IMG/VR virus record: IMGVR_UViG_3300037067_013150 | Location: 11,169 to 75,168 of that record | Reading direction: 5' to 3' (one strand) | Length of the DNA stretch: 64,000 nucleotides | DNA from: a virus | Lineage: Duplodnaviria; Caudoviricetes | Shown here: positions 1 to 64,000 of the stretch, one piece after another | How positions within the stretch are numbered: position 1 is the stretch's first letter | Layout: each line of letters begins with the position of its first letter | Position numbers and translations under genes: made by a program | Notes under the pieces: generated by a model | Seen by the model: only the letters and a program-made list of their open reading frames with translations | What the model was told of the DNA's origin: nothing | The model's database searches: none

Positions 1-435
1 AAAGAAACTTTTTGTTTAATTTGTGTACGAGTACATTCACCATCACAAGAAAGATTTTCTGGTGATAGTTCACCAATTAAAGAACAAAATTGTTCTTTAA
101 TATCTTTAGTTACTTTCATTTTTTGTTCTCCAAGATAATTTTTCATCTGATTTCTTTATATATTCTTCTCTTTCAATATCCATTTCATGGTGTTCTCTTG
201 TTTTTCTAAAATCGCTTACCCATATAATAAAAAGAGTTCCTTCTTCAGAAAAAGATTCACCACTTCCTACATTAGGATTTTTTTCCATAATCTGTTCAGA
301 AAGAGAGTTAATCAGCTTCACAGCCTCTTCTTCAGTTACATTAACTGAAATAAGACCATCTTTTAATTTAATGGGTTGTGACCGCTTATTTCTACTCTTA
401 TTTATAATGGTTATATTCATATTTTTTCTCCTCTT

Positions 436-1179
436 TTATTTCTTTACTTCCTTAATACGTTTAGTAGCTATAGCACAATACTCTTTAGAGATTTCACTAC
501 CAATGTAATTCCTACCTGTCTTCTTACTGACTGTAGCAGTTGTTCCACTCCCAGTAAAAGGATCATATATAAGATCCCCCTCATTAGAAAACATAGTTAT
601 AACTCTATTAGCAAGCTCTTCAGGAAAGATAGCACTATGCTTTTCGGTTACTTGCCTTCCCCTATTGATTTGCCATACATCATTTAGACATCCACGTTCA
701 AAGTTATACTTCTTAAATTGTCTGCTAATAGCTCCATCCTTTTCTAAAACAATAACAAGTTCACTTTGTCTATTAAGGACACCTGCTTTCATAGCAGGTT
801 GTCCATAACCCTTATCCCATATAACAATATCTTTAATATAATCAGAAAAGTCTCCAATCATTTTAAAGAAAGCACGTTTACTACCTGTTACAATTTGTAT
901 ATTATAAAATACAATTTTACTAACACGAATCAATTCAGATAATATTTGACTATGTAGTTTATAGAATTCTTCTATTGGAAGATTATCATCAAAACCTACA
1001 TATTTTGTACTAAATTCCTTTACAATCTGTCTGGAACAATACTTACCATTTCTAATTCTTAAATTCATATTATAAGGTGGACTAGTAAGAGTAAGATCAA
1101 CAAAGTTATCTGGCATCTTTTTCATAGTATCCAAACAGCTTTCATTATATATCTTATTAATTTTCATTATTCCTCCCAA
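436..1179 (-). CDS. DNA amino-methyltransferase, beta class (N4-C or N6-A)
   Basis: Catalytic motif LTSPPYN N-terminal to SAM-binding motif IYDPFTGSGTT and GSEIS. Confidence 0.93.
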   Translation of the reverse strand: MGGIMKINKIYNESCLDTMKKMPDNFVDLTLTSPPYNMNLRIRNGKYCSRQIVKEFSTKYVGFDDNLPIEEFYKLHSQILSELIRVSKIVFYNIQIVTGSKRAFFKMIGDFSDYIKDIVIWDKGYGQPAMKAGVLNRQSELVIVLEKDGAISRQFKKYNFERGCLNDVWQINRGRQVTEKHSAIFPEELANRVITMFSNEGDLIYDPFTGSGTTATVSKKTGRNYIGSEISKEYCAIATKRIKEVKK

Positions 1180-2813
1180 GATTCAAACTCATAGTTCTCA
1201 ACAAGTATTTCATTTCCATACCAATTAAGAGAAAATTCTTCTTTAAATTGTTTCATTTCTTCTTCATCTTTTACTCTAACTTCTGCAGTTACTGTAACTT
1301 TAATAACAATAGACATTTAATCTTCCTCCTTATCTTCATCTTTCTCGATAATAATACGCTTTTCTTCACGAACAGTATAACCTCTTTTTTCTAGTTTATT
1401 AAGAATAAATTCATATTTTGCTATATCGCTAGCAGAATAACAATCAAATATAAAAATTGAGTTATATAAAGATTCGGCATTTTTTATTAGTATTTCATCT
1501 GATCTATTAGTCATATAGTTCCTCAATTGTTTTCATAAGATCATCCATAGTTTGTTCTTTTTCCATATCAAATAGCATTGCTAAAAGAGAGGATGCTTTA
1601 AATGCATCTAGTATTTTAGTTGTAATAGCACTACTCATAATAGTTAGTGACCAAGCATAAGTAATCTTTTTATCCATTTTTTTCCTCCATTTTAAGATAA
1701 AGTTTAATAATTTCAGGCGTAAATTTATATTCTTTACCATCAGATGCTGAACAGATAATAGGCATTTTTCTTTTTCGGGGATCGATTCTGGCTATTGTAA
1801 AGGTTTTATTACCTTTCTTAAATGATTTACCATAATCTTCATTATTCAATCCAAATAGAATAGCATATTGATTAAAATGTTCTCTAAAATTTTCTTTAAT
1901 CTTATTCTCTATAACAGCTTCAAGTTTAGTACTAAAGTTATAAGTATTATAACTAATATTATTAATAGAAAATTTAATACCAGTTTCTTTCCTCAACTCT
2001 TCCAACTTTTTATTTAAAATTTCCCTTATAGTCAAAAGATTTGTTTTATCAAATTTAGTAAACATAGTTTTATTTCTCCTTATTTTTAATATAAACATCT
2101 ATAAGATCTTTAAGTGGTTCTTCCATATACGTCTTAACTACTCTAGGAACTATATTAGCATATTTTTCAGGTACATAAATAGTAACTCCTTTATAATGAT
2201 TTATTTTATTATTAATTATATCTATGTAACCCATATTTTCATCATCATATTCACCCTTATAGTGAATAGTTCCATTAAGATTATATCCATATCTTTTAAA
2301 GAAAGGGACAATTTCATTAATTAAATCTATTACATCTGTTCTTGTTTCAAATCCAAAATCTAATGTAGTATATTCCATAGTGAAGATATCTTGATCTATC
2401 TTATCAAATAATTTTTTAAATTGTTCAGTTGGTTGGGGGGATATTAATAATCCATCTCCCTCTAATATACAATATCCCATATTATTTCTCCTCATCTATA
2501 TTAAATAAATTTAATTTAATACCATTAATAAATTTCTCTTTTTCATACCAAGTAATAGCTGTAAACATTCTTTCATCAATCTTTGATTTTCTAGTTTGCA
2601 TATTAATTAATATAGTCATTTTATCAAATGTGAATATATATTCAGTCACAAATCCTCCTTAATCTTTTATTGCTGAAATAATAAATCCAGCGGCAATATA
2701 AATATTTGCAATAATCATATATGAATCTTTTTGCTCAAAACAAATATAACATATTAGCCACGTAATAAACATTAAAAAACAACATACAAATGAATATATT
2801 TTATTAGATTTCA

Positions 2814-3455
2814 TTATATATTCTCCTTCTTTTCTCTCTTCAAAAGTTCAGTAATATTTTCAGGACCGTCTAGTTTATAACAACTTTGACAAGAAATACA
2901 ACTCCTACCACCACAATTAATTTCAATATTATTTTCCTTTACAAACTTACGAGAGTATACTGTGAATACTTTATCAAATCCAATTGGTTTAATTGGATCT
3001 AATACATCAACTCTAGGAGTTGAATAGATAGTAATAAGATTTTCTGGTTTAACATCTTTAATATGTTTAATAATATCAGCTCTTTTACTCCACAATGCAA
3101 ACATCTTTTCAGGAGCTGCTTTAGCTATATTAACATAGTTATAAGCATGAGTCAAATTCAACAGTTCTCCAAAGGCATGAAATCTTACTATATTAAACTT
3201 CTTCAATTTCTTTATTACCTTACCAATTTGTTCTTCATTTAACATACGTTTAGATAATATATCTCCATTCTTTTTATATGAAGGAATGAATTTACCTCCA
3301 TGACTATAGAAAGCTTCTAGTTGAAAGGCATAGCATTTCTTACAAATAGTATCTGTTTTAGCTGCTTTAATACAAAAAGGATTCTTCATAGTAGATGTAT
3401 TAATAGATACCATACCTTCCATTTTCTTCGTGTGTTTATCAGTTATAAATAACAT
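2814..3455 (-). CDS. GP88-like phage protein (Cys-rich)
   Basis: FC...ICKKCYA, VRFHAFGEL and C-terminal CGGRSCISCQSC; family assignment is from memory of the pattern. Confidence 0.45.
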   Translation of the reverse strand: MLFITDKHTKKMEGMVSINTSTMKNPFCIKAAKTDTICKKCYAFQLEAFYSHGGKFIPSYKKNGDILSKRMLNEEQIGKVIKKLKKFNIVRFHAFGELLNLTHAYNYVNIAKAAPEKMFALWSKRADIIKHIKDVKPENLITIYSTPRVDVLDPIKPIGFDKVFTVYSRKFVKENNIEINCGGRSCISCQSCYKLDGPENITELLKREKKENI

Positions 3456-3466
3456 ATTATTCCTCC

Positions 3467-5542
3467 TTAATTTACCGGTTTAATTATGATATAGTCCCAA
3501 TACCCTATATCATTTAATAGTTTAGATAATCTTTCTCTTAAATCTTTACGAAGAGCTTTATAATCTATCTCTTCTTTCTTCATTAATTCAATTACTTTTT
3601 CTATAGTAGTATCAAGACAGGGTTCATCTTTATACTTCTCTAATAGATCTTTAACAGCTTTTGTTTGTTCTGGTGTACCAAATATTATTTCTTTCATTGT
3701 ATCTGTAAATCCTATTAATCCTTTTGTATAATTATGTGCTATTTCATTTACTAAATTCCATATAATAAGATAGGATAATATTAACTGATTTTCTTTAATT
3801 GTAAAATCTGTAGGCATATGTACATATGCACCATTGAAATAGAATGGATTATTTAATCCCATACCATTAATACCAACTGCTGTACTCCACAATCCATATA
3901 TCAGTTCACTAGGAAAATTACTAAATGATATATCTTTTTTAACATTATCCTTGTTAACTTTTGAACCTCCAGATGTGGGTGAAATATGAAAAATGGGTGG
4001 TTGTGATACATTAAATGTTTCTCTATGTGCTATTGTTAAATCACCTAAATTTCCATCTCTTTCATCATATTTCCATCCATCTTTTAAATGAAATCCTTCT
4101 TTCAATTTTATTTCTTTATCATTATAATTAAATTTTAAATTAATATGTTTTGTATTACCACAAAATTTCCATATTGTTAATACAATAGGTTTTTCTTTAT
4201 TAACAGAATTAAATTCATCACCTTTGATTATTTCACCCTCTAAAAATGTAAAATTATCAAGAAGTTCTTTTAATACTTTATTATATCTTTTACGTCCACA
4301 CATAATATCAAATGGACTAAAAAAGGCTAAATAGCCTTTTCCTAATTTTTTAATTAATTCTATCTGCTGACCTATTGCAGGAAGAACCAAATCACCTTTA
4401 CCATACTTAAGTAATTCATCACGATATTTAATTTCTATTTTTCGTGATTCGCCTTTTTTAAGATCCCCATCTGAAAATCTTGTTGTTGCAGAAGTACCAA
4501 AAGGAGGATTAGAATAAACCAATAAATTATCAGAAGGTTCGATTTCCCATCTCTTAATCAATTCTTCTGCACTATAATCCATAACATCAATAGTATCAAA
4601 TTTTATATCCTGTCCTTCAAAAGATAATTTAGCTACTTCAATATCTTCTTTAGATATATCATTAGCTATCATTTTAGTTCCTATAAAAGGAAGAAGTAAA
4701 GAACCTGTACCTGCATAAGGTTCTACTATTAGAGAAGGTTCTACATATTTTCTTATAATATCTGCTACTTTATCTGATAGTTTAGGTTGGGTATAGAATT
4801 TACCCAGTTTTCTTCTGTCACCTATTTTTTGATATTCATCCAGATGAGCAGATAAATTAGTTAAGTCATGAGGAGTTATTCTTAATGCCTTAACAAAGGA
4901 TTCATCAACTGGTTTAATAGGTTTAGATTTTACTATGCTTCCATCAATATTATCCTGAATACCCCCCTTTTTAAGAACACTTATATCTCCTTTATTATTA
5001 TATACATCAGATATTTTAGATATCAATTCTCTTATTTCAATATCATATTTTTCTAGTCGAGACATAATATAAAATATATTAGTAGGAGATATAAATATAT
5101 ATGGAACTTCAAAATCTAAAGGAGTATCATAATGATTTATATGAATAGGCTGTCCTAATATTTGTAGAGCTTCTGCATTAAAACTTTTTGGAACCATAGA
5201 AGGAGCTAACTTTCCTGTTGAATCTATTTTCTGATAGAAAGCTTTTAATATCATCCAATTAGGTACTTTATAAAAACTTATCTCATTTGGAGTAGCCAAT
5301 CCAAACATTTGAGGAATGAAGTTAAGTTCACTTCCATTACCATATTCTCTTACTGCTCCATATAACAATTGAGCAGCAGCAAATTCATCTTTAACTTTAA
5401 CTTCTATATAAATATTATAGAAATCATCTAGTACATCACAAAAGAAACTAGATGAACCTATTCTAAATGTATACTTATCATTAGATATTTTTCTAGCTAT
5501 CTTTCTTTGTAAGTCTCTTTCATCATCATAATTTATTTTCAT
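3467..5542 (-). CDS. Type IIG-like fused restriction endonuclease / N6-adenine methyltransferase
   Basis: GKFYT, VEPYAGTGSLL (motif I) and YSNPPFG (motif IV), gamma order. N-terminus has E...CDV...IEVK...AQL, resembling a PD-(D/E)XK nuclease. Confidence 0.72.
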   Translation of the reverse strand: MKINYDDERDLQRKIARKISNDKYTFRIGSSSFFCDVLDDFYNIYIEVKVKDEFAAAQLLYGAVREYGNGSELNFIPQMFGLATPNEISFYKVPNWMILKAFYQKIDSTGKLAPSMVPKSFNAEALQILGQPIHINHYDTPLDFEVPYIFISPTNIFYIMSRLEKYDIEIRELISKISDVYNNKGDISVLKKGGIQDNIDGSIVKSKPIKPVDESFVKALRITPHDLTNLSAHLDEYQKIGDRRKLGKFYTQPKLSDKVADIIRKYVEPSLIVEPYAGTGSLLLPFIGTKMIANDISKEDIEVAKLSFEGQDIKFDTIDVMDYSAEELIKRWEIEPSDNLLVYSNPPFGTSATTRFSDGDLKKGESRKIEIKYRDELLKYGKGDLVLPAIGQQIELIKKLGKGYLAFFSPFDIMCGRKRYNKVLKELLDNFTFLEGEIIKGDEFNSVNKEKPIVLTIWKFCGNTKHINLKFNYNDKEIKLKEGFHLKDGWKYDERDGNLGDLTIAHRETFNVSQPPIFHISPTSGGSKVNKDNVKKDISFSNFPSELIYGLWSTAVGINGMGLNNPFYFNGAYVHMPTDFTIKENQLILSYLIIWNLVNEIAHNYTKGLIGFTDTMKEIIFGTPEQTKAVKDLLEKYKDEPCLDTTIEKVIELMKKEEIDYKALRKDLRERLSKLLNDIGYWDYIIIKPVN

Positions 5543-6023
5543 TATTCCTCCATTAGATATTTAAATTTATTAAATAGTTTATCTGGTAAATAACTTACCA
5601 AATTAAATATAGGTACAAACTTTAACATCTCTTCTATTGAATCAACATCTCCACCTTCAATATCATATTGAATTTGTTTAAGTACAACATCTATTAATTC
5701 TTGATGATCGGGTCTATTTATAATATCAATTTCTTTCATATTTCCTCCTTAATTTTATTAATAATTAATATAATTTATAATACTTTTGATTCATACCAAT
5801 GAATTTCATAATCAGAATCCCAAGTATATTCGTCATAATATTCATGATGTTCTATTTTTTTATCAACCATTTTAAGATATTTTATTCCTTGATCTTTAAA
5901 TTGTTTTTTAATAAAATTTCTTGCTTTTCTTTCTGTTGAAAATATAATAGGATCTTCAACAATTCCTTGAAATGTATATAAAATAACTTGTACTTTCATA
6001 TTTCCTCCTTAATTTTAAAACTC

Positions 6024-6051
6024 AAAAAGATCCTGCATATAAATGCAGGAT
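6024..6051 (-). terminator. Intrinsic terminator
   Basis: ATCCTGCAT/ATGCAGGAT stem followed by a U-tract on the minus strand. Confidence 0.8.
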
Positions 6052-6620
6052 TAATTTCAGTCTTAATTATCGCCATCCGAAATGATTACCTTCAGAATCT
6101 ACTCCAAACATACAACCAGGTCCATTCCCTTCTGAATCTTGTGATGGATATATAATAGTACCATCTACAAGTTCTATTACTATGGGTCGAGTCCCTGTCC
6201 AATACTCTTTCCTCATCTCTTTAGCAGTCATAGGACGAATAGCTTTAATTTCTTTACAGCTCATTTTTATCATTAGTCTTTTACCTCCTTATCATTACTA
6301 AAAAACATAAAGAATTTATTACCATCTGTATGAGTATCAACCATAATCATTGTATATTTATCACCACGATAGATATGTTTCTTATAAAACCTTTGAGTAT
6401 AAATTTGAAATGAATAACAGTGACCATCTTCTTCATTAATAGTTATATCTTCTATTTCGTCACCACATACTACTTCCTTATTATTCTTAATTTTCCAAAA
6501 CATATCTATATGTTGAAAATCTGGTGCTAATACAACCCAATCCTCCACAAAACCAACATGATCATATAAATCTTGTAAAGCTCTTTTATAATTATTAATT
6601 ATACTCATTATAAATATCTC

Positions 6621-7634
6621 CTATATATGACAATCTACGACAGTAATAAGTGTATCATCATCTACACTATCAAGAAGATCTGCTTGTTGCTTAAACCATT
6701 CTTTCTCATCAACTTCGTTAGTAGATATTCCCCACCAACCCATTGTACCTCTTTCATACCATTCACCATTAATAAGTACAGCATAGAAAGATACAGCAGA
6801 GTTTTTAGCATGTTCAATATATGTTTCTTTAGTACATTGATAATCCTCAAGTCGCATCCGACTTAATATTTGATAGTCTTTTTCTGAATAATTCTTTTTA
6901 TTTGCTTCAATTTCCTTTTTAATCTTATTACACTTTTTAATGGCTGGTTGATTATGATATAATTCCCTAGCTTGATTGATATCTTTTTTAACTGCTTCAT
7001 CTTCCCTTACTTCTTTCCATGACCTTTTAATCTTCGGAATCTTACCACCAAAAGCTTTTTCAATAAGTTCATATTCCTTTTTAGCTCTATTACCAGCATC
7101 CTTTTTCATACCAGAAAAATCAATATCCTCTTTATAAGCTTGATCTACCCAACCCTCACGATCAGATTCACCTGAATTGGTCCAACTTTTATGACCCATA
7201 CTTCCATTCTTACCCTTTTTAAGTTTGAGCGAACCAGACCAACGACCACCTATTGAATACCAATCCCATTTAGAATTGGGATTACACATATATCCATACC
7301 TTTTCTTTACAATATTACGTTTCTCAAATCCACAATAATCTTTCATATACTCTTCAAAGGTAGGATATAGTTCATTATATTTAACTTTAATCTTTTTAGA
7401 TCCTTTAGGATATAAGATATCAGTTGAATCTTTCTTAAAACGATCATCCCACGGATCAAACAAACTTCCATCTGCAAGTTTAATCTTATCTGCCTTTTCT
7501 GTTGTATACTTCTTTAGATATTCATCTTCTACATCTTCAAATTCCAAGAATTCTCCTTCTGTTGTTTGCTCATTAAATGGAGCAAGTTGTTCATCTATAT
7601 CATCGCCAATAATTAATACAGTAAAATGTGAAAT
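6621..7634 (-). CDS. Conserved phage hypothetical protein (NPNSKWDWY-IGGRW), probable ATT start
   Basis: Open frame extends 29 codons upstream of the track start to ATT-SHFTVLIIG, with GGGAGG 8 nt upstream; in-frame TAA at 7652-7650 and no in-frame ATG. Confidence 0.75.
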   Translation of the reverse strand: MSHFTVLIIGDDIDEQLAPFNEQTTEGEFLEFEDVEDEYLKKYTTEKADKIKLADGSLFDPWDDRFKKDSTDILYPKGSKKIKVKYNELYPTFEEYMKDYCGFEKRNIVKKRYGYMCNPNSKWDWYSIGGRWSGSLKLKKGKNGSMGHKSWTNSGESDREGWVDQAYKEDIDFSGMKKDAGNRAKKEYELIEKAFGGKIPKIKRSWKEVREDEAVKKDINQARELYHNQPAIKKCNKIKKEIEANKKNYSEKDYQILSRMRLEDYQCTKETYIEHAKNSAVSFYAVLINGEWYERGTMGWWGISTNEVDEKEWFKQQADLLDSVDDDTLITVVDCHI

Positions 7635-7670
7635 TTTGGGTTCCTCCCATTAATAATTATAAATTTTTAC

Positions 7671-7699
7671 TTGACATTTTTTATACATTTTGTTATACT
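7671..7699 (+). promoter_or_regulatory. Sigma70-type promoter for the HNH gene
   Basis: TTGACA-17 bp-TATACT with extended -10 TG; AGGAG SD downstream. Confidence 0.8.
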
Positions 7700-7719
7700 T
7701 GTATTAGGAGAATAATCTT

Positions 7720-8340
7720 ATGTACACCAGAAAATGCCCAAACTGTAATAAAATAATTAATTATACATTTAAAAGATCATTAGATAGAGCTAATAAAAGA
7801 AATGCTATTTGTAGACATTGTTTTGAAAATAAACCACAATTATTAACTCGTTTATGTCCTCAATGTAATAAAGAAATTAAACATAAACACCATTGGGTTA
7901 GAAATAAACTTGATAAAGAACAAAGACTTTGTAAAGAATGTTCTAATAAAAATAAAACTTTATCTTTACAAAATAAATGGAGTAAAGATTTTGATTGTTG
8001 TATTCATTGTGGTACAACTATTAAAAAGCATAGAGCAGAAGGAATGTGTGACCAATGTTATAATAGATATAGTATTAAAAGAAGAATTGATATTATGTAT
8101 GCTAGAGCTAAACGAAGATCTAAAGATTTTAACAGAACTATTTGTTCTAAAAATGATTTCATAGTTCATGCATATAATAATATTAATATTATAAAAGAAC
8201 TCCATTCAAATTGGATCGATTCTGGCTTCAGTAATACTATGGTTCCTTCTGTTGATAGAATTAATAATGATTTAGGATATTTTCCAAATAATATTCAGTT
8301 CATTACTAAATCAGATAATTGTAAAAAAAGAAATCATTAA
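7720..8340 (+). mobile_element. Free-standing HNH-like (homing) endonuclease with N-terminal Zn-ribbon repeats
   Basis: PSVDRINNDLGYFPNNIQFITKSDN motif, multiple CxxC, opposite strand to all neighbours, own promoter. Confidence 0.75.
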
Positions 8341-8779
8341 TCTCCTTTATTTTATTTAACCAAAGTTTACCCAATTAGCATGAACAGGAAATAGATTAGC
8401 ATCAGATAAAGTTTTACCAATATCTGTATATTTCCTTTCATATAAAACTTCTTCATCAAATACAAAATAATACCCATCTTCTAGATCATCATATCTATCA
8501 CCAGATTCATCAGAATATCTAAATATAGTAATATAAAATACAGTATCATTAATTGAAGCTTCTATATCTTTTTGTTCATCTGCATAATACTGAATAACTT
8601 GCTCTATTTCATCCCAATATTCTTCATCTGATAAACCATTATTATTAATATGATCCCATTCTTCTTTTGTATAAACTTCTTTTACATCATCTTCATCAAA
8701 ATGAATATTAAGTTTATTAAAATATTCTAGTGTAGCAGGTAATACATAAGCATTACAAGCAGCATATCCCATTCCCATA

Positions 8780-9094
8780 TTAATCCTCCCAATTAAATTG
8801 TTTTAGTTCATCATATTGAGGACCATCACAATCGAAATTAATCCATTTACATTTAAGACTTTTAGCTATATCAAATATATTAATAAATTCATCAGTATAG
8901 CCATCTCTTTTTAAAGTTTTACGTGTATCTACATCTACACCAATATAAACTCTCCAACCAAAAGGAGTTGGATCTGCTGAAACATAAGAACTATTATCAT
9001 TAGATTCATCTAATAGTTTACTATCTTCTATAGATATGTGTACAGTAGATACTACAAGATGTTTTTCTATTTCTGGATTCTTTATATTAATCAT
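8780..9094 (-). CDS. DUF5983-like phage protein
   Basis: LVVSTVHIS...FGW...WINFDCDGP pattern. Confidence 0.45.
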   Translation of the reverse strand: MINIKNPEIEKHLVVSTVHISIEDSKLLDESNDNSSYVSADPTPFGWRVYIGVDVDTRKTLKRDGYTDEFINIFDIAKSLKCKWINFDCDGPQYDELKQFNWED

Positions 9095-9999
9095 CTATAT
9101 CCTCCTCTAAATCAGGATGATTATAATCTAATAGAACTACATTACAAGTAATACATTCAATAGTTATATTTTCTGGCTCTTCTACATCACCATAACAAAC
9201 ACATTCTATTTCATGTCCTATATGATTAAGCAATTTTTTATAATTATTTTTATTTAAATCCAATGCCATTTTATTTACTCCTTTTTTATAAAATATTTAT
9301 AATTTTTTACATTTAATATTATTTATCTTCTTCATAATTCATATGTTCTATATGATAAACTCCTACAAAAGCTACTGCTTTATTTATATATTTGAATTTT
9401 TCATCAAAGTTATTATTAAAATATGCTAATGCCCATACTTCGGGTTCGATACCCTCTTCATCGGGTGTATCTATAGTAACAATCTCCCATGTTTTATCTT
9501 GAAAACCAACATATAATTCTACACAATACATTATATTCCTCCTATTTTATTTTGGATAGATTAGCTATAGTAGTAAGAAATTCTATAGATATTTTATTTA
9601 TTTTAGTTTGAGTTAAGTCAGAACTTGTTTTTAATCCTTTAATCATTCCTGTCGATATAGCATGAATTCTAGATAATCTATTAATATATTCTTTACCAAA
9701 TATTTCTTTAAACATTCTATTCCTCCTTATATCGTAATAAAATTTAAAATAAATGATTTCATTGAAAGAAGTATTCCTCTTTTAGCAACATCAAAATAAA
9801 AATATTGTTCTGATTTCATATTAGGAAGATTATATTTAACATGCCAAACACCTCTATTTTTAAAATTTAGTTCTGTAGATTTTACATACTTCAATGTACC
9901 TATACAAATATCTCCACATAAACATTTATATGAATTTGTTTCAATCTTTTTTAAAACAATTGTTTTTAATTTCATATATTCTCCTTAATATTATTTATT

Positions 10000-10344
10000 T
10001 TATTCTGCAGCCAATCCAAAAAAGAAATATCCTTTAACTCCTTTTTGACCTTTAAATCCTCTTGATACTTTTAATTTAGTAAGAGCTACCCCAGTAACTT
10101 CTATACCAATACACTCTCTTTTATCTATCTTATCAAATTCTTTATCTAACCATTTAATGAATTTAGCAGACCCAAATCTAGGATGGTCTTTAACCAATGC
10201 AAAACCAACTGTAGTAGATATAGTTCCATTATATCCATCTTGGGTACCAGCATATTCTTCTGCTCGTCTACAAGCAGTTCTATATGCTTCATTCATATCT
10301 TTATATTTACCTATTTCAAATTGTTTAAATGAACAAGCTCCCAT
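10000..10344 (-). CDS. Conserved phage hypothetical protein
   Basis: MGACSF...A...A...GYNGTI pattern, recalled from phage early regions. Confidence 0.55.
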   Translation of the reverse strand: MGACSFKQFEIGKYKDMNEAYRTACRRAEEYAGTQDGYNGTISTTVGFALVKDHPRFGSAKFIKWLDKEFDKIDKRECIGIEVTGVALTKLKVSRGFKGQKGVKGYFFFGLAAE

Positions 10345-11760
10345 AATTATTCATCCTCTTTAGTTAAAGATTTATTACATAATTCACAAGTATATTTAGT
10401 ATCCTCGTAATAAGGATGAGGACAATTTACATTTCCTTCCCAATCTTCAAACTCAGCTTTATTATCTTCAACTTCTTTTTTAAAATTATCAATACCATCT
10501 ATCCAACAATCTTTACAATAATCTAAAGGATTATTATCCATATCATATATTCTTGGCATTATATTTCTCCTATTATTTTAACCTTATTGGCCAATAGAAC
10601 ACCAGGATTACCTCTTGGTTTCTTATGCCAATCTGTAGCATTACACATAATAATAGTTTTATTACTTTTATCTTTAAATCTATTCAAATATTTCCGACAA
10701 AGTTCTTCTGTTTGTATAACATGAATACCACTAAGATATATCTTTTTCTTATTAGTTTTCTTATCATAAGATTCATAGACCATTTTCTTTTTAGCAATAA
10801 GAATAGATCCATTAGTAAACATATTCTTTCTTTCATGGAATAGATATTTATATTTATTAGTATCAACTTTTTCTACAATTTTATATGTAATCATTTATCC
10901 TCCTCTATTATAGAATTCCATTTTCCTATTTCATCAAACCAATAATCATATATTACTGACTCATTTTCTATAAAAAAATTTTCTATTGTATCTTCTCCAT
11001 AAGATATAATTAATTTATTAACTATATTAGTAAGCATATTATTAATTGTATTATTTTTTGAGTTCATGTAAATCTTTCCTTACATACTTAATTTTTGTTA
11101 GTGACCAATCATCAGAATTAGGATAACAAGTTTCTATACATGACATTGCTTCTCTATCTGCATCATGTTCTGTTCTGTCTTTTATAATCCAAGAAGCTAT
11201 CATTTTATTATTTTTATTATAAACTCTAACTTCCCAATTAAACAATTTTTCAAATGATTTATTCATTATCTATCTCTCTTAAATATAAATATCAATCACA
11301 TCCCAATTAATACCTATAGTAGCATCATGATGTTTTTCAATATCAGCTAGTATTTCTCTTGCTTTTTTCTTTCCTATTTTAATACCCCTTTCTTTTGCTC
11401 TATCAATAATATCTTCAATACCCCAAGTAATAAATATCTCATCATTAGTATTAATAATTTTTAAAGCTTCATCAATTTTACCATCTTTAAGTAATTCAAT
11501 TGTTCTATTTATTGTATATGACATATTAATTCACCCAATCCTCTATAGTATTTAATCTTTTACATTCTTTTACTAATCCATCATAAACTTCTTCTGTTAA
11601 AAGCATAACCTTTTCTATTTTAGGCATTTTATCTCCAGCATCTGCATCATCATAATCAAATAGATGCAATTCTATTTCTGTGTCAGATAGTATTTGTTGT
11701 ATTGTTCCACCACCTATTACGACAACTACACGATTCATATTAACCTCCTATAATAAAGAT

Positions 11761-11785
11761 AAAAAAGCCCTGTACTTGACAGGGT
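11761..11785 (-). terminator. Intrinsic terminator
   Basis: CCCTGT/ACAGGG stem followed by a U-tract on the minus strand. Confidence 0.75.
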
Positions 11786-11798
11786 AATTTTATCCTTG

Positions 11799-12395
11799 TT
11801 ATCGGCAATTCTTTTTACATCGTTTATCTAACTTATCCATAGCATCCCTAGTAGCTTCTTTAAAAGGATATTTAGCATAAAGTCTTACAGGATAATATTT
11901 ATCTCCTTTATTCTTTTCCATTGATTTAAATCTATCCTTCTTTGGAAGAGGTGCTTTATTAAATCCTTTATATACTTCCAATACTTTATTATCTAAATCA
12001 AGTACATATGCCCACTCACAAAACAAAGAATCTGCAGCAAAATCAATACTATCTTGTAATTCTCTTACTCCTCCATCTTGAATATATGATAGAATATCTC
12101 CACCACATTCTCTAACAAGATGAGGCCATTTAGCTGCAAATTTATCTGATATATCCATATTTACCCATTCTGATTTTGGATCAGCACCAACAGATACATA
12201 TCTTCTTTGAATTTCTTTGGATGATATAAATTTACATTCTTTAAGAGCTTTCTTAAATTTTGTAAGTTTCATTTCATTCTGAATAAAATCACAAATGATA
12301 ATACCCTGACCAGTAGGATAACCATCCCATTGACCATACTGAGCTACTTTATATTCTCCTTTTAATACTACTGCAATCAAATGTCTTGTACCCAT
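11799..12395 (-). CDS. Phage hypothetical protein, MxTR...DGYP family
   Basis: MGTRH...QYGQWDGYP...CEWAYVLDLD; SD present. Confidence 0.7.
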   Translation of the reverse strand: MGTRHLIAVVLKGEYKVAQYGQWDGYPTGQGIIICDFIQNEMKLTKFKKALKECKFISSKEIQRRYVSVGADPKSEWVNMDISDKFAAKWPHLVRECGGDILSYIQDGGVRELQDSIDFAADSLFCEWAYVLDLDNKVLEVYKGFNKAPLPKKDRFKSMEKNKGDKYYPVRLYAKYPFKEATRDAMDKLDKRCKKNCR

Positions 12396-13494
12396 TATTT
12401 ATCTCCTATAATTGTTTACTATATTCTTTAAGAAATTCACCATCAGATAAATTATAACAATATTTACATACATTAAATTTACCATGAAGTTCTTGATCTA
12501 TATTTCTAAAATCCTTAACAATAGCTTCTTTACGTCTACAACATTCACATATCATTTTATTTAATCCTCCCTAATTCAAATGCTAAAATGGATGCTTGTA
12601 TAAACTGCCATTCATTTTTAGTATATTCTTCATCACTCCATTTAAGATATTCCATAATATCTTTAATATTAATATTATTATTTATTAAATAAATAATTAA
12701 ATCGGGTTCGATTCTCCTTTCTGGTCCATTTATACCCAATCCTTCAAAGAATTCTATTGGACAAAAATTATATAATGATTCTAATAAATCATTATTATCT
12801 TTTTTATAAAATATATTTAAAAATACTATTAATTTATGTACATTAGGAAAAGTACAAGTATGACTATCTTTACTATCATATCTTCCATAATAATCATCAG
12901 AATAATAATAAGTAATATAATCAGTACAAAATTTACAACACCCTTTACCCTCTCCTAATTTATTAGATTTATATGGACAATCTGTTCCATCAATATAATC
13001 AAGTTCATTATAATAATTATAACTATCTCCATAATCAGTTTTTTTATAAATGTACATCTGCTTTATTCTCCTTCTTCAATAATACAGTTAATCTCTTAGC
13101 AGAAGATGTATTATACATTTCTTCACTAATATTATGATTAAATTTATATATACAAGGAAGACATAAACGTGCATACTTCTTGTCTGGTGTTGTTCCATTC
13201 CAAATATATGGGATATAAATAATAATTAAAGCCCATACATTTATAGGAATTAATTCCTGACAACAAGAACATTTAGTATTTTCATATTTTATTGGGGCAG
13301 TAAAATGCCAACCTCTTCCAGAGGATTCCTCTTTATCTAATAGATTACCAAAGTATTTAAGACAATGCATACATATATGATCATAAGCATTAGTCATATA
13401 TGGTTCATCTTTAATAATTGGTTTCTTACAATTACTACATTTTTTCATTCGTCTATTGATTTCTTCATGCATATAATTATCCCTTAATTAAGAT

Positions 13495-13524
13495 AAAAAT
13501 GCCTAGATAAGAATCTATCTAGGC
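13495..13524 (-). terminator. Intrinsic terminator
   Basis: GCCTAGATA/TATCTAGGC stem plus U-tract. Confidence 0.8.
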
Positions 13525-13827
13525 TAATTTAATTCAATTAATATTTATAAATCTTTCTTTCGTTGTACATCATCACAAAATATTAACCAATTATCTCTTC
13601 CACCACAACGTTCCATTGTTTGCCAGAATACTTCTTTCTCGTTATCAAAATCTATATATCCAGCAGTTTTTAAAGCATCTCTGGCAGTATATTTATATTG
13701 ATCATCATATCCATAGTTAAAAGGAACATGAGCTACAAGTTTATTATCAATATATACTTTAACACTATGATATGTATTACCAGCCCTTTTATCAAACCAT
13801 CGTTTAGCTTTTATAATATACATAATA

Positions 13828-14322
13828 TTAATATCCTTCTTTAAATTTAGAAAGTGCTCCAGATACTACCAATTTAATTTTCAATTCATTCCATTCATCT
13901 TCTTTTGTAATAGGAATAGTAAGAATAGTTTTAAATCGTTGTTTCTTTCCATATGAAACTTCTTTAACAATTAATTCATCTGGAGTAACTTCATACAAAA
14001 ATTCTATATCTCCATGAATTCCATTAGATATTCCATTAGATAAACAACCCATATCTACTATATTATAATAATCATATCCTCTGGATTTAATCATATGATG
14101 CATACACCATGCTGCTGCATAAGAAGTATCACTTAATCCTCTATTTCTTTGAAATGCAAATAGAAAAGGAATAAGATAAGGAAGGATACCAGAAGGATAT
14201 CCATCCATATGAAAATATAGTATATAATCTGGTTTCTTTTGAATACCATCTTTTATCAATCTACCAGTTTCATCTTTTTTTGTTTTATAATTATGAAATG
14301 TTACATGACTTCTTGTTGACAT
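13828..14322 (-). CDS. Phage hypothetical protein, MxTR...DGYP family
   Basis: MSTRS...LYFHMDGYP...HGDIEFLYEV. Confidence 0.7.
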   Translation of the reverse strand: MSTRSHVTFHNYKTKKDETGRLIKDGIQKKPDYILYFHMDGYPSGILPYLIPFLFAFQRNRGLSDTSYAAAWCMHHMIKSRGYDYYNIVDMGCLSNGISNGIHGDIEFLYEVTPDELIVKEVSYGKKQRFKTILTIPITKEDEWNELKIKLVVSGALSKFKEGY

Positions 14323-14473
14323 TATTTAACTCCTTTCTTATGTCTATAATTATTTTCTAAATCTTCTATTAGTTCATACATCTTTTTTGCTTCTTGAGGA
14401 TTTTGTGATTCTATGCTAACTGCTTTCCAAAAGAAATCATTTATCTCTTTATAAGGACGACCCCTTTCATTGT

Positions 14474-14881
14474 TCATTTTGTTTTCTCCACAAGAAATTT
14501 ATTTTTTATATCTTTCATGGTTTTTTTATACCAAATATTTGTAAGAAGTCTTTTTTTAGAATATGGTATTTTACTATAATCATTATCATCTTCTCCATTA
14601 CACTCACCATGAGTCTTTCTATAAGGACACATAGTACAATCAGAATTATATCTACTTGTACTAAAAAATACACAGAAAGGACAAACTGTTGGTCCGAGTT
14701 CTTCTTCACCCATAGTAACATTTTTATATATTATATTCCAAGCTCTTTTAGCCTTCCTAACACCAATAGTTAACATATATTTATGATCTGCTTCTATATA
14801 ATATCTTTTAATACGTAGTTTGTTTCTCTTTTTTTTCATTAACTCATCAAGACATAATGCATATACATTTGGTTCTTTCAT
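14474..14881 (-). CDS. Cys-cluster paralog family protein
   Basis: W...CPFC...CTMCPY...C motif shared with 25305, 25764, 27532 and 28239. Confidence 0.7.
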   Translation of the reverse strand: MKEPNVYALCLDELMKKKRNKLRIKRYYIEADHKYMLTIGVRKAKRAWNIIYKNVTMGEEELGPTVCPFCVFFSTSRYNSDCTMCPYRKTHGECNGEDDNDYSKIPYSKKRLLTNIWYKKTMKDIKNKFLVEKTK

Positions 14882-15501
14882 ACATCCTCCTTATTTAAGT
14901 CCTTAATTTTCATCTCCAAATCTTTAGCTTCTATATATTCTATATCATAGTTATGTAATGATTTAATCTTTAGTTTATATAATTCTCCTAAAAGATTAGT
15001 ATTATATTTTGTATTTTCAATAACTTCTCTTATAAAAATATAATTAATATTTCTATCTGTTACCATATGTAATATTTTTTTGTTATCTATCTTAATATAA
15101 AAATATGTACCTATTTTTAAGGTCTTTGCTAAATATTTTCTTTTATTAATTATTTCCCACATCTTCTTTCTCCATTCAATAGCATAGTTAGATTCAGTTG
15201 GAGTAAGAAGTTTCATTATTCTTTCTGGACAGTTATACATACCAGGTCCGCAAGACTCATCCATATCTTTATAACCAAAATTATAATAACCTCTATTAAA
15301 TCTAACTAGATAAGTAGCAGCGAATACATACTCTTTATTAGATTCAATATCTTGATATTTTATAGCTGCATAAGCCTCTTGTCTATTTACTAATGATGAA
15401 TCAAGTACAGTAAATTTAATATTTTCACTATCAGTTCTAAATTGCTTTTCAAAAAATTCTTGAATTGTTTTCCAATTTTTATAATAATAAGTCCAACCCA
15501 T
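14878..15501 (-). CDS. DUF6927-like phage protein
   Basis: MGWT...FGYKDMDESCGPGMYNCPERIMKLL...WR pattern. Confidence 0.55.
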   Translation of the reverse strand: MGWTYYYKNWKTIQEFFEKQFRTDSENIKFTVLDSSLVNRQEAYAAIKYQDIESNKEYVFAATYLVRFNRGYYNFGYKDMDESCGPGMYNCPERIMKLLTPTESNYAIEWRKKMWEIINKRKYLAKTLKIGTYFYIKIDNKKILHMVTDRNINYIFIREVIENTKYNTNLLGELYKLKIKSLHNYDIEYIEAKDLEMKIKDLNKEDV

Positions 15502-15962
15502 AGTTACCTCCTGTTTTATTTACTATAATAGTATAATCTTCTATAGTAGTATCAAGTATATCAGCATGACCTGTCTTATCAATAATATTATAATCCAATT
15601 CTTGGATAACCTCTTCAATTTCTGTACCTTCATCTACTATTGCAATAACTTTAATATCAAGATGAAAATAAACTTTTCTACTTGCCATGATTACCTCTCA
15701 AATCCTATTAAAATAGGTATATATAATGTAAGTATAGTACCTAATAATGCACCACATACATAAGCTATTCGATCATATCCATTAGCAATGGATAAGTCTT
15801 TAACATTATAAGTCCATATTATGGATATAAAAGAACTTATAATTATAGCTCCTATATACATCTTATGTGATATAAGCCATATATTGGCTGTAGTTAAAGA
15901 TACTATACCAAAAGCTCTTATAAATATAAATAATCTTTTCATGTATCCTCCTTAATTAATTT

Positions 15963-15988
15963 AAAGAAAAGCCCCTCCGAAGAGGGGC
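15963..15988 (-). terminator. Intrinsic terminator with UUCG tetraloop
   Basis: Minus strand reads GCCCCTC-TTCG-GAGGGGC-TTTTCTTT. Confidence 0.9.
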
Positions 15989-16677
15989 ATGATTTCAAAT
16001 CAATTATGATTTTACTACTACAAGTTTATTTGTAGATACATAATATACAACATCTTTTATTTGTTCAGATGAAAGATATTTCTCTGCCATCTTTACAGAT
16101 ACACCAATAGAATCTTGAAATTGTTTAGGTGTAACTGATTTCTTATACAAATTAATATCAATCTTACGAAGATCATTCTTTGATGTTATCAAAGAAAATC
16201 TACCTTGTTTTTGTATATCCTTAAATTTGATATAAGTAAGTAGTTTAATTCTTTCTTTCTTGAATTCGATAAGTTTCTTATCAATCTCATACAACTGTTT
16301 AAGATAATTTTTTTCAAACATAAATGTCCTCGATTCTTAGTTCTGTTTTACAAACAGAACAATAATATATTTTTTCTAACTTTTTTGTAATTGTTCCATC
16401 AAGATTTGTTTCCTCTAATACAATTACTTGATTAGGATATTCACATTCAGAACAATTAGCAATCTCTTTAACATATTTTATCATTTAAGTTACCTTTTAT
16501 TTCTTTTACTACACCATTAATAAATATATTATTGGTGTTATTATATTAAATTTATTTAACAAACTTTTATATGTTTCCAAGTTTTATTTGCTCTTATTCA
16601 TTATTTGTTTTATAATCAACATATCTTTTTAATTTTTCTATTTCACGCTGAGTCCATACTTTTTTCATTCTATTCTC

Positions 16678-18294
16678 CTAACTTTTTATTTCAATAATTC
16701 CTTTATTCCATTTAGGTACATATCTTTTATCATAATATCCTGCTAAAATAAACATGGTATTTATACAGGGTTTGTTTGGATATATTGACATTGCATCTGT
16801 AAAAGTAAACAACAAATTATTTGTTTTATTATATCTCTTTTCTTTTATATAATCATATAAGACTTCGTGTGAAGTTCCTCCACCACCATGTATTTTAATA
16901 TTCATAATTTTTGATACATTACCATTTTTAATTAGGTAATCATCATGTACTTTTGCATCGTGTGTAATAACACGCATTTCAGCACCGGGAAAAGACCTAG
17001 CTAAAGATATAATCCCTGTCATAAAGATAGATAAAGTATGAGGATCAACAGATCCAGAAGTATCTATAGCTATTAATACAACTGGATGTTCACCAACAAC
17101 AGATGGTAAATATAGTTTCTGACTTATATATTTACGATTAGGTTTAGACCATACAAAATCCTGTGGCATACTTCTTTGTATTTGTCTTGAAAGAATAGCA
17201 TACCAATTAATATAATTCTTATTATATATCTCAAATTCTCTTCCCAATCCAGCAGGAATCTTTCCTCTTTGCTTGGCATAATTATATGCAGTTGAATTGA
17301 TCCTATCCCAATCCTTCTCTGTAGTAGATGGTTGTGGGTTCGATTTCCCCTTTTCACTTCCTTTGCTATCCTGTAGTTCTTTATCTACATCTGATTCCTT
17401 TTTATCAAATTCATGAGTATCTAATCCTTCGGATTCTTCTTTAGGAACATATACCTCCAGATTACCAGTTTGTTTACCTTTACTCTTTGAACCCCCATCT
17501 TCACTTTCTTCTCCTTCTCCTTCTCCTTCCCCTTCTTTGTCTGACTTCTCTCCATCACCAGAAGATTTATTACCTTTCTTTTTCTTTTGTTGTTCCTTTT
17601 GCTTATCAAATAATCCTTTCTTTAAATCTTCATAGATCTCTTCTGAACTCTTTTTACTAATATCAGTTATAGTAACACCAGCAAATTCATATGTATCATT
17701 CTTTGGTACACATATCTTCTCTGGTGGGATTAAACCACTATTAACTAATATGTTATTATCAACAAGATCAATAGCTATATTCCATAAAGAAAAATATATC
17801 TTTGAGTAAAAAGATAGTTCCTTTCCTATTGGTATAACATTATTATGAGTTAAAGATACTATACCAGTTTTATAATCAATAATATAATCTACATCTTCTT
17901 TATAAATTGTATTAGTTAAATCATCTGCAACTACCATATGATTCTTACTAGGAATAAATTTTAATGTAATAAAGCTATTAGTTTTATTAGGAAATATATA
18001 TTTATCTGGTTCAGTTATAGCAGATAAAGTAATTGTTCTACCTTTACCTCTCTCATGATGTTTTAAAGCTAGATGTTCTCCTTCATGAGCTAAAGCAAAT
18101 ACTAACTCATCATCATTTAAAGATAATATAAATGATGGATTATAATATAGATTTCCATATCTATCTATAGCCAATGTTCTTTCCGTAGCCCTTTCTATTA
18201 TAGTTAAGTGTTCAACTATATAGGAGAAGTATGGCATACGGGAATACATTCTTATTTTGGCTCTACTTATTTTCTCTCTAGGTGTTAGTGCCAT
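16678..18294 (-). CDS. DUF2201-like metallopeptidase plus vWA-domain protein
   Basis: HEGEH (HExxH), WNIAID, acidic linker, IAIDTSGS MIDAS motif and GGGGTS; adjacent to a MoxR-like ATPase. Confidence 0.85.
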   Translation of the reverse strand: MALTPREKISRAKIRMYSRMPYFSYIVEHLTIIERATERTLAIDRYGNLYYNPSFILSLNDDELVFALAHEGEHLALKHHERGKGRTITLSAITEPDKYIFPNKTNSFITLKFIPSKNHMVVADDLTNTIYKEDVDYIIDYKTGIVSLTHNNVIPIGKELSFYSKIYFSLWNIAIDLVDNNILVNSGLIPPEKICVPKNDTYEFAGVTITDISKKSSEEIYEDLKKGLFDKQKEQQKKKKGNKSSGDGEKSDKEGEGEGEGEESEDGGSKSKGKQTGNLEVYVPKEESEGLDTHEFDKKESDVDKELQDSKGSEKGKSNPQPSTTEKDWDRINSTAYNYAKQRGKIPAGLGREFEIYNKNYINWYAILSRQIQRSMPQDFVWSKPNRKYISQKLYLPSVVGEHPVVLIAIDTSGSVDPHTLSIFMTGIISLARSFPGAEMRVITHDAKVHDDYLIKNGNVSKIMNIKIHGGGGTSHEVLYDYIKEKRYNKTNNLLFTFTDAMSIYPNKPCINTMFILAGYYDKRYVPKWNKGIIEIKS

Positions 18295-18603
18295 TGAATC
18301 CTCCTTGTATTAAATAAATTAATTGTTCTGCTAAACTATATATAGATAGATTCTGTTGTAAAAATTCAATTAAACTTTTTCCATCTATAAATAAATAACA
18401 TGAATTAGGTCTTGTAAATAAACAATTTTTACAATTAAGGTTATGAATTCCAAGACAAGTTGGTTGACCAAGTACTTTATTATTTAATATTAAATACATT
18501 TGTATAAAATTTTTATAATTCTTTTTTAGCATCATATTAATTCCCTTACTTTTAGTCTTAGGATAGAAAGTAGAGGGAGCAATTGCTCCCTCTCTAATCT
18601 ATA

Positions 18604-19749
18604 TTAAGCAGCCCCAAGAAGTTTTATATATTTTTCAGATGCTTTACCAACCAACTTAGCAGCAGTTTTAATTTCTAGTAAATCTATTAGCATATTTGGA
18701 GTAACTTCAATAGCATTACGAAGAAGTAATACTGCATGTTCATCATCAAATTGAAAGATAATTTCAAGTAATGCTTCAGCTGATTCCTTATCTTTCAATT
18801 TCTCATAATAACTAGAGATAGCAGCTATAAGAGCATACTTTTCTGATGTTTCAGTAGGAACATCAACATGCCTTGTTTTATATATCTTAGCTATATCATA
18901 TGTTTTTGACATACGTACAAAGTCAATAACATTCTTACCTATACTTGCACCAACAAATGAACCAATAAACATCTCTAACATAGGATAGTTTGATTCTATA
19001 AACTCAATGCCATCTATCTGTTTAGATGCTTTCTCCCATGTTCTTGGTGTAGCTATAACTGTAAGATCTTCTTCAATACTATCAGGATTATAATTATGTA
19101 ATAGATCATCTCTAAACATTAAAAAGTATTGAATATACTTATTAATATTATGAGTGGATGCATAATCTTCAATCCAACCAGTTCTTTCAGGATGACCATA
19201 GTTAGATACAAGAGGGATCATGAGTTCAACATGAGCTACCCTATTCTTCAATGGCATATCCATTTCATTAACACCAGCCCTATCTGTCATAGTATTACCT
19301 GCACCTATAACCAAGAATCCTTCAGGTACATAGTAATCACCAAGCTTCCTTTCTTCCAACAACTGATACATATTCTTTTGTACCGCAGGAAAAGCACCAT
19401 TACCTTCATCAAAGAATATGATACCTAATCCTTTCATGGGAAGCAAATCTGTAGTAAAATACTCTGCTGTCTTCCTTTCATAGTTAGGAACCATTAAACC
19501 TTTAATTTCACCAACATCAAATTGATGAAGAGGAATAACAATAACAGCAAAAGTATCATCAGAACAATCCTTTGCAGACCGAACAAACTTGAGGCCATGT
19601 TTCTCTGCATAAGCCCTACCAAATGCTTCTATGATAGATGATTTACCTACACCAAATGTACCATGAACCCACATTGGTAGTTTAGTTGTAAAACATCTGT
19701 CAACAATCATAGTTAATTGTTTATGACTAACTTGTATTACATCTTTCAT
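18604..19749 (-). CDS. MoxR-like AAA+ ATPase
   Basis: Walker A HGTFGVGKS, Walker B IIFFDE, GAGN, PLKNR and TPRTWE. Confidence 0.88.
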   Translation of the reverse strand: MKDVIQVSHKQLTMIVDRCFTTKLPMWVHGTFGVGKSSIIEAFGRAYAEKHGLKFVRSAKDCSDDTFAVIVIPLHQFDVGEIKGLMVPNYERKTAEYFTTDLLPMKGLGIIFFDEGNGAFPAVQKNMYQLLEERKLGDYYVPEGFLVIGAGNTMTDRAGVNEMDMPLKNRVAHVELMIPLVSNYGHPERTGWIEDYASTHNINKYIQYFLMFRDDLLHNYNPDSIEEDLTVIATPRTWEKASKQIDGIEFIESNYPMLEMFIGSFVGASIGKNVIDFVRMSKTYDIAKIYKTRHVDVPTETSEKYALIAAISSYYEKLKDKESAEALLEIIFQFDDEHAVLLLRNAIEVTPNMLIDLLEIKTAAKLVGKASEKYIKLLGAA

Positions 19750-19760
19750 TTAGTTCTCCT

Positions 19761-19789
19761 ATTATAATATGGACTAATTAAATAGTCAA
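19761..19789 (-). promoter_or_regulatory. Sigma70-type promoter for the AAA/vWA pair
   Basis: TTGACT-17 bp-TATAAT on the minus strand. Confidence 0.65.
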
Positions 19790-20275
19790 TAAAATTGGCT
19801 AAAGAATATCTTTAGCCAATAGAATTCACTACTTAATACTATTCTTTTTCTTTCTTTTTATCTCCCTATCATATGCTTTATGCCATTTATTAATCAAATC
19901 TAATTCAGCAACAAAATGAACACTTTCATAAACTGAAGGACCAAAATCTTTATAACCATGATATTTAATATAATTCCTCAATCGCATAGTTATATGTGGC
20001 ATATCATTAAATACTTTTGTTATTGTTTGTAATGTCCAACCAGCTATAGTATCAGTTTGTTTCTCTTCAAGATCTATATCTAATGGTTTAAATTTATTAA
20101 AAAACATTATTATATCCTTATTATAAAATTATACACTTTATTTAATCTGTCTATTATTGTTTGAACATATTCTGCTTCATCTAATATTTCTTCAGGATTA
20201 TTAATAAAGAGAGTAAGTTCAGTAATACATATAGATAATTCTTGAGCCAACGATTCTTGTTTGTTTAAAGTAATA

Positions 20276-21268
20276 CTATTTCTTTTTGGGTTTTTTCTTC
20301 TCATCTTTCTTTTTTTCCTCTTTAAAAAGATAATCAATAGCTTTTTCAGCTAGAGAAGATGCTGATAGAAGAATTTCTGGTTCAGCATCAAGAGTTTGCA
20401 TCCATTTATCTACATGAAATGCAGATGATTTAGGTACGTCCATACCAAAGATATGACAAAGACCAGCAGAACCAATCTCTACTACCAATTGCTCTTTAGA
20501 ATAATCCTCATCTTTTGTATCATTATCTTTATATCGTTTTAATATAGTAGGCATACCAGTTGCTGATATAATTTCTTTAAAAAGATCAATATAATAATTA
20601 TTCTCTGATACAAATCTAGTAATCAAAGGTATTGTAATTGTATTATCTAATACATTATAATAGGTTCGATTCCCTCCTTCAACCTTTTTGATACCAAATT
20701 TATTAAGAACTCGTTCAATGAATTGATCTGCAGATTCATTTCTCTTATTCTTTGATAGTTTATCTACAGACAATTCTTTTACAGGCAATCCTTCTACATC
20801 AGTAATAGGATATACAGTAAAGGCACGATAAGTCCATCCCCAAAAACCTGTCCTCTTTTTATACTCCTCATCTGTTTCCCCTTTCCTTTTTGGTTTAGGA
20901 AACCAAGCCACAACTACATAAGGAGTAGCATTAGGTTTAAGAGTTGCATTATAATCCTTCTCTGCATTACTTTTAGTAATAAACAAATCACAAGGTACAT
21001 AAGAAAGCAAAGGAACATTCCATCCACGATACGGTTTCAGTGTAGTATAATTCATCTTACGTTGCTCAATCCATTCTTTTTCTTGAAATGGAAGAACGAT
21101 ATCTTCATTAGATTCTTGTATACGTTTGGTAAGGATCTGTGCATTCATCCTCTTAATAACTTGCTCCAATGCTATTTGTACTTGTTGTCTACTCGTTGGC
21201 CCTTTATGAAGGGTTTCTCCTTCAGGAAGAGTAGTTCCTTTAGTTTCTTTTTCAATAGTTTCTACCAT
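20276..21268 (-). CDS. ardC: ArdC-like ssDNA-binding antirestriction protein with degenerate zincin site
   Basis: NYTTLKPYRGWNVPLL, FTVY...DVEGL, YYNVLDNTITIP...F, LFKEIISATG and YSKEQLVVEIGS are collinear with ArdC. Confidence 0.75.
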   Translation of the reverse strand: MVETIEKETKGTTLPEGETLHKGPTSRQQVQIALEQVIKRMNAQILTKRIQESNEDIVLPFQEKEWIEQRKMNYTTLKPYRGWNVPLLSYVPCDLFITKSNAEKDYNATLKPNATPYVVVAWFPKPKRKGETDEEYKKRTGFWGWTYRAFTVYPITDVEGLPVKELSVDKLSKNKRNESADQFIERVLNKFGIKKVEGGNRTYYNVLDNTITIPLITRFVSENNYYIDLFKEIISATGMPTILKRYKDNDTKDEDYSKEQLVVEIGSAGLCHIFGMDVPKSSAFHVDKWMQTLDAEPEILLSASSLAEKAIDYLFKEEKKKDEKKKPKKK

Positions 21269-21975
21269 ATTTATCTCCTTCTATTTTTAATTATATTAAA
21301 GGTAAATACATTTTATCTTTAACTTTAGCAACAATCTCTCGACACATTAATACACTAGCTTCATTACGCAAATCAAAATAATTATCAGGTAATTCAGCTG
21401 TTTGATGAATAAGTTCTACAACCATTCTCCAAAAAGCTTGTTGCAATGTCCTATGTTCATGTTGTAATTCTTCTTTAAATACTTTAGTAAGCATATGATC
21501 CGCACCATTAATTTTTCTAAACATATTTTTAACAATGTCTATACATTCTTGTTCTTCTTTTTTTTCGTCATACATGTTTCATCTCCTATTTTATTGAAAT
21601 GTATTATTGTATCAAATGAACCATCTCCACCAGTACTTATAAAATGTGTATACTCTGATTGTTTTTCAAAGTATTTTGTTTTCTTTAAGAAAGGCATCCA
21701 CTTCTCATCACTAGGTTCACCAGATGAAAACAAATAACATACATCACCAATGACTACTTTTCCAGTAGTATATAAAATAAATCTTTTTATAGCACACTCA
21801 TGAATAAATACATCAACTTCATATTTTCCTGGTTTAAGTTTAACCAATTTACAACATCTTTTTGCAGTAGCTCCATAATAACCACCACAATATTTTATAT
21901 AATCCAAATCAACAACACTTATATTACCCGCATCAACACCAAATACATCTTTAATAACTATATGATTTAAAAGTT

Positions 21976-22347
21976 TCATTGTATTGCCTCTTTTATTTGT
22001 ACAAAATCAACACATTCTGAATAGTAACCATTAGATTCACCAAACCAAGTTATATCTACACTACCTTTATTAGTTCTAAACTTATAAAAGGTCCATGTAC
22101 TGCTTTCAAAACTATCTTCTTCACTACCATCTTGACTTACTTCTTCAGCAGATATAATAGGTGAATCTATAAGATCCATTATATCTCCATGTATCTCTTT
22201 AATTTCAACAGATTCACAACAATCTTGTTCATGATACATACGATATTCAGATCCATCGTCACATCTAAATGTTAATTCATTAACATCTTGTATAATAGTT
22301 TTAATAACTTTTCCTATTAATTCAGTAAGTGATACAACATTTTTCAT
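21976..22347 (-). CDS. Conserved phage hypothetical protein (HEQDCCE motif)
   Basis: YHEQDCCESV...TWTFYKFRTNKG...WFGESNGYYSE. Confidence 0.65.
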   Translation of the reverse strand: MKNVVSLTELIGKVIKTIIQDVNELTFRCDDGSEYRMYHEQDCCESVEIKEIHGDIMDLIDSPIISAEEVSQDGSEEDSFESSTWTFYKFRTNKGSVDITWFGESNGYYSECVDFVQIKEAIQ

Positions 22348-23216
22348 AATACTTTACTCCTCATAAGTAATCTAGAAAAGCTCCTCTCCTGCAGTAGAAG
22401 AGCTAAATTGGATTACTCATGAGTTCCTCCTTTTATATTTTAATAATTTTATATTCATGGTATATCTTGATAAGATTCAATTGTATTATTATTTGTATAG
22501 TTATTACCATTATTATCTTTCTTATTAATTAATGAATTAGTTATGATTTCTTTTTCATTCTCTTCTATAATCATTTGTTGTTTCATGGCCTCTTCTTTTT
22601 CTTTTTTAATACGTTGTTGTACTAACCATATTTGTACTCGTCTATTCCATTCCTTCTGTACAATTTCTGTTGATATACCTGTCACAAGATCAAATTGATT
22701 TATACTTTTAGGAAGATACAAATATTTAAGTTGAATAATAAAATTCTGAAAAATATTATTATTAGCTGGTATAATTTGAACAAGTAAATTAGTTTCTTTA
22801 TTATAAATATAAGTATCATTTTGTACACCAATTACTTTTTCAATATAATTAAAAATAAATTTTCCAAAATCTGCTTCTTCAATAATCTTAGGATTATCAA
22901 TTGTACTTTGTGAAAGAATATGTTCTTCAGAAAATTCTATATTAGCTGTTGCTCCATTATAATTTTCTTCAAATGAAAGTTTTTCATTTAACTGTTTTTG
23001 CATATGAAATATACCTACATTATATTTATATGTTTTATAAAAATATATCATGCAAGTACACATAAAAATTATTGTTATAAGTTTATAAGCTATAGTCGTT
23101 ATTGACATAATTTTATTAATCGGATGCATAGATCCGAAATCAATTGCTTGTGCATTCATCTTGAGACCTCCATAAATAAATTATTAAGTTCAGTGATTAA
23201 TTAAATCAAAGTACTT

Positions 23217-23247
23217 AAAAAAAAGCCCTCTATTACTAAAAGGGCTT
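23217..23247 (-). terminator. Intrinsic terminator
   Basis: AAGCCCT/AGGGCTT stem plus long U-tract. Confidence 0.75.
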
Positions 23248-23271
23248 AAGTTCAAATGCTCTGTTTAAATT

Positions 23272-23787
23272 TTATATATTTGATTTAAATTGATGTTCTG
23301 AAACTTTATTAAAAAATTCTTCTATTTCTTTTTGTGTAGATATTCTATAACACAATCTAGATTCAGGAAGATTGTTTCCAATGTTTCCATCTATTCTAAT
23401 ATGTCCACCTTGTTGATAACTTTTAAGAATAAGTGGTGTATTAAGAGGATAATTATGAGAATTAGGATTTTTAGTGGGTACTACAGAAATAAAAGGAATA
23501 ATTGTACATGAATCTTTATATATAATTTTTTCTCCAATAACAATCGACAAAAAATCACAAGCAGCTTTTTGTTTACAACCAAAATTAACTTGTCCTTTAT
23601 TAAAAAGATCTCCAATATCTTTTGCCAACTTTGACCTATCGTCTTTTAAATCTTCTCTAGCAGCGTACAATTCTGTTCTCTTTTTTATAATATTAATAAT
23701 ATTATCAAGAGACTCTTTTTTCATATAAGTTGCAAGTTCTTTTTGTGATAGTGACAAATCTTCATAAAATTTCACAGATTTTTTCAT
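23272..23787 (-). CDS. HNYPL-family paralog 1
   Basis: HNYPLNTPL...DGNIGNNL...EIEEF, shared with the next two ORFs. Confidence 0.75.
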   Translation of the reverse strand: MKKSVKFYEDLSLSQKELATYMKKESLDNIINIIKKRTELYAAREDLKDDRSKLAKDIGDLFNKGQVNFGCKQKAACDFLSIVIGEKIIYKDSCTIIPFISVVPTKNPNSHNYPLNTPLILKSYQQGGHIRIDGNIGNNLPESRLCYRISTQKEIEEFFNKVSEHQFKSNI

Positions 23788-23803
23788 AATATATAATCTC
23801 CTA

Positions 23804-24259
23804 TTAAAGTTTTATATTTGCAATAAATTCTTTTATTTCTTTTTCAGTAGCAGGTCGAATAAATTCTAACTTCGTTGTTAAACTATTACCAAGATTACCA
23901 TCAAATGTAATACCATGCTGTCCAAATACTATTAGTGTTGGTTTATTCAAAGGATAATTATGACTATCTACTATTTTTTCTATGGGTACAATCATAGTAA
24001 AAGGTTTAAAAAAGTCAGTAGAACTAATATTAATAGGTTCATCCAAAACAATAGAAAAAAGTTCAGCAATTTGAGATTGTCTATTATCAAAATTATTAAT
24101 ATTTTTAAGAAAATTTTCAATCTCTAGTACTCGTTTACTTTTAGATATATTTTTTTCTTTTATATATCCTTTATATCCATTTTTAGCAGCCCATTTATAA
24201 GTGTTATTAATAATAATTTGATCCAAAGTAAGCTCTTTTTTAGGCATTTTAATCTCCAT
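23804..24259 (-). CDS. HNYPL-family paralog 2
   Basis: HNYPLNKPTL...DGNLGNSL...RPATEKEIKEF. Confidence 0.75.
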   Translation of the reverse strand: MEIKMPKKELTLDQIIINNTYKWAAKNGYKGYIKEKNISKSKRVLEIENFLKNINNFDNRQSQIAELFSIVLDEPINISSTDFFKPFTMIVPIEKIVDSHNYPLNKPTLIVFGQHGITFDGNLGNSLTTKLEFIRPATEKEIKEFIANIKL

Positions 24260-24348
24260 TTTTAAAAATATTTATCTATATATTTAAAATAGATAAGAAT
24301 GCCCTCCTATAAATAGAAGGGCATATATTATTTATTTTAAATTAATAC

Positions 24349-24840
24349 TTATTTTTTATATTCTTCAAAGAATTTATAAATTTCTTCTTTAGTAGCGGGT
24401 CGAATGGAGTTCTTTTGAACTGTCATATTATTTCCACTTATTCCATCACTTCTTATACCTATTTGACTACTATTACACATAAGAACAGGAAAATCCAAAG
24501 GATAATTATGTCCATTATCAGATATAAGAGGGACAATCATTACTCCTTTCTCAAAAGATACTTTCTTATTATCATTAATAATTATTTCTTCACCAATAAT
24601 TAGGCTAATAATTTTAGCTAAATCTTCTTCTTTACCATTAAAATTGTTTGTTTTTAGACATTGTTCAATTTTAATTGCCTTCTCACTCTTAATCCTTTCT
24701 ATGCAATAACCAGGATATTCATATTTTCCAGCCCATTTATTTGTACGTTCAAGTGTGATATCTTCAATTGATTTAATTTCACTTGATTTAATTTCACTTT
24801 TTGATTGTTCAACAATTTTTTTAGATACTTTTTTAGTCAT
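24349..24840 (-). CDS. HNYPL-family paralog 3
   Basis: HNYPLDFPVL...DGISGNNM...RPATKEEIYKF. Confidence 0.75.
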   Translation of the reverse strand: MTKKVSKKIVEQSKSEIKSSEIKSIEDITLERTNKWAGKYEYPGYCIERIKSEKAIKIEQCLKTNNFNGKEEDLAKIISLIIGEEIIINDNKKVSFEKGVMIVPLISDNGHNYPLDFPVLMCNSSQIGIRSDGISGNNMTVQKNSIRPATKEEIYKFFEEYKK

Positions 24841-25304
24841 AAAAATCTCCTTTTTAAATTAATTTAAAATATAATATCATTTGATAAATATACTTCAATA
24901 TCCTTTTTATCACATTTGGAACATTGAGAATTTGGTATACAATCATAAACTTCAGCCCATTTATGATTACAATTAGGACATTTATACATATTAAGATATC
25001 CAATAAAAGAGGTTCGATTCCCCTCCATTATACACAACCCCCACAACAAACATAATACTCTGATAGCTTATCAGATACAGCTTTTTGTACCTCTTCACTA
25101 TATTCTTTAGCATCCTCCTCATTCCAAATAAGTTCTCCTGATTCAACATGATCATTCCAATCATCATCAAACCATACAGAACCAGTAGAATGACAACAAT
25201 ACTTCTCTTGATATATTTCAATCCCATCCTTAATAATGGTTAAATTACCCATACAAGTACAAGGATATTCACCATCATATTCTACTTGTATCATATATTA
25301 TCTC

Positions 25305-25649
25305 CTATTTAAAAAGACTATTAATAATTTTATATGTTTCTTTATACCATTTATATGATATTTTATTTATATTAGTAAAGTCGTTTTTATAACATATAGT
25401 TCTACTTCCTGTATATTGACACCCACTACATCCAAACTCCATCATAAGACAAAAAGGACACACAATAGTCTCTAAACCTTTAATATTTTTACTACTTTCT
25501 ATAGTTTCTCCTATAGTTTTCCAAATCCGTTTAGATTCTTCTTTTGAAAGATTATTAATTGTTATTACATCATCAAGTGTATGATAATTAGGTTCTTCTA
25601 ATATTCTTCCCTTTTCATATTGAAAGAGATTAATTTTTTTACTACTCAT
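25305..25649 (-). CDS. Cys-cluster paralog family protein
   Basis: ESKRIW...CPFC...CSGCQY...C. Confidence 0.7.
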   Translation of the reverse strand: MSSKKINLFQYEKGRILEEPNYHTLDDVITINNLSKEESKRIWKTIGETIESSKNIKGLETIVCPFCLMMEFGCSGCQYTGSRTICYKNDFTNINKISYKWYKETYKIINSLFK

Positions 25650-25763
25650 TATATTACTCCAATATCATATTTTATCTTATTACAATTAGAACATAAATAT
25701 AAAAATACTACTTTTATATTGGGTATCTTTACTGTATATCTATATTGTAATTTGGTATTACAA

Positions 25764-26267
25764 TTAGGACAATTCATTTTCCTTTAATACCTCTTTCAAA
25801 AGTTTAGTTATAGTTTCAACATTCGTATTAATATTTTTTAAAGTTGTATCAATAAACAATAGTTTAGTTTGTCTATCATGTTTCTTTTCTTCAATAGTTC
25901 TAGTATCATTAATCTTTTCAATAGTTTTTATAAACCATTCTTCAGACAAAGAATTTTTAATATCAGGATTTTCTTTTAATTGTTTTTGAAAATTTGAACT
26001 ATTATCTGAACATTCTTTATTATTATGATGTTTCCTATACAAACATTTAATACAATCATACCCATAATATATACAAAATGGACAAGAGTTTGATTCAACA
26101 CCAAAAAAATAAGCCTTATTTTTACAAATATGTTTCCAAACTTCTTCTGATTTAGTATTATTCCATTTTTTAATACATTCTTTATCTTTTGATATGAAAT
26201 ATGTTTTCCATAACATATCTCTTTTAGCTTCCATAAATTTAATAATTTTTTCTTTAGATGCGTTCAT
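25764..26267 (-). CDS. Cys-cluster paralog family protein
   Basis: W...SEEVW...CPFC...CIKCLY...C. Confidence 0.7.
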   Translation of the reverse strand: MNASKEKIIKFMEAKRDMLWKTYFISKDKECIKKWNNTKSEEVWKHICKNKAYFFGVESNSCPFCIYYGYDCIKCLYRKHHNNKECSDNSSNFQKQLKENPDIKNSLSEEWFIKTIEKINDTRTIEEKKHDRQTKLLFIDTTLKNINTNVETITKLLKEVLKENELS

Positions 26268-26344
26268 ATAATCTCCTTATCATTTTATTTTAAATACCTA
26301 AAAAGTGGCTCCATAATTTAGAGCCGTAATTTAATTATTTAAAA

Positions 26345-26959
26345 TTATAGCCTAACTAAAAAACTCTTATATCGTTTTAAATATTTATGTCTTTTCTGTT
26401 TCAAGTGTGGATAAAAATAACCACTAGGTCCACAATTATATGCAACAAAATGAGCATATTTTTCATTTACTCCTCTCTTTCGTAATTGTTTCTTAAAATC
26501 TTTTAATACCAAAGCTCCTGACATAACATTAACTGATATATCAAATATATTATTTGTATATGTTATATTATGTTTCTTCAATAATCGTTTAGCTGCAGTA
26601 TATCGTTTTTTAAGATGTGGACTATTTTGTTGTACTAATCCATAATCATATGATTTATTATTATTAGGTCCACCTATTACATATATATCCATATCAGATT
26701 CAGTAAGTATAGTTGATAGCATCTTTTTATGATTAATACCTACATATTTTTCTACAGCTATAAGAACAATTGTTAATTTATTAACATTTTTTGGTGTCCA
26801 TTGTTTAAGTATTCGTTTATTATCTCCTTCAAATTTATGTAATGCTTTGTATATATTTGATTTAACATATTCTCTATACGGTTTATTCATAGTAGAATAA
26901 GCACTTGTTTGTACAAATAAACATACAAAGCATATAAGAAATATGATTTTCTTAATCAT
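26345..26959 (-). CDS. Lytic transglycosylase (SLT domain) with N-terminal signal/anchor
   Basis: ILTES (catalytic Glu), DYGLVQ, NVMSGALVL and AYNCG. Confidence 0.8.
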   Translation of the reverse strand: MIKKIIFLICFVCLFVQTSAYSTMNKPYREYVKSNIYKALHKFEGDNKRILKQWTPKNVNKLTIVLIAVEKYVGINHKKMLSTILTESDMDIYVIGGPNNNKSYDYGLVQQNSPHLKKRYTAAKRLLKKHNITYTNNIFDISVNVMSGALVLKDFKKQLRKRGVNEKYAHFVAYNCGPSGYFYPHLKQKRHKYLKRYKSFLVRL

Positions 26960-27247
26960 GTTAATCTCCTTTAATTATCATTAAATTTATCTCCATATTC
27001 TAATAAAACTGTTAATATTTCAGCATTATTAAAATCTTTTAAAGCTTCTTTAATAAAATATTTTTTTTGAGAACCAAAAGCAGTCCCATCATAAGCAGGC
27101 TGACATTGTTTTCGTATATAACACTCACTACAATATATATGTCCAAAAGCATAAAAAGGATTACATCTTTCAAAAGTTTTTATACTTAATAAGGCAACTA
27201 ATTGTTTCTTTCTTAAATCATCCATAATAATCTCCAATTAAGTATTT

Positions 27248-27282
27248 AAGGATCGACTCTCCATTCAAGAGAGTCTTACCTT
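27248..27282 (-). other. Structured intergenic element, copy 1
   Basis: AAGG-TAA-GACTCTC-loop-GAGAGTC-GAT-CCTT. Confidence 0.7.
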
Positions 27283-27531
27283 AATTATTTAATCTTCTTC
27301 TTTATATGCTTCTTCATTAAGTTCATTATCAATATCTTTTTCTTTTCTATTATCAGGTATTCCCATCATTGTAGAAAAGGCAGCACATAAAGCTACAACA
27401 ATAATAACTATACCTTGACTACTAAAAGCAGATATAGCTATTAATGAAACCCAAGGTATCGCATAAATAATAATTTGTTTTATAGTTATATCTTCACTAT
27501 CAATTTTCATATTCTATTCTCCTAAATCTAA

Positions 27532-28239
27532 TTAATCAGTACTCAATTCACCAACATCCAATTTACTTTTTACTTGATTAACAAATAATTGCAATGTTTC
27601 ATTTGAAAGGTGTCTTGATCCTATATACATAAAATAATGAGAACATTCTTCTTTACAATATGTATTATTTCTATTTTTTGCATAATCACAATTTTCACAT
27701 CGAATAGAACCATAATTACTACGTTTAGCTTTTATACAAAAACAACAACTACTGGACTTATAATCTTTTGCAAACTTATAAAAAATATTATTATATAGTT
27801 CATTATAAACTTCTTTAGCTTCTTCATCAGACCATTGCATTATAGCTTTTTCATCTTCTTCAGTATGATATTTAGAATCATTTATATAATCTGATTTCAT
27901 TTTCTGGATAAGAATTAACAATCTTTGATATAATTTATAACCTGATTTTATAATTTCAGATTCTTTTTCAATAACACTAAATCCTTGTCTATTAAGTTCA
28001 TCTTCTATAATACTATTCATATTAGAACAAACTATATTTGGTGCTACTTCTGGATTATATTTTTTATTATGCAAAGAATTAAATTTATAATCTTTATCTT
28101 TTATGATCAAATCCATTAACTCAGAATGATTACACAAATGAAAAAACAATCTAGCTTCTGATACAGTTTGAATTGTAAATTCAATATTAAAAGGTGTAAA
28201 TTCTTTTTTGATTTCATCTTTTTTAATGGTTGCTTTCAT
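27532..28239 (-). CDS. Cys-cluster paralog family protein with an extra N-terminal domain
   Basis: WSDEEAKEVY...CCFC...CENCDY...C. Confidence 0.7.
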   Translation of the reverse strand: MKATIKKDEIKKEFTPFNIEFTIQTVSEARLFFHLCNHSELMDLIIKDKDYKFNSLHNKKYNPEVAPNIVCSNMNSIIEDELNRQGFSVIEKESEIIKSGYKLYQRLLILIQKMKSDYINDSKYHTEEDEKAIMQWSDEEAKEVYNELYNNIFYKFAKDYKSSSCCFCIKAKRSNYGSIRCENCDYAKNRNNTYCKEECSHYFMYIGSRHLSNETLQLFVNQVKSKLDVGELSTD

Positions 28240-28649
28240 TATATATCTTCCTTAATAGGATATTTTTTATTTATTTTGTGTATCCAAGTACATAAAATAT
28301 CATTAGATACTAAAGATTTTTTACTATTTGCTAAATTCTTATAAAAATAAGATTTTTTACTATAACAATTTTTATTTCTAATTATTGAATATTCACATGT
28401 AGAACATTCTTCATCATTTTTTATACAAAAACAGCATGTTTTATTACCAATATATTCTTCTTGATTAAATAAAATATTTTCTTCTAAATACTGCCATACT
28501 TCTTCTGCAACAGTATCATTCCAAAATAGTATAGCTAGTTCATCTTCTGGCAAATTATATTTATTCAATTTCATATATTTTGCCTTTTCTCTTTGAAACA
28601 TTATTAATTTTTTATGTATCTTTTTACCTTTTATTTTAGATAAGTCCAT
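28239..28649 (-). CDS. Cys-cluster paralog family protein
   Basis: WNDTVAEEVW...CCFC...CSTCEY...C. Confidence 0.7.
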   Translation of the reverse strand: MDLSKIKGKKIHKKLIMFQREKAKYMKLNKYNLPEDELAILFWNDTVAEEVWQYLEENILFNQEEYIGNKTCCFCIKNDEECSTCEYSIIRNKNCYSKKSYFYKNLANSKKSLVSNDILCTWIHKINKKYPIKEDI

Positions 28650-28661
28650 ATTAACTCCTTA

Positions 28662-29075
28662 TTACCAAATAATTTCTCCAGTATCAAGTACAGTATATTT
28701 ACAATAATTACCATCAGTAGTTGTATATTCTCCAGATGTCAATACTTTAAGATATTCTTTACAACCAAGCACATCTTTAAAATAAACTATAAGAGTACCA
28801 TCTGATAGCCGAAGAAGTGTTTCACCCTCATTATTATTACAAGGATGTATTACTTCAATAATAGCATCTTCTCCATTATCTCCATCTTCTCCATTTGTAA
28901 GAAATATTGATTCAGAATCACCACATTTAATAGTATAGCCACCAGTTACTTTAGTAGTTGTACATTTTTCTATTTTAGTTTGAATAGGAATAATAGTATT
29001 AACATCTCCTACATCATCACAAGAAATAATTCCTATAAACATAAAAAACATAAGTATAAAAATAAATTTCTTCAT
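28662..29075 (-). CDS. Putative lipoprotein, short paralog of the collagen-like 61366-62049
   Basis: Lipobox IISC; TIKCG...NGEDGDNGED...PC...LLRL. Confidence 0.6.
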   Translation of the reverse strand: MKKFIFILMFFMFIGIISCDDVGDVNTIIPIQTKIEKCTTTKVTGGYTIKCGDSESIFLTNGEDGDNGEDAIIEVIHPCNNNEGETLLRLSDGTLIVYFKDVLGCKEYLKVLTSGEYTTTDGNYCKYTVLDTGEIIW

Positions 29076-29638
29076 TTAAACATCCTTATTTATTAATAGT
29101 TTTATTACATCTTATTGTTATATCATTTCCCATTACTTTACATCCACCTTTCTTAACTTTACATACTTCATTAACTTCATATATTTTATATATAAGAAGT
29201 GATATAATTAATAATGAAAATAATATTAATACATAAAATATTTTTTGTTTAATATCTTTCATATATTTAACTTATAAAATTTTTATAAACATATAATAGA
29301 AACAATACAATAAAATGAAATGCCCAAAAAACTGTACACTTAATCTTTTCCGTCATTTAATTCACCTCTTACGTCTTCATCATATACAAATCTATTTGAT
29401 TTATGAACACCAGAATAATTTGTAATAAATTTAGTTAATATAGGTATCAATTCATGTAAATCATCAACAGATAATTGTACATAACCATATTTAGTATCTT
29501 CTTGTAATGCAGTTAATTGTACACATATTCCTTTATTACCACCAGAATATCTTGTTACAGATAAATCTACATTACGACTACCACTTTCTTTTAATACACC
29601 TATTTCTGTACTCATATATCCTCCTTAATTAAATGTTT

Positions 29639-29679
29639 AAGGATCGACTCCCCATAAATAGATCAGGAAGTCTTACCTT
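29639..29679 (-). other. Structured intergenic element, copy 2
   Basis: AAGG-TAA-GACTTCCT-loop-GGGGAGTC-GAT-CCTT; stem covaries with copy 1. Confidence 0.7.
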
Positions 29680-29862
29680 AATTATTTAATTATTAATATT
29701 TATAATAATAATTGCTAGTACAATTAAATGAATTAATGCACAAATCCATCCACTAAAAGCAGTAAAATTATGATTTGTTATTGCAATTACTATATTTAAA
29801 ATATATACAATAAAAGCAATTATAAATAATATATTTGTTATAATCATTTTTATACTTCTATA

Positions 29863-30651
29863 TTATATTTGATTCAAACTAAATTCAATATAATCAGCAC
29901 CAGAAAAATCTTTATTATATATTTGATTAAGCTGTAAACAAAATCTTTTAGGACTTGTTGATTTATTCCCACTCATACAATTAAACATATGTGCATATTT
30001 TTTAAGATTAAACATCATACGTTTATGACAATAATTATTTTGAGTTAGAACCATAATAAGAGCAATCTTAAATGATTTCATAGAACAAAGAAGAGGTATT
30101 TTACCTTTTTCTATTGATATAATATCATTAAAATGAGTAATTCTATTTATAATTCGTTGTTCTATATCTTTAGTCATAACAAATGATCCATCTTTAAAAG
30201 AACTATTTGAATTCCTCAAATGTTTTCCAATAAGAGCCATAAAATGATTAAGAGTCAACCCACTTTGTTGTTTATAATTATACAATTTAATATAATTTTT
30301 ATTACCTTGTTTAATAAACTTTTGTAAATAATCTTCAAGCTTCCATCTAGTACATATTTGATATCCAGATACATATTCTTCAGCTTCTTTTAAAGTCATA
30401 TCCAAAACTGCATAATTAATTGGTTCACCCAATTCTATTAGACCTTTAATTTTATGTTGCCAATCAAAAACATGCAATTTATTTTTATTTTTAATAACCA
30501 ATGCATTACCAATTACACCACTATTATTAAATATTTTACCCCATTTCTTTACTTTTGATTCATTGATCTCACGATTATTTTTCATAAATACAAATTTATT
30601 ATAATCTTTTGTACAACCAATTTCTACAATAGGATACATTCTTATTGACAT
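29863..30651 (-). CDS. ParB/Srx-like domain protein (degenerate)
   Basis: NNREIN...LVI...VFDWQHK resembles the ParB N-terminal NR...IDGQHR pattern. Confidence 0.5.
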   Translation of the reverse strand: MSIRMYPIVEIGCTKDYNKFVFMKNNREINESKVKKWGKIFNNSGVIGNALVIKNKNKLHVFDWQHKIKGLIELGEPINYAVLDMTLKEAEEYVSGYQICTRWKLEDYLQKFIKQGNKNYIKLYNYKQQSGLTLNHFMALIGKHLRNSNSSFKDGSFVMTKDIEQRIINRITHFNDIISIEKGKIPLLCSMKSFKIALIMVLTQNNYCHKRMMFNLKKYAHMFNCMSGNKSTSPKRFCLQLNQIYNKDFSGADYIEFSLNQI

Positions 30652-31305
30652 ATTATACTCCTTAATTTATATGAGCTATTTGTATAGCTAAATAAAACTT
30701 TTAACTCTTAAACATTTCCACTACTATTAATATAAATCATATTATTTTACCCTTTCTATAAGGGTAATTTCATTACAAAAAATAGTTCCATCAGGCCAAG
30801 GAGATTCTCCTATCATATAAGAATCTATAATAGTTTTAAAATTTTTTCGATTACTTACACCATTACAAGTATAAGCAAATAGATTTTCAAAAGATCTAGG
30901 ATGTATTTTTTTATAATATCTCTTATTTACTATTGCTTTACATTTCCATATTTGAAATTTTCCTCTAGCATTATAATAATCATCCAAAAATTCTTCTGCA
31001 TTCCTTTTTGTGCCAAAAGCTAGTAAATCATAATTACCTACAAATTCCCTATTAGGATATACTGAAACTCCAGGTATATACTCAATTATAATACCTTTCT
31101 TCTTAAGAAAATTCCTTACAAGTAAATCAAATCCTTTACGAGCTATAGCCCAATTATAATCTAAACCATATGTAAATGAATATAACTTATTCTTTTTAAC
31201 AGATACTACTTTATAAACAATTTTTTCATTATTATTATTTTCTTCCATTTGTATCTCCTTTATTTTAATATAAAAAGGATCGAATCCCTCTATACAGCAA
31301 TGCTT

Positions 31306-31348
31306 AAAAAGATTATCCACAATATTTAATAATTTTATTGTGGATAAT
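31306..31348 (-). terminator. Intrinsic terminator
   Basis: 13-bp perfect stem ATTATCCACAATA/TATTGTGGATAAT plus U-tract. Confidence 0.75.
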
Positions 31349-32783
31349 TATATTAATAATTGCTATTACTTAATCATTTCTATTTGTTGTACACCTTTAG
31401 GATAAAAAATTCCTACCCACATAGATTTCTGATATTCTTTAGTAGATGCAAGATTAGTATTAAGTTTAATAATTGTTTGAGTAATAGCAGCTCGTTCAAT
31501 ATCTGAATTAGATTTTCTTGACTCTTCAAGACTAATACGTGCTTGATTATATTCAGCTTTCATGGGTTCCAAAGATATATAATTAGTCATTATTATTAGC
31601 AAAGACACTAAAAGAAAAACTCCTCCAAAAAGAGCTATAATAGTTGATGTTAGTTCATATTCCATACTTTTATTAGAATTAAATATACAAAGAATAATTC
31701 CGATTCCTAGAAAAAGAATAATAATTGATAGTATAATCATTTGATCTCCTTATATTGTTTTAATATTAAATACTGTTTAAATGTTTCCCTTCTTTTATAC
31801 CAATAGGTGTATTCTTTTCTATAGTTAAACCAATCTTTAAAAGAAAAATCACTACCTATTGTTATAGCTTTTAAACCTGTAAACCAAATAATAACATATA
31901 TTATATAATATAATATATTTATTACTGTCTCTATATTCATACTATTGCCATCTCTTTTGTCTATTTGATTTCTTTTTAAATATTTTCCAAAAATATTCTA
32001 TTTTTTCTTTATCTTGATTCATATACATATACTGATATACTCTGTCCTTTGTTATTGAAGTAATATTTGAATCTCTAATAATATCTTCCAATGTATCATA
32101 TTTATCATCAATTTTTTTAACTTCTTTATTATATTTTTTTACTGATTCAGCATTAAGAAGATCAGAAGGATTATCTGGTATTCCTACTTTACTCATATCT
32201 CCACGTTTAATAGCATTAACTATTATAAGAGGAATTTTATTCGGATATTTTAAAGTACATTCTTCTTTCTCATTAGAAGAAAATGTAGCAGAATTAATAT
32301 TAAAATACTTTTTAATAGCACCATGACCTATTATATCCTCATAAAATTCAGTAGTAAGATATTTTTTTAATTGTTCTCCTTTATAAGTATCAAGTTCTTT
32401 ATTACTTATAAAATAAACTTTATCATTAATATTATCTTCAATCCACGATACAAAATCACACATATATTTTCTCCTATTATAAATTAATTATTAATTATAC
32501 TACAACTAAAGTAATCTCATCTCCTTTTTTAAGTTTCTTTACCATTATCTTTGCTTGAATAGAAGGATAAGTCCAACATTTATTCTCTCCAGGTTTAGAT
32601 AATGACATTACTTCAAACTTAGAATCACTAGAAGTTCTCATTACAATTTCACCAAAATAATTACAAGACCTATTAACTATTACAGCTATTTCGCATGGTT
32701 TTAATTCTCCAATTCCTATTAAACCATCTTCTGCAAAATAATTTTCTTTTATTTTAAACACCTCAAACCTCCTTAATATTATT

Positions 32784-32810
32784 AAAAAAAGCTAGTTAAT
32801 TAACTAGCTT
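32784..32810 (-). terminator. Intrinsic terminator
   Basis: AAGCTAGTTA/TAACTAGCTT stem plus U-tract. Confidence 0.75.
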
Positions 32811-33161
32811 AATTTGATAACATTAAATACTCAAATGAATACCTTTTATTTCTTTTTCAAGCAATCTATTATCAAACTTCAATTGCCTAATCTCCCTATT
32901 AATAGGATCTTCAATCAACTTCATTATTCTCTTTCTACGTCCTATTATAAACATAGGTAAACCTCCAAATATTATTATTAATTAAATTTTACATCCCTAT
33001 TTGATAGGGTTTTTTCTTTACCACAACAAGGACATTTAAACTTATCCTTATTATTATTATTAATATTACTTACAATTTTCATCTCTTCTTTACATTTATT
33101 ACAACGATGTATAGAATTATAATATTTAATAGTCTTCAATCAAACCTCCTTAATTATTACT

Positions 33162-33192
33162 AAAAAAGCCTTTAATATCTCTATTAAAGGCT
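33162..33192 (-). terminator. Intrinsic terminator after gam
   Basis: AGCCTTTAATA/TATTAAAGGCT stem plus U-tract. Confidence 0.8.
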
Positions 33193-33205
33193 AACTTACT
33201 ACTAA

Positions 33206-33676
33206 CTAAACAAGCCCAGTAGATGTATATACTTTTATATATACCTTATCATCAGGCTTCTTAAGACTAACTCCAATAATAGGAGCCATAGCATCAAAGT
33301 CAGTCATAGCCTTAATAACCTCAAGATTCAATTGCTCAACAGTTTTGATACAATCAAACTTCTTAAGATTCTTAAGCTGTGCTATAGTAAATACTTCATC
33401 AGGTACAATAAGGCTCGATTTCCCCTTGGCCTCCACAGAGATCTCACCATTGGTAAACTTAACCTTATGTTCAAAATCTGTATCTTTATTAGCAAGACAC
33501 AATGTTTTCAACGCATTCTCTGTAACTTCAAGTTCTGTCTTAAGAGGATCAATAGCTTTATTAAGCCTTGTTTTAATAGCAATGATCTCCTTGTTAGCTT
33601 CCTCTTCCTTCTCTGCAATCTTGTTGTTAAGCTTTGCTATCTTCAATAGATAGTTGTTGTACATAGTTGAATCCAT
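33206..33676 (-). CDS. gam: Mu Gam-like host-nuclease inhibitor (DNA end-binding)
   Basis: N-terminal coiled coil, then KVKFTNGEISV...LKNLKKFDCIKTVEQLNLEVIK...IGVSLKK. Confidence 0.75.
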   Translation of the reverse strand: MDSTMYNNYLLKIAKLNNKIAEKEEEANKEIIAIKTRLNKAIDPLKTELEVTENALKTLCLANKDTDFEHKVKFTNGEISVEAKGKSSLIVPDEVFTIAQLKNLKKFDCIKTVEQLNLEVIKAMTDFDAMAPIIGVSLKKPDDKVYIKVYTSTGLV

Positions 33677-33690
33677 TTATTTTCTCCTTG

Positions 33691-34521
33691 TTATTTTATA
33701 TTTTTATAAATAGCACTAATATATTTTATAGCTTCATTATATTCTATATAATATTTATTATTTTTATGTTTTTTAGTAACCAATTTTTTAAATTCTTTTA
33801 TTGTACAAAATTGACAACCACAAAGAACTATTATTCCTTTTGTTGTAAAATAAAAAATAGCATGAGAATTTCTTGAACCAATATGATTAATAGTAATACT
33901 TCCTCTTCCTATTAATTTATATCCATTAAGTGTTCTTTTACCTTTTATAAATTGATCACCTTTTACATGTTGAACCCCTTCTATAACTTGATTACCTTTT
34001 ATAAATTTATAACCTTCTATAGATTGATAACCTTCTATAGATTGATAACCTTCTATAGATTGATAACCTTCTATAGATTGATTACCTTCTATAGATTGAT
34101 AACCTTCTATAGATTGATAACCTTCTATAACTTGATTACCTTTTATAAATTGATCACCTTTTACATATTGACTACCTTTTATAACTTGATTACCTTTTAC
34201 ATATTGACTACCTTTTATAACTTGATTACCTTCTATATATTGATAACCTTTTATAACTTGATTACCTTTTATAACTTGATTACCTTTTATAAATTGATTA
34301 CCTTTTATAAATTGATCACCTTTTACATATTGACTACCTTTTATAACTTGATGACCTTCTATATAAATTGATTCATTAAAAATACAATCACAATTTATTA
34401 TTATTGATTTATTAAATTCATATCTATTATTTTTTATATTAAAAAATTCTTTTTTTATAAATACATTTTGTTTATCAAAATCATTTTTTGAAAATATATA
34501 TTTATCTTTTAATTCTTTCAT
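33691..34521 (-). CDS. Hexapeptide-repeat (beta-helix-like) protein
   Basis: 23 x G-x-Q-x-[IV]-[KE], followed by GSR...CGCQ...EF...H...EY C-terminal cap. Confidence 0.8.
   Translation of the reverse strand: MKELKDKYIFSKNDFDKQNVFIKKEFFNIKNNRYEFNKSIIINCDCIFNESIYIEGHQVIKGSQYVKGDQFIKGNQFIKGNQVIKGNQVIKGYQYIEGNQVIKGSQYVKGNQVIKGSQYVKGDQFIKGNQVIEGYQSIEGYQSIEGNQSIEGYQSIEGYQSIEGYQSIEGYKFIKGNQVIEGVQHVKGDQFIKGKRTLNGYKLIGRGSITINHIGSRNSHAIFYFTTKGIIVLCGCQFCTIKEFKKLVTKKHKNNKYYIEYNEAIKYISAIYKNIK
33943..34356. repeat. Coding 18-bp tandem repeat (23 units)
   Basis: Units such as TTGATAACCTTCTATAGA and TTGATTACCTTTTATAAC. Confidence 0.95.
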
Positions 34522-35503
34522 TTTAAAACCTTCTTGTATTATTCTAATTCTTTTATAATAAAAGTTATAGGTATATTACTCTTTTTATTTTCATATTAAT
34601 ATTCTCCTCTATATATAAGTTACATTACCACAATCAAAACAAACATATGATTGTGGTTTCCAATCCTTAAATGATCTATAATGTTTCTTATCCATTATAA
34701 TCATCTTACCACCACAATTATTACATTTCATATTAATACTATCCCTATTATTGCCATTATAATGATAATAAACTGTACAAAAAAACCCGTATAATTATCA
34801 TCCGCATAATATTGAAGCATTCCTACAAACCTACCAGAAATAAGTAAACATAATAGAATGATTATATATATTTTCATTATAATCTCCTATAATGTATAAT
34901 TATTACACCATTCTTCAAACTTAAGAATGGCATTAGCTATTTGTGGTATATATGTAGCATACTTATCTTCTAATTTCCTCCTTTCTTTATCACCAAAGTA
35001 TTCATATACTAATCCCTTCTTCATAACTTTAACCATTAATTGACCTTTAATCTTGTTAATCTCTAACTCACAATCATATAAACTTTCACTTACCATTTAA
35101 ACCTCCTTATTTCTTTTTATTCTTATTTGAAAAAGGTTTCTTCAAACTGCCCCCAAAATCTGTTATAGTATATGTACCATTAAATTGTTTAACTATAACT
35201 TTACCATCAAAATCATTAAAACATAAAGCTCTTCCAAATACAATACCTATAGATCTATTACATGATAATAGCTCTACCTCTTTACCTCCAGAATATAAAA
35301 GTATTGATTCATAACTCTCTTTATTATTAACAAGATAATAAAGAGGTGAAAAAGCATCTGATATAAATATAAGACAAATTAATATTATTGATAATTTTAA
35401 TATAAAATTCATTTATCCTCCTTATAATATTATTATTAATTATCAACAAGTAGCAGTAAAAAGGATCGAATCCCCTTTACTGCTCTATATTCATAATTAC
35501 TAA

Positions 35504-36202
35504 TTATTCAGGACCAATATTTTCTTCTCCATAAAATTCATCCCTTGTATCTGAATAAATATCATATACTTTCTTCGCATCTATAGGACTTATCATCATA
35601 TCCTCTGTATTATTTATAGGTAAGTCACTACCATCTTTCTTTGTTATCCCACTCTCTCCAGGATATAACATAACAGAATGATAATCAAATGGATATTTAT
35701 ACCAATAATATCCTAACTTGTTATAATTAACCATACCTATTGGTAATTTTATATTATCTGGTATATTTATATATAAACTACTATCAGGTCTTAATATCTC
35801 ATCTATTAATCCTAAAACATGACCCAATTCATGTAATATTATTCCCCTATCAAAATTATTAGAAAATATTATAAAATTAGTATCATTAAAATATCCTAAT
35901 GAAGATGTTGCTGCTAATATATGTCCAGCATACTTTATCTTAAAAATCTTTAATACTTTACAATCATCTTCTATATGTTTATCATCTGCTAATTGAATAT
36001 TTATAAACTTAACCCTAAATTGTGATGCTATTTCCCATAGCATCATACAAGATTGTACTTCTAAACTCTCTTCTATTGATAAACCTATTACCTCATATGG
36101 GATATGATGATTAGGCCAAACATCTTTTGGTTCTACCATACATCTCATATTAATTATATTAAATAATATTATTAATACTATAAGAAATCTCATCTCTTTC
36201 AC
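35504..36202 (-). CDS. Astacin-like (M12A) zinc metallopeptidase, probably exported
   Basis: HELGHVLGL, RPD, and PFDYHSVMLY Met-turn; hydrophobic N-terminus. Confidence 0.8.
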   Translation of the reverse strand: MKEMRFLIVLIILFNIINMRCMVEPKDVWPNHHIPYEVIGLSIEESLEVQSCMMLWEIASQFRVKFINIQLADDKHIEDDCKVLKIFKIKYAGHILAATSSLGYFNDTNFIIFSNNFDRGIILHELGHVLGLIDEILRPDSSLYINIPDNIKLPIGMVNYNKLGYYWYKYPFDYHSVMLYPGESGITKKDGSDLPINNTEDMMISPIDAKKVYDIYSDTRDEFYGEENIGPE

Positions 36203-36915
36203 CTCCTTTATTAATTTAAAATCTTAATGTTGCTTACTATATATATAGTAAGCAAAGGTTAAAACTTTAAATGTAATTAAAGCTGTGTATCTGTCTTAAT
36301 ACCAACAGGCTCATAAAGATACCAATTTGTTTATTTATTTTCAGAAAGTTGTTCTATTTTAGTCTCATAATATTTAGAAAAACAATTAAATATTTCTTTA
36401 AGATCTAATTGTTTATCTAATGAATTAATAATTTTAATAAAATCCCCAACAGAAAGTTTAGAATCTATTTTAATCGTATCATCTGATATAGATTTAAGTT
36501 TTATTATCGCTTCAGAAACTTTCATATATATCTAACCTTAATATTAATTAATAATTATTTAAAGGAACCAGCTTACCATTAATAAACTTATTACGTTTTG
36601 TAATCCCTTGACCTCTTCCCCAATCAAAACGTTCATTAGTAGGATGAGCTTTTTCTATCATATCTGTATAGTTTGCTATATTTTCATCAATCATATCGCC
36701 TGCAGATACAAACGTAAATACAGATAAACAATACATAAATCCATTCTTTTCCGCTTTCTCAATCTCCTTTAATGCTTTCTTTAATTCTTTAGTCTCAATA
36801 CAAAATTCCATATCTTACTCCTTATTATTAATATTTATATTACTTATTCATATAATATACTATATAACTGATTATTCATAAAATTCTTTAATGCCTATTA
36901 TAACTAATAAGCATT

Positions 36916-36945
36916 AAAAAATAGCCTATTATTATAAATAGGCTA
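36916..36945 (-). terminator. Intrinsic terminator
   Basis: TAGCCTATT/AATAGGCTA stem plus U-tract. Confidence 0.75.
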
Positions 36946-37515
36946 ATAACTATCTCTTACATAAACCCATACATAGAAGCAATTTGCATTACCTTACTTG
37001 CTTCCTTAAACATCTCCCTCTCTTTACTTGTTAGATGTGAAGCTTTCATTATTAAAACTTTCATATTAAAACCTCCAATCTATATTAAAAGTGTCGATTC
37101 CCCGTTAAACAATTAACTTCTTCTTCAAAACCCTACTTGCATATCTCCTTAATTGCTTAACAATAAGATCAGCATACTTTTGAGCCTCTTTTTTATTAGT
37201 CGCTCTACAAAAATTAACATAGTTACTTAATTCACTACAACATGAAGCTAAAGGACACTTATATATACACCAACATCTACCATTAAAAGATTTATCTCTG
37301 TCTTCTCTTTGTTTTAAATATTCACATAAAGGACATAAACATCTCATATAATATATATAACTAATAACAGATCTATGCTTTACTTGAAGCTTACTCGTAT
37401 ATCCTTTGTCCCTTATATGTTCCCATAACCGTATAGTTAATTCAACCGCTTCTATTAAACTTAATCTCTTATAATACATTTATACCTCCTTTATTATTAA
37501 TTTTTAAATACTATT

Positions 37516-37547
37516 AAAAAATAGCTGATATTAATAATAATATCAGC
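37516..37547 (-). terminator. Intrinsic terminator
   Basis: GCTGATATTA/TAATATCAGC stem plus U-tract. Confidence 0.75.
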
Positions 37548-38862
37548 CTGATTTTAATTTTACTTTATACCTCATATTCTGACACAATTACCTTTTTCTT
37601 TTCTATTTTCTCTTCTTTTTTAATCTTACGCTTCTCTACAAAATCTTCTATTAATTTCTCCGCACTCTCTTTATCTATAAATCCTACAACTTCATAATCA
37701 GGACTGGCTACTAATTCTTTTGTTAATGTTATCCATATCCCTAATACTTTTCTCTGGGCTGAATAATAACCATCCTTTTTTATTATCCTTACTTTCATTT
37801 CTTATACCTCTTATTATAATTAATTTTTAAATCCCGACCGATTTTTAAAGATTGTTCCTCCTCAATACCCTCTGATTATAATCTTTATAATGATCATAAT
37901 CCTCATCAGCTCTACCACTATTAATATAATCATTCATTGCTTCTATCTCTGATATAGTTGGTTCTCTCTCCCTTTCCTCTGAAATATACTTCTCATATTC
38001 CTCTGCCATCTTCCTCTCTGTTTCATAATATTTATCCTGTCTCCTTATCTCTTCCCTTCCACATCTTTTAGAACATACATGATTAATCTCATACTCACCA
38101 TTAACTTCATAACCCTTATTAGATGAATAGGCTTTGTTACATATACAACATGAATATACTTCAGATATATAATACTTACATATCTTCCCTATGTAATCTT
38201 CTATATCATCAATATACTTATTATTAATAATATGATTAATCTTATTTATAATAAATAACTTATTTATTCCCTTATTAAATAACCATTTATTATAATATCT
38301 CTCATATCTATCCACTATATTATCATAATATCCTTCTGACATCTTTGCACCGCAATCCTCTATACTTGCTGTTTCACCTGGGTCCCAAAAAGTTTGACGA
38401 GATCCTTTAGATCTATAACCTATACTATGTTCACAACTCCAACATGAATGTTTACCTTTGTATATTCTCTTATTATCCTTAAAAAACTTATTTATTTTAT
38501 TAAAAAGTAACATTCTTTACCTCCTTTACTATCTTTACTTTACTATCTTTAGATCTCTTACTACCTCCTTTCATTCTTTACTATTCATAAATTCTTCTAT
38601 CTTGTCTATTAATGATACATCTTCTATTGGTTCTCCTTCTTCCAATATTAGTGTATTAGTATAAGATTGATTAACATTATATGTCCTTATTACAGAAAAA
38701 TATCGTCCATCTAATTCAACACTAAATGTTGTTTGTTCTTGTTCTACATTTACACTATTCATTCTTTACTCCTTTTATTTAATTTTTATTAATTTTAATA
38801 ATAAATTTAAATAAGTTATTAACATATGTTTATAACTTGTTAATAACTTTGTTAATAAATTA

Positions 38863-39039
38863 TTATTTGTATCTTTTCCTAAACATACCAAATTTATGAG
38901 TAGCATAATATACATTATAATGCTCATCATAATCTTCTATTACAACAGTAAACCAATCTATACTACCATACCACGGAGTCTTAAAACCAAATTGGATACA
39001 TAAGGCTCGATTCCCTTTTAATGCTATCTTAATTTCCAC
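38863..39039 (-). CDS. 58-aa hypothetical protein missed by the ORF track (GTG start)
   Basis: AGGAGG SD, then VEIKIALKGNRALCIQFGFKTPWYG...KRYK*; contains motif site 39004. Confidence 0.65.
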   Translation of the reverse strand: MEIKIALKGNRALCIQFGFKTPWYGSIDWFTVVIEDYDEHYNVYYATHKFGMFRKRYK

Positions 39040-39163
39040 CTTTAATCCTCCTATTATTATTAAATTTATTAATTTAAACCGTTATTCATCTTCCCGATCT
39101 CTCCCATGATAAAAAATTCTGGATAATTATTAATAATATAATTATTATAATTATATTATTAAT

Positions 39164-39197
39164 AAAAAGCCCTTGCCTACATGACATAAGCAAGGGC
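39164..39197 (-). terminator. Intrinsic terminator
   Basis: GCCCTTGC/GCAAGGGC stem plus U-tract. Confidence 0.85.
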
Positions 39198-39205
39198 ATT
39201 GAAAT

Positions 39206-39263
39206 ACCGGTTTCTAAACCAGTATATTAAACCGGTTTCTAAACCAGTATATTAAACCGGTTT
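39206..39263. repeat. 25-bp tandem repeat (2.3 copies)
   Basis: ACCGGTTTCTAAACCAGTATATTAA x2 plus ACCGGTTT. Confidence 0.95.
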
Positions 39264-39605
39264 CACAAACGTAAATCTTTCTTGTGTGCTGTACACATAA
39301 CCCTTTGCCTTAAGAAAATCATTATAAGGCTTTTTGAAATGTGTAGGAAGTTTCTCTGGCAGGAGTTCCTCATTGAAGAACACAGGTACTTTATTTTCAT
39401 CATCCCATTTAGCACAAACTCTTTTGAGCATATCTTCATCAGTAGGGATACGACGAACCCACTTATGATCTTCACTCATAAGAACCCATGCTTTAAGGTC
39501 CAGTTCTTCCTTTGCTCTTTCAGCTTTTTGAAGAGCTAAAGTAACAACTTCAAGCTGTTTTTTGTACCTTTTGATTTGTTCTTCTTGATACTGTTTACCA
39601 TTCAT
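39252..39605 (-). CDS. Hypothetical early protein
   Basis: SD GGAG; elevated GC; similar layout to 40397-40792 (W..xSE..KWV.R.P). Confidence 0.75.
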   Translation of the reverse strand: MNGKQYQEEQIKRYKKQLEVVTLALQKAERAKEELDLKAWVLMSEDHKWVRRIPTDEDMLKRVCAKWDDENKVPVFFNEELLPEKLPTHFKKPYNDFLKAKGYVYSTQERFTFVKPV

Positions 39606-40396
39606 AATAAACTCCTTTTTAAATTATTATTTTTATTTAACAGTTTTAAAACTGTTAAGTAGTCCCTGAAAGGTTCGATTCTCCGTTTCAGGGCTAACTT
39701 AATAGCTTAAATCAAATGTCTTGCTTTAGCTATAGAATAAGCAACAGCTAAAGGATCACCAAAGAATTTATCATCGTAATACTTTTTAGCTGTTTTCATA
39801 CCAGCAATAACTTTTTGACCATTACCAAAACGAGCTATGACTGTATCATCTTTAGTACAATAATACAAATCATATCTTTTAGTTTTTAATTCAACTTGAC
39901 CTAACAATAGACATTCTTTACATTCATTTTTATACAGTGTCATTAATTACTCCTTTAATTAATAAATTTATGTAAGCCCTGTATATATACAAGGCAAACA
40001 TAAATTTACTTTACTTTATTACAAGCTACAAAGTAATCACCGGGAGATTTAACCTTGTAATTCCTGTGGAAACAAGCACTTCTACAATAACCAGAATTTA
40101 CTTTAACAATGTCATTCATCCATTGTTCTTTTAAAGGGCAGTTAAAAACTGACCTTGAATCAATAATAATTATATTATTATCTTCAAAAATATAATTATT
40201 CTTTTTAAATTTTTGTTCATCCTTTGCACTATTTCTTGCAGCTTTAGCAAAAGGAAATGAGAAAGCCATAACTAAAAGAATAGCCATAACTATAAAAAAG
40301 GCTATATGTTCCATTAAGAACCTCCTTTTTAAATATAAATAGTCTCAATAAAGCCCCCAGGCTTCATCAGGAAGCCCAGGGGGAGAGTTCAGACTA

Positions 40397-40792
40397 CTAC
40401 TTGGCTACTTCAGCCTTTACAGGCTCTGCGGGGGCTGTGGTGGCTTGTACTTGCTTCTTGTACAGCTTGTACTCACCCTTCTTGCCCTCATAACCGAATG
40501 TTTTCAACTCGGCGTTATAGCCATAGACAGGAATGGTCGGGCAGACTTCAGGAAGTTTATCCATGTTCGCCGTATTGTAGCGATTGGTTTCCCGATTGTA
40601 TTTGATCATCGGGAGAGCCATATCTGCATCATACGGCTTTCTGCAGACCCATTTTTCGCTTCCCAGCGGGAGAATCCACATCTTTTCAGATGCAGATGCC
40701 TTTGCATTAATCGCTTTTTCAAAGCGAGTAACTTGAGCCTTCATCTCTTCCCGCAGTTGCTCGATTGACATTCCCTTCAGTGACTTTTTCAT
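40397..40792 (-). CDS. Hypothetical early protein (GC-rich)
   Basis: SD AGGAG; about 45% GC in a sampled 60-nt line; WILPLGSEKWVCRKP resembles 39252-39605. Confidence 0.75.
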   Translation of the reverse strand: MKKSLKGMSIEQLREEMKAQVTRFEKAINAKASASEKMWILPLGSEKWVCRKPYDADMALPMIKYNRETNRYNTANMDKLPEVCPTIPVYGYNAELKTFGYEGKKGEYKLYKKQVQATTAPAEPVKAEVAK

Positions 40793-41191
40793 ATTGAGTC
40801 TCCTTTTTGGTTTAATTTGGCCTGATTCACAGGCTTCTTATGCCTTATATAAAAATCTATATAAGGCTAAAGAAGATTGTTAATCTTTTAATACTGCACC
40901 ATTAGGATCTATACGCACCATAAAATCATGGTGAGATTTTAATATAGATCTCGCATAGACTTTTTGAGCTTGTCTATCAATCATTAACGGCAATCCTGAT
41001 TTATTAATCATAGTTTTTACAGCTCCTTTAATACTACAGGTTTCAAAGTCTTTTTGCTAATAAGAATATGCTTATGAAACAAATTAATTGTATAAAACTC
41101 TTTAGTTTGCATATAAAAGCTCCTTTATTTTAATTTAAATGCTTTTATATAGGCATCATAAACAGGATTATGATGCCCGATAAAAACACTA

Positions 41192-41536
41192 TTAGCGAAG
41201 CTCAAAATAACCGGTTTTATAATTACCGGTTTTTACCCAGGTATAGCCCAGATCGGCCAATGCCTGGGCCAGATATTGATTCATGCCCCATACCTTGATT
41301 TGCGGTATGCGGACGGGCAAAATTTCGGGTATGCCGATAATTCCATGATAGGATTTATAGACTACGCCTCCAAAATTAAAGCTCCGGTCAGCGTGGTTGT
41401 ATTTCCACGTTTCGGCCCGTTTTGTGACCTTTTCGGCCTGTTTTTTGGCGATTTCAGCGGATATTTCAGCCGACCGATTCGCCCAGAAGATCGCCTGCAT
41501 TTCAGCGATTTGTTTAGACTCTTGAAGATTTTTCAT
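41192..41536 (-). CDS. Hypothetical early protein (GC-rich)
   Basis: SD GAGG; about 50% GC in a sampled 60-nt line. Confidence 0.7.
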   Translation of the reverse strand: MKNLQESKQIAEMQAIFWANRSAEISAEIAKKQAEKVTKRAETWKYNHADRSFNFGGVVYKSYHGIIGIPEILPVRIPQIKVWGMNQYLAQALADLGYTWVKTGNYKTGYFELR

Positions 41537-41564
41537 AAAAACCTCACTTATTATTTTAATTTTA

Positions 41565-41663
41565 GTTCACTTTAAGTGAACTTGATACTATACGGGTGTA
41601 TGGGTACTATACGCCTGTGCAGTATAAAGTTCACTTGATACCATACGGGTGTATGGTATCAAG
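41565..41663. repeat. Inverted and direct repeat cluster
   Basis: AGTTCAC/GTGAACT IR; 23-bp direct repeat CTTGATACYATACGGGTGTATGG at 41581 and 41634; 13-bp perfect hairpin at 41634-41663. Confidence 0.85.
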
Positions 41664-41674
41664 CATTTTAGAAT

Positions 41675-41797
41675 TTAATTAAATATGTTTCTCGGTCTGA
41701 CACGAATTGAACGTTTTTCGGATTCTGTTAACAAGAATCCGTTAGAGTCTGTGACATAATACGGCTTAATACCGACATTTTGTGTTGATTTGTTCAT
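41675..41797 (-). CDS. 40-aa hypothetical protein, first recognisable gene of the leftward block
   Basis: AGGAGG SD, then MNKSTQNVGIKPYY...RNIFN*. Confidence 0.6.
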   Translation of the reverse strand: MNKSTQNVGIKPYYVTDSNGFLLTESEKRSIRVRPRNIFN

Positions 41798-42190
41798 GTT
41801 TCCTCCTGGCCTATTTTAAATAGGCAAAATTAAAGCCTATAATATATATTATAGGCTTTAAAAATGACACAATTTATATATATATGGGTTTTACTTTATA
41901 TAGCTCATTTTTATTTTTGAGCATACCTTTCCATATACAGGCGAAAGTATATTTCAATCCCATACAATTAAATTAAATTATGTCTATATCAAATATAGTC
42001 ATATAAAAATTTATTATGCTATCCAACAAAATAGCAATTTATATTTTCTATATAACTATATAGTAGTTATTAAAAAATTTGGCAGTCAGTTTTAAAGTTT
42101 AACTGTAACTATACTTATAAGATACTAAAAAAATATTGCCTTGAGTGCTGAAATTAAAAATTTTTTAAAAAAAATTAAAATTAAAAAATC

Positions 42191-42322
42191 CATACAAATT
42201 AAAATACCGGTATATAAATTTGCATACCATATACCGTATACCAGTAATTTAGTATATACTAAAATACCGGTATACCTGACATGGGGTCATCGGTATGGCA
42301 TACCGGTAACGGCAGCCAATGT
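42191..42322. repeat. ATACC/ACCGGT-rich iteron-like cluster at the divergence point
   Basis: AAAATACCGGTATA at 42201 and 42261 (60-bp period), ACCGGT at 42302, and many ATACC pentamers. Confidence 0.75.
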
Positions 42323-42493
42323 TTACGCTACCAGAATAAAAATGAGATTAAAAAATTATTAATTTTTGATATGGGGTTCTATTTTTTAAAAATAAAAATT
42401 TTTTCTTGACTTTTTTAGAATAGTATATAGATTTAATAATAATACAATAATAAAATAATAGTAAAATAATAATAAAATAATGGAGTAAAATAA

Positions 42494-42859
42494 ATGACAT
42501 TAACAGAACGTAGATCAAGATTTGTATATAACGGGGCAAGATTAGCAGCAGAAGCTGCAGAAGCACCGATTATACCAGTAATATGGGAAGAAAGGGAAGA
42601 ATCATTTAAGAAACAATTTATGGAAGTAATAGATCGTCAATGTGGAGATATGAGATCTAATTCACCAGAAGAATTACATGGTGGATGGATGCAAGCATAT
42701 ATAGCGATGGGTTGGAAATATGGGGAGGTATATAGTAGGGAAGATAAGACACATCCTGATCTTGTACCATATTCTCAACTTGGTCAATTGGAGCGAGATA
42801 AGGATGCCGTGTTTGTAGCATTGTGTGAAATAGCGAGACAATGGATATATGAAGATTAA
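42494..42859 (+). CDS. RyR-domain protein
   Basis: HGGWMQAYIAMGWKYGEVYSREDKTHPDLVPYSQL...KD. Confidence 0.85.
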   Translation: MTLTERRSRFVYNGARLAAEAAEAPIIPVIWEEREESFKKQFMEVIDRQCGDMRSNSPEELHGGWMQAYIAMGWKYGEVYSREDKTHPDLVPYSQLGQLERDKDAVFVALCEIARQWIYED

Positions 42860-43594
42860 GGAGGGGTGATGTGATTGAATGTGGATTAACCGATTGTTCT
42901 TATTATGATGCAAAAATGACCGCCAATTGTTCACGTGGCCCTGATGGGTCACACGCCGAATGGTGCTGTACTCACAGATATTGCTATAAGTCTCCAATGT
43001 GTATCGATTACAAGCATCTCTACGACATCGAGCATCGCCGCAGGGTGGCGGCAGAGAAAACAATATTAGAGATGCGGAGTCTGTGGGCAAAAGACATAGA
43101 TTTTGAAATGGGATACAATTATAAAAAATGGCAATCCATCATTAAGGAGGCAGGGGAATGAAGTTTTGCAAAGATTGTAGGAATTTTTGCCGGTCTATAG
43201 ATGGAGACTTAAAAACTGGATGGTGGTGTTTTATTCCTATTGGATATGTGCGTACTGCGATAAGAATTGAAAAAGCCTATCGTAATTTTGACCCAACGAA
43301 GCGTAATGCAATGAATAATTGTGTTGATTATCACCGTAAGTGGTGGAAATTTTGGATACGGGAAACAATGAAATAAAGGATAATAGATACTTAACAATGA
43401 TGAGATAGATATATTAATAATTTTATTATAAAAAAAACATAAGGAAATGGATATAATACAATGAAAAATAATGGATTAAAGCCTATTAAATTACCTGGTT
43501 TAAGGATATTAACTAAGAAACAGTATTTTGCATTGATTGCAAGGATTCAAGAATTAGAAAAAGAGGCTCATGATTTAGTTTATGAGCTTATTAA

Positions 43595-44053
43595 ATGGAG
43601 ATAAAGATGAAAAGATTTTTATTTAGTTTTTTTATATTATGTGGATTAGTATCATGTGCTACAGATGAATATTATGTACCATATAAATATACACAAGAAT
43701 TAAATGCTCAAATATGGGTTAAAGAAAATGGGGATAGTATTTTAAGGGAGTATGATCTAGTTGAAAACAGAAAAGAGTATATCTCTAATTCTTTTATCAT
43801 AGAAAATCCTTCTCCAACCGGTTATCTTAAGTATGAAATATCTTTTGATCATAATATGGTTACACTAGATCCAGAAGCAAATCTTTCTGATTCTACTGAT
43901 CCATATACTTCTAAAGAATTTACTATAAGTTCATATGGATGTAGTTATAGACTTGGTAGTGTATGTATTACTGAATATCAATCTGTAGAAGTTACTGTTA
44001 AATTTGGTCCTACATTAGATTTTAAGAAGACATTTATTTTAAGAAGGAGTTAA
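43595..44053 (+). CDS. Putative lipoprotein
   Basis: MKRFLFSFFILCGLVSC signal peptide and lipobox. Confidence 0.6.
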   Translation: MEIKMKRFLFSFFILCGLVSCATDEYYVPYKYTQELNAQIWVKENGDSILREYDLVENRKEYISNSFIIENPSPTGYLKYEISFDHNMVTLDPEANLSDSTDPYTSKEFTISSYGCSYRLGSVCITEYQSVEVTVKFGPTLDFKKTFILRRS

Positions 44054-44542
44054 TATATAGATATGAAAGAAGAATTTAAGAAATTAGATAATCAAGAACT
44101 ATTTCATATTGGTATAGAAGCAGCTAAAGTAGAATTTATACATCGTCTTTATCGAGAATTAGTAGAATTAGGATATTTTGATAGGGAACTTATATTAAGT
44201 CTACTTTGGGAATGCTATTTTAGTATTTGTAGCCCAATAGAACAGACACTATACACTTTTTATAGATACAGCAAAGCCAGAAAAAGTGAGAAGTGGAAAC
44301 ACGTATGTCAACATGATTGGGAAGCATATAAAAATCAAAAGAAATATTCAAGAAAATCAAAAGAAGATATGATAAAAGAATTTGCTTATGTTCTTGACAT
44401 ACCGGAAAAATATGCTATGCCATCTAAATTTTTTCAGATTAGATTTAGAATAAAAAGAAGTTTTAAAAAGAGTATTAAAAAAGTTATTAACTATGTTAAA
44501 TCTAAAAGGGGTATAAGAGATTAAGAGACTCTTTAAATGATA

Positions 44543-45134
44543 ATGTACTCAACTAAACAAGTTATAGTAATAAGAACTGATTTAAATATGCGAAAAGGGA
44601 AGATGTGTGCTCAAGCAGCACATGCTTCTATGAAAGTATTTTTTTGATAGGATGAGTACAGAAGAAATTGAAGTTCCTGTATTTCAATTAGATGAACAAC
44701 AGAAAAATTGTTCTGGATATATAATGACTCCATTAATTACAAAAAAATTACATTTTATTAAAAATGATCCGATGTTAGAATGGATGGAAGGTTCTTTTGC
44801 TAAAATAGTTGTAGGAGTTGACTCATTAGAAAAACTACTTGAATTACAAAAACAAGCAGAAGAGTCTGGTATAGTTAATGCTCTTATTACTGATAATGGA
44901 AGCACAGAGTTTAAAGAAGAATGCCCGGTTTGTCATGGCAGAGGAATAACTTTTGATAAATTGTTTTTAAAACAAACAGAGCCTGATATAGAAAAAAGGA
45001 AAAAAATTGATTGTTCATGCTATAAATGTAGTAGTACAGGTAAAATAAGAAAGCCTACTATAACGTGTTTGGCAATAGGACCCGATCTTTCAAATAAAAT
45101 AGATAAAATAACTAAAGAGTTAAAACTATTATGA
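44543..45134 (+). pseudogene. pth2: Peptidyl-tRNA hydrolase Pth2, frameshifted in a T7 run, with a Zn-finger insertion
   Basis: KQVIVIRTDLNMRKGKMCAQAAHAS in one frame; AKIVVGV...ITDNG...TCLAIGP...IDKITKELKLL in the next frame. Confidence 0.85.
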
Positions 45135-45496
45135 GAGTATTAAAGTTTAGGGCGTGGGATAAAGTTAAAAAAGAATGGATTTTTCATACAAATGAAAACC
45201 CATTTCACATCATAGGTGAAGTTACAGTCTTTGATATGTTGGGACAATATAGTGTATCTCAATTCAATGATATTGAGATTACTCAATATACTGGATTGCA
45301 AGATAGTAAAGGTAAAGAGATTTATGAGGGTGATGTCGTCGAGTATATTGATGATCGTGACATAAAAAAGAAAAGGCTCGTTTTTTACGAATATGGCGGG
45401 TTTCTTCCCTTCGCTGATAATGACGACGGAATACCCTACCCGAAGCCGTATGAGTGCGAGATTATCGGAAATATTTATGAGAATCCAGAATTATGA
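45131..45496 (+). CDS. YopX-family protein
   Basis: KFRAWD...QYTGLQDSKGKEIYEGDVV...EIIGNIYENPEL. Confidence 0.92.
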   Translation: MRVLKFRAWDKVKKEWIFHTNENPFHIIGEVTVFDMLGQYSVSQFNDIEITQYTGLQDSKGKEIYEGDVVEYIDDRDIKKKRLVFYEYGGFLPFADNDDGIPYPKPYECEIIGNIYENPEL

Positions 45497-47711
45497 AAGG
45501 AAATTCAAACTGAAATGATGAAGAACAGGAGAATTATTTAAATGAAACATGATAAAGAAATAAATTATTTAGATATACCAGAAATTAAAATGCCTGAATT
45601 TGATCCAAATGGTCCTATAAACATCAATCTGGAAGATTTAGATCATCCACAATTTAATCTTATTACCAGAGAAAAATGGACCAAAGAAACTGCCCTTACA
45701 AGTGAAGAATTAGATAAACTTTTAGAAATAATGGGAATAAAACACGAAAACAATGCTGCAATTCTCATAGATGATAATAAGATAATAAAATGAGTGCACA
45801 AGATTTAGAAGCACTTAAAAAAGGAGTATAATATGTTTGGATGGTTGTCAATGAACGTATTAGTTATAACAATAGCAGTAACACTTATATTTCTTCTAGT
45901 ATCTCTTGGGATAGCATCAGAAATCGAGAGGGCAAAGTATGTAGTACTTGGTTTTTTTGTTCTAATTATTTTAGAATCTGTCTTGCTTTTTGTGGGGGTA
46001 CAAACAAAAGAGATTAAGTATCAACAAGTAAATGTAATTGAACAAAAAAGAATGGCAGATAAATCTATTCTACAATTAGAAGATAATACAGTTTTAGTTA
46101 AGAATGAAATAGCATGGTTAGATGCTAAAATTGTTTATAAAAAGATACGCATAAACTATTTTGGAGATACAGGTGAAGACTATGTTGTTTCAAAAAAATA
46201 ATTGATTACTATGATAATATTAATGACAATAGCTTTTTTTATAATGTGTGGTATTTGTATTAAGATAATAGAAGAGAAAAGACTATTACAACGTAAATAT
46301 GAATTTATGTGTGAACAATATGAGTATATTATTAGAATATTACATAAAGATAAAACTGATAAAGATAAACTAAATGAATTGTTGTGGTATCTTGATAATA
46401 CTCCATTTTAATAAATAATAAATTAAGAGATAATATATGTCTTCATTAAAATTAATAACAAAATATAATTCAGAGATAATAAATCAGCAAATATTATTTG
46501 AAATAGATGGTATAGAAAGTAAATTAATAGAACAAATAATATTATTACAAGACAAGCATATAAAGAAAGCTCTTATTGATTTAGGATGGACACCACCAGA
46601 AAACGAGAATAAATCATAAACATTAACTTTTTTAAAGATATACAATCAAGGTAATATAAAAGGTAATATAAAATGAAATGTAAATATTATAAACATTTAG
46701 CACATCCTATTAATATATGTAAATGTCATGGAGAACTTCCTGATTATTGGACTTCTGAAGAAGTTGAATCTATTAGAAAGGTATGGGGATTACCTCAAGA
46801 AGGAATATGTGACATATGTAATAAAAAAACAGATGCATTTGCAGGAGATCCTGATAAATGGCCTGTTGAATTACCATATAAAGATGGTAATGGTAAGAAG
46901 AAGATATATCATATAGGCTGTGTTGTAGATAGTATTGAAAGTTATACTATTATACAAGAAATAAATAGAGAATATTCAGATGAAAATAAGGAAGTAAAGG
47001 AAAATTAATATGGTTTTTTTAATTATATTTGGGATTTGGTGGTTAATAGGAACAATATTAACTTTTATTTATTGTATACAAAAAAACAATAAAATTAAAT
47101 TAATAATGAATTTAATATCTTGTATATTTTCGGGTTTTTTGGGTATATTTGCAATAATATTTTTTATTAATATAGAAAAGGTACAACAATGAATAGAGTA
47201 CTTGCTGAATTAACATGGCCTATAAGACGTAGATGGTATAAGATACGATTATTTTGGAATTGTAGTAAAGAATTTTATGCTCCTTGGGAAGCAGTTGAGA
47301 TGTTATTAACTGTTAATTTTGAAATACTTGTTGATGTTTATAAAAATGGTGAGCTTGATATTATTAATTGGGATAGTGATGATTGTCATAAATTAGTTAA
47401 GAATGAGATAGATTATTTATATAATTGGTGGACAAAGGAAAGAAAAGAAGAGGAAGATGAATTAGATTATTTATTAGATATTTGGTCAGAACATCATGTA
47501 TCATGGTTTGAAAAAATTATAGAAAAAGATCATCCTGATGGTTATAAAATTGGTGAATGGTCAGAATGGAAATCTGTTAATTCAAAATATGGTAATTATA
47601 TTAATAAATTATATATGGAAAAAGAAGAAAGTATGCTTAAAAAAGAACAAGATAATTTAATTAGATTGATTAAAATAAGAGGATATTTATGGACATAAAA
47701 GGAGAATAAAA

Positions 47712-48182
47712 TTGTTTAAAAATAAAATTGATTTTTATTTGGGTTTAGCAGAAACAATCTCCAAGCAATCAAAATGTCATGGAGGTAATTGGGGAGTAGT
47801 TATAGTAAAGAATGATATTATTCTTGGGACAGGCTATAATGGTCCAGCTAGGGGAGTTGCTCATTGTAATCCCTGTAGAAGAACAGGGTTTCAAAAGGGG
47901 GAAGGATATGATAAATGTATTGCTGTTCACGCTGAAGTTAATGCCATTATTCAATCCGGTGGAAGAGAGCGTTGCTTGGGAGCTACCTTGTATATAGCTT
48001 CTCATAATCGCCCCTGGGATGCTTCAGTTAAATATAATATGGGTATGGGAAATTTTCCTTGTAATAATTGTGCAAGAACTATTGTTAATGCTGGTATTAA
48101 ATATGTTATTCAAAGAGAAGAGCGGGGAGAGCCTAATTTATATGATATTGAACAATTAGTTAACAATGGAAAAATAATATGA
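47712..48182 (+). CDS. dCMP/CMP deaminase family protein
   Basis: GTGYNG, VHAEVNAII and PCNNCARTI. Confidence 0.88.
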   Translation: MFKNKIDFYLGLAETISKQSKCHGGNWGVVIVKNDIILGTGYNGPARGVAHCNPCRRTGFQKGEGYDKCIAVHAEVNAIIQSGGRERCLGATLYIASHNRPWDASVKYNMGMGNFPCNNCARTIVNAGIKYVIQREERGEPNLYDIEQLVNNGKII

Positions 48183-48297
48183 AAAAAGTGTCTTATTCTA
48201 ATTATAAATTTCTTGATGTTCTTATTTTAAAAATGTTTTTTAATTACCTTAAAGGTTTTAAAGATTAATTAAATATTAATATTATTTATTATATAAG

Positions 48298-48328
48298 ACC
48301 GATATTTGATATAAATATCGGTTTTTTT
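48298..48328 (+). terminator. Intrinsic terminator
   Basis: ACCGATATTT/AAATATCGGT stem plus T-tract. Confidence 0.85.
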
Positions 48329-48511
48329 ATGTAAAAAATTATTAATAATAAAAATTAAATTAAATAAATGTCAAATTTAGGTATTATTTATATATGAACA
48401 TTTAAAAATTATTGGTATAATTCTGATAGTTTTTAGTGTGTTTTACTTGGGAATCAATGATTATATTTATATAAAATTTTATATAGAATAGTTTTAAAAA
48501 GGAGAAATCTA

Positions 48512-48823
48512 ATGATAAAAGATTATGGAAGAGAATATAAAGAAGCATCTGAACCCCAATTTAAAGCTGAATTGGAAGATCGAGGTTCTTTATTTAATAG
48601 ATTATATAAAACATATGAGTCTTTATCTTTACTTACGCACAATGCTGAATTATCAGTAAAAAATGATCCAAAGAGGCAAAGTATTCTTCCTGATGAGATT
48701 AATGAGTTATATAAAATTAAAGATATGTTTAATAATGTTCTTGGTCAAATGATCCAAAGATTCACAAAAGAGACTTCTCCAAATGAATTCCCTACTCTTG
48801 ATTCAAAAGGAGAAATAATATAA
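48512..48823 (+). CDS. Hypothetical protein with MIKDYGRE N-terminus
   Basis: AGGAG SD; N-terminus shared with the next ORF. Confidence 0.75.
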   Translation: MIKDYGREYKEASEPQFKAELEDRGSLFNRLYKTYESLSLLTHNAELSVKNDPKRQSILPDEINELYKIKDMFNNVLGQMIQRFTKETSPNEFPTLDSKGEII

Positions 48824-49317
48824 TGATTAAGGATTATGGTAGAGATAAAAGATCATTTGAACCTGTAAGTGAAATAAAAAAAATATCTCCTATAGAACCA
48901 ATAGAAAAAACAAATAAAGATATTCCTCAAAAAGAAGAACAAAGTAGATCAAAAGATCCTAATAAGGGTAAAATTGTAGATATAATAGCATCTTTAAGAA
49001 GCGATACAATGATTAGGGATTATGGAAGAGAATATAAATATTCTTTTGAAGAACATATGGAAAATAATTTTAAATTATCTATACAAGGAACAACTAAAGA
49101 TCTTATTACTGGTAGATCTGGAATTGCTGATCCAATTGAAAGTTTTTATTCTTCTTTTGAAGAAGCAAAGAAAGAAGCTGAAAAATTTTTAGATGAACAT
49201 TTAGATAATTTTGGTCAAATAGATGTTTCTATTGAAGATATTAAAAATGATAAATATTTCTTTATTTATTATTATAAAGAGGGAGATACTTTAAAATATA
49301 AATGGAAAACTTTATAG
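48823..49317 (+). CDS. Hypothetical protein with two MI[KR]DYGR units
   Basis: Starts MIKDYGRDK; internal MIRDYGREYK at 49009. Confidence 0.7.
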   Translation: MIKDYGRDKRSFEPVSEIKKISPIEPIEKTNKDIPQKEEQSRSKDPNKGKIVDIIASLRSDTMIRDYGREYKYSFEEHMENNFKLSIQGTTKDLITGRSGIADPIESFYSSFEEAKKEAEKFLDEHLDNFGQIDVSIEDIKNDKYFFIYYYKEGDTLKYKWKTL

Positions 49318-49760
49318 GATAAATTTTATGATTAAAAATGGATATAAAAATGAATAATTCATTAAAAATAAAATTATTACATACTCTTAAAATAATGAGT
49401 ACTCATAATGATTATTATAATCCATCTGGAGAATTATCTGATTTAGGTAATAAACTTAAACCTATTTTTCAAAGATATATAGTTACTATAATTCAATCAG
49501 AAGATATTCTTGAAGAATTATTATCTAGATTAGAAGTTGAATATACTAATATTCAAGAATTAAATGAAGGTAAAGATATTCAAATAGAAAAAAATAATGA
49601 TATTATATATGAGACTTTATGGAATATTTTATTAGAAAAACCAGAAGAAGATAAGTTTCATTCATATAATAGTAATAATAAATTTGCTGGATATAAAAAT
49701 ATTAATGAATTATTAAAATAAACAATATTTAATAATAATTTCTCCTTTTTTTAATTTTAT

Positions 49761-49788
49761 ACCGGTACTTTATAGTATCGGTTTTTTT
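49761..49788 (+). terminator. Intrinsic terminator
   Basis: ACCGGTACT/AGTATCGGT stem plus T-tract. Confidence 0.8.
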
Positions 49789-49822
49789 ATTATAATTTTT
49801 ATTAAAAATTAATAATTTTTTG

Positions 49823-49851
49823 TTGACAAATTACTAAATAATATATATTAT
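49823..49851 (+). promoter_or_regulatory. Sigma70-type promoter
   Basis: TTGACA-17 bp-TATTAT. Confidence 0.75.
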
Positions 49852-50659
49852 ATCTTATATTAAGGAGATAATTATGAAAAATAAGATTAAATTAATGGAT
49901 GTAATAGTTACAATTAATTTCTTTAGTGCAATTGGTTGTTTATTGCTTTCTGGTATTGTAATTAGATCTGGTTTAATTATGGAAGGTTATTTTTTACTTA
50001 TTGGTGCTATATTAAATTGTATATTAATGTATTATATTAATAGGTAATATATATGAATTCAACAAAAAAGGTTTATTGTTCATTTTGTAAATATTATTGT
50101 TGTATATTTCCAGGACAACATTCTATTCGTGTATGGTGTGAATCCATGAAACATATTAAAACTATAGTTCAAGATACACCTATTTATCCTGGAGAAAAAC
50201 TAAAAGATTATTCTTTTATAAATCCATATATTTGTAATAAAAATAATGATTGTTTTTATTACAAAAGAAAATGGTATTTATTTTGGAGATAACTATGAAA
50301 CAATATTGTAAGCACTTTAAAAAAGAAATAACAAAAGAAGAGTGTTATAAAAATAAAGAGAATTTTACTATTTGTAAACAAGGAATTGCCTATGCATTTT
50401 TTAGATTTTGTTGTTTTTTAGAAAAGAATCAAATGGATAGAACAAAGCCATATAAAGGATAATTAATTTTTATGAAAAGAAAATTAACAATAACATTAAC
50501 TGAAGAAGAATTGGATACTATTTGTAATGCTTTGTGTTCTTATTCTATACGATATATTGATAAATTTTGGGGTATATATGCTCATAAAATTTATATAAAA
50601 ATATGTAAACTTATTCCCGATGAGTGGGGTTGGTCTGGAGATATTGAAGGAGAAGAATA

Positions 50660-50980
50660 ATGGCTCCAATGATTGATATTATTAATTTAGCTCAAAAGAA
50701 AGCTAAACAAAGTTATTGTAGATATAAAATATCTGCAGTTGGATTGGATAAAAATGGTAAAATAATTGGTAGTTCTATGAATAAATTACGATTTCATCAT
50801 AAAGGTGGGGGTGTTCATGCAGAAATAGCATTAATTAAGAAATATGGTATTAGATTAAAAAGTATGTTTATATGTAGAATTAATAAACAAGGACAACTAC
50901 AAAATATACATCCGTGTAAATCTTGTAGTGAGGTGGCTAAAAAATTAGGTATTAAAATATATTCAATTAAGGAGATATAA
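50660..50980 (+). CDS. Small cytidine-deaminase-like protein
   Basis: VHAEIAL and HPCKSC zinc motifs. Confidence 0.78.
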   Translation: MAPMIDIINLAQKKAKQSYCRYKISAVGLDKNGKIIGSSMNKLRFHHKGGGVHAEIALIKKYGIRLKSMFICRINKQGQLQNIHPCKSCSEVAKKLGIKIYSIKEI

Positions 50981-51318
50981 ATGAAAAAGTTTATAGTTGG
51001 AGTATTTATTCTATTTACTGGTTGTGTTAGTATTGAAACATATCAAACTGATATAAAAAAAGTAGAAGTTGAACGAGATAAATATAGAGAATCTGCTCTT
51101 AATGCTAGAGTAGATAATGAGCATTTAAAGGGTTTTATTAGAGAATCTGTAGAATATATAAAAGATTTAAAATTTGAATTGGATCTTTGTAAAAACCACA
51201 AAGAAATTGATATTAGTAAATAGAAATTTATTATATGAAATTTTTAATTAAAATTAGTATGAGTATTATTATATTTTTTAAAAGTAGAAAATATAGAAAT
51301 AAGAAATTGGATTAATAA

Positions 51319-52071
51319 ATGATAGTAGATAAAAACCAATTTGATAAATTTATAGAAATATTACCCGATTTACAAAAGGATGAAGTATATTTTGTATCAT
51401 TATCTGCAAGAAATAAATATCTTACTCAAGAAGAAAGAGATGAGTTTTCTTTGGGTAGAACAGAAATGTTTTCTAGAGAAGTAGCAAGAGATAAAGAAGG
51501 ACTTTATTATGCTATGAAGAAACTTAGAACCTCTTTACAATATAAACATACAAATAACGGTAAAGAAATACCAGAAAAAGCTATTGTTGTTTATGGTAAT
51601 ATTAATCCTTCTTCTATGGTAAGAGCCTATCAGTTATTTACTCAAGAAATAGATAAAGAAATAGGTTTTATTACTGCAGCATATATGAATGAAAAAGATA
51701 CTGAACCCAATTTTACTGAAGTTAAACTATTAAATAGAACATTAATGAATTGTATTCAAAAATCTAGATCTAGAAAATATTATATTGATATTGATTTAGA
51801 TTTATATAGTTCAATAGATTATACTGGAGTTATACCTGAATTAACTGATTTTCTTAATGAGAATAAGGCTGTTTGGTATAAAATAAAGACATTTTCTGGT
51901 TATCATTTTTTAATTAAAAAAGATACAGTTCCTAATACTTTATATAAAGAAATAGAATTATGTAGAAATAGATTATCAGTAAAAGAAATTGAATTTAATA
52001 GAAATGAAATGATTCCTATACCAGGAACACTTCAAGCTGGAAAAGTTGTAGAATTTATAGGAGATATTTAA
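51319..52071 (+). CDS. Possible AEP/primase-polymerase-fold protein
   Basis: YYIDIDLD and KTFSGYH resemble the hhhDhD and sxH catalytic motifs. Confidence 0.4.
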   Translation: MIVDKNQFDKFIEILPDLQKDEVYFVSLSARNKYLTQEERDEFSLGRTEMFSREVARDKEGLYYAMKKLRTSLQYKHTNNGKEIPEKAIVVYGNINPSSMVRAYQLFTQEIDKEIGFITAAYMNEKDTEPNFTEVKLLNRTLMNCIQKSRSRKYYIDIDLDLYSSIDYTGVIPELTDFLNENKAVWYKIKTFSGYHFLIKKDTVPNTLYKEIELCRNRLSVKEIEFNRNEMIPIPGTLQAGKVVEFIGDI

Positions 52072-52645
52072 TGAATAATTTAATAGAAATAATAACTAAT
52101 GTAAAATTTCAAATTATATTTAGTTTTATTAGTTGGTTTATAATAACTGTAATTTGGTCTGCTGTTAAAGATGAAACTAAAGGTGAGGTTTTATTTCGAT
52201 TTATATTTACTTTTTTCTTCAATTTATTTATTTTGTGTATATATTTAGGGTTTAAAAAATGAGAAGATATTCAATTTATAAAATAAATTGTAGTTGTTCT
52301 ATAAATTTAATTGCAATTTATAATGCAAAACCAACACTTAAAATTAAATGTCCAATTTGTAATAAAACTTTAGATACAGAACATTATTCTTTTTGTGGTG
52401 ATATTATGGAATATAATAAAAATAAAGCTATACAAAAATATAAAGAATTAGATGTTGAGGAATAATATGAAAAAATTAATGAATTTATTGGATAAAATAT
52501 ACATTTTTGTACTATGGATTTGTATTTTAACTGGATTTTTATTCTCAATTTTAGTAGCTAAAAATATGGTTGATAAAATTCTAGGAGTTGCTGTTGGATT
52601 TTTTGGTATTTTTAATCTTTTTTTAAATAAAAAATATAAAAATAC

Positions 52646-52674
52646 TTGACGTTCACTTTTATATTCAGTATATT
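52646..52674 (+). promoter_or_regulatory. Sigma70-type promoter
   Basis: TTGACG-17 bp-TATATT. Confidence 0.65.
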
Positions 52675-54303
52675 AAAATTAATAATTTTATAAAGGATAT
52701 AGATATGAAAGATACAGCACCAATTTTGAGACATATTATAGAAACTGTTAATTCTGGAAAAAGAATTAAAGTTAAATGTAAAAAGGAATGGGAAACAGAC
52801 GGTCCTGATGAAAATATGATATGTGATATTATAAAGATAGATACTCATGAAATAGATCCATATAATATAGCAGAAGCGGAAATTTTGATTTATATGGATT
52901 TTATGCCATATTTGAAATATAATAAAATTTTTGCTAAACCTACTTGGTATGATACATTAGGTGAACCTTGTTTAACTTGGTTTGAAACAATTCATTGGAA
53001 AGAACATAAAGGTATAGAGGAATTTTATATAATGGAAGATCAATTTGAAGAATTTTTTGATGTTGAATTATCGAATCTTTTTAAAGATTATTTAGATTCA
53101 AAAGAAAGTAAAAATAATATTTCATATATTGAATATCTAGAAAATAAAGTAATGATGTTAGCTAGTAATATATTAAAATATGAAACTAATATAGCTATGA
53201 AAGAAGATCCTGATCCAGAGGATTATACTTTAATAAATAATAGCAGTTTGGATTAAATATTAGGAAGATAAATGACAAAAAAAGAACATATAGAAAGATC
53301 AATTTTTTTATTTTTTATTATTATTGCAATAATTCCTATTATATATCATTTTAGATTTATATTTATTATTTCATTATTTGTATTAATTATAATAATGATA
53401 GCATTTATAGCAATTTGGATAGAAGATTATTATAAAGAGAAAAAAATTAATAAGGACTATTAATATGAAAAAACTGCTTTTTTGTATATTTCTATTAAGT
53501 TTTATTTGGGGATGCCAAAGAACTGAAAATATTAGTTATTCGGGGATACTTGTTACTAAAAACGGTTCAAAAATCTTTTTTAGAAATATGCAACCCAAAT
53601 TTTATCTTGATGATGTTACGTTTAAGTCAGAAGGAAATTCTTTAGAATTTAGTATAAGAGATATTAAAGAATTATATTTAAGTTTAGATGAAAATAAAGA
53701 TAAAGATGAAAAAGAAGTAACACAAGAGAAATATATAATTACAAAAAAATCTATAAATAAGGAAAATAAGGGTATAATAAATGACTAAAAAGCAACAAAT
53801 TGACAAAGAAATAAAGATACTACAAAAAGTATCTACTGAACTATTGAAATCAGATAAATTTCTAGCTACTGTAGCATTTGTTTATACAAAAAAAGAAAAT
53901 CTAATTTTAGATCTTATTGATGAATTTTCTTCTGAAAGTGCTAAACAAGAATTTATTCCTCATCTTGCTAGTAAACTTTTTGAAGAGGGTGGAAAAAGAA
54001 TAATTTTCCTACAGGAAGGAATTCAATGGATTCCTCCTAAAGAAATGACTCAAAAAGAAATTTCTGATATTAAATCTAAAGAATTAGATCCTATGTATTT
54101 CAATAAACAAGAAATAATATCTATTTTGGATATTACTAAAGATTATTCTATTGAATATAGTATTCCTTTTAATAGGATTGCTGCAGAAGGTGGAGTAGAA
54201 AAAATAAAAATGGGAAGAATAAAAAGTAATCCTGTTATCCTAGATGATTTAAAACAAATACAAACATCATTAAAATTGGTTAGATAAATAGTATATAAAA
54301 CCG

Positions 54304-54332
54304 AAAAAAATCCCCCTTAAGGGGATTTTTTT
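54304..54332. terminator. Bidirectional-type intrinsic terminator
   Basis: A7-TCCCC/GGGGA-T7. Confidence 0.85.
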
Positions 54333-54333
54333 A

Positions 54334-54362
54334 TTGACGAATAGTATATATTTGTGTATATA
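54334..54362 (+). promoter_or_regulatory. Sigma70-type promoter of hsp20
   Basis: TTGACG-17 bp-TATATA. Confidence 0.65.
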
Positions 54363-54433
54363 TTTTTTAGAGCAAAAAGCTCTAGTTAACACCGAAAGGG
54401 TTAATTAATATTACACTTATAAGAGGTAACGCT

Positions 54434-54889
54434 ATGTATCTTCCAACCGTTCGTTCTAATGATTTCCAAACACTATTATGGGGTTCAGACACAGATTTTA
54501 TTAATCTGGTTGATAGGATGTTTGAAGATTTCCATTTTATGGATTTTTCAGAGATCGTCAAAAAGGATACTTATCCTATTTCTAACATTTATGTTGGAGA
54601 AGATCAATCAATTAAGATTACTATTGCTGTAACTGATTGGGATAAAAAAGATATTTCAATCTCATCAGAAGATGACTCTATTATTATTGTAGGAAAAGAT
54701 AATAGGGAAGAAGACAAAAAATGGAGATTAATTAATGGTAAAATTAAGAAAAATTCTTTTTCTAAGAGGATTCGTTTATCAAATCGTTTAGATTATGATA
54801 AAGCTGAAGCTTCAATAGAAAACGGATTATTAACCATTATTATCCCACCCAAAGATGAACTTAAACCAAAAACTATAGAGATTCTTTAG
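54434..54889 (+). CDS. Small heat-shock protein (Hsp20/alpha-crystallin)
   Basis: YPISNIY...IAVTDW...FSKRIRL...AEASIENGLLTIIIP. Confidence 0.92.
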   Translation: MYLPTVRSNDFQTLLWGSDTDFINLVDRMFEDFHFMDFSEIVKKDTYPISNIYVGEDQSIKITIAVTDWDKKDISISSEDDSIIIVGKDNREEDKKWRLINGKIKKNSFSKRIRLSNRLDYDKAEASIENGLLTIIIPPKDELKPKTIEIL

Positions 54890-54913
54890 TATCTAAATGA
54901 AATTATATTAAGG

Positions 54914-54944
54914 AAAAAGCCCCTAGAGATTCTAGGGGCTTTTT
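54914..54944. terminator. Bidirectional intrinsic terminator
   Basis: 14-bp stem AAAAAGCCCCTAGA/TCTAGGGGCTTTTT. Confidence 0.9.
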
Positions 54945-55005
54945 AGGCAGTATTAATCTGGAATAAATATACTACCTATCAAATTAAAATTTAATTGGAG
55001 GTTAT
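54914..55005 (-). ncRNA. Candidate ~92-nt small RNA
   Basis: Bounded by a promoter at 55040-55012 and a terminator; no ATG; 10-bp stem with a G-U pair favouring the minus strand; 5-prime ACCUCC. Confidence 0.45.
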
Positions 55006-55011
55006 GTATAT

Positions 55012-55040
55012 AATATAATATAAAGATTGAATTATGTCAA
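55012..55040 (-). promoter_or_regulatory. Sigma70-type promoter with no downstream ORF
   Basis: TTGACA-17 bp-TATATT on the minus strand. Confidence 0.6.
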
Positions 55041-55745
55041 CTAATTTTTTTAATTATTTTAAATTTATAGGACATATTTTCAATAAGTATCCTTTTTAAT
55101 TCGTTTTATTAATAATTTAGCTAATATTTCTATTTCTTTATCTGTATTATCTTTTTTAATAGAATTTTTTAATAATTTTATTATTTCTTGTTCTAGGAGT
55201 ATCTTTTTTAATTCTTTTTCATTTAAAAATTTAAATGGAGGAGATATGGTTTGACATTTAGTACATCTATCTCCTCCAGTTTCTGAGTAATGTTCTGTCC
55301 AAATATTGCATTTTTCACAAAATTTCCACTCCCATAAAGAATTCATATTAACTCCTTATTTCTTATCCATTTTCTTTGGCAATTTTATCCATAAATTCTT
55401 TTTTAAGAAGTTTTTCTTGTTTTGCAATAAATTTATTTTGTTCTCTAGTAATTTTGTCTTTAATTGCACCAGCATCTACTAGGTCTTGTGTATCTAAATC
55501 CATCATAATTTTTATTTTTAGATCAACAATAAAGTTAGTTCTTTTTTCTAAAGCTCTACCCAATGCCCAATCTTCACCTTCTTTTTGATTCCATACATCA
55601 CCTTCATCAAGATTTAGTTTAGCTATTCCAATAAATATCATTTGAAGATCTTCATCAGTAAGATAACATTTAACTATTCTTTGATTAAAGTATTTAAATT
55701 TAATATAATATTGCCGACCATTAACTTGATATTTAATTCCTTTCA

Positions 55746-56369
55746 TTATTTTTCTCCTTTTTCGTATTTTTGTTTAAGTCGAGCTAATTCAACTTGTTCT
55801 TGTGCTTCTTTTTTATTTTGTTCTTTTTCCTCTAATATTTCTATAGTATTTTCAAATATTTTTCTTAGATCATCTGAAAAATTAAATCTTTTTTGATTAA
55901 TATCTATACTTCTTTGTATAGAACCCATATTATGTTGAGAAGCTCTTTTAGAAGCACAAAACCAATCAACAAACATTTCTATAATATCTATTAAATTCAT
56001 ACCCTGTATTCCATTTTCATGGTGTTCTACATGATGTCTTGATACTGCATAATGGTGTGTTAAAGCTGGTTTAAGATATTCCAATATTTTTTTATATTCA
56101 TCAGTACCATATATTATCTTATTTAGTAAAACAGTATTTGAAGAAAATAATTCAAATTCTGGATCTTCAAATTTAGAATTATCATGAGTTTCGGCACGTT
56201 CTTGTAAAAGAAGAATTATTTTATTTAATAAATTTTTAACTAAAATTTTATGTTCAGTTAATTGTTTAATACATATTGTTTTTAAAAACTCTGCATCTTT
56301 TTTAATCTCAGACATTTTTCCTCCATTATTTTTTATAATAAAATCCTTTATATTCTTTTCTATCTCCAT
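55746..56369 (-). CDS. DUF5662-like (HD-related) protein
   Basis: RAETHDNSKF...HHYAVSRHHVEHH...MNLIDIIEMFVDW; true start is probably MSEIKK. Confidence 0.7.
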   Translation of the reverse strand: MEIEKNIKDFIIKNNGGKMSEIKKDAEFLKTICIKQLTEHKILVKNLLNKIILLLQERAETHDNSKFEDPEFELFSSNTVLLNKIIYGTDEYKKILEYLKPALTHHYAVSRHHVEHHENGIQGMNLIDIIEMFVDWFCASKRASQHNMGSIQRSIDINQKRFNFSDDLRKIFENTIEILEEKEQNKKEAQEQVELARLKQKYEKGEK

Positions 56370-57084
56370 TAATTAATCTATAAAATTGTGTTCTAGAAAA
56401 ATTATTATCTTTTAAAAATTTACTTATATTTATTATTTCTATTTTATTATCATATGCATCATATAAAATATATGATGCATATCTATACTCCATTTTTTGT
56501 TTTAATCTGCATTGTCTTAATTTTTCTTTTGTCTCTTCTGAATGGTGTCTTCCTAACCAATATTTTGTATTATTATTCTTTATTTTTAATTTAGATTCCT
56601 CAGAAAGAAATTTTCCTTTTCTGTTAGAAGGTTTTCCTTGTAAACTTATACTTCGTTTCTCTATTTCTTCCTTTGATTGTTTTCTTTCTATTAAAGCTTT
56701 TCCACAAACTTGTTTTAAAAGTTTAATTGTTTCTGGTTTATGTTTTCTTCCTAAAGAGGATTTTCTTACTTTTTCTATCATTTTTTCTTTTTCTATATCT
56801 GACAAATTTGAAAAAGTATCTCCTCCAGTACCACCAATTGTAATATTATATCCAATGGTATGGTTAGTTGACTTATAAAAATTTATCCAATATTTTTCTC
56901 TATCATCTATAATATCATCGGAACATGTTTCTAAAATTTCTTTTTTAAAAGAATCCTTGCCATATTTTTTAATAGCCAGTTTTAAAATTTTTCCTGACCC
57001 TAAATATGTATTAGAAGAATATTTTTCTTTTCCAATATAAATTTTATTATTTATTAAATTTATTGTTTTATACACACTACCCAT
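56326..57084 (-). mobile_element. Free-standing GIY-YIG homing endonuclease with NUMOD3 repeats
   Basis: SVYKTINLINNKIYIG...YLGSG...RE...GYNITIGGTGG; repeats of the type HKPETIKLL and HHSEETKEKL. Confidence 0.9.
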
Positions 57085-57095
57085 TAAATATAATC

Positions 57096-58256
57096 CTATT
57101 TTATATTAAAAGTTTTTTTTACTAATTCTAAAAATTCAGGGTCCTGACATTGAGCTTTCTCTGGCTCGTCACTTATTTTAGCTACTGGAAGATTGTCTAC
57201 TTTTTGTAGCTTCATAACAATAGATAATGGTTTAACTCCGGGAATATCGTTTGTAAGATTCGTTCCTATCCCAAAAGTAACATTTATTTTATCTTTAAAT
57301 GTTTCATACAGCTTTTGGGCTTTTACAAAATTGAGACTGTCAGAAAATACAATTGTTTTTGTTTTCGGATCTATTCCCAAGTCTTCATAATGTTGAATTA
57401 CCTTTTCTCCTATAATAAAAGGATCTCCACTATCTTGTCTTACACCATCATAAAGTTTAGCAAAGTATTTATCAAAGTCTTTTAAAAAGGAATCAATTCC
57501 TATGGTATCAGTCAAAGCTATCCCAAGATCTCCTCTATAAACATCAGCCCACTTCTGTAACATGAAAGATTGTCCTTTTTCTAAATCTGAAAGAACCATT
57601 CCCCCCATTATCCACTCATGAGCCATTGTGCCGATTGGTTTAATCCCTTCCATATAAGCGAATAATACATTAGAAGTACCCATAAATTTTAAACCAAGAT
57701 CTTTATTAGTTTTACAGGTTCTAATTACTATTTGTTGCCACATACGAGAAAATCTTCTTCTTGTCCCAAAATCAGCAAAAGGAAATCCACTTTCAATAGC
57801 TATATCTATCTTTTCCCACAATCTTTTTAGTTGGCTATCAGTATCTGATAAATATAATGAATTAGAATGATTATATTTAAAATAAATTTCATTAATAATA
57901 GCTAAAACAGGTACTTCAAATAATATTGTTTCTAGCCACGGACCTCTTACTTTTAAAGTAAATGGTTCTTTAGTACTAATAATATAATCAAAACTTGTTT
58001 TATATGTTGAAAGATATTCAACAAATTCCTCATTAATATAAGGAAGTGTTTTAAGATAGTTTAATTCATTGTCTTTAAAAGATAAAGAACACCAATGTTT
58101 TAATTCTTCAATTATTTCATCATAATACGGAGAAAGATTTTCTCCACTTCTACATTTAAATTCATATTCTACAATAGTTTCAGGAAATTCAAAGAAGACA
58201 GCCTGACACATTGAAATTTTATATAAATCTGTATCTAAAAGACTATTTATAATCAT
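57096..58256 (-). CDS. pncB: Nicotinate phosphoribosyltransferase
   Basis: SLLDTDLYK, DFGTRRRFS, GTSNV, GTMAHEW, GVRQDSGDP, VFSDSL and FGIGTNLTND. Confidence 0.96.
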   Translation of the reverse strand: MIINSLLDTDLYKISMCQAVFFEFPETIVEYEFKCRSGENLSPYYDEIIEELKHWCSLSFKDNELNYLKTLPYINEEFVEYLSTYKTSFDYIISTKEPFTLKVRGPWLETILFEVPVLAIINEIYFKYNHSNSLYLSDTDSQLKRLWEKIDIAIESGFPFADFGTRRRFSRMWQQIVIRTCKTNKDLGLKFMGTSNVLFAYMEGIKPIGTMAHEWIMGGMVLSDLEKGQSFMLQKWADVYRGDLGIALTDTIGIDSFLKDFDKYFAKLYDGVRQDSGDPFIIGEKVIQHYEDLGIDPKTKTIVFSDSLNFVKAQKLYETFKDKINVTFGIGTNLTNDIPGVKPLSIVMKLQKVDNLPVAKISDEPEKAQCQDPEFLELVKKTFNIK

Positions 58257-59089
58257 ATATCATATCCAATCCAATCACAAAATTTTCTTAAGTCAAATTT
58301 ACGAGGAATAATATTTTTATGACTGTTTGTTTTCATCATATTAATAACAAATTTATAACAAGGTGAATCAAATTTAGGATCATCATCACCATAAAATATA
58401 TTATTGTAATAATATTTTATGCTTTCTTCCATATCTTTATATGAAAATCCAAGCTCATTTTCATCGGTTTGATCTTCCCACAATCCTGCAGATGGTATTC
58501 TATTTACATGTTCTTCTTTAATAATATTATTTAATATATAATAATCTAGAAGTTGATATACTTCACTTTTAAACAATTCTCCTATAGGATTAATATCAAC
58601 ACCACCATCACCATATTTTGTAAAATATCCAATGAAATTTTCATTAAGATTGTCTGTACCAATAACTCGTACTTTTTTATTAATTGTTTTATTAATTTCT
58701 TCTGCAATAGTATAAAGAACAGTCATTCTTATTCGTGCTTTCATGTTACCTTTAGTAAGATCATTCATAAGATGATTTTGAGCACCTTTCCAAAGATTTG
58801 TTTTTACAGATTCTTGAATCAAACGAATAGGTCCACAAATAGGAATTATTACATCTACTATTCCTAAATGAGCTGAAAGTTTTCTAGAAGTTGAATTAAA
58901 TGTTTTAAGATCAATTTCTGTTGATGGCATATGAATACCATATACATTATCACTACCCAATGCTTGAGAACAAAGAGTGGCAACTAACGTTGAATCTGCT
59001 CCACCACTTAATCCAATTACTGCTATATCAGTAAATTCTTTAATTTTATTTAGAGTATATTCAAGAAGTCCTTTAATATCAGTAATCAT
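58253..59089 (-). CDS. nadE: NH3-dependent NAD+ synthetase (no glutaminase domain)
   Basis: IGLSGGADS, GNMKARIRM, GYFTKYGDG, PSAGLWEDQTDE. Confidence 0.96.
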   Translation of the reverse strand: MITDIKGLLEYTLNKIKEFTDIAVIGLSGGADSTLVATLCSQALGSDNVYGIHMPSTEIDLKTFNSTSRKLSAHLGIVDVIIPICGPIRLIQESVKTNLWKGAQNHLMNDLTKGNMKARIRMTVLYTIAEEINKTINKKVRVIGTDNLNENFIGYFTKYGDGGVDINPIGELFKSEVYQLLDYYILNNIIKEEHVNRIPSAGLWEDQTDENELGFSYKDMEESIKYYYNNIFYGDDDPKFDSPCYKFVINMMKTNSHKNIIPRKFDLRKFCDWIGYDI

Positions 59090-59436
59090 ATAATTTATCC
59101 TTCAAATTCTTTTTTAAGTTCTAGATATTTTTGATATCTAGATTCCTTCATTTTTTCTTTTGATTTCTCTGCATTTAATTTGTCTATTTCTTTTTTCTTT
59201 TCTTCTTCTGCTGTTCTATATTCATATTCTGCATCTGTTTCATCTCTATTTCCATAAACAGATATTTCAAAATAATCATCACAATTATAAACTTCAAAAT
59301 ACATATCATGCAGTGGGTGTTTTTCTTTTAATTCTTGACAATATTCTATAGTTTTATCAATTTTACCAATAAGTTTATTTTCTATACAACTATCAATATT
59401 TTCTGTTATTTTTCTTTTCATCTAATTTCTCCTTAA

Positions 59437-60231
59437 TTATTTAAGAAATTCCATTGTAGTATTAAGTTGTACACCCTTTGAAACCATTTCTTTAATAAAA
59501 TCTTCTTGTACAGTTTCAAATCCAGTAACTGGACTCATAGCATCTTCTAATAGAATTATCTTTTTTATATTTGTATTATTAAATTCATTTACGAGATCCT
59601 TTATACTGTTAGCAACGCAATGTGATCCTGCTTCTCCTGCAACAAGAATAATATCAGCATTACTTAGTTCATTAATCAATTTTAGATTTAATAGAGTAGA
59701 AGGATCTGTAAGATCAGAAACTTCTGCTTTAATAGCAGAAAAATGTTCTGTCATAGGATTACTTCCTTTATAAATCATATCAATTGTTTTCATATTAGCA
59801 TATTCCCAATGCATTAAAGCTTGGAATATAGTTGGATAAATACTTGCTCCATAACTTCCAATTAAACAATGTTGAGGCCAAATACAGTGTGGGTATCTCC
59901 CTTTTTCTTTTAGAGTTTTAAGATAGTGAATAGTTTGTTCAATAAGAAGTGGATTACATGGAATCCATTTTTCATTTTCTACATCTTCAGCTGATATAAT
60001 AGTAAATGGATCTGGCATCCTTCCATCTTTATTTTTAAAAAAACAAGGATGAGCTATGTCAAAACAATGATGTGAATCTAAGGTAACATGAATATTTGAA
60101 ATTTGAGTAATAAGACGATTAAGCATATTACCAAGTCTATTCATATCTTTTTCAGCATTTTTAACATATAATGACCCATTAGAATCACAAAAATCCCTTT
60201 GAGGATCAATTAATAATAAGTCAATTTTCAT
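59437..60231 (-). CDS. pncA: Nicotinamidase-like cysteine hydrolase (isochorismatase family)
   Basis: IDPQRDFC, LDSH, WPQHC, KG.N and AGEAGSHCV; same operon as nadE and pncB. Confidence 0.85.
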   Translation of the reverse strand: MKIDLLLIDPQRDFCDSNGSLYVKNAEKDMNRLGNMLNRLITQISNIHVTLDSHHCFDIAHPCFFKNKDGRMPDPFTIISAEDVENEKWIPCNPLLIEQTIHYLKTLKEKGRYPHCIWPQHCLIGSYGASIYPTIFQALMHWEYANMKTIDMIYKGSNPMTEHFSAIKAEVSDLTDPSTLLNLKLINELSNADIILVAGEAGSHCVANSIKDLVNEFNNTNIKKIILLEDAMSPVTGFETVQEDFIKEMVSKGVQLNTTMEFLK

Positions 60232-60266
60232 GTCATATCCTTTTTAATATTATATTTATATTTAAT

Positions 60267-60295
60267 AATATAATTATTAAATATATAAATGTCAA
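60267..60295 (-). promoter_or_regulatory. Sigma70-type promoter of the NAD operon
   Basis: TTGACA-17 bp-TATATT on the minus strand. Confidence 0.7.
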
Positions 60296-60336
60296 CAAAA
60301 AAATTACTTTATTAAGAATTTTTTATAAAAAAGTAT

Positions 60337-60365
60337 TTGACATTTAAGATAATCGGTTTTATACT
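60337..60365 (+). promoter_or_regulatory. Divergent sigma70-type promoter for the small Cys-rich ORF 60386-60583
   Basis: TTGACA-17 bp-TATACT. Confidence 0.7.
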
Positions 60366-60659
60366 AGAAAAAAAGGATATATTTAATGAAAGTACCTATT
60401 TTAATTTGTCATAAATGTGGTTGGGTTGATGATGAATATAATGTTTTAGCAGCATATGTCATATCTTGTAAACATTGTGATTCAACTCAACATTATACAT
60501 TAATTTATTCAGAAAAAGAAGCTAAAAATTATCTTAATAAAAACCCATATCAATCAGAAAAAAATAAAAAAAGTACTTTTTAAGAGTATTTTATAGTAGC
60601 TATAATAATTTTTTTGATAATTTTGATAATTTTAATAAAAGAATAAAAATTTTCTTTAA

Positions 60660-61295
60660 TCATACTAATTCTTTCCAAGATAATCCATATATTGATTTTA
60701 GTTGTCTTTTAAGATGCTCTAAAATTTGTGGTTTTAATGCAGAAACAGTTGTATCACTAAGATTAATAAGTTTAGCAGTTTCTCTTTCCGAATTTCCTTT
60801 AATATAATGTAATTTTATTATATCTCTTTCTCTTTTTGGTAACTTTTTAATTAAAGAATTAAGAATATCAAAGATATATTTATCAATTACACTTTTATAA
60901 GTAAAATCTTCTGCAGATTTATTTAAAATTTTTGTAACAAAATCTATATTAGATTCAAAACTTTCTAATTTAAAAGTAGGATTACCATCTTTATCTTTTG
61001 ATCTAGATATATTACCCTCTTTTCTAAGATAATCAATAATTGCCCCATATATTCTTTTAGAACCATATGTACTAAATGCGTATCCTCGTGTTGGATCATA
61101 TTTTTCAACAGCATCTATTAATCCTATATAAGCATAAGATTTAATTTCATCTAAAGAAATATTATAAGATTTATGATTTCTATAAAAGTTTATTGCTATT
61201 TTTTTAGCTAAACTTATATTAGATATAATTAAATTATTTCTTTGATCTATATTTTTAGAATTATAATAAGACATCCAAATATCTTCATTTATCAT
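60660..61295 (-). CDS. RNA polymerase sigma factor, FliA/WhiG-like
   Basis: Region 2 IGLIDAVEKYDPTRGYAFSTYGSKRIYGAIIDYLR; region 4 LPKRERDIIKLHY...ETAKLINLS. Confidence 0.88.
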   Translation of the reverse strand: MINEDIWMSYYNSKNIDQRNNLIISNISLAKKIAINFYRNHKSYNISLDEIKSYAYIGLIDAVEKYDPTRGYAFSTYGSKRIYGAIIDYLRKEGNISRSKDKDGNPTFKLESFESNIDFVTKILNKSAEDFTYKSVIDKYIFDILNSLIKKLPKRERDIIKLHYIKGNSERETAKLINLSDTTVSALKPQILEHLKRQLKSIYGLSWKELV

Positions 61296-61317
61296 TTATA
61301 AATACCAAAGTTAAAAT

Positions 61318-61341
61318 AAAGCCCTCTTAATTGAGGGCTTT
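61318..61341. terminator. Intrinsic terminator
   Basis: AAAGCCCTC/GAGGGCTTT stem. Confidence 0.8.
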
Positions 61342-61365
61342 TAAAAAATTATTTTTTTCTCTTTT

Positions 61366-62049
61366 TTAATTTTCTATTAAGGATAAACCATCATCGCTTA
61401 TTCTAAATATACAGGGAGGAGTAGAACAAGTTGCATTTACATACTTATACCACTGATATTCTCCGGTTGATTTCTTTTGTACTAGCTCTGTTCTAAATCC
61501 ATTCAAAATAGAAGTACCTAAATAAACGGGTTCGGTTGAAATAAATCTAATCGAATCACCTATTTGTATTCTTAGAATAACAAATTCTGTAGAACAAGGA
61601 GGAGTTAGAATTTTAATATCTGGGCAACAATCAATACATGTGCCATCATTTCCATCTTCACCATCGTAGATGATAAATGTATTTGTTCCGCAAGTAACCT
61701 GTACACCTTCTGCTATATCTACTATTGAACACGACTGTCCATCAATTCCGTCTGCACCATCTGTTCCATTTAAACCATTTGCACCGTTTAAACCATTCCA
61801 AACATAAAAATCTCTGCTTCCGCAGTTAATTTTAATACCCTGTCTGCCCTGTTCATTTGTAATAGAGGCAACCGAGCAAGGTTGGCCAGAAGGACCCACA
61901 GGGCCAGCAGGACCCTGCGGACCAACATCTCCTTTTTCACCCTTGAAAATTAGATATCTAGTTTCATTTTCTGCATCTTCAATAGGGTCACATCCCATAA
62001 AGAAAGCAGTAGCAAAAATTGCTAGTATCATAAAAATAAGTTTTTTCAT
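61366..62049 (-). CDS. Collagen-like repeat lipoprotein
   Basis: Lipobox FMGC; G-X-Y triplets such as GEKGDVGPQGPAGPVGPSG and GLNGANGLNGTDGADG. Confidence 0.8.
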   Translation of the reverse strand: MKKLIFMILAIFATAFFMGCDPIEDAENETRYLIFKGEKGDVGPQGPAGPVGPSGQPCSVASITNEQGRQGIKINCGSRDFYVWNGLNGANGLNGTDGADGIDGQSCSIVDIAEGVQVTCGTNTFIIYDGEDGNDGTCIDCCPDIKILTPPCSTEFVILRIQIGDSIRFISTEPVYLGTSILNGFRTELVQKKSTGEYQWYKYVNATCSTPPCIFRISDDGLSLIEN

Positions 62050-62537
62050 TTTTTCTTCATCTCCTTAGAATTAAAATTTTAAAGCAAAAGTTAGATTCAT
62101 ACCAACCATATTAAATGATCGAGTATAAAAAGCATGAGCATACATCAAACCACCGCCCATACTAAAAGTAGGCGTTATATCACGAATATAACTTACTCCA
62201 AGACCTGGTATTGCTACGGGATCTTTAAATTGAGCAGAATATGCAAGAAAAACATATGGTTGAATAAGTATTGTATTTTTCTTTTCTGATGGAACAACTG
62301 TTTTTTGAGGCTGAATATCAGGAATTTTTTGTGGTAAAGGTTTAACAACTTTCTTTGGGGCCTTTTCTACAAGTAATTCAACTCTTTCCCAATCTGTACA
62401 TTTCCAAGTAAGAACCTTTTCTTGTTCAGCAAATACACTAGAAAATGTAAGAAGAAAAAGTAGAGATAAAAAACAACTAAAAATTTTCATATAATATTTT
62501 CTCCTTTTTCATATTTATATTATAAATAATATAATAT

Positions 62538-62609
62538 TCGGGATGGCCCGGATCGAACGGGCGTGATCTTGTTCCCAAAACAAGTGACTGACCACTAGCC
62601 TACATCCCG
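62538..62609 (-). tRNA. trnP: tRNA-Pro (anticodon UGG), CCA not encoded
   Basis: Acceptor CGGGATG/CATCCCG, anticodon arm CTTGT-TTTGGGA-ACAAG, T arm GCCCG-TTCGATC-CGGGC. Confidence 0.95.
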
Positions 62610-62955
62610 TATTTAATTATGAATACACCAAGAAAGAATAATATTTGATGGTGTAGTTCTAAAAATTATATTTCTGTTTTTTATGGTATCAATGCAAAAA
62701 TTACCAAAATCAACAGATTCTATACATAAATTTCTATTAGTAGTTGCTCCATAAAGATCAAAATTATATATTTTCTCTCTAACAGAATCAGATACATCTC
62801 TTATTTCTATAGTAGAAAAACTACTACCAAATAGAAAAATAACAGTTGATATATTATAACCTATAAAATTATCAAATTTTATTTGTATATCTCGATTAGA
62901 AAGAGAGTCGTGACAAGAAATAAAAAATAAACTTAAAAATAAAAAAATTAATATT

Positions 62956-63390
62956 TTATTCATATAAACCTCTAGATTGATTTGATAGTAATTCGTGCCA
63001 AAAACTTTTTGGAAGATGAATATTTTCTATCATAACAGATTCTTTAAATAAAGGAGCCATTTCTTCAGCACCATGATAAGCCAAACCACAACCTACTTCT
63101 GTTACTAAAAAAGTAAGTTCAGGGTGTTCTTTAGCAAATTCTATAAAACGATCAACATATGGTTTAATTCGTGCAATACTAATTTTATTACCAATACCAG
63201 GAGCAGCTATAGTAGGAATTCCATAAGTTTTTCCCTGCAGACCTTCTCCTTGTCCATAAATTGCTCCCCAATCTAATGCTGTTTTTGCTGCTCCCTTACC
63301 ATGCCGACCTGCAATATTAGCACCAAATACAAAGATTTCATTTTCTTTTAATTCAGTAATATGATCTGATGTTATTCTATTTAATTGCAT
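62956..63390 (-). CDS. A1S_2505-like phage protein (possibly macrodomain-related)
   Basis: IFVFGANIAGRHGKGAA...GEGLQGKTYGIPT...FLVTEVGCGLAY. Confidence 0.65.
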   Translation of the reverse strand: MQLNRITSDHITELKENEIFVFGANIAGRHGKGAAKTALDWGAIYGQGEGLQGKTYGIPTIAAPGIGNKISIARIKPYVDRFIEFAKEHPELTFLVTEVGCGLAYHGAEEMAPLFKESVMIENIHLPKSFWHELLSNQSRGLYE

Positions 63391-64000
63391 TTAAGAAACT
63401 GCCTTTTTACTAGTATAATCTATGATTAAAATCTTTTTCTGTACAAGTCTTTAATACTTCTCTTCTACCCAAAATTCACAAGTTCCCCACTCTCCTATTA
63501 TACATCTAGGACCAACTCCTTCAGGTTTTGGATCATGATTGCACCACAATTCATTAAGAAATGAATCATAATTTCTAAATTCACATCTTGAACAAGGTTC
63601 TTCTTTACACGGTTCGTCATACATTATTTTTTCCATTCTTTGTAATACTTTTACACTTTGCTATTCTATTCCAAAGAGCATCAGCGAGTATTTCAGAATT
63701 TTCTAAAGGCTTTGTTCTATCCATTTGATTCTCTTCAAAGAATACACACTTATATTGTATTCCTCCTAATGGTAGCCCTTTGGGTGATTTTTCGCAAGTA
63801 TCGCATTCAGATTCCTTTCTTAAGAAAGTACAATATGATTTCATAAGCTATCCTTTTCTATGAGTAACCCATATAATTTTTTAACAAGCTTTATCTGATC
63901 TTGTGCTTTCTTAGAAGAAAGAAGATCTTTCCAATCTCTAGTCAATCTACCTACGCTTGTTATTTTATAAGCTTTAGAATTAAAATCTTTAAAGTTTATT

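Follow-up and report, generated by a model that had tools for sequence, protein, structure and literature searches.

Introduction

Programmed single-strand nicks were recognized in phage DNA about 50 years ago. To our knowledge, no function has been shown for them, and consensus nick sites have been mapped in only three phage groups. The consensus is CGACxxxxxCCTA/CTCCGG in the phiKMV-like phages and R/GCGCRGG in T5/BF23. In the tf-like Pseudomonas phages, the nick motif WACTRTGAC/TACTRTGMC occurs 13–14 times on one strand, both inside and outside coding sequences; it clusters in one region of the genome and is kept across 61 diverged phages (PMC11780129, PMC3517423). The DNA of T5/BF23 is also known to break at its nicks (PMC10644984).

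We analysed a 64,000-nt stretch of an uncultured phage genome (hereafter the window; positions 11,169 to 75,168 of IMG/VR record IMGVR_UViG_3300037067_013150) and the 75-kb contig to which it belongs. Like the tf-like motif, the motif of this phage is short and asymmetric, lies on one strand (mostly the coding strand) about once per 3 kb, occurs in and out of coding sequence within one part of the genome, and is kept despite little DNA similarity. However, it is 15–16 nt long and unrelated in sequence to the 9-nt tf-like motif, its sites occur preferentially in intergenic DNA and hairpin loops, and the phage belongs to another type, AT-rich and probably much larger. The nicks proposed here are read from contig ends rather than from ligase-sensitive fragments or strand-specific depth. 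The phiKMV-like and T5/BF23 phages have sequence-specific interruptions of one strand, as is proposed here, and the phiKMV consensus is of similar length. The layouts differ: phiKMV has about four nicks on the non-coding strand, and the nicks of T5, a few of them major and many minor, are spread over its entire genome, whereas about 20 sites lie here on the coding strand of a single arm.

Results

The motif is confined to one strand of one gene arm

The strict pattern RGRRADTCGANCCY matched the minus strand of the window 12 times and the plus strand never, where 0.03 matches were expected from dinucleotide shuffles. The consensus is A-N-R-G-R-R-A-A/D-T-C-G-A-N-C-C-Y; only its TCGA is palindromic, the bases on either side being asymmetric. 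When the 75-kb contig was scanned with a 17-nt position matrix, we observed 20 minus-strand sites scoring 20.9–27.6 bits, clear of all other sequence. The copies of the window are given in Table 1, and the series goes on to its left at contig positions 8244, 2671 and 1792. The sole further match was an inverted, plus-strand copy of 18 bits at contig position 7580.

Table 1. Motif copies in the window (window coordinates)
Position	Strand	Location	Remarks
1778..1791	-	in 142-aa ORF	CCAGAATCGATCC subtype; matrix 22.6 bits
4535..4548	-	in 691-aa methyltransferase-like ORF	~10 aa ahead of NPPF motif
6183..6196	-	in conserved 68-aa gene	weaker copy; relative at 85% aa identity has perfect ACGGGGAATCGACCC at same codons
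8212..8225	-	intergenic	CCAGAATCGATCC subtype; ATG 7 nt further on
9442..9455	-	in 70-aa gene	loop with indel in relative's ortholog
12704..12717	-	in 166-aa ORF	
17336..17349	-	in 538-aa metallopeptidase/VWA-like protein	low-complexity linker; GKSNP kept in 85%-identity relative
20662..20675	-	in 330-aa ArdC-like protein	at aa 197
25010..25023	-		contigs of two samples end at 25021 (third motif base)
27249..27262	-	intergenic	ATG 24 nt on; one of the twin elements; upstream hairpin
29640..29653	-	intergenic	the other twin; ENA contig (33-kb) begins at 29651, opposite-side Logan contig ends at 29648
31276..31289	-	intergenic	ATG 28 nt on; within assembly gap in two data sets
33411..33424	-	in Mu Gam-like gene	
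35462..35475	-	intergenic	tip of 15-bp hairpin whose two G.U pairs form on minus strand only
37090..37103	-	intergenic	CAC for NCC; ATG 25 nt on; two assemblies end 3 and 7 nt beyond
39003..39016	-		~150 nt past intrinsic terminator
39671..39684	-		first copy of the arm; loop of 8-bp hairpin (CCCTGAAA/TTTCAGGG)

All 20 minus-strand copies lie within the 49-kb arm of minus-strand genes, while the remaining 24 kb of the contig gave no match to the matrix where about nine would be expected. On the arm, copies are spaced by about 2.6 kb and more regularly than by random placement (CV of the gaps 0.53, P = 0.002). Intergenic DNA is favoured, with 8/20 copies in the 17% of sequence that is non-coding. 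The in-ORF copies occupy all three reading frames, and synonymous-codon shuffling of 97 arm ORFs yielded 0.08 in-ORF copies on average and never more than two, as compared with the 12 observed. An A two bases upstream of the motif is kept in 18/20 sites. Beyond this base, the flanks of the 20 sites showed no conserved base, partner element or start region; the twin elements have 15–22 nt of flanking sequence in common.

These results bear out the observation of an earlier note on this DNA. All 17 positions that it listed carry the motif on the minus strand; the uniform orientation holds throughout the window (12/12 strict matches), the one weaker inverted copy lying outside it. The note was also right in seeing a cis-acting, strand-specific signal that is imposed on coding sequence and restricted to the arm that leaves the strand-switch region. 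The statement that 39.7–64 kb has no TCGA was incorrect: this part contains 14 such tetramers, although the motif context recurs there only at 62549, in the T-arm of a tRNA-Pro gene (62538–62609), the single tRNA that ARAGORN found. The motif is in fact the reverse complement of a T-loop-like sequence (GGTTCGAATCC), and pattern scans match tRNA genes in antisense. The motif sites nevertheless differ from a tRNA T-arm in lacking a 5-bp T-stem and in running in frame inside proteins; tRNA genes or relics were rejected, as neither ARAGORN nor Rfam found any at these sites. Sigma-54, ECF, sigma-B-like, IHF, topoisomerase IB and phosphorothioate sites were also discarded, either for mismatches at the invariant bases or for absence of the partner element.

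Among the options of the earlier note, polar DNA sites came nearest. Single orientation, even spacing on the kilobase scale and a purine-rich 5′ half would suit a Chi-, KOPS- or SRS-like guide or protection sequence that acts on a DNA translocase or nuclease. The motif might also be bound by the ParB-like protein encoded at 29863–30651 in the window; ParB_N proteins are present in both this phage and a relative. However, known Chi, KOPS and SRS sequences are 5–8 nt long and span whole replichores, unlike a 15–16-nt motif missing from 24 kb of the contig. Sites of the parS or KorB type are palindromes of 13–16 bp, whereas this motif is non-palindromic. We therefore regard both forms of this explanation as extremely improbable.

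The motif is kept in two related phages

The core ACGGGGA(A/G)TCGA-N-CC is present in two related phages. In the one with 85% amino acid identity the motif falls at the same codons. The other, whose shared proteins are ∼30–67% identical, has four co-oriented copies and one inverted copy, all five intergenic. Exact positions drift between the phages, and in-ORF copies occupy linkers prone to indels, while the approximate placement relative to orthologous genes is preserved.

More distant relatives, found through their VWA-like, GP88-like and RNA ligase proteins, are without the motif, as are relatives at 37–42% identity. The record G008, which has a 75%-identical RNA ligase, was set aside as a conservation test since it is not syntenic and is therefore uninformative on this point. 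A metagenome scan returned only the relative already known, megablast against known phages gave no match, and neither did a scan for the flanks of the twin elements. Viral contigs scanned for GAACGGGGARTCGANCC gave single matches only, about half of them in antisense tRNA genes, and no arrays.

Contigs of independent assemblies break at one base of the motif

We observed that short-read contigs on the 3′ side of the motif begin at its third base (GG^GGA-R-TCGA) at three sites in three data sets, one of these by arithmetic. The Logan SRR6484325 contig L117 begins with GGAATCGAACC at 25021, and the end of a variant-strain contig from a groundwater run coincides with this base. The ENA ERZ27247358 contig L116 begins with T+GGAGTCGATCC at 29651; its other end, calculated rather than read, is placed at base three of the inverted copy (contig position 7585). 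A search for a truncated RNA ligase product supporting this last end found none on record. In total, four exact third-base ends were seen among ∼38 contig ends, as compared with ∼0.005 expected. Contigs on the 5′ side end raggedly, 4 nt beyond the putative cut at the 29640 site and 14 and 18 nt beyond it at the 37090 site. Against a break, the highest-coverage assembly runs across every motif site, and low-coverage contigs of a relative run across all of its sites.

A motif restricted to one strand, at which contigs of independent assemblies break at one base, most likely marks programmed single-strand nicks. Fixed 3′-side and ragged 5′-side ends match a nick because, after end-repair, it is the 5′ end of the nicked strand that determines where the fragment stops. 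We propose that the motif is a nick-site signal of the T5/tf/phiKMV type, and put the probability of this reading, drawn from about five contig ends in assemblies, at roughly one half; localized nicks are the best fit to the one-strand signature and the contig-end data together. The motif would act at the level of DNA as a strand-specific recognition site, with the motif strand physically interrupted between the second and third purine (5′-GG^GGAATCGA-3′). We infer that nicks, rather than double-strand cuts, are the source of the ends. A putative sequence-specific nicking enzyme, presumably encoded by the phage, would cut at the motif, leaving a nick about every 2.6 kb in the early, anti-defence gene arm and in its coding strand only. 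Among ∼55 arm ORFs in the 75 kb searched for a nickase or polymerase, only ordinary homing-type HNH and GIY-YIG genes were found.

The same ends could instead reflect heterogeneity of the population at the motif without any strand break, arising from variation in G-run length or from recombination between copies serving as cassette boundaries of a hyperplastic early region, like the T4-type PeSL elements. The start of L116 with T, where the window has GG, fits a GG-for-GGGG variant, and the extra T may stem from a change in G-run length instead of from leftover adapter. The common flanks of the twin elements are in keeping with exchange, as is the upstream half of the arm, which has no detectable protein similarity to that of the ∼30–67%-identity relative, yet motif copies persist in both. 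However, after inversion or exchange at the motif the contigs should run on for four shared bases more than is seen, and inversion between inverted copies is thereby ruled out. No motif-site indels occur among the listed strain differences, genes beside three sites showed no alternative neighbours, and half of the copies lie within ORFs, away from cassette borders. We consider heterogeneity a very improbable source of the ends.

Placement relative to genes and terminators

The distribution of the copies relative to genes counts against nicks. Several lie 17–36 nt ahead of start codons, just upstream of the Shine-Dalgarno sequence; this placement and the intergenic enrichment are absent from the published nick motifs and suit a promoter. 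The motif may alternatively be the promoter used by a phage-specific RNA polymerase or sigma factor, a serious rival because the sites favour intergenic DNA at this distance from start codons. It would be a compact single element; transcription would begin within the G run or immediately beyond it, and the arm genes would be driven as a temporal class. In accordance with this, 20/21 copies share the orientation of the genes, and the arm, to which the motif is limited, has at least 25 intrinsic terminators interleaved with the copies. The rough position relative to orthologous genes is kept, the canonical copies of the ∼30–67%-identity relative are all intergenic, and one of these lies 20 nt past a clear intrinsic terminator, where a sigma-70 promoter would not fit. 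A sigma factor gene is present at 60660–61295. T7-type promoters resemble the motif in being one compact element, co-oriented with the genes, at ∼17–20 copies per 40–50 kb, some of them in upstream ORFs.

Several observations are difficult to reconcile with a promoter, however. About 10 copies, half of the total, lie deep in robust long ORFs, 390–1070 nt ahead of the stop, despite intergenic gaps of 168–350 nt nearby. Unlike the T7-type promoters, the motif lacks a conserved start region, as it does a partner element, and many copies are far from downstream gene starts. At the arm end of the ∼30–67%-identity relative the last copy is flanked by convergent genes, and in this phage the final copy is 26 nt beyond the last long gene of the arm. 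That relative also has one canonical copy that is inverted, although its upstream position is otherwise typical. The 75-kb contig, which is probably a fragment, yielded no phage RNA polymerase gene, and a promoter leaves the DNA contig ends at a fixed motif base unexplained. The phage-specific promoter suggested by the earlier note thus draws support from the intergenic copies near starts and is weakened by those within ORFs and at the arm ends; on balance we hold it to be rather unlikely.

The motif might also act in RNA, or on the non-template strand of the arm transcripts, as a nut/put/ops-like loading site for antitermination or as the target of a sequence-specific RNase or an antisense RNA silencing early messages. 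In this phage the motif is strictly on the sense strand, and there is roughly one copy per terminator-bounded unit, which would suit such a role; since many terminators have the next gene within ∼40 nt, control of read-through is plausible. Intergenic copies lie in the loops of hairpins, and some of these hairpins include G.U pairs available on the sense strand only; the ∼30–67%-identity relative has two sense-strand sequences complementary to the motif. Against this, the pairing register differs between copies, and the CC(A/G)GAATCGA subtype is unable to form the GG/CC closure. The C's of the pairs never change although the bases opposite them are either G or A; therefore there is no covariation, and the antitermination hairpin put forward in the earlier note finds no backing. 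An Rfam search found nothing, and an RNA signal leaves the DNA contig ends unexplained. An RNA-level role is accordingly quite improbable.

Discussion

Programmed nicking remains our preferred reading, and it could be reconciled with the promoter-like placement if the nicks were themselves functional. Spaced by about 2.6 kb on the non-template strand and frequently placed shortly before genes, they might let RNA polymerase enter or start without a sigma factor, act as torsional swivels, or halt host nucleases that translocate along the DNA. In this way, the anti-defence arm might be expressed and protected upon entry into the cell. We offer this as a long shot; if true, it would be the first demonstrated role for phage nicks and would explain both the placement ahead of genes and the DNA ends.

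If nicking is confirmed, the motif would be a fourth, unrelated nick motif, in a phage group without known nicks: a lineage of uncultured, AT-rich phages from groundwater, landfill and digester samples. Its layout would be unusually informative, as the sites are evenly spaced, lie on the coding strand of the early anti-defence arm only, and prefer positions just ahead of genes. Nick motifs may also be detectable in public short-read assemblies through the positions of contig ends. If the motif is instead a promoter, it would define the sequence recognized by a phage transcription system as yet unknown.

Distribution of the motif along the arm

The window occupies positions 11169–75168 of a 75,168-bp virus contig with ∼27% G+C, and the strict pattern RGRRADTCGANCCY occurs 13 times in it (12 in the window, where the expectation is 0.03), 100% on the minus strand. 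We scanned the contig with a 17-nt wide position matrix derived from the motif sites and obtained 20 minus-strand matches of 20.9–27.6 bits over a background of ≤8 bits, except for an inverted copy at contig 7580 and a match at contig 74067. All 17 positions listed in the earlier note bear the motif, in the single orientation claimed there. Since no second conserved element was found within 45 nt on either side, the motif is a single compact asymmetric site of ∼21 bits; the A two bases 5′ of it is kept in 18 of the 20 sites, and four copies form the subtype CC(A/G)GAATCGA(A/T)CC.

The series spans the entire minus-strand gene arm, contig 50839 to 1792, and ends at the gene strand switch. The remaining 24 kb of the contig hold no copy, against ∼9 expected at the density of the arm. 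It had been stated that TCGA is missing past 39.7 kb; this was wrong, as 14 are present, among which only that in the T-arm of a tRNA-Pro stands in the motif context. The regular spacing and frame independence noticed earlier were borne out: spacing is evener than chance (CV 0.53, P = 0.002), and the copies within ORFs use all three reading frames. In the codon-preserving shuffle that had been proposed as a check, synonymous-codon shuffling of 97 arm ORFs gave a mean of 0.08 copies against the 12 observed.

Gene setting

The arm has small ORFs and typical early/anti-defence functions. The 75,168-bp contig yielded neither structural genes nor an RNA polymerase; a sigma factor gene is present, but in another arm. 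The closest relative occupies a 209-kb contig, so the present one is probably a piece of a larger genome. The sense (minus) strand of the co-directional gene array in window 1–42000 has at least 25 intrinsic-terminator-like hairpins (19 in one 20-kb stretch, against 3.3 expected), alternating with the motif copies at no fixed distance. Past many of them the next start codon follows within ∼40 nt. This is too short a distance to fit a sigma-70 promoter and suggests that read-through is regulated.

The RNA ligase and polynucleotide kinase-phosphatase form a T4-like tRNA repair module, 73–75% identical to its counterpart in a 76-kb viral record (G008) that is otherwise unrelated, and this sequence identity suggests module transfer. 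The metallopeptidase/VWA-like protein (window 16678–18294) has a ∼75-aa insertion after its HExxH region, present in a relative of 85% identity and missing in five more distant homologs. At window 57096–59089, nicotinamide phosphoribosyltransferase-like and NAD synthetase genes adjoin a GIY-YIG homing endonuclease.

Features of the motif, its hairpins and its gene setting (window positions unless stated otherwise)
Feature	Position	Strand	Remark
Inverted motif copy AATGGGGAATCGAATCA	contig 7580–7596 (window −3588 to −3572)	plus	18 bits; sole inverted copy; within RNA ligase gene
Borderline matrix match	contig 74067	plus	8.0 bits
Shared motif neighbourhood			upstream of ParB gene
Shared motif neighbourhood			beside/inside ArdC-like gene
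Shared motif neighbourhood			near ortholog of 70-aa gene, window 9319–9531
Shared motif neighbourhood			arm end; relative's copy sits between convergent genes
DNA methyltransferases	arm	minus	
ArdC-like protein	arm	minus	
ParB_N protein	arm	minus	
Mu Gam	arm	minus	
MoxR-type ATPase and metallopeptidase/VWA-like partner	arm	minus	
RNA ligase and polynucleotide kinase-phosphatase	L001:7245–8417 and L001:8990–9901 (contig coordinates)	minus	
Outer stem CCCTGAAA/TTTCAGGG	39671		
Outer stem GCCTTGAA/TTCAAGGC	relative		
15-bp stem	35462		G.U pairs possible on motif strand only
Collagen-like repeat gene	33691–34521		assembly break point; 90-nt deletion in one strain
14-bp AT-rich palindrome	41830–41861		arm head; assembly break point
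25-nt tandem duplication TTTCTAAACCAGTATATTAAACCGG	39210–39260		assembly break point

Conservation in related phages

We searched 39.5 kb of a digester-metagenome phage (contigs of 108 and 209 kb; ∼30–67% protein identity), which is collinear with the present phage between the ArdC-like gene and the arm end and also has the convergent gene beyond. It carries ACGGGGA(A/G)TCGA-N-CC in four gene-co-oriented copies and one inverted copy. Exact sites drift between the two phages while neighbourhoods are kept, and the in-ORF copies of the present phage fall in linkers or loops at the relative's indels. Where the present phage has its weaker copy (6183), a third phage (85% aa identity) has a perfect ACGGGGAATCGACCC in the corresponding codons. 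The core is thus conserved in these two phages; relatives of 37–42% identity lack the motif in records of 27–156 kb.

Two more inverted look-alikes in the relative, GCGGGGAATCGAACC, resemble T-arm hairpins when read on the sense strand and may be tRNA relics. At ∼99465–99520 of its contig Ga0116241_10000389 (JGI 3300010429; ∼15450–15520 of record L107), the sense strand has a T-arm whose UUCGAUU loop closes on a perfect 7-bp stem, and a 5-bp acceptor-like stem flanks this T-arm; the resulting tRNA-like minihelix received no ARAGORN call.

Hairpins around the motif

Intergenic copies often lie in a hairpin loop, and the outer stem differs from site to site. Since the pairing register within the motif shifts from copy to copy, the invariant C's face would-be partners varying between G and A, and in-ORF copies are nearly stemless, covariation for a common RNA fold is not seen. 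An RNA-level signal is a poorer fit than a nick or a promoter, and we hold it to be improbable. An antisense tRNA T-arm was also considered and rejected: the likeness is real in sequence, and no tRNA structural feature backs it. The twin intergenic elements at 27245–27293 and 29636–29690 have identical flanks, and in both the 5′ half of the motif is the pairing partner of an upstream hairpin (GACTCTC/GAGAGTC versus GACTTCC/GGGGAGTC), with an AAGG...CCTT closure around it.

Contig ends at the motif

Contigs from four runs were placed on window 20–40 kb, and further contigs were retrieved via their encoded proteins. Ends within or beside motif copies were observed at 25021 (two runs, one a variant strain), 29648 and 37087. 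The Logan contig of SRR6484325 (L117) begins with GGAATCGAACC, at motif base 3 of the 25010 copy. Likewise, an ENA contig from a separate assembly (L116, ERZ27247358; 33,236 bp) begins with T+GGAGTCGATCC, at motif base 3 of the 29640 copy; its leading T may be left over from an adapter or reflect a GG-for-GGGG variant. From its length and its gap-free identity across the 23.8 kb compared, its other end would fall, by arithmetic and not by reading, at contig 7585, the third base (G) of the inverted copy. Including this one, four third-base ends in the right orientation (three sites) occur among ∼38 contig ends, with ∼0.005 expected by chance. Contigs from the 5′ side stop variably, one after GGGGAG at 29640 and two at 3 and 7 nt beyond the motif at 37090.

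Such asymmetry would arise if the motif strand were already nicked before breakage. After breakage and end repair, the nicked strand's 5′ end would fix the precise end of the 3′-side fragment, and the 5′-side fragment would end at the break point of the intact strand, wherever that falls. Other breaks in these assemblies are at repeats, palindromes or AT-rich stretches. On the other side of the balance, the deepest assembly is continuous across every motif site, and so are the relative's contigs across all of its own, their common end lying off-motif. Heterogeneity or recombination at the motif fits less well than a nick or a promoter and appears quite improbable.

A putative nick site

The best-supported reading, with a probability of about 0.5, is that the motif is a putative nick site, with the coding strand interrupted at GG^GGAATCGA. 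Localized nicks have a 20-nt consensus in phiKMV-like phages and the consensus R/GCGCRGG in T5/BF23. The motif described here shares the signature of the known nick motifs and differs from them in sequence, and from that of phage tf in length. Unlike them, it is restricted to the early-gene arm and clearly prefers intergenic DNA (8/20 sites in this phage, against a non-coding share of 17% in the arm, and 5/5 in the relative). Tf-like Pseudomonas phages have 13–14 nicks at TACT/RTGMC (WACTRTGAC), on one strand only, in and out of coding sequence, mainly on the coding strand and clustered in one genome part, and this tf-type motif is kept in 61 phages of low DNA similarity (PMC3517423, PMC11780129). 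BF23 and T5 DNA reportedly breaks at its nicks (PMC10644984).

The main rival, a phage-specific promoter, would account for motif placement 17–36 nt before start codons and for a copy directly past a terminator, but not for the copies deep within ORFs, for the one that lies between convergent genes in the relative or for the DNA (contig) ends; we regard it as unlikely. A Chi, KOPS or ParB-type site fits more poorly than either and is very hard to credit. The nick and promoter readings need not be mutually exclusive: we speculate that a non-template-strand nick directly before genes could itself influence transcription.
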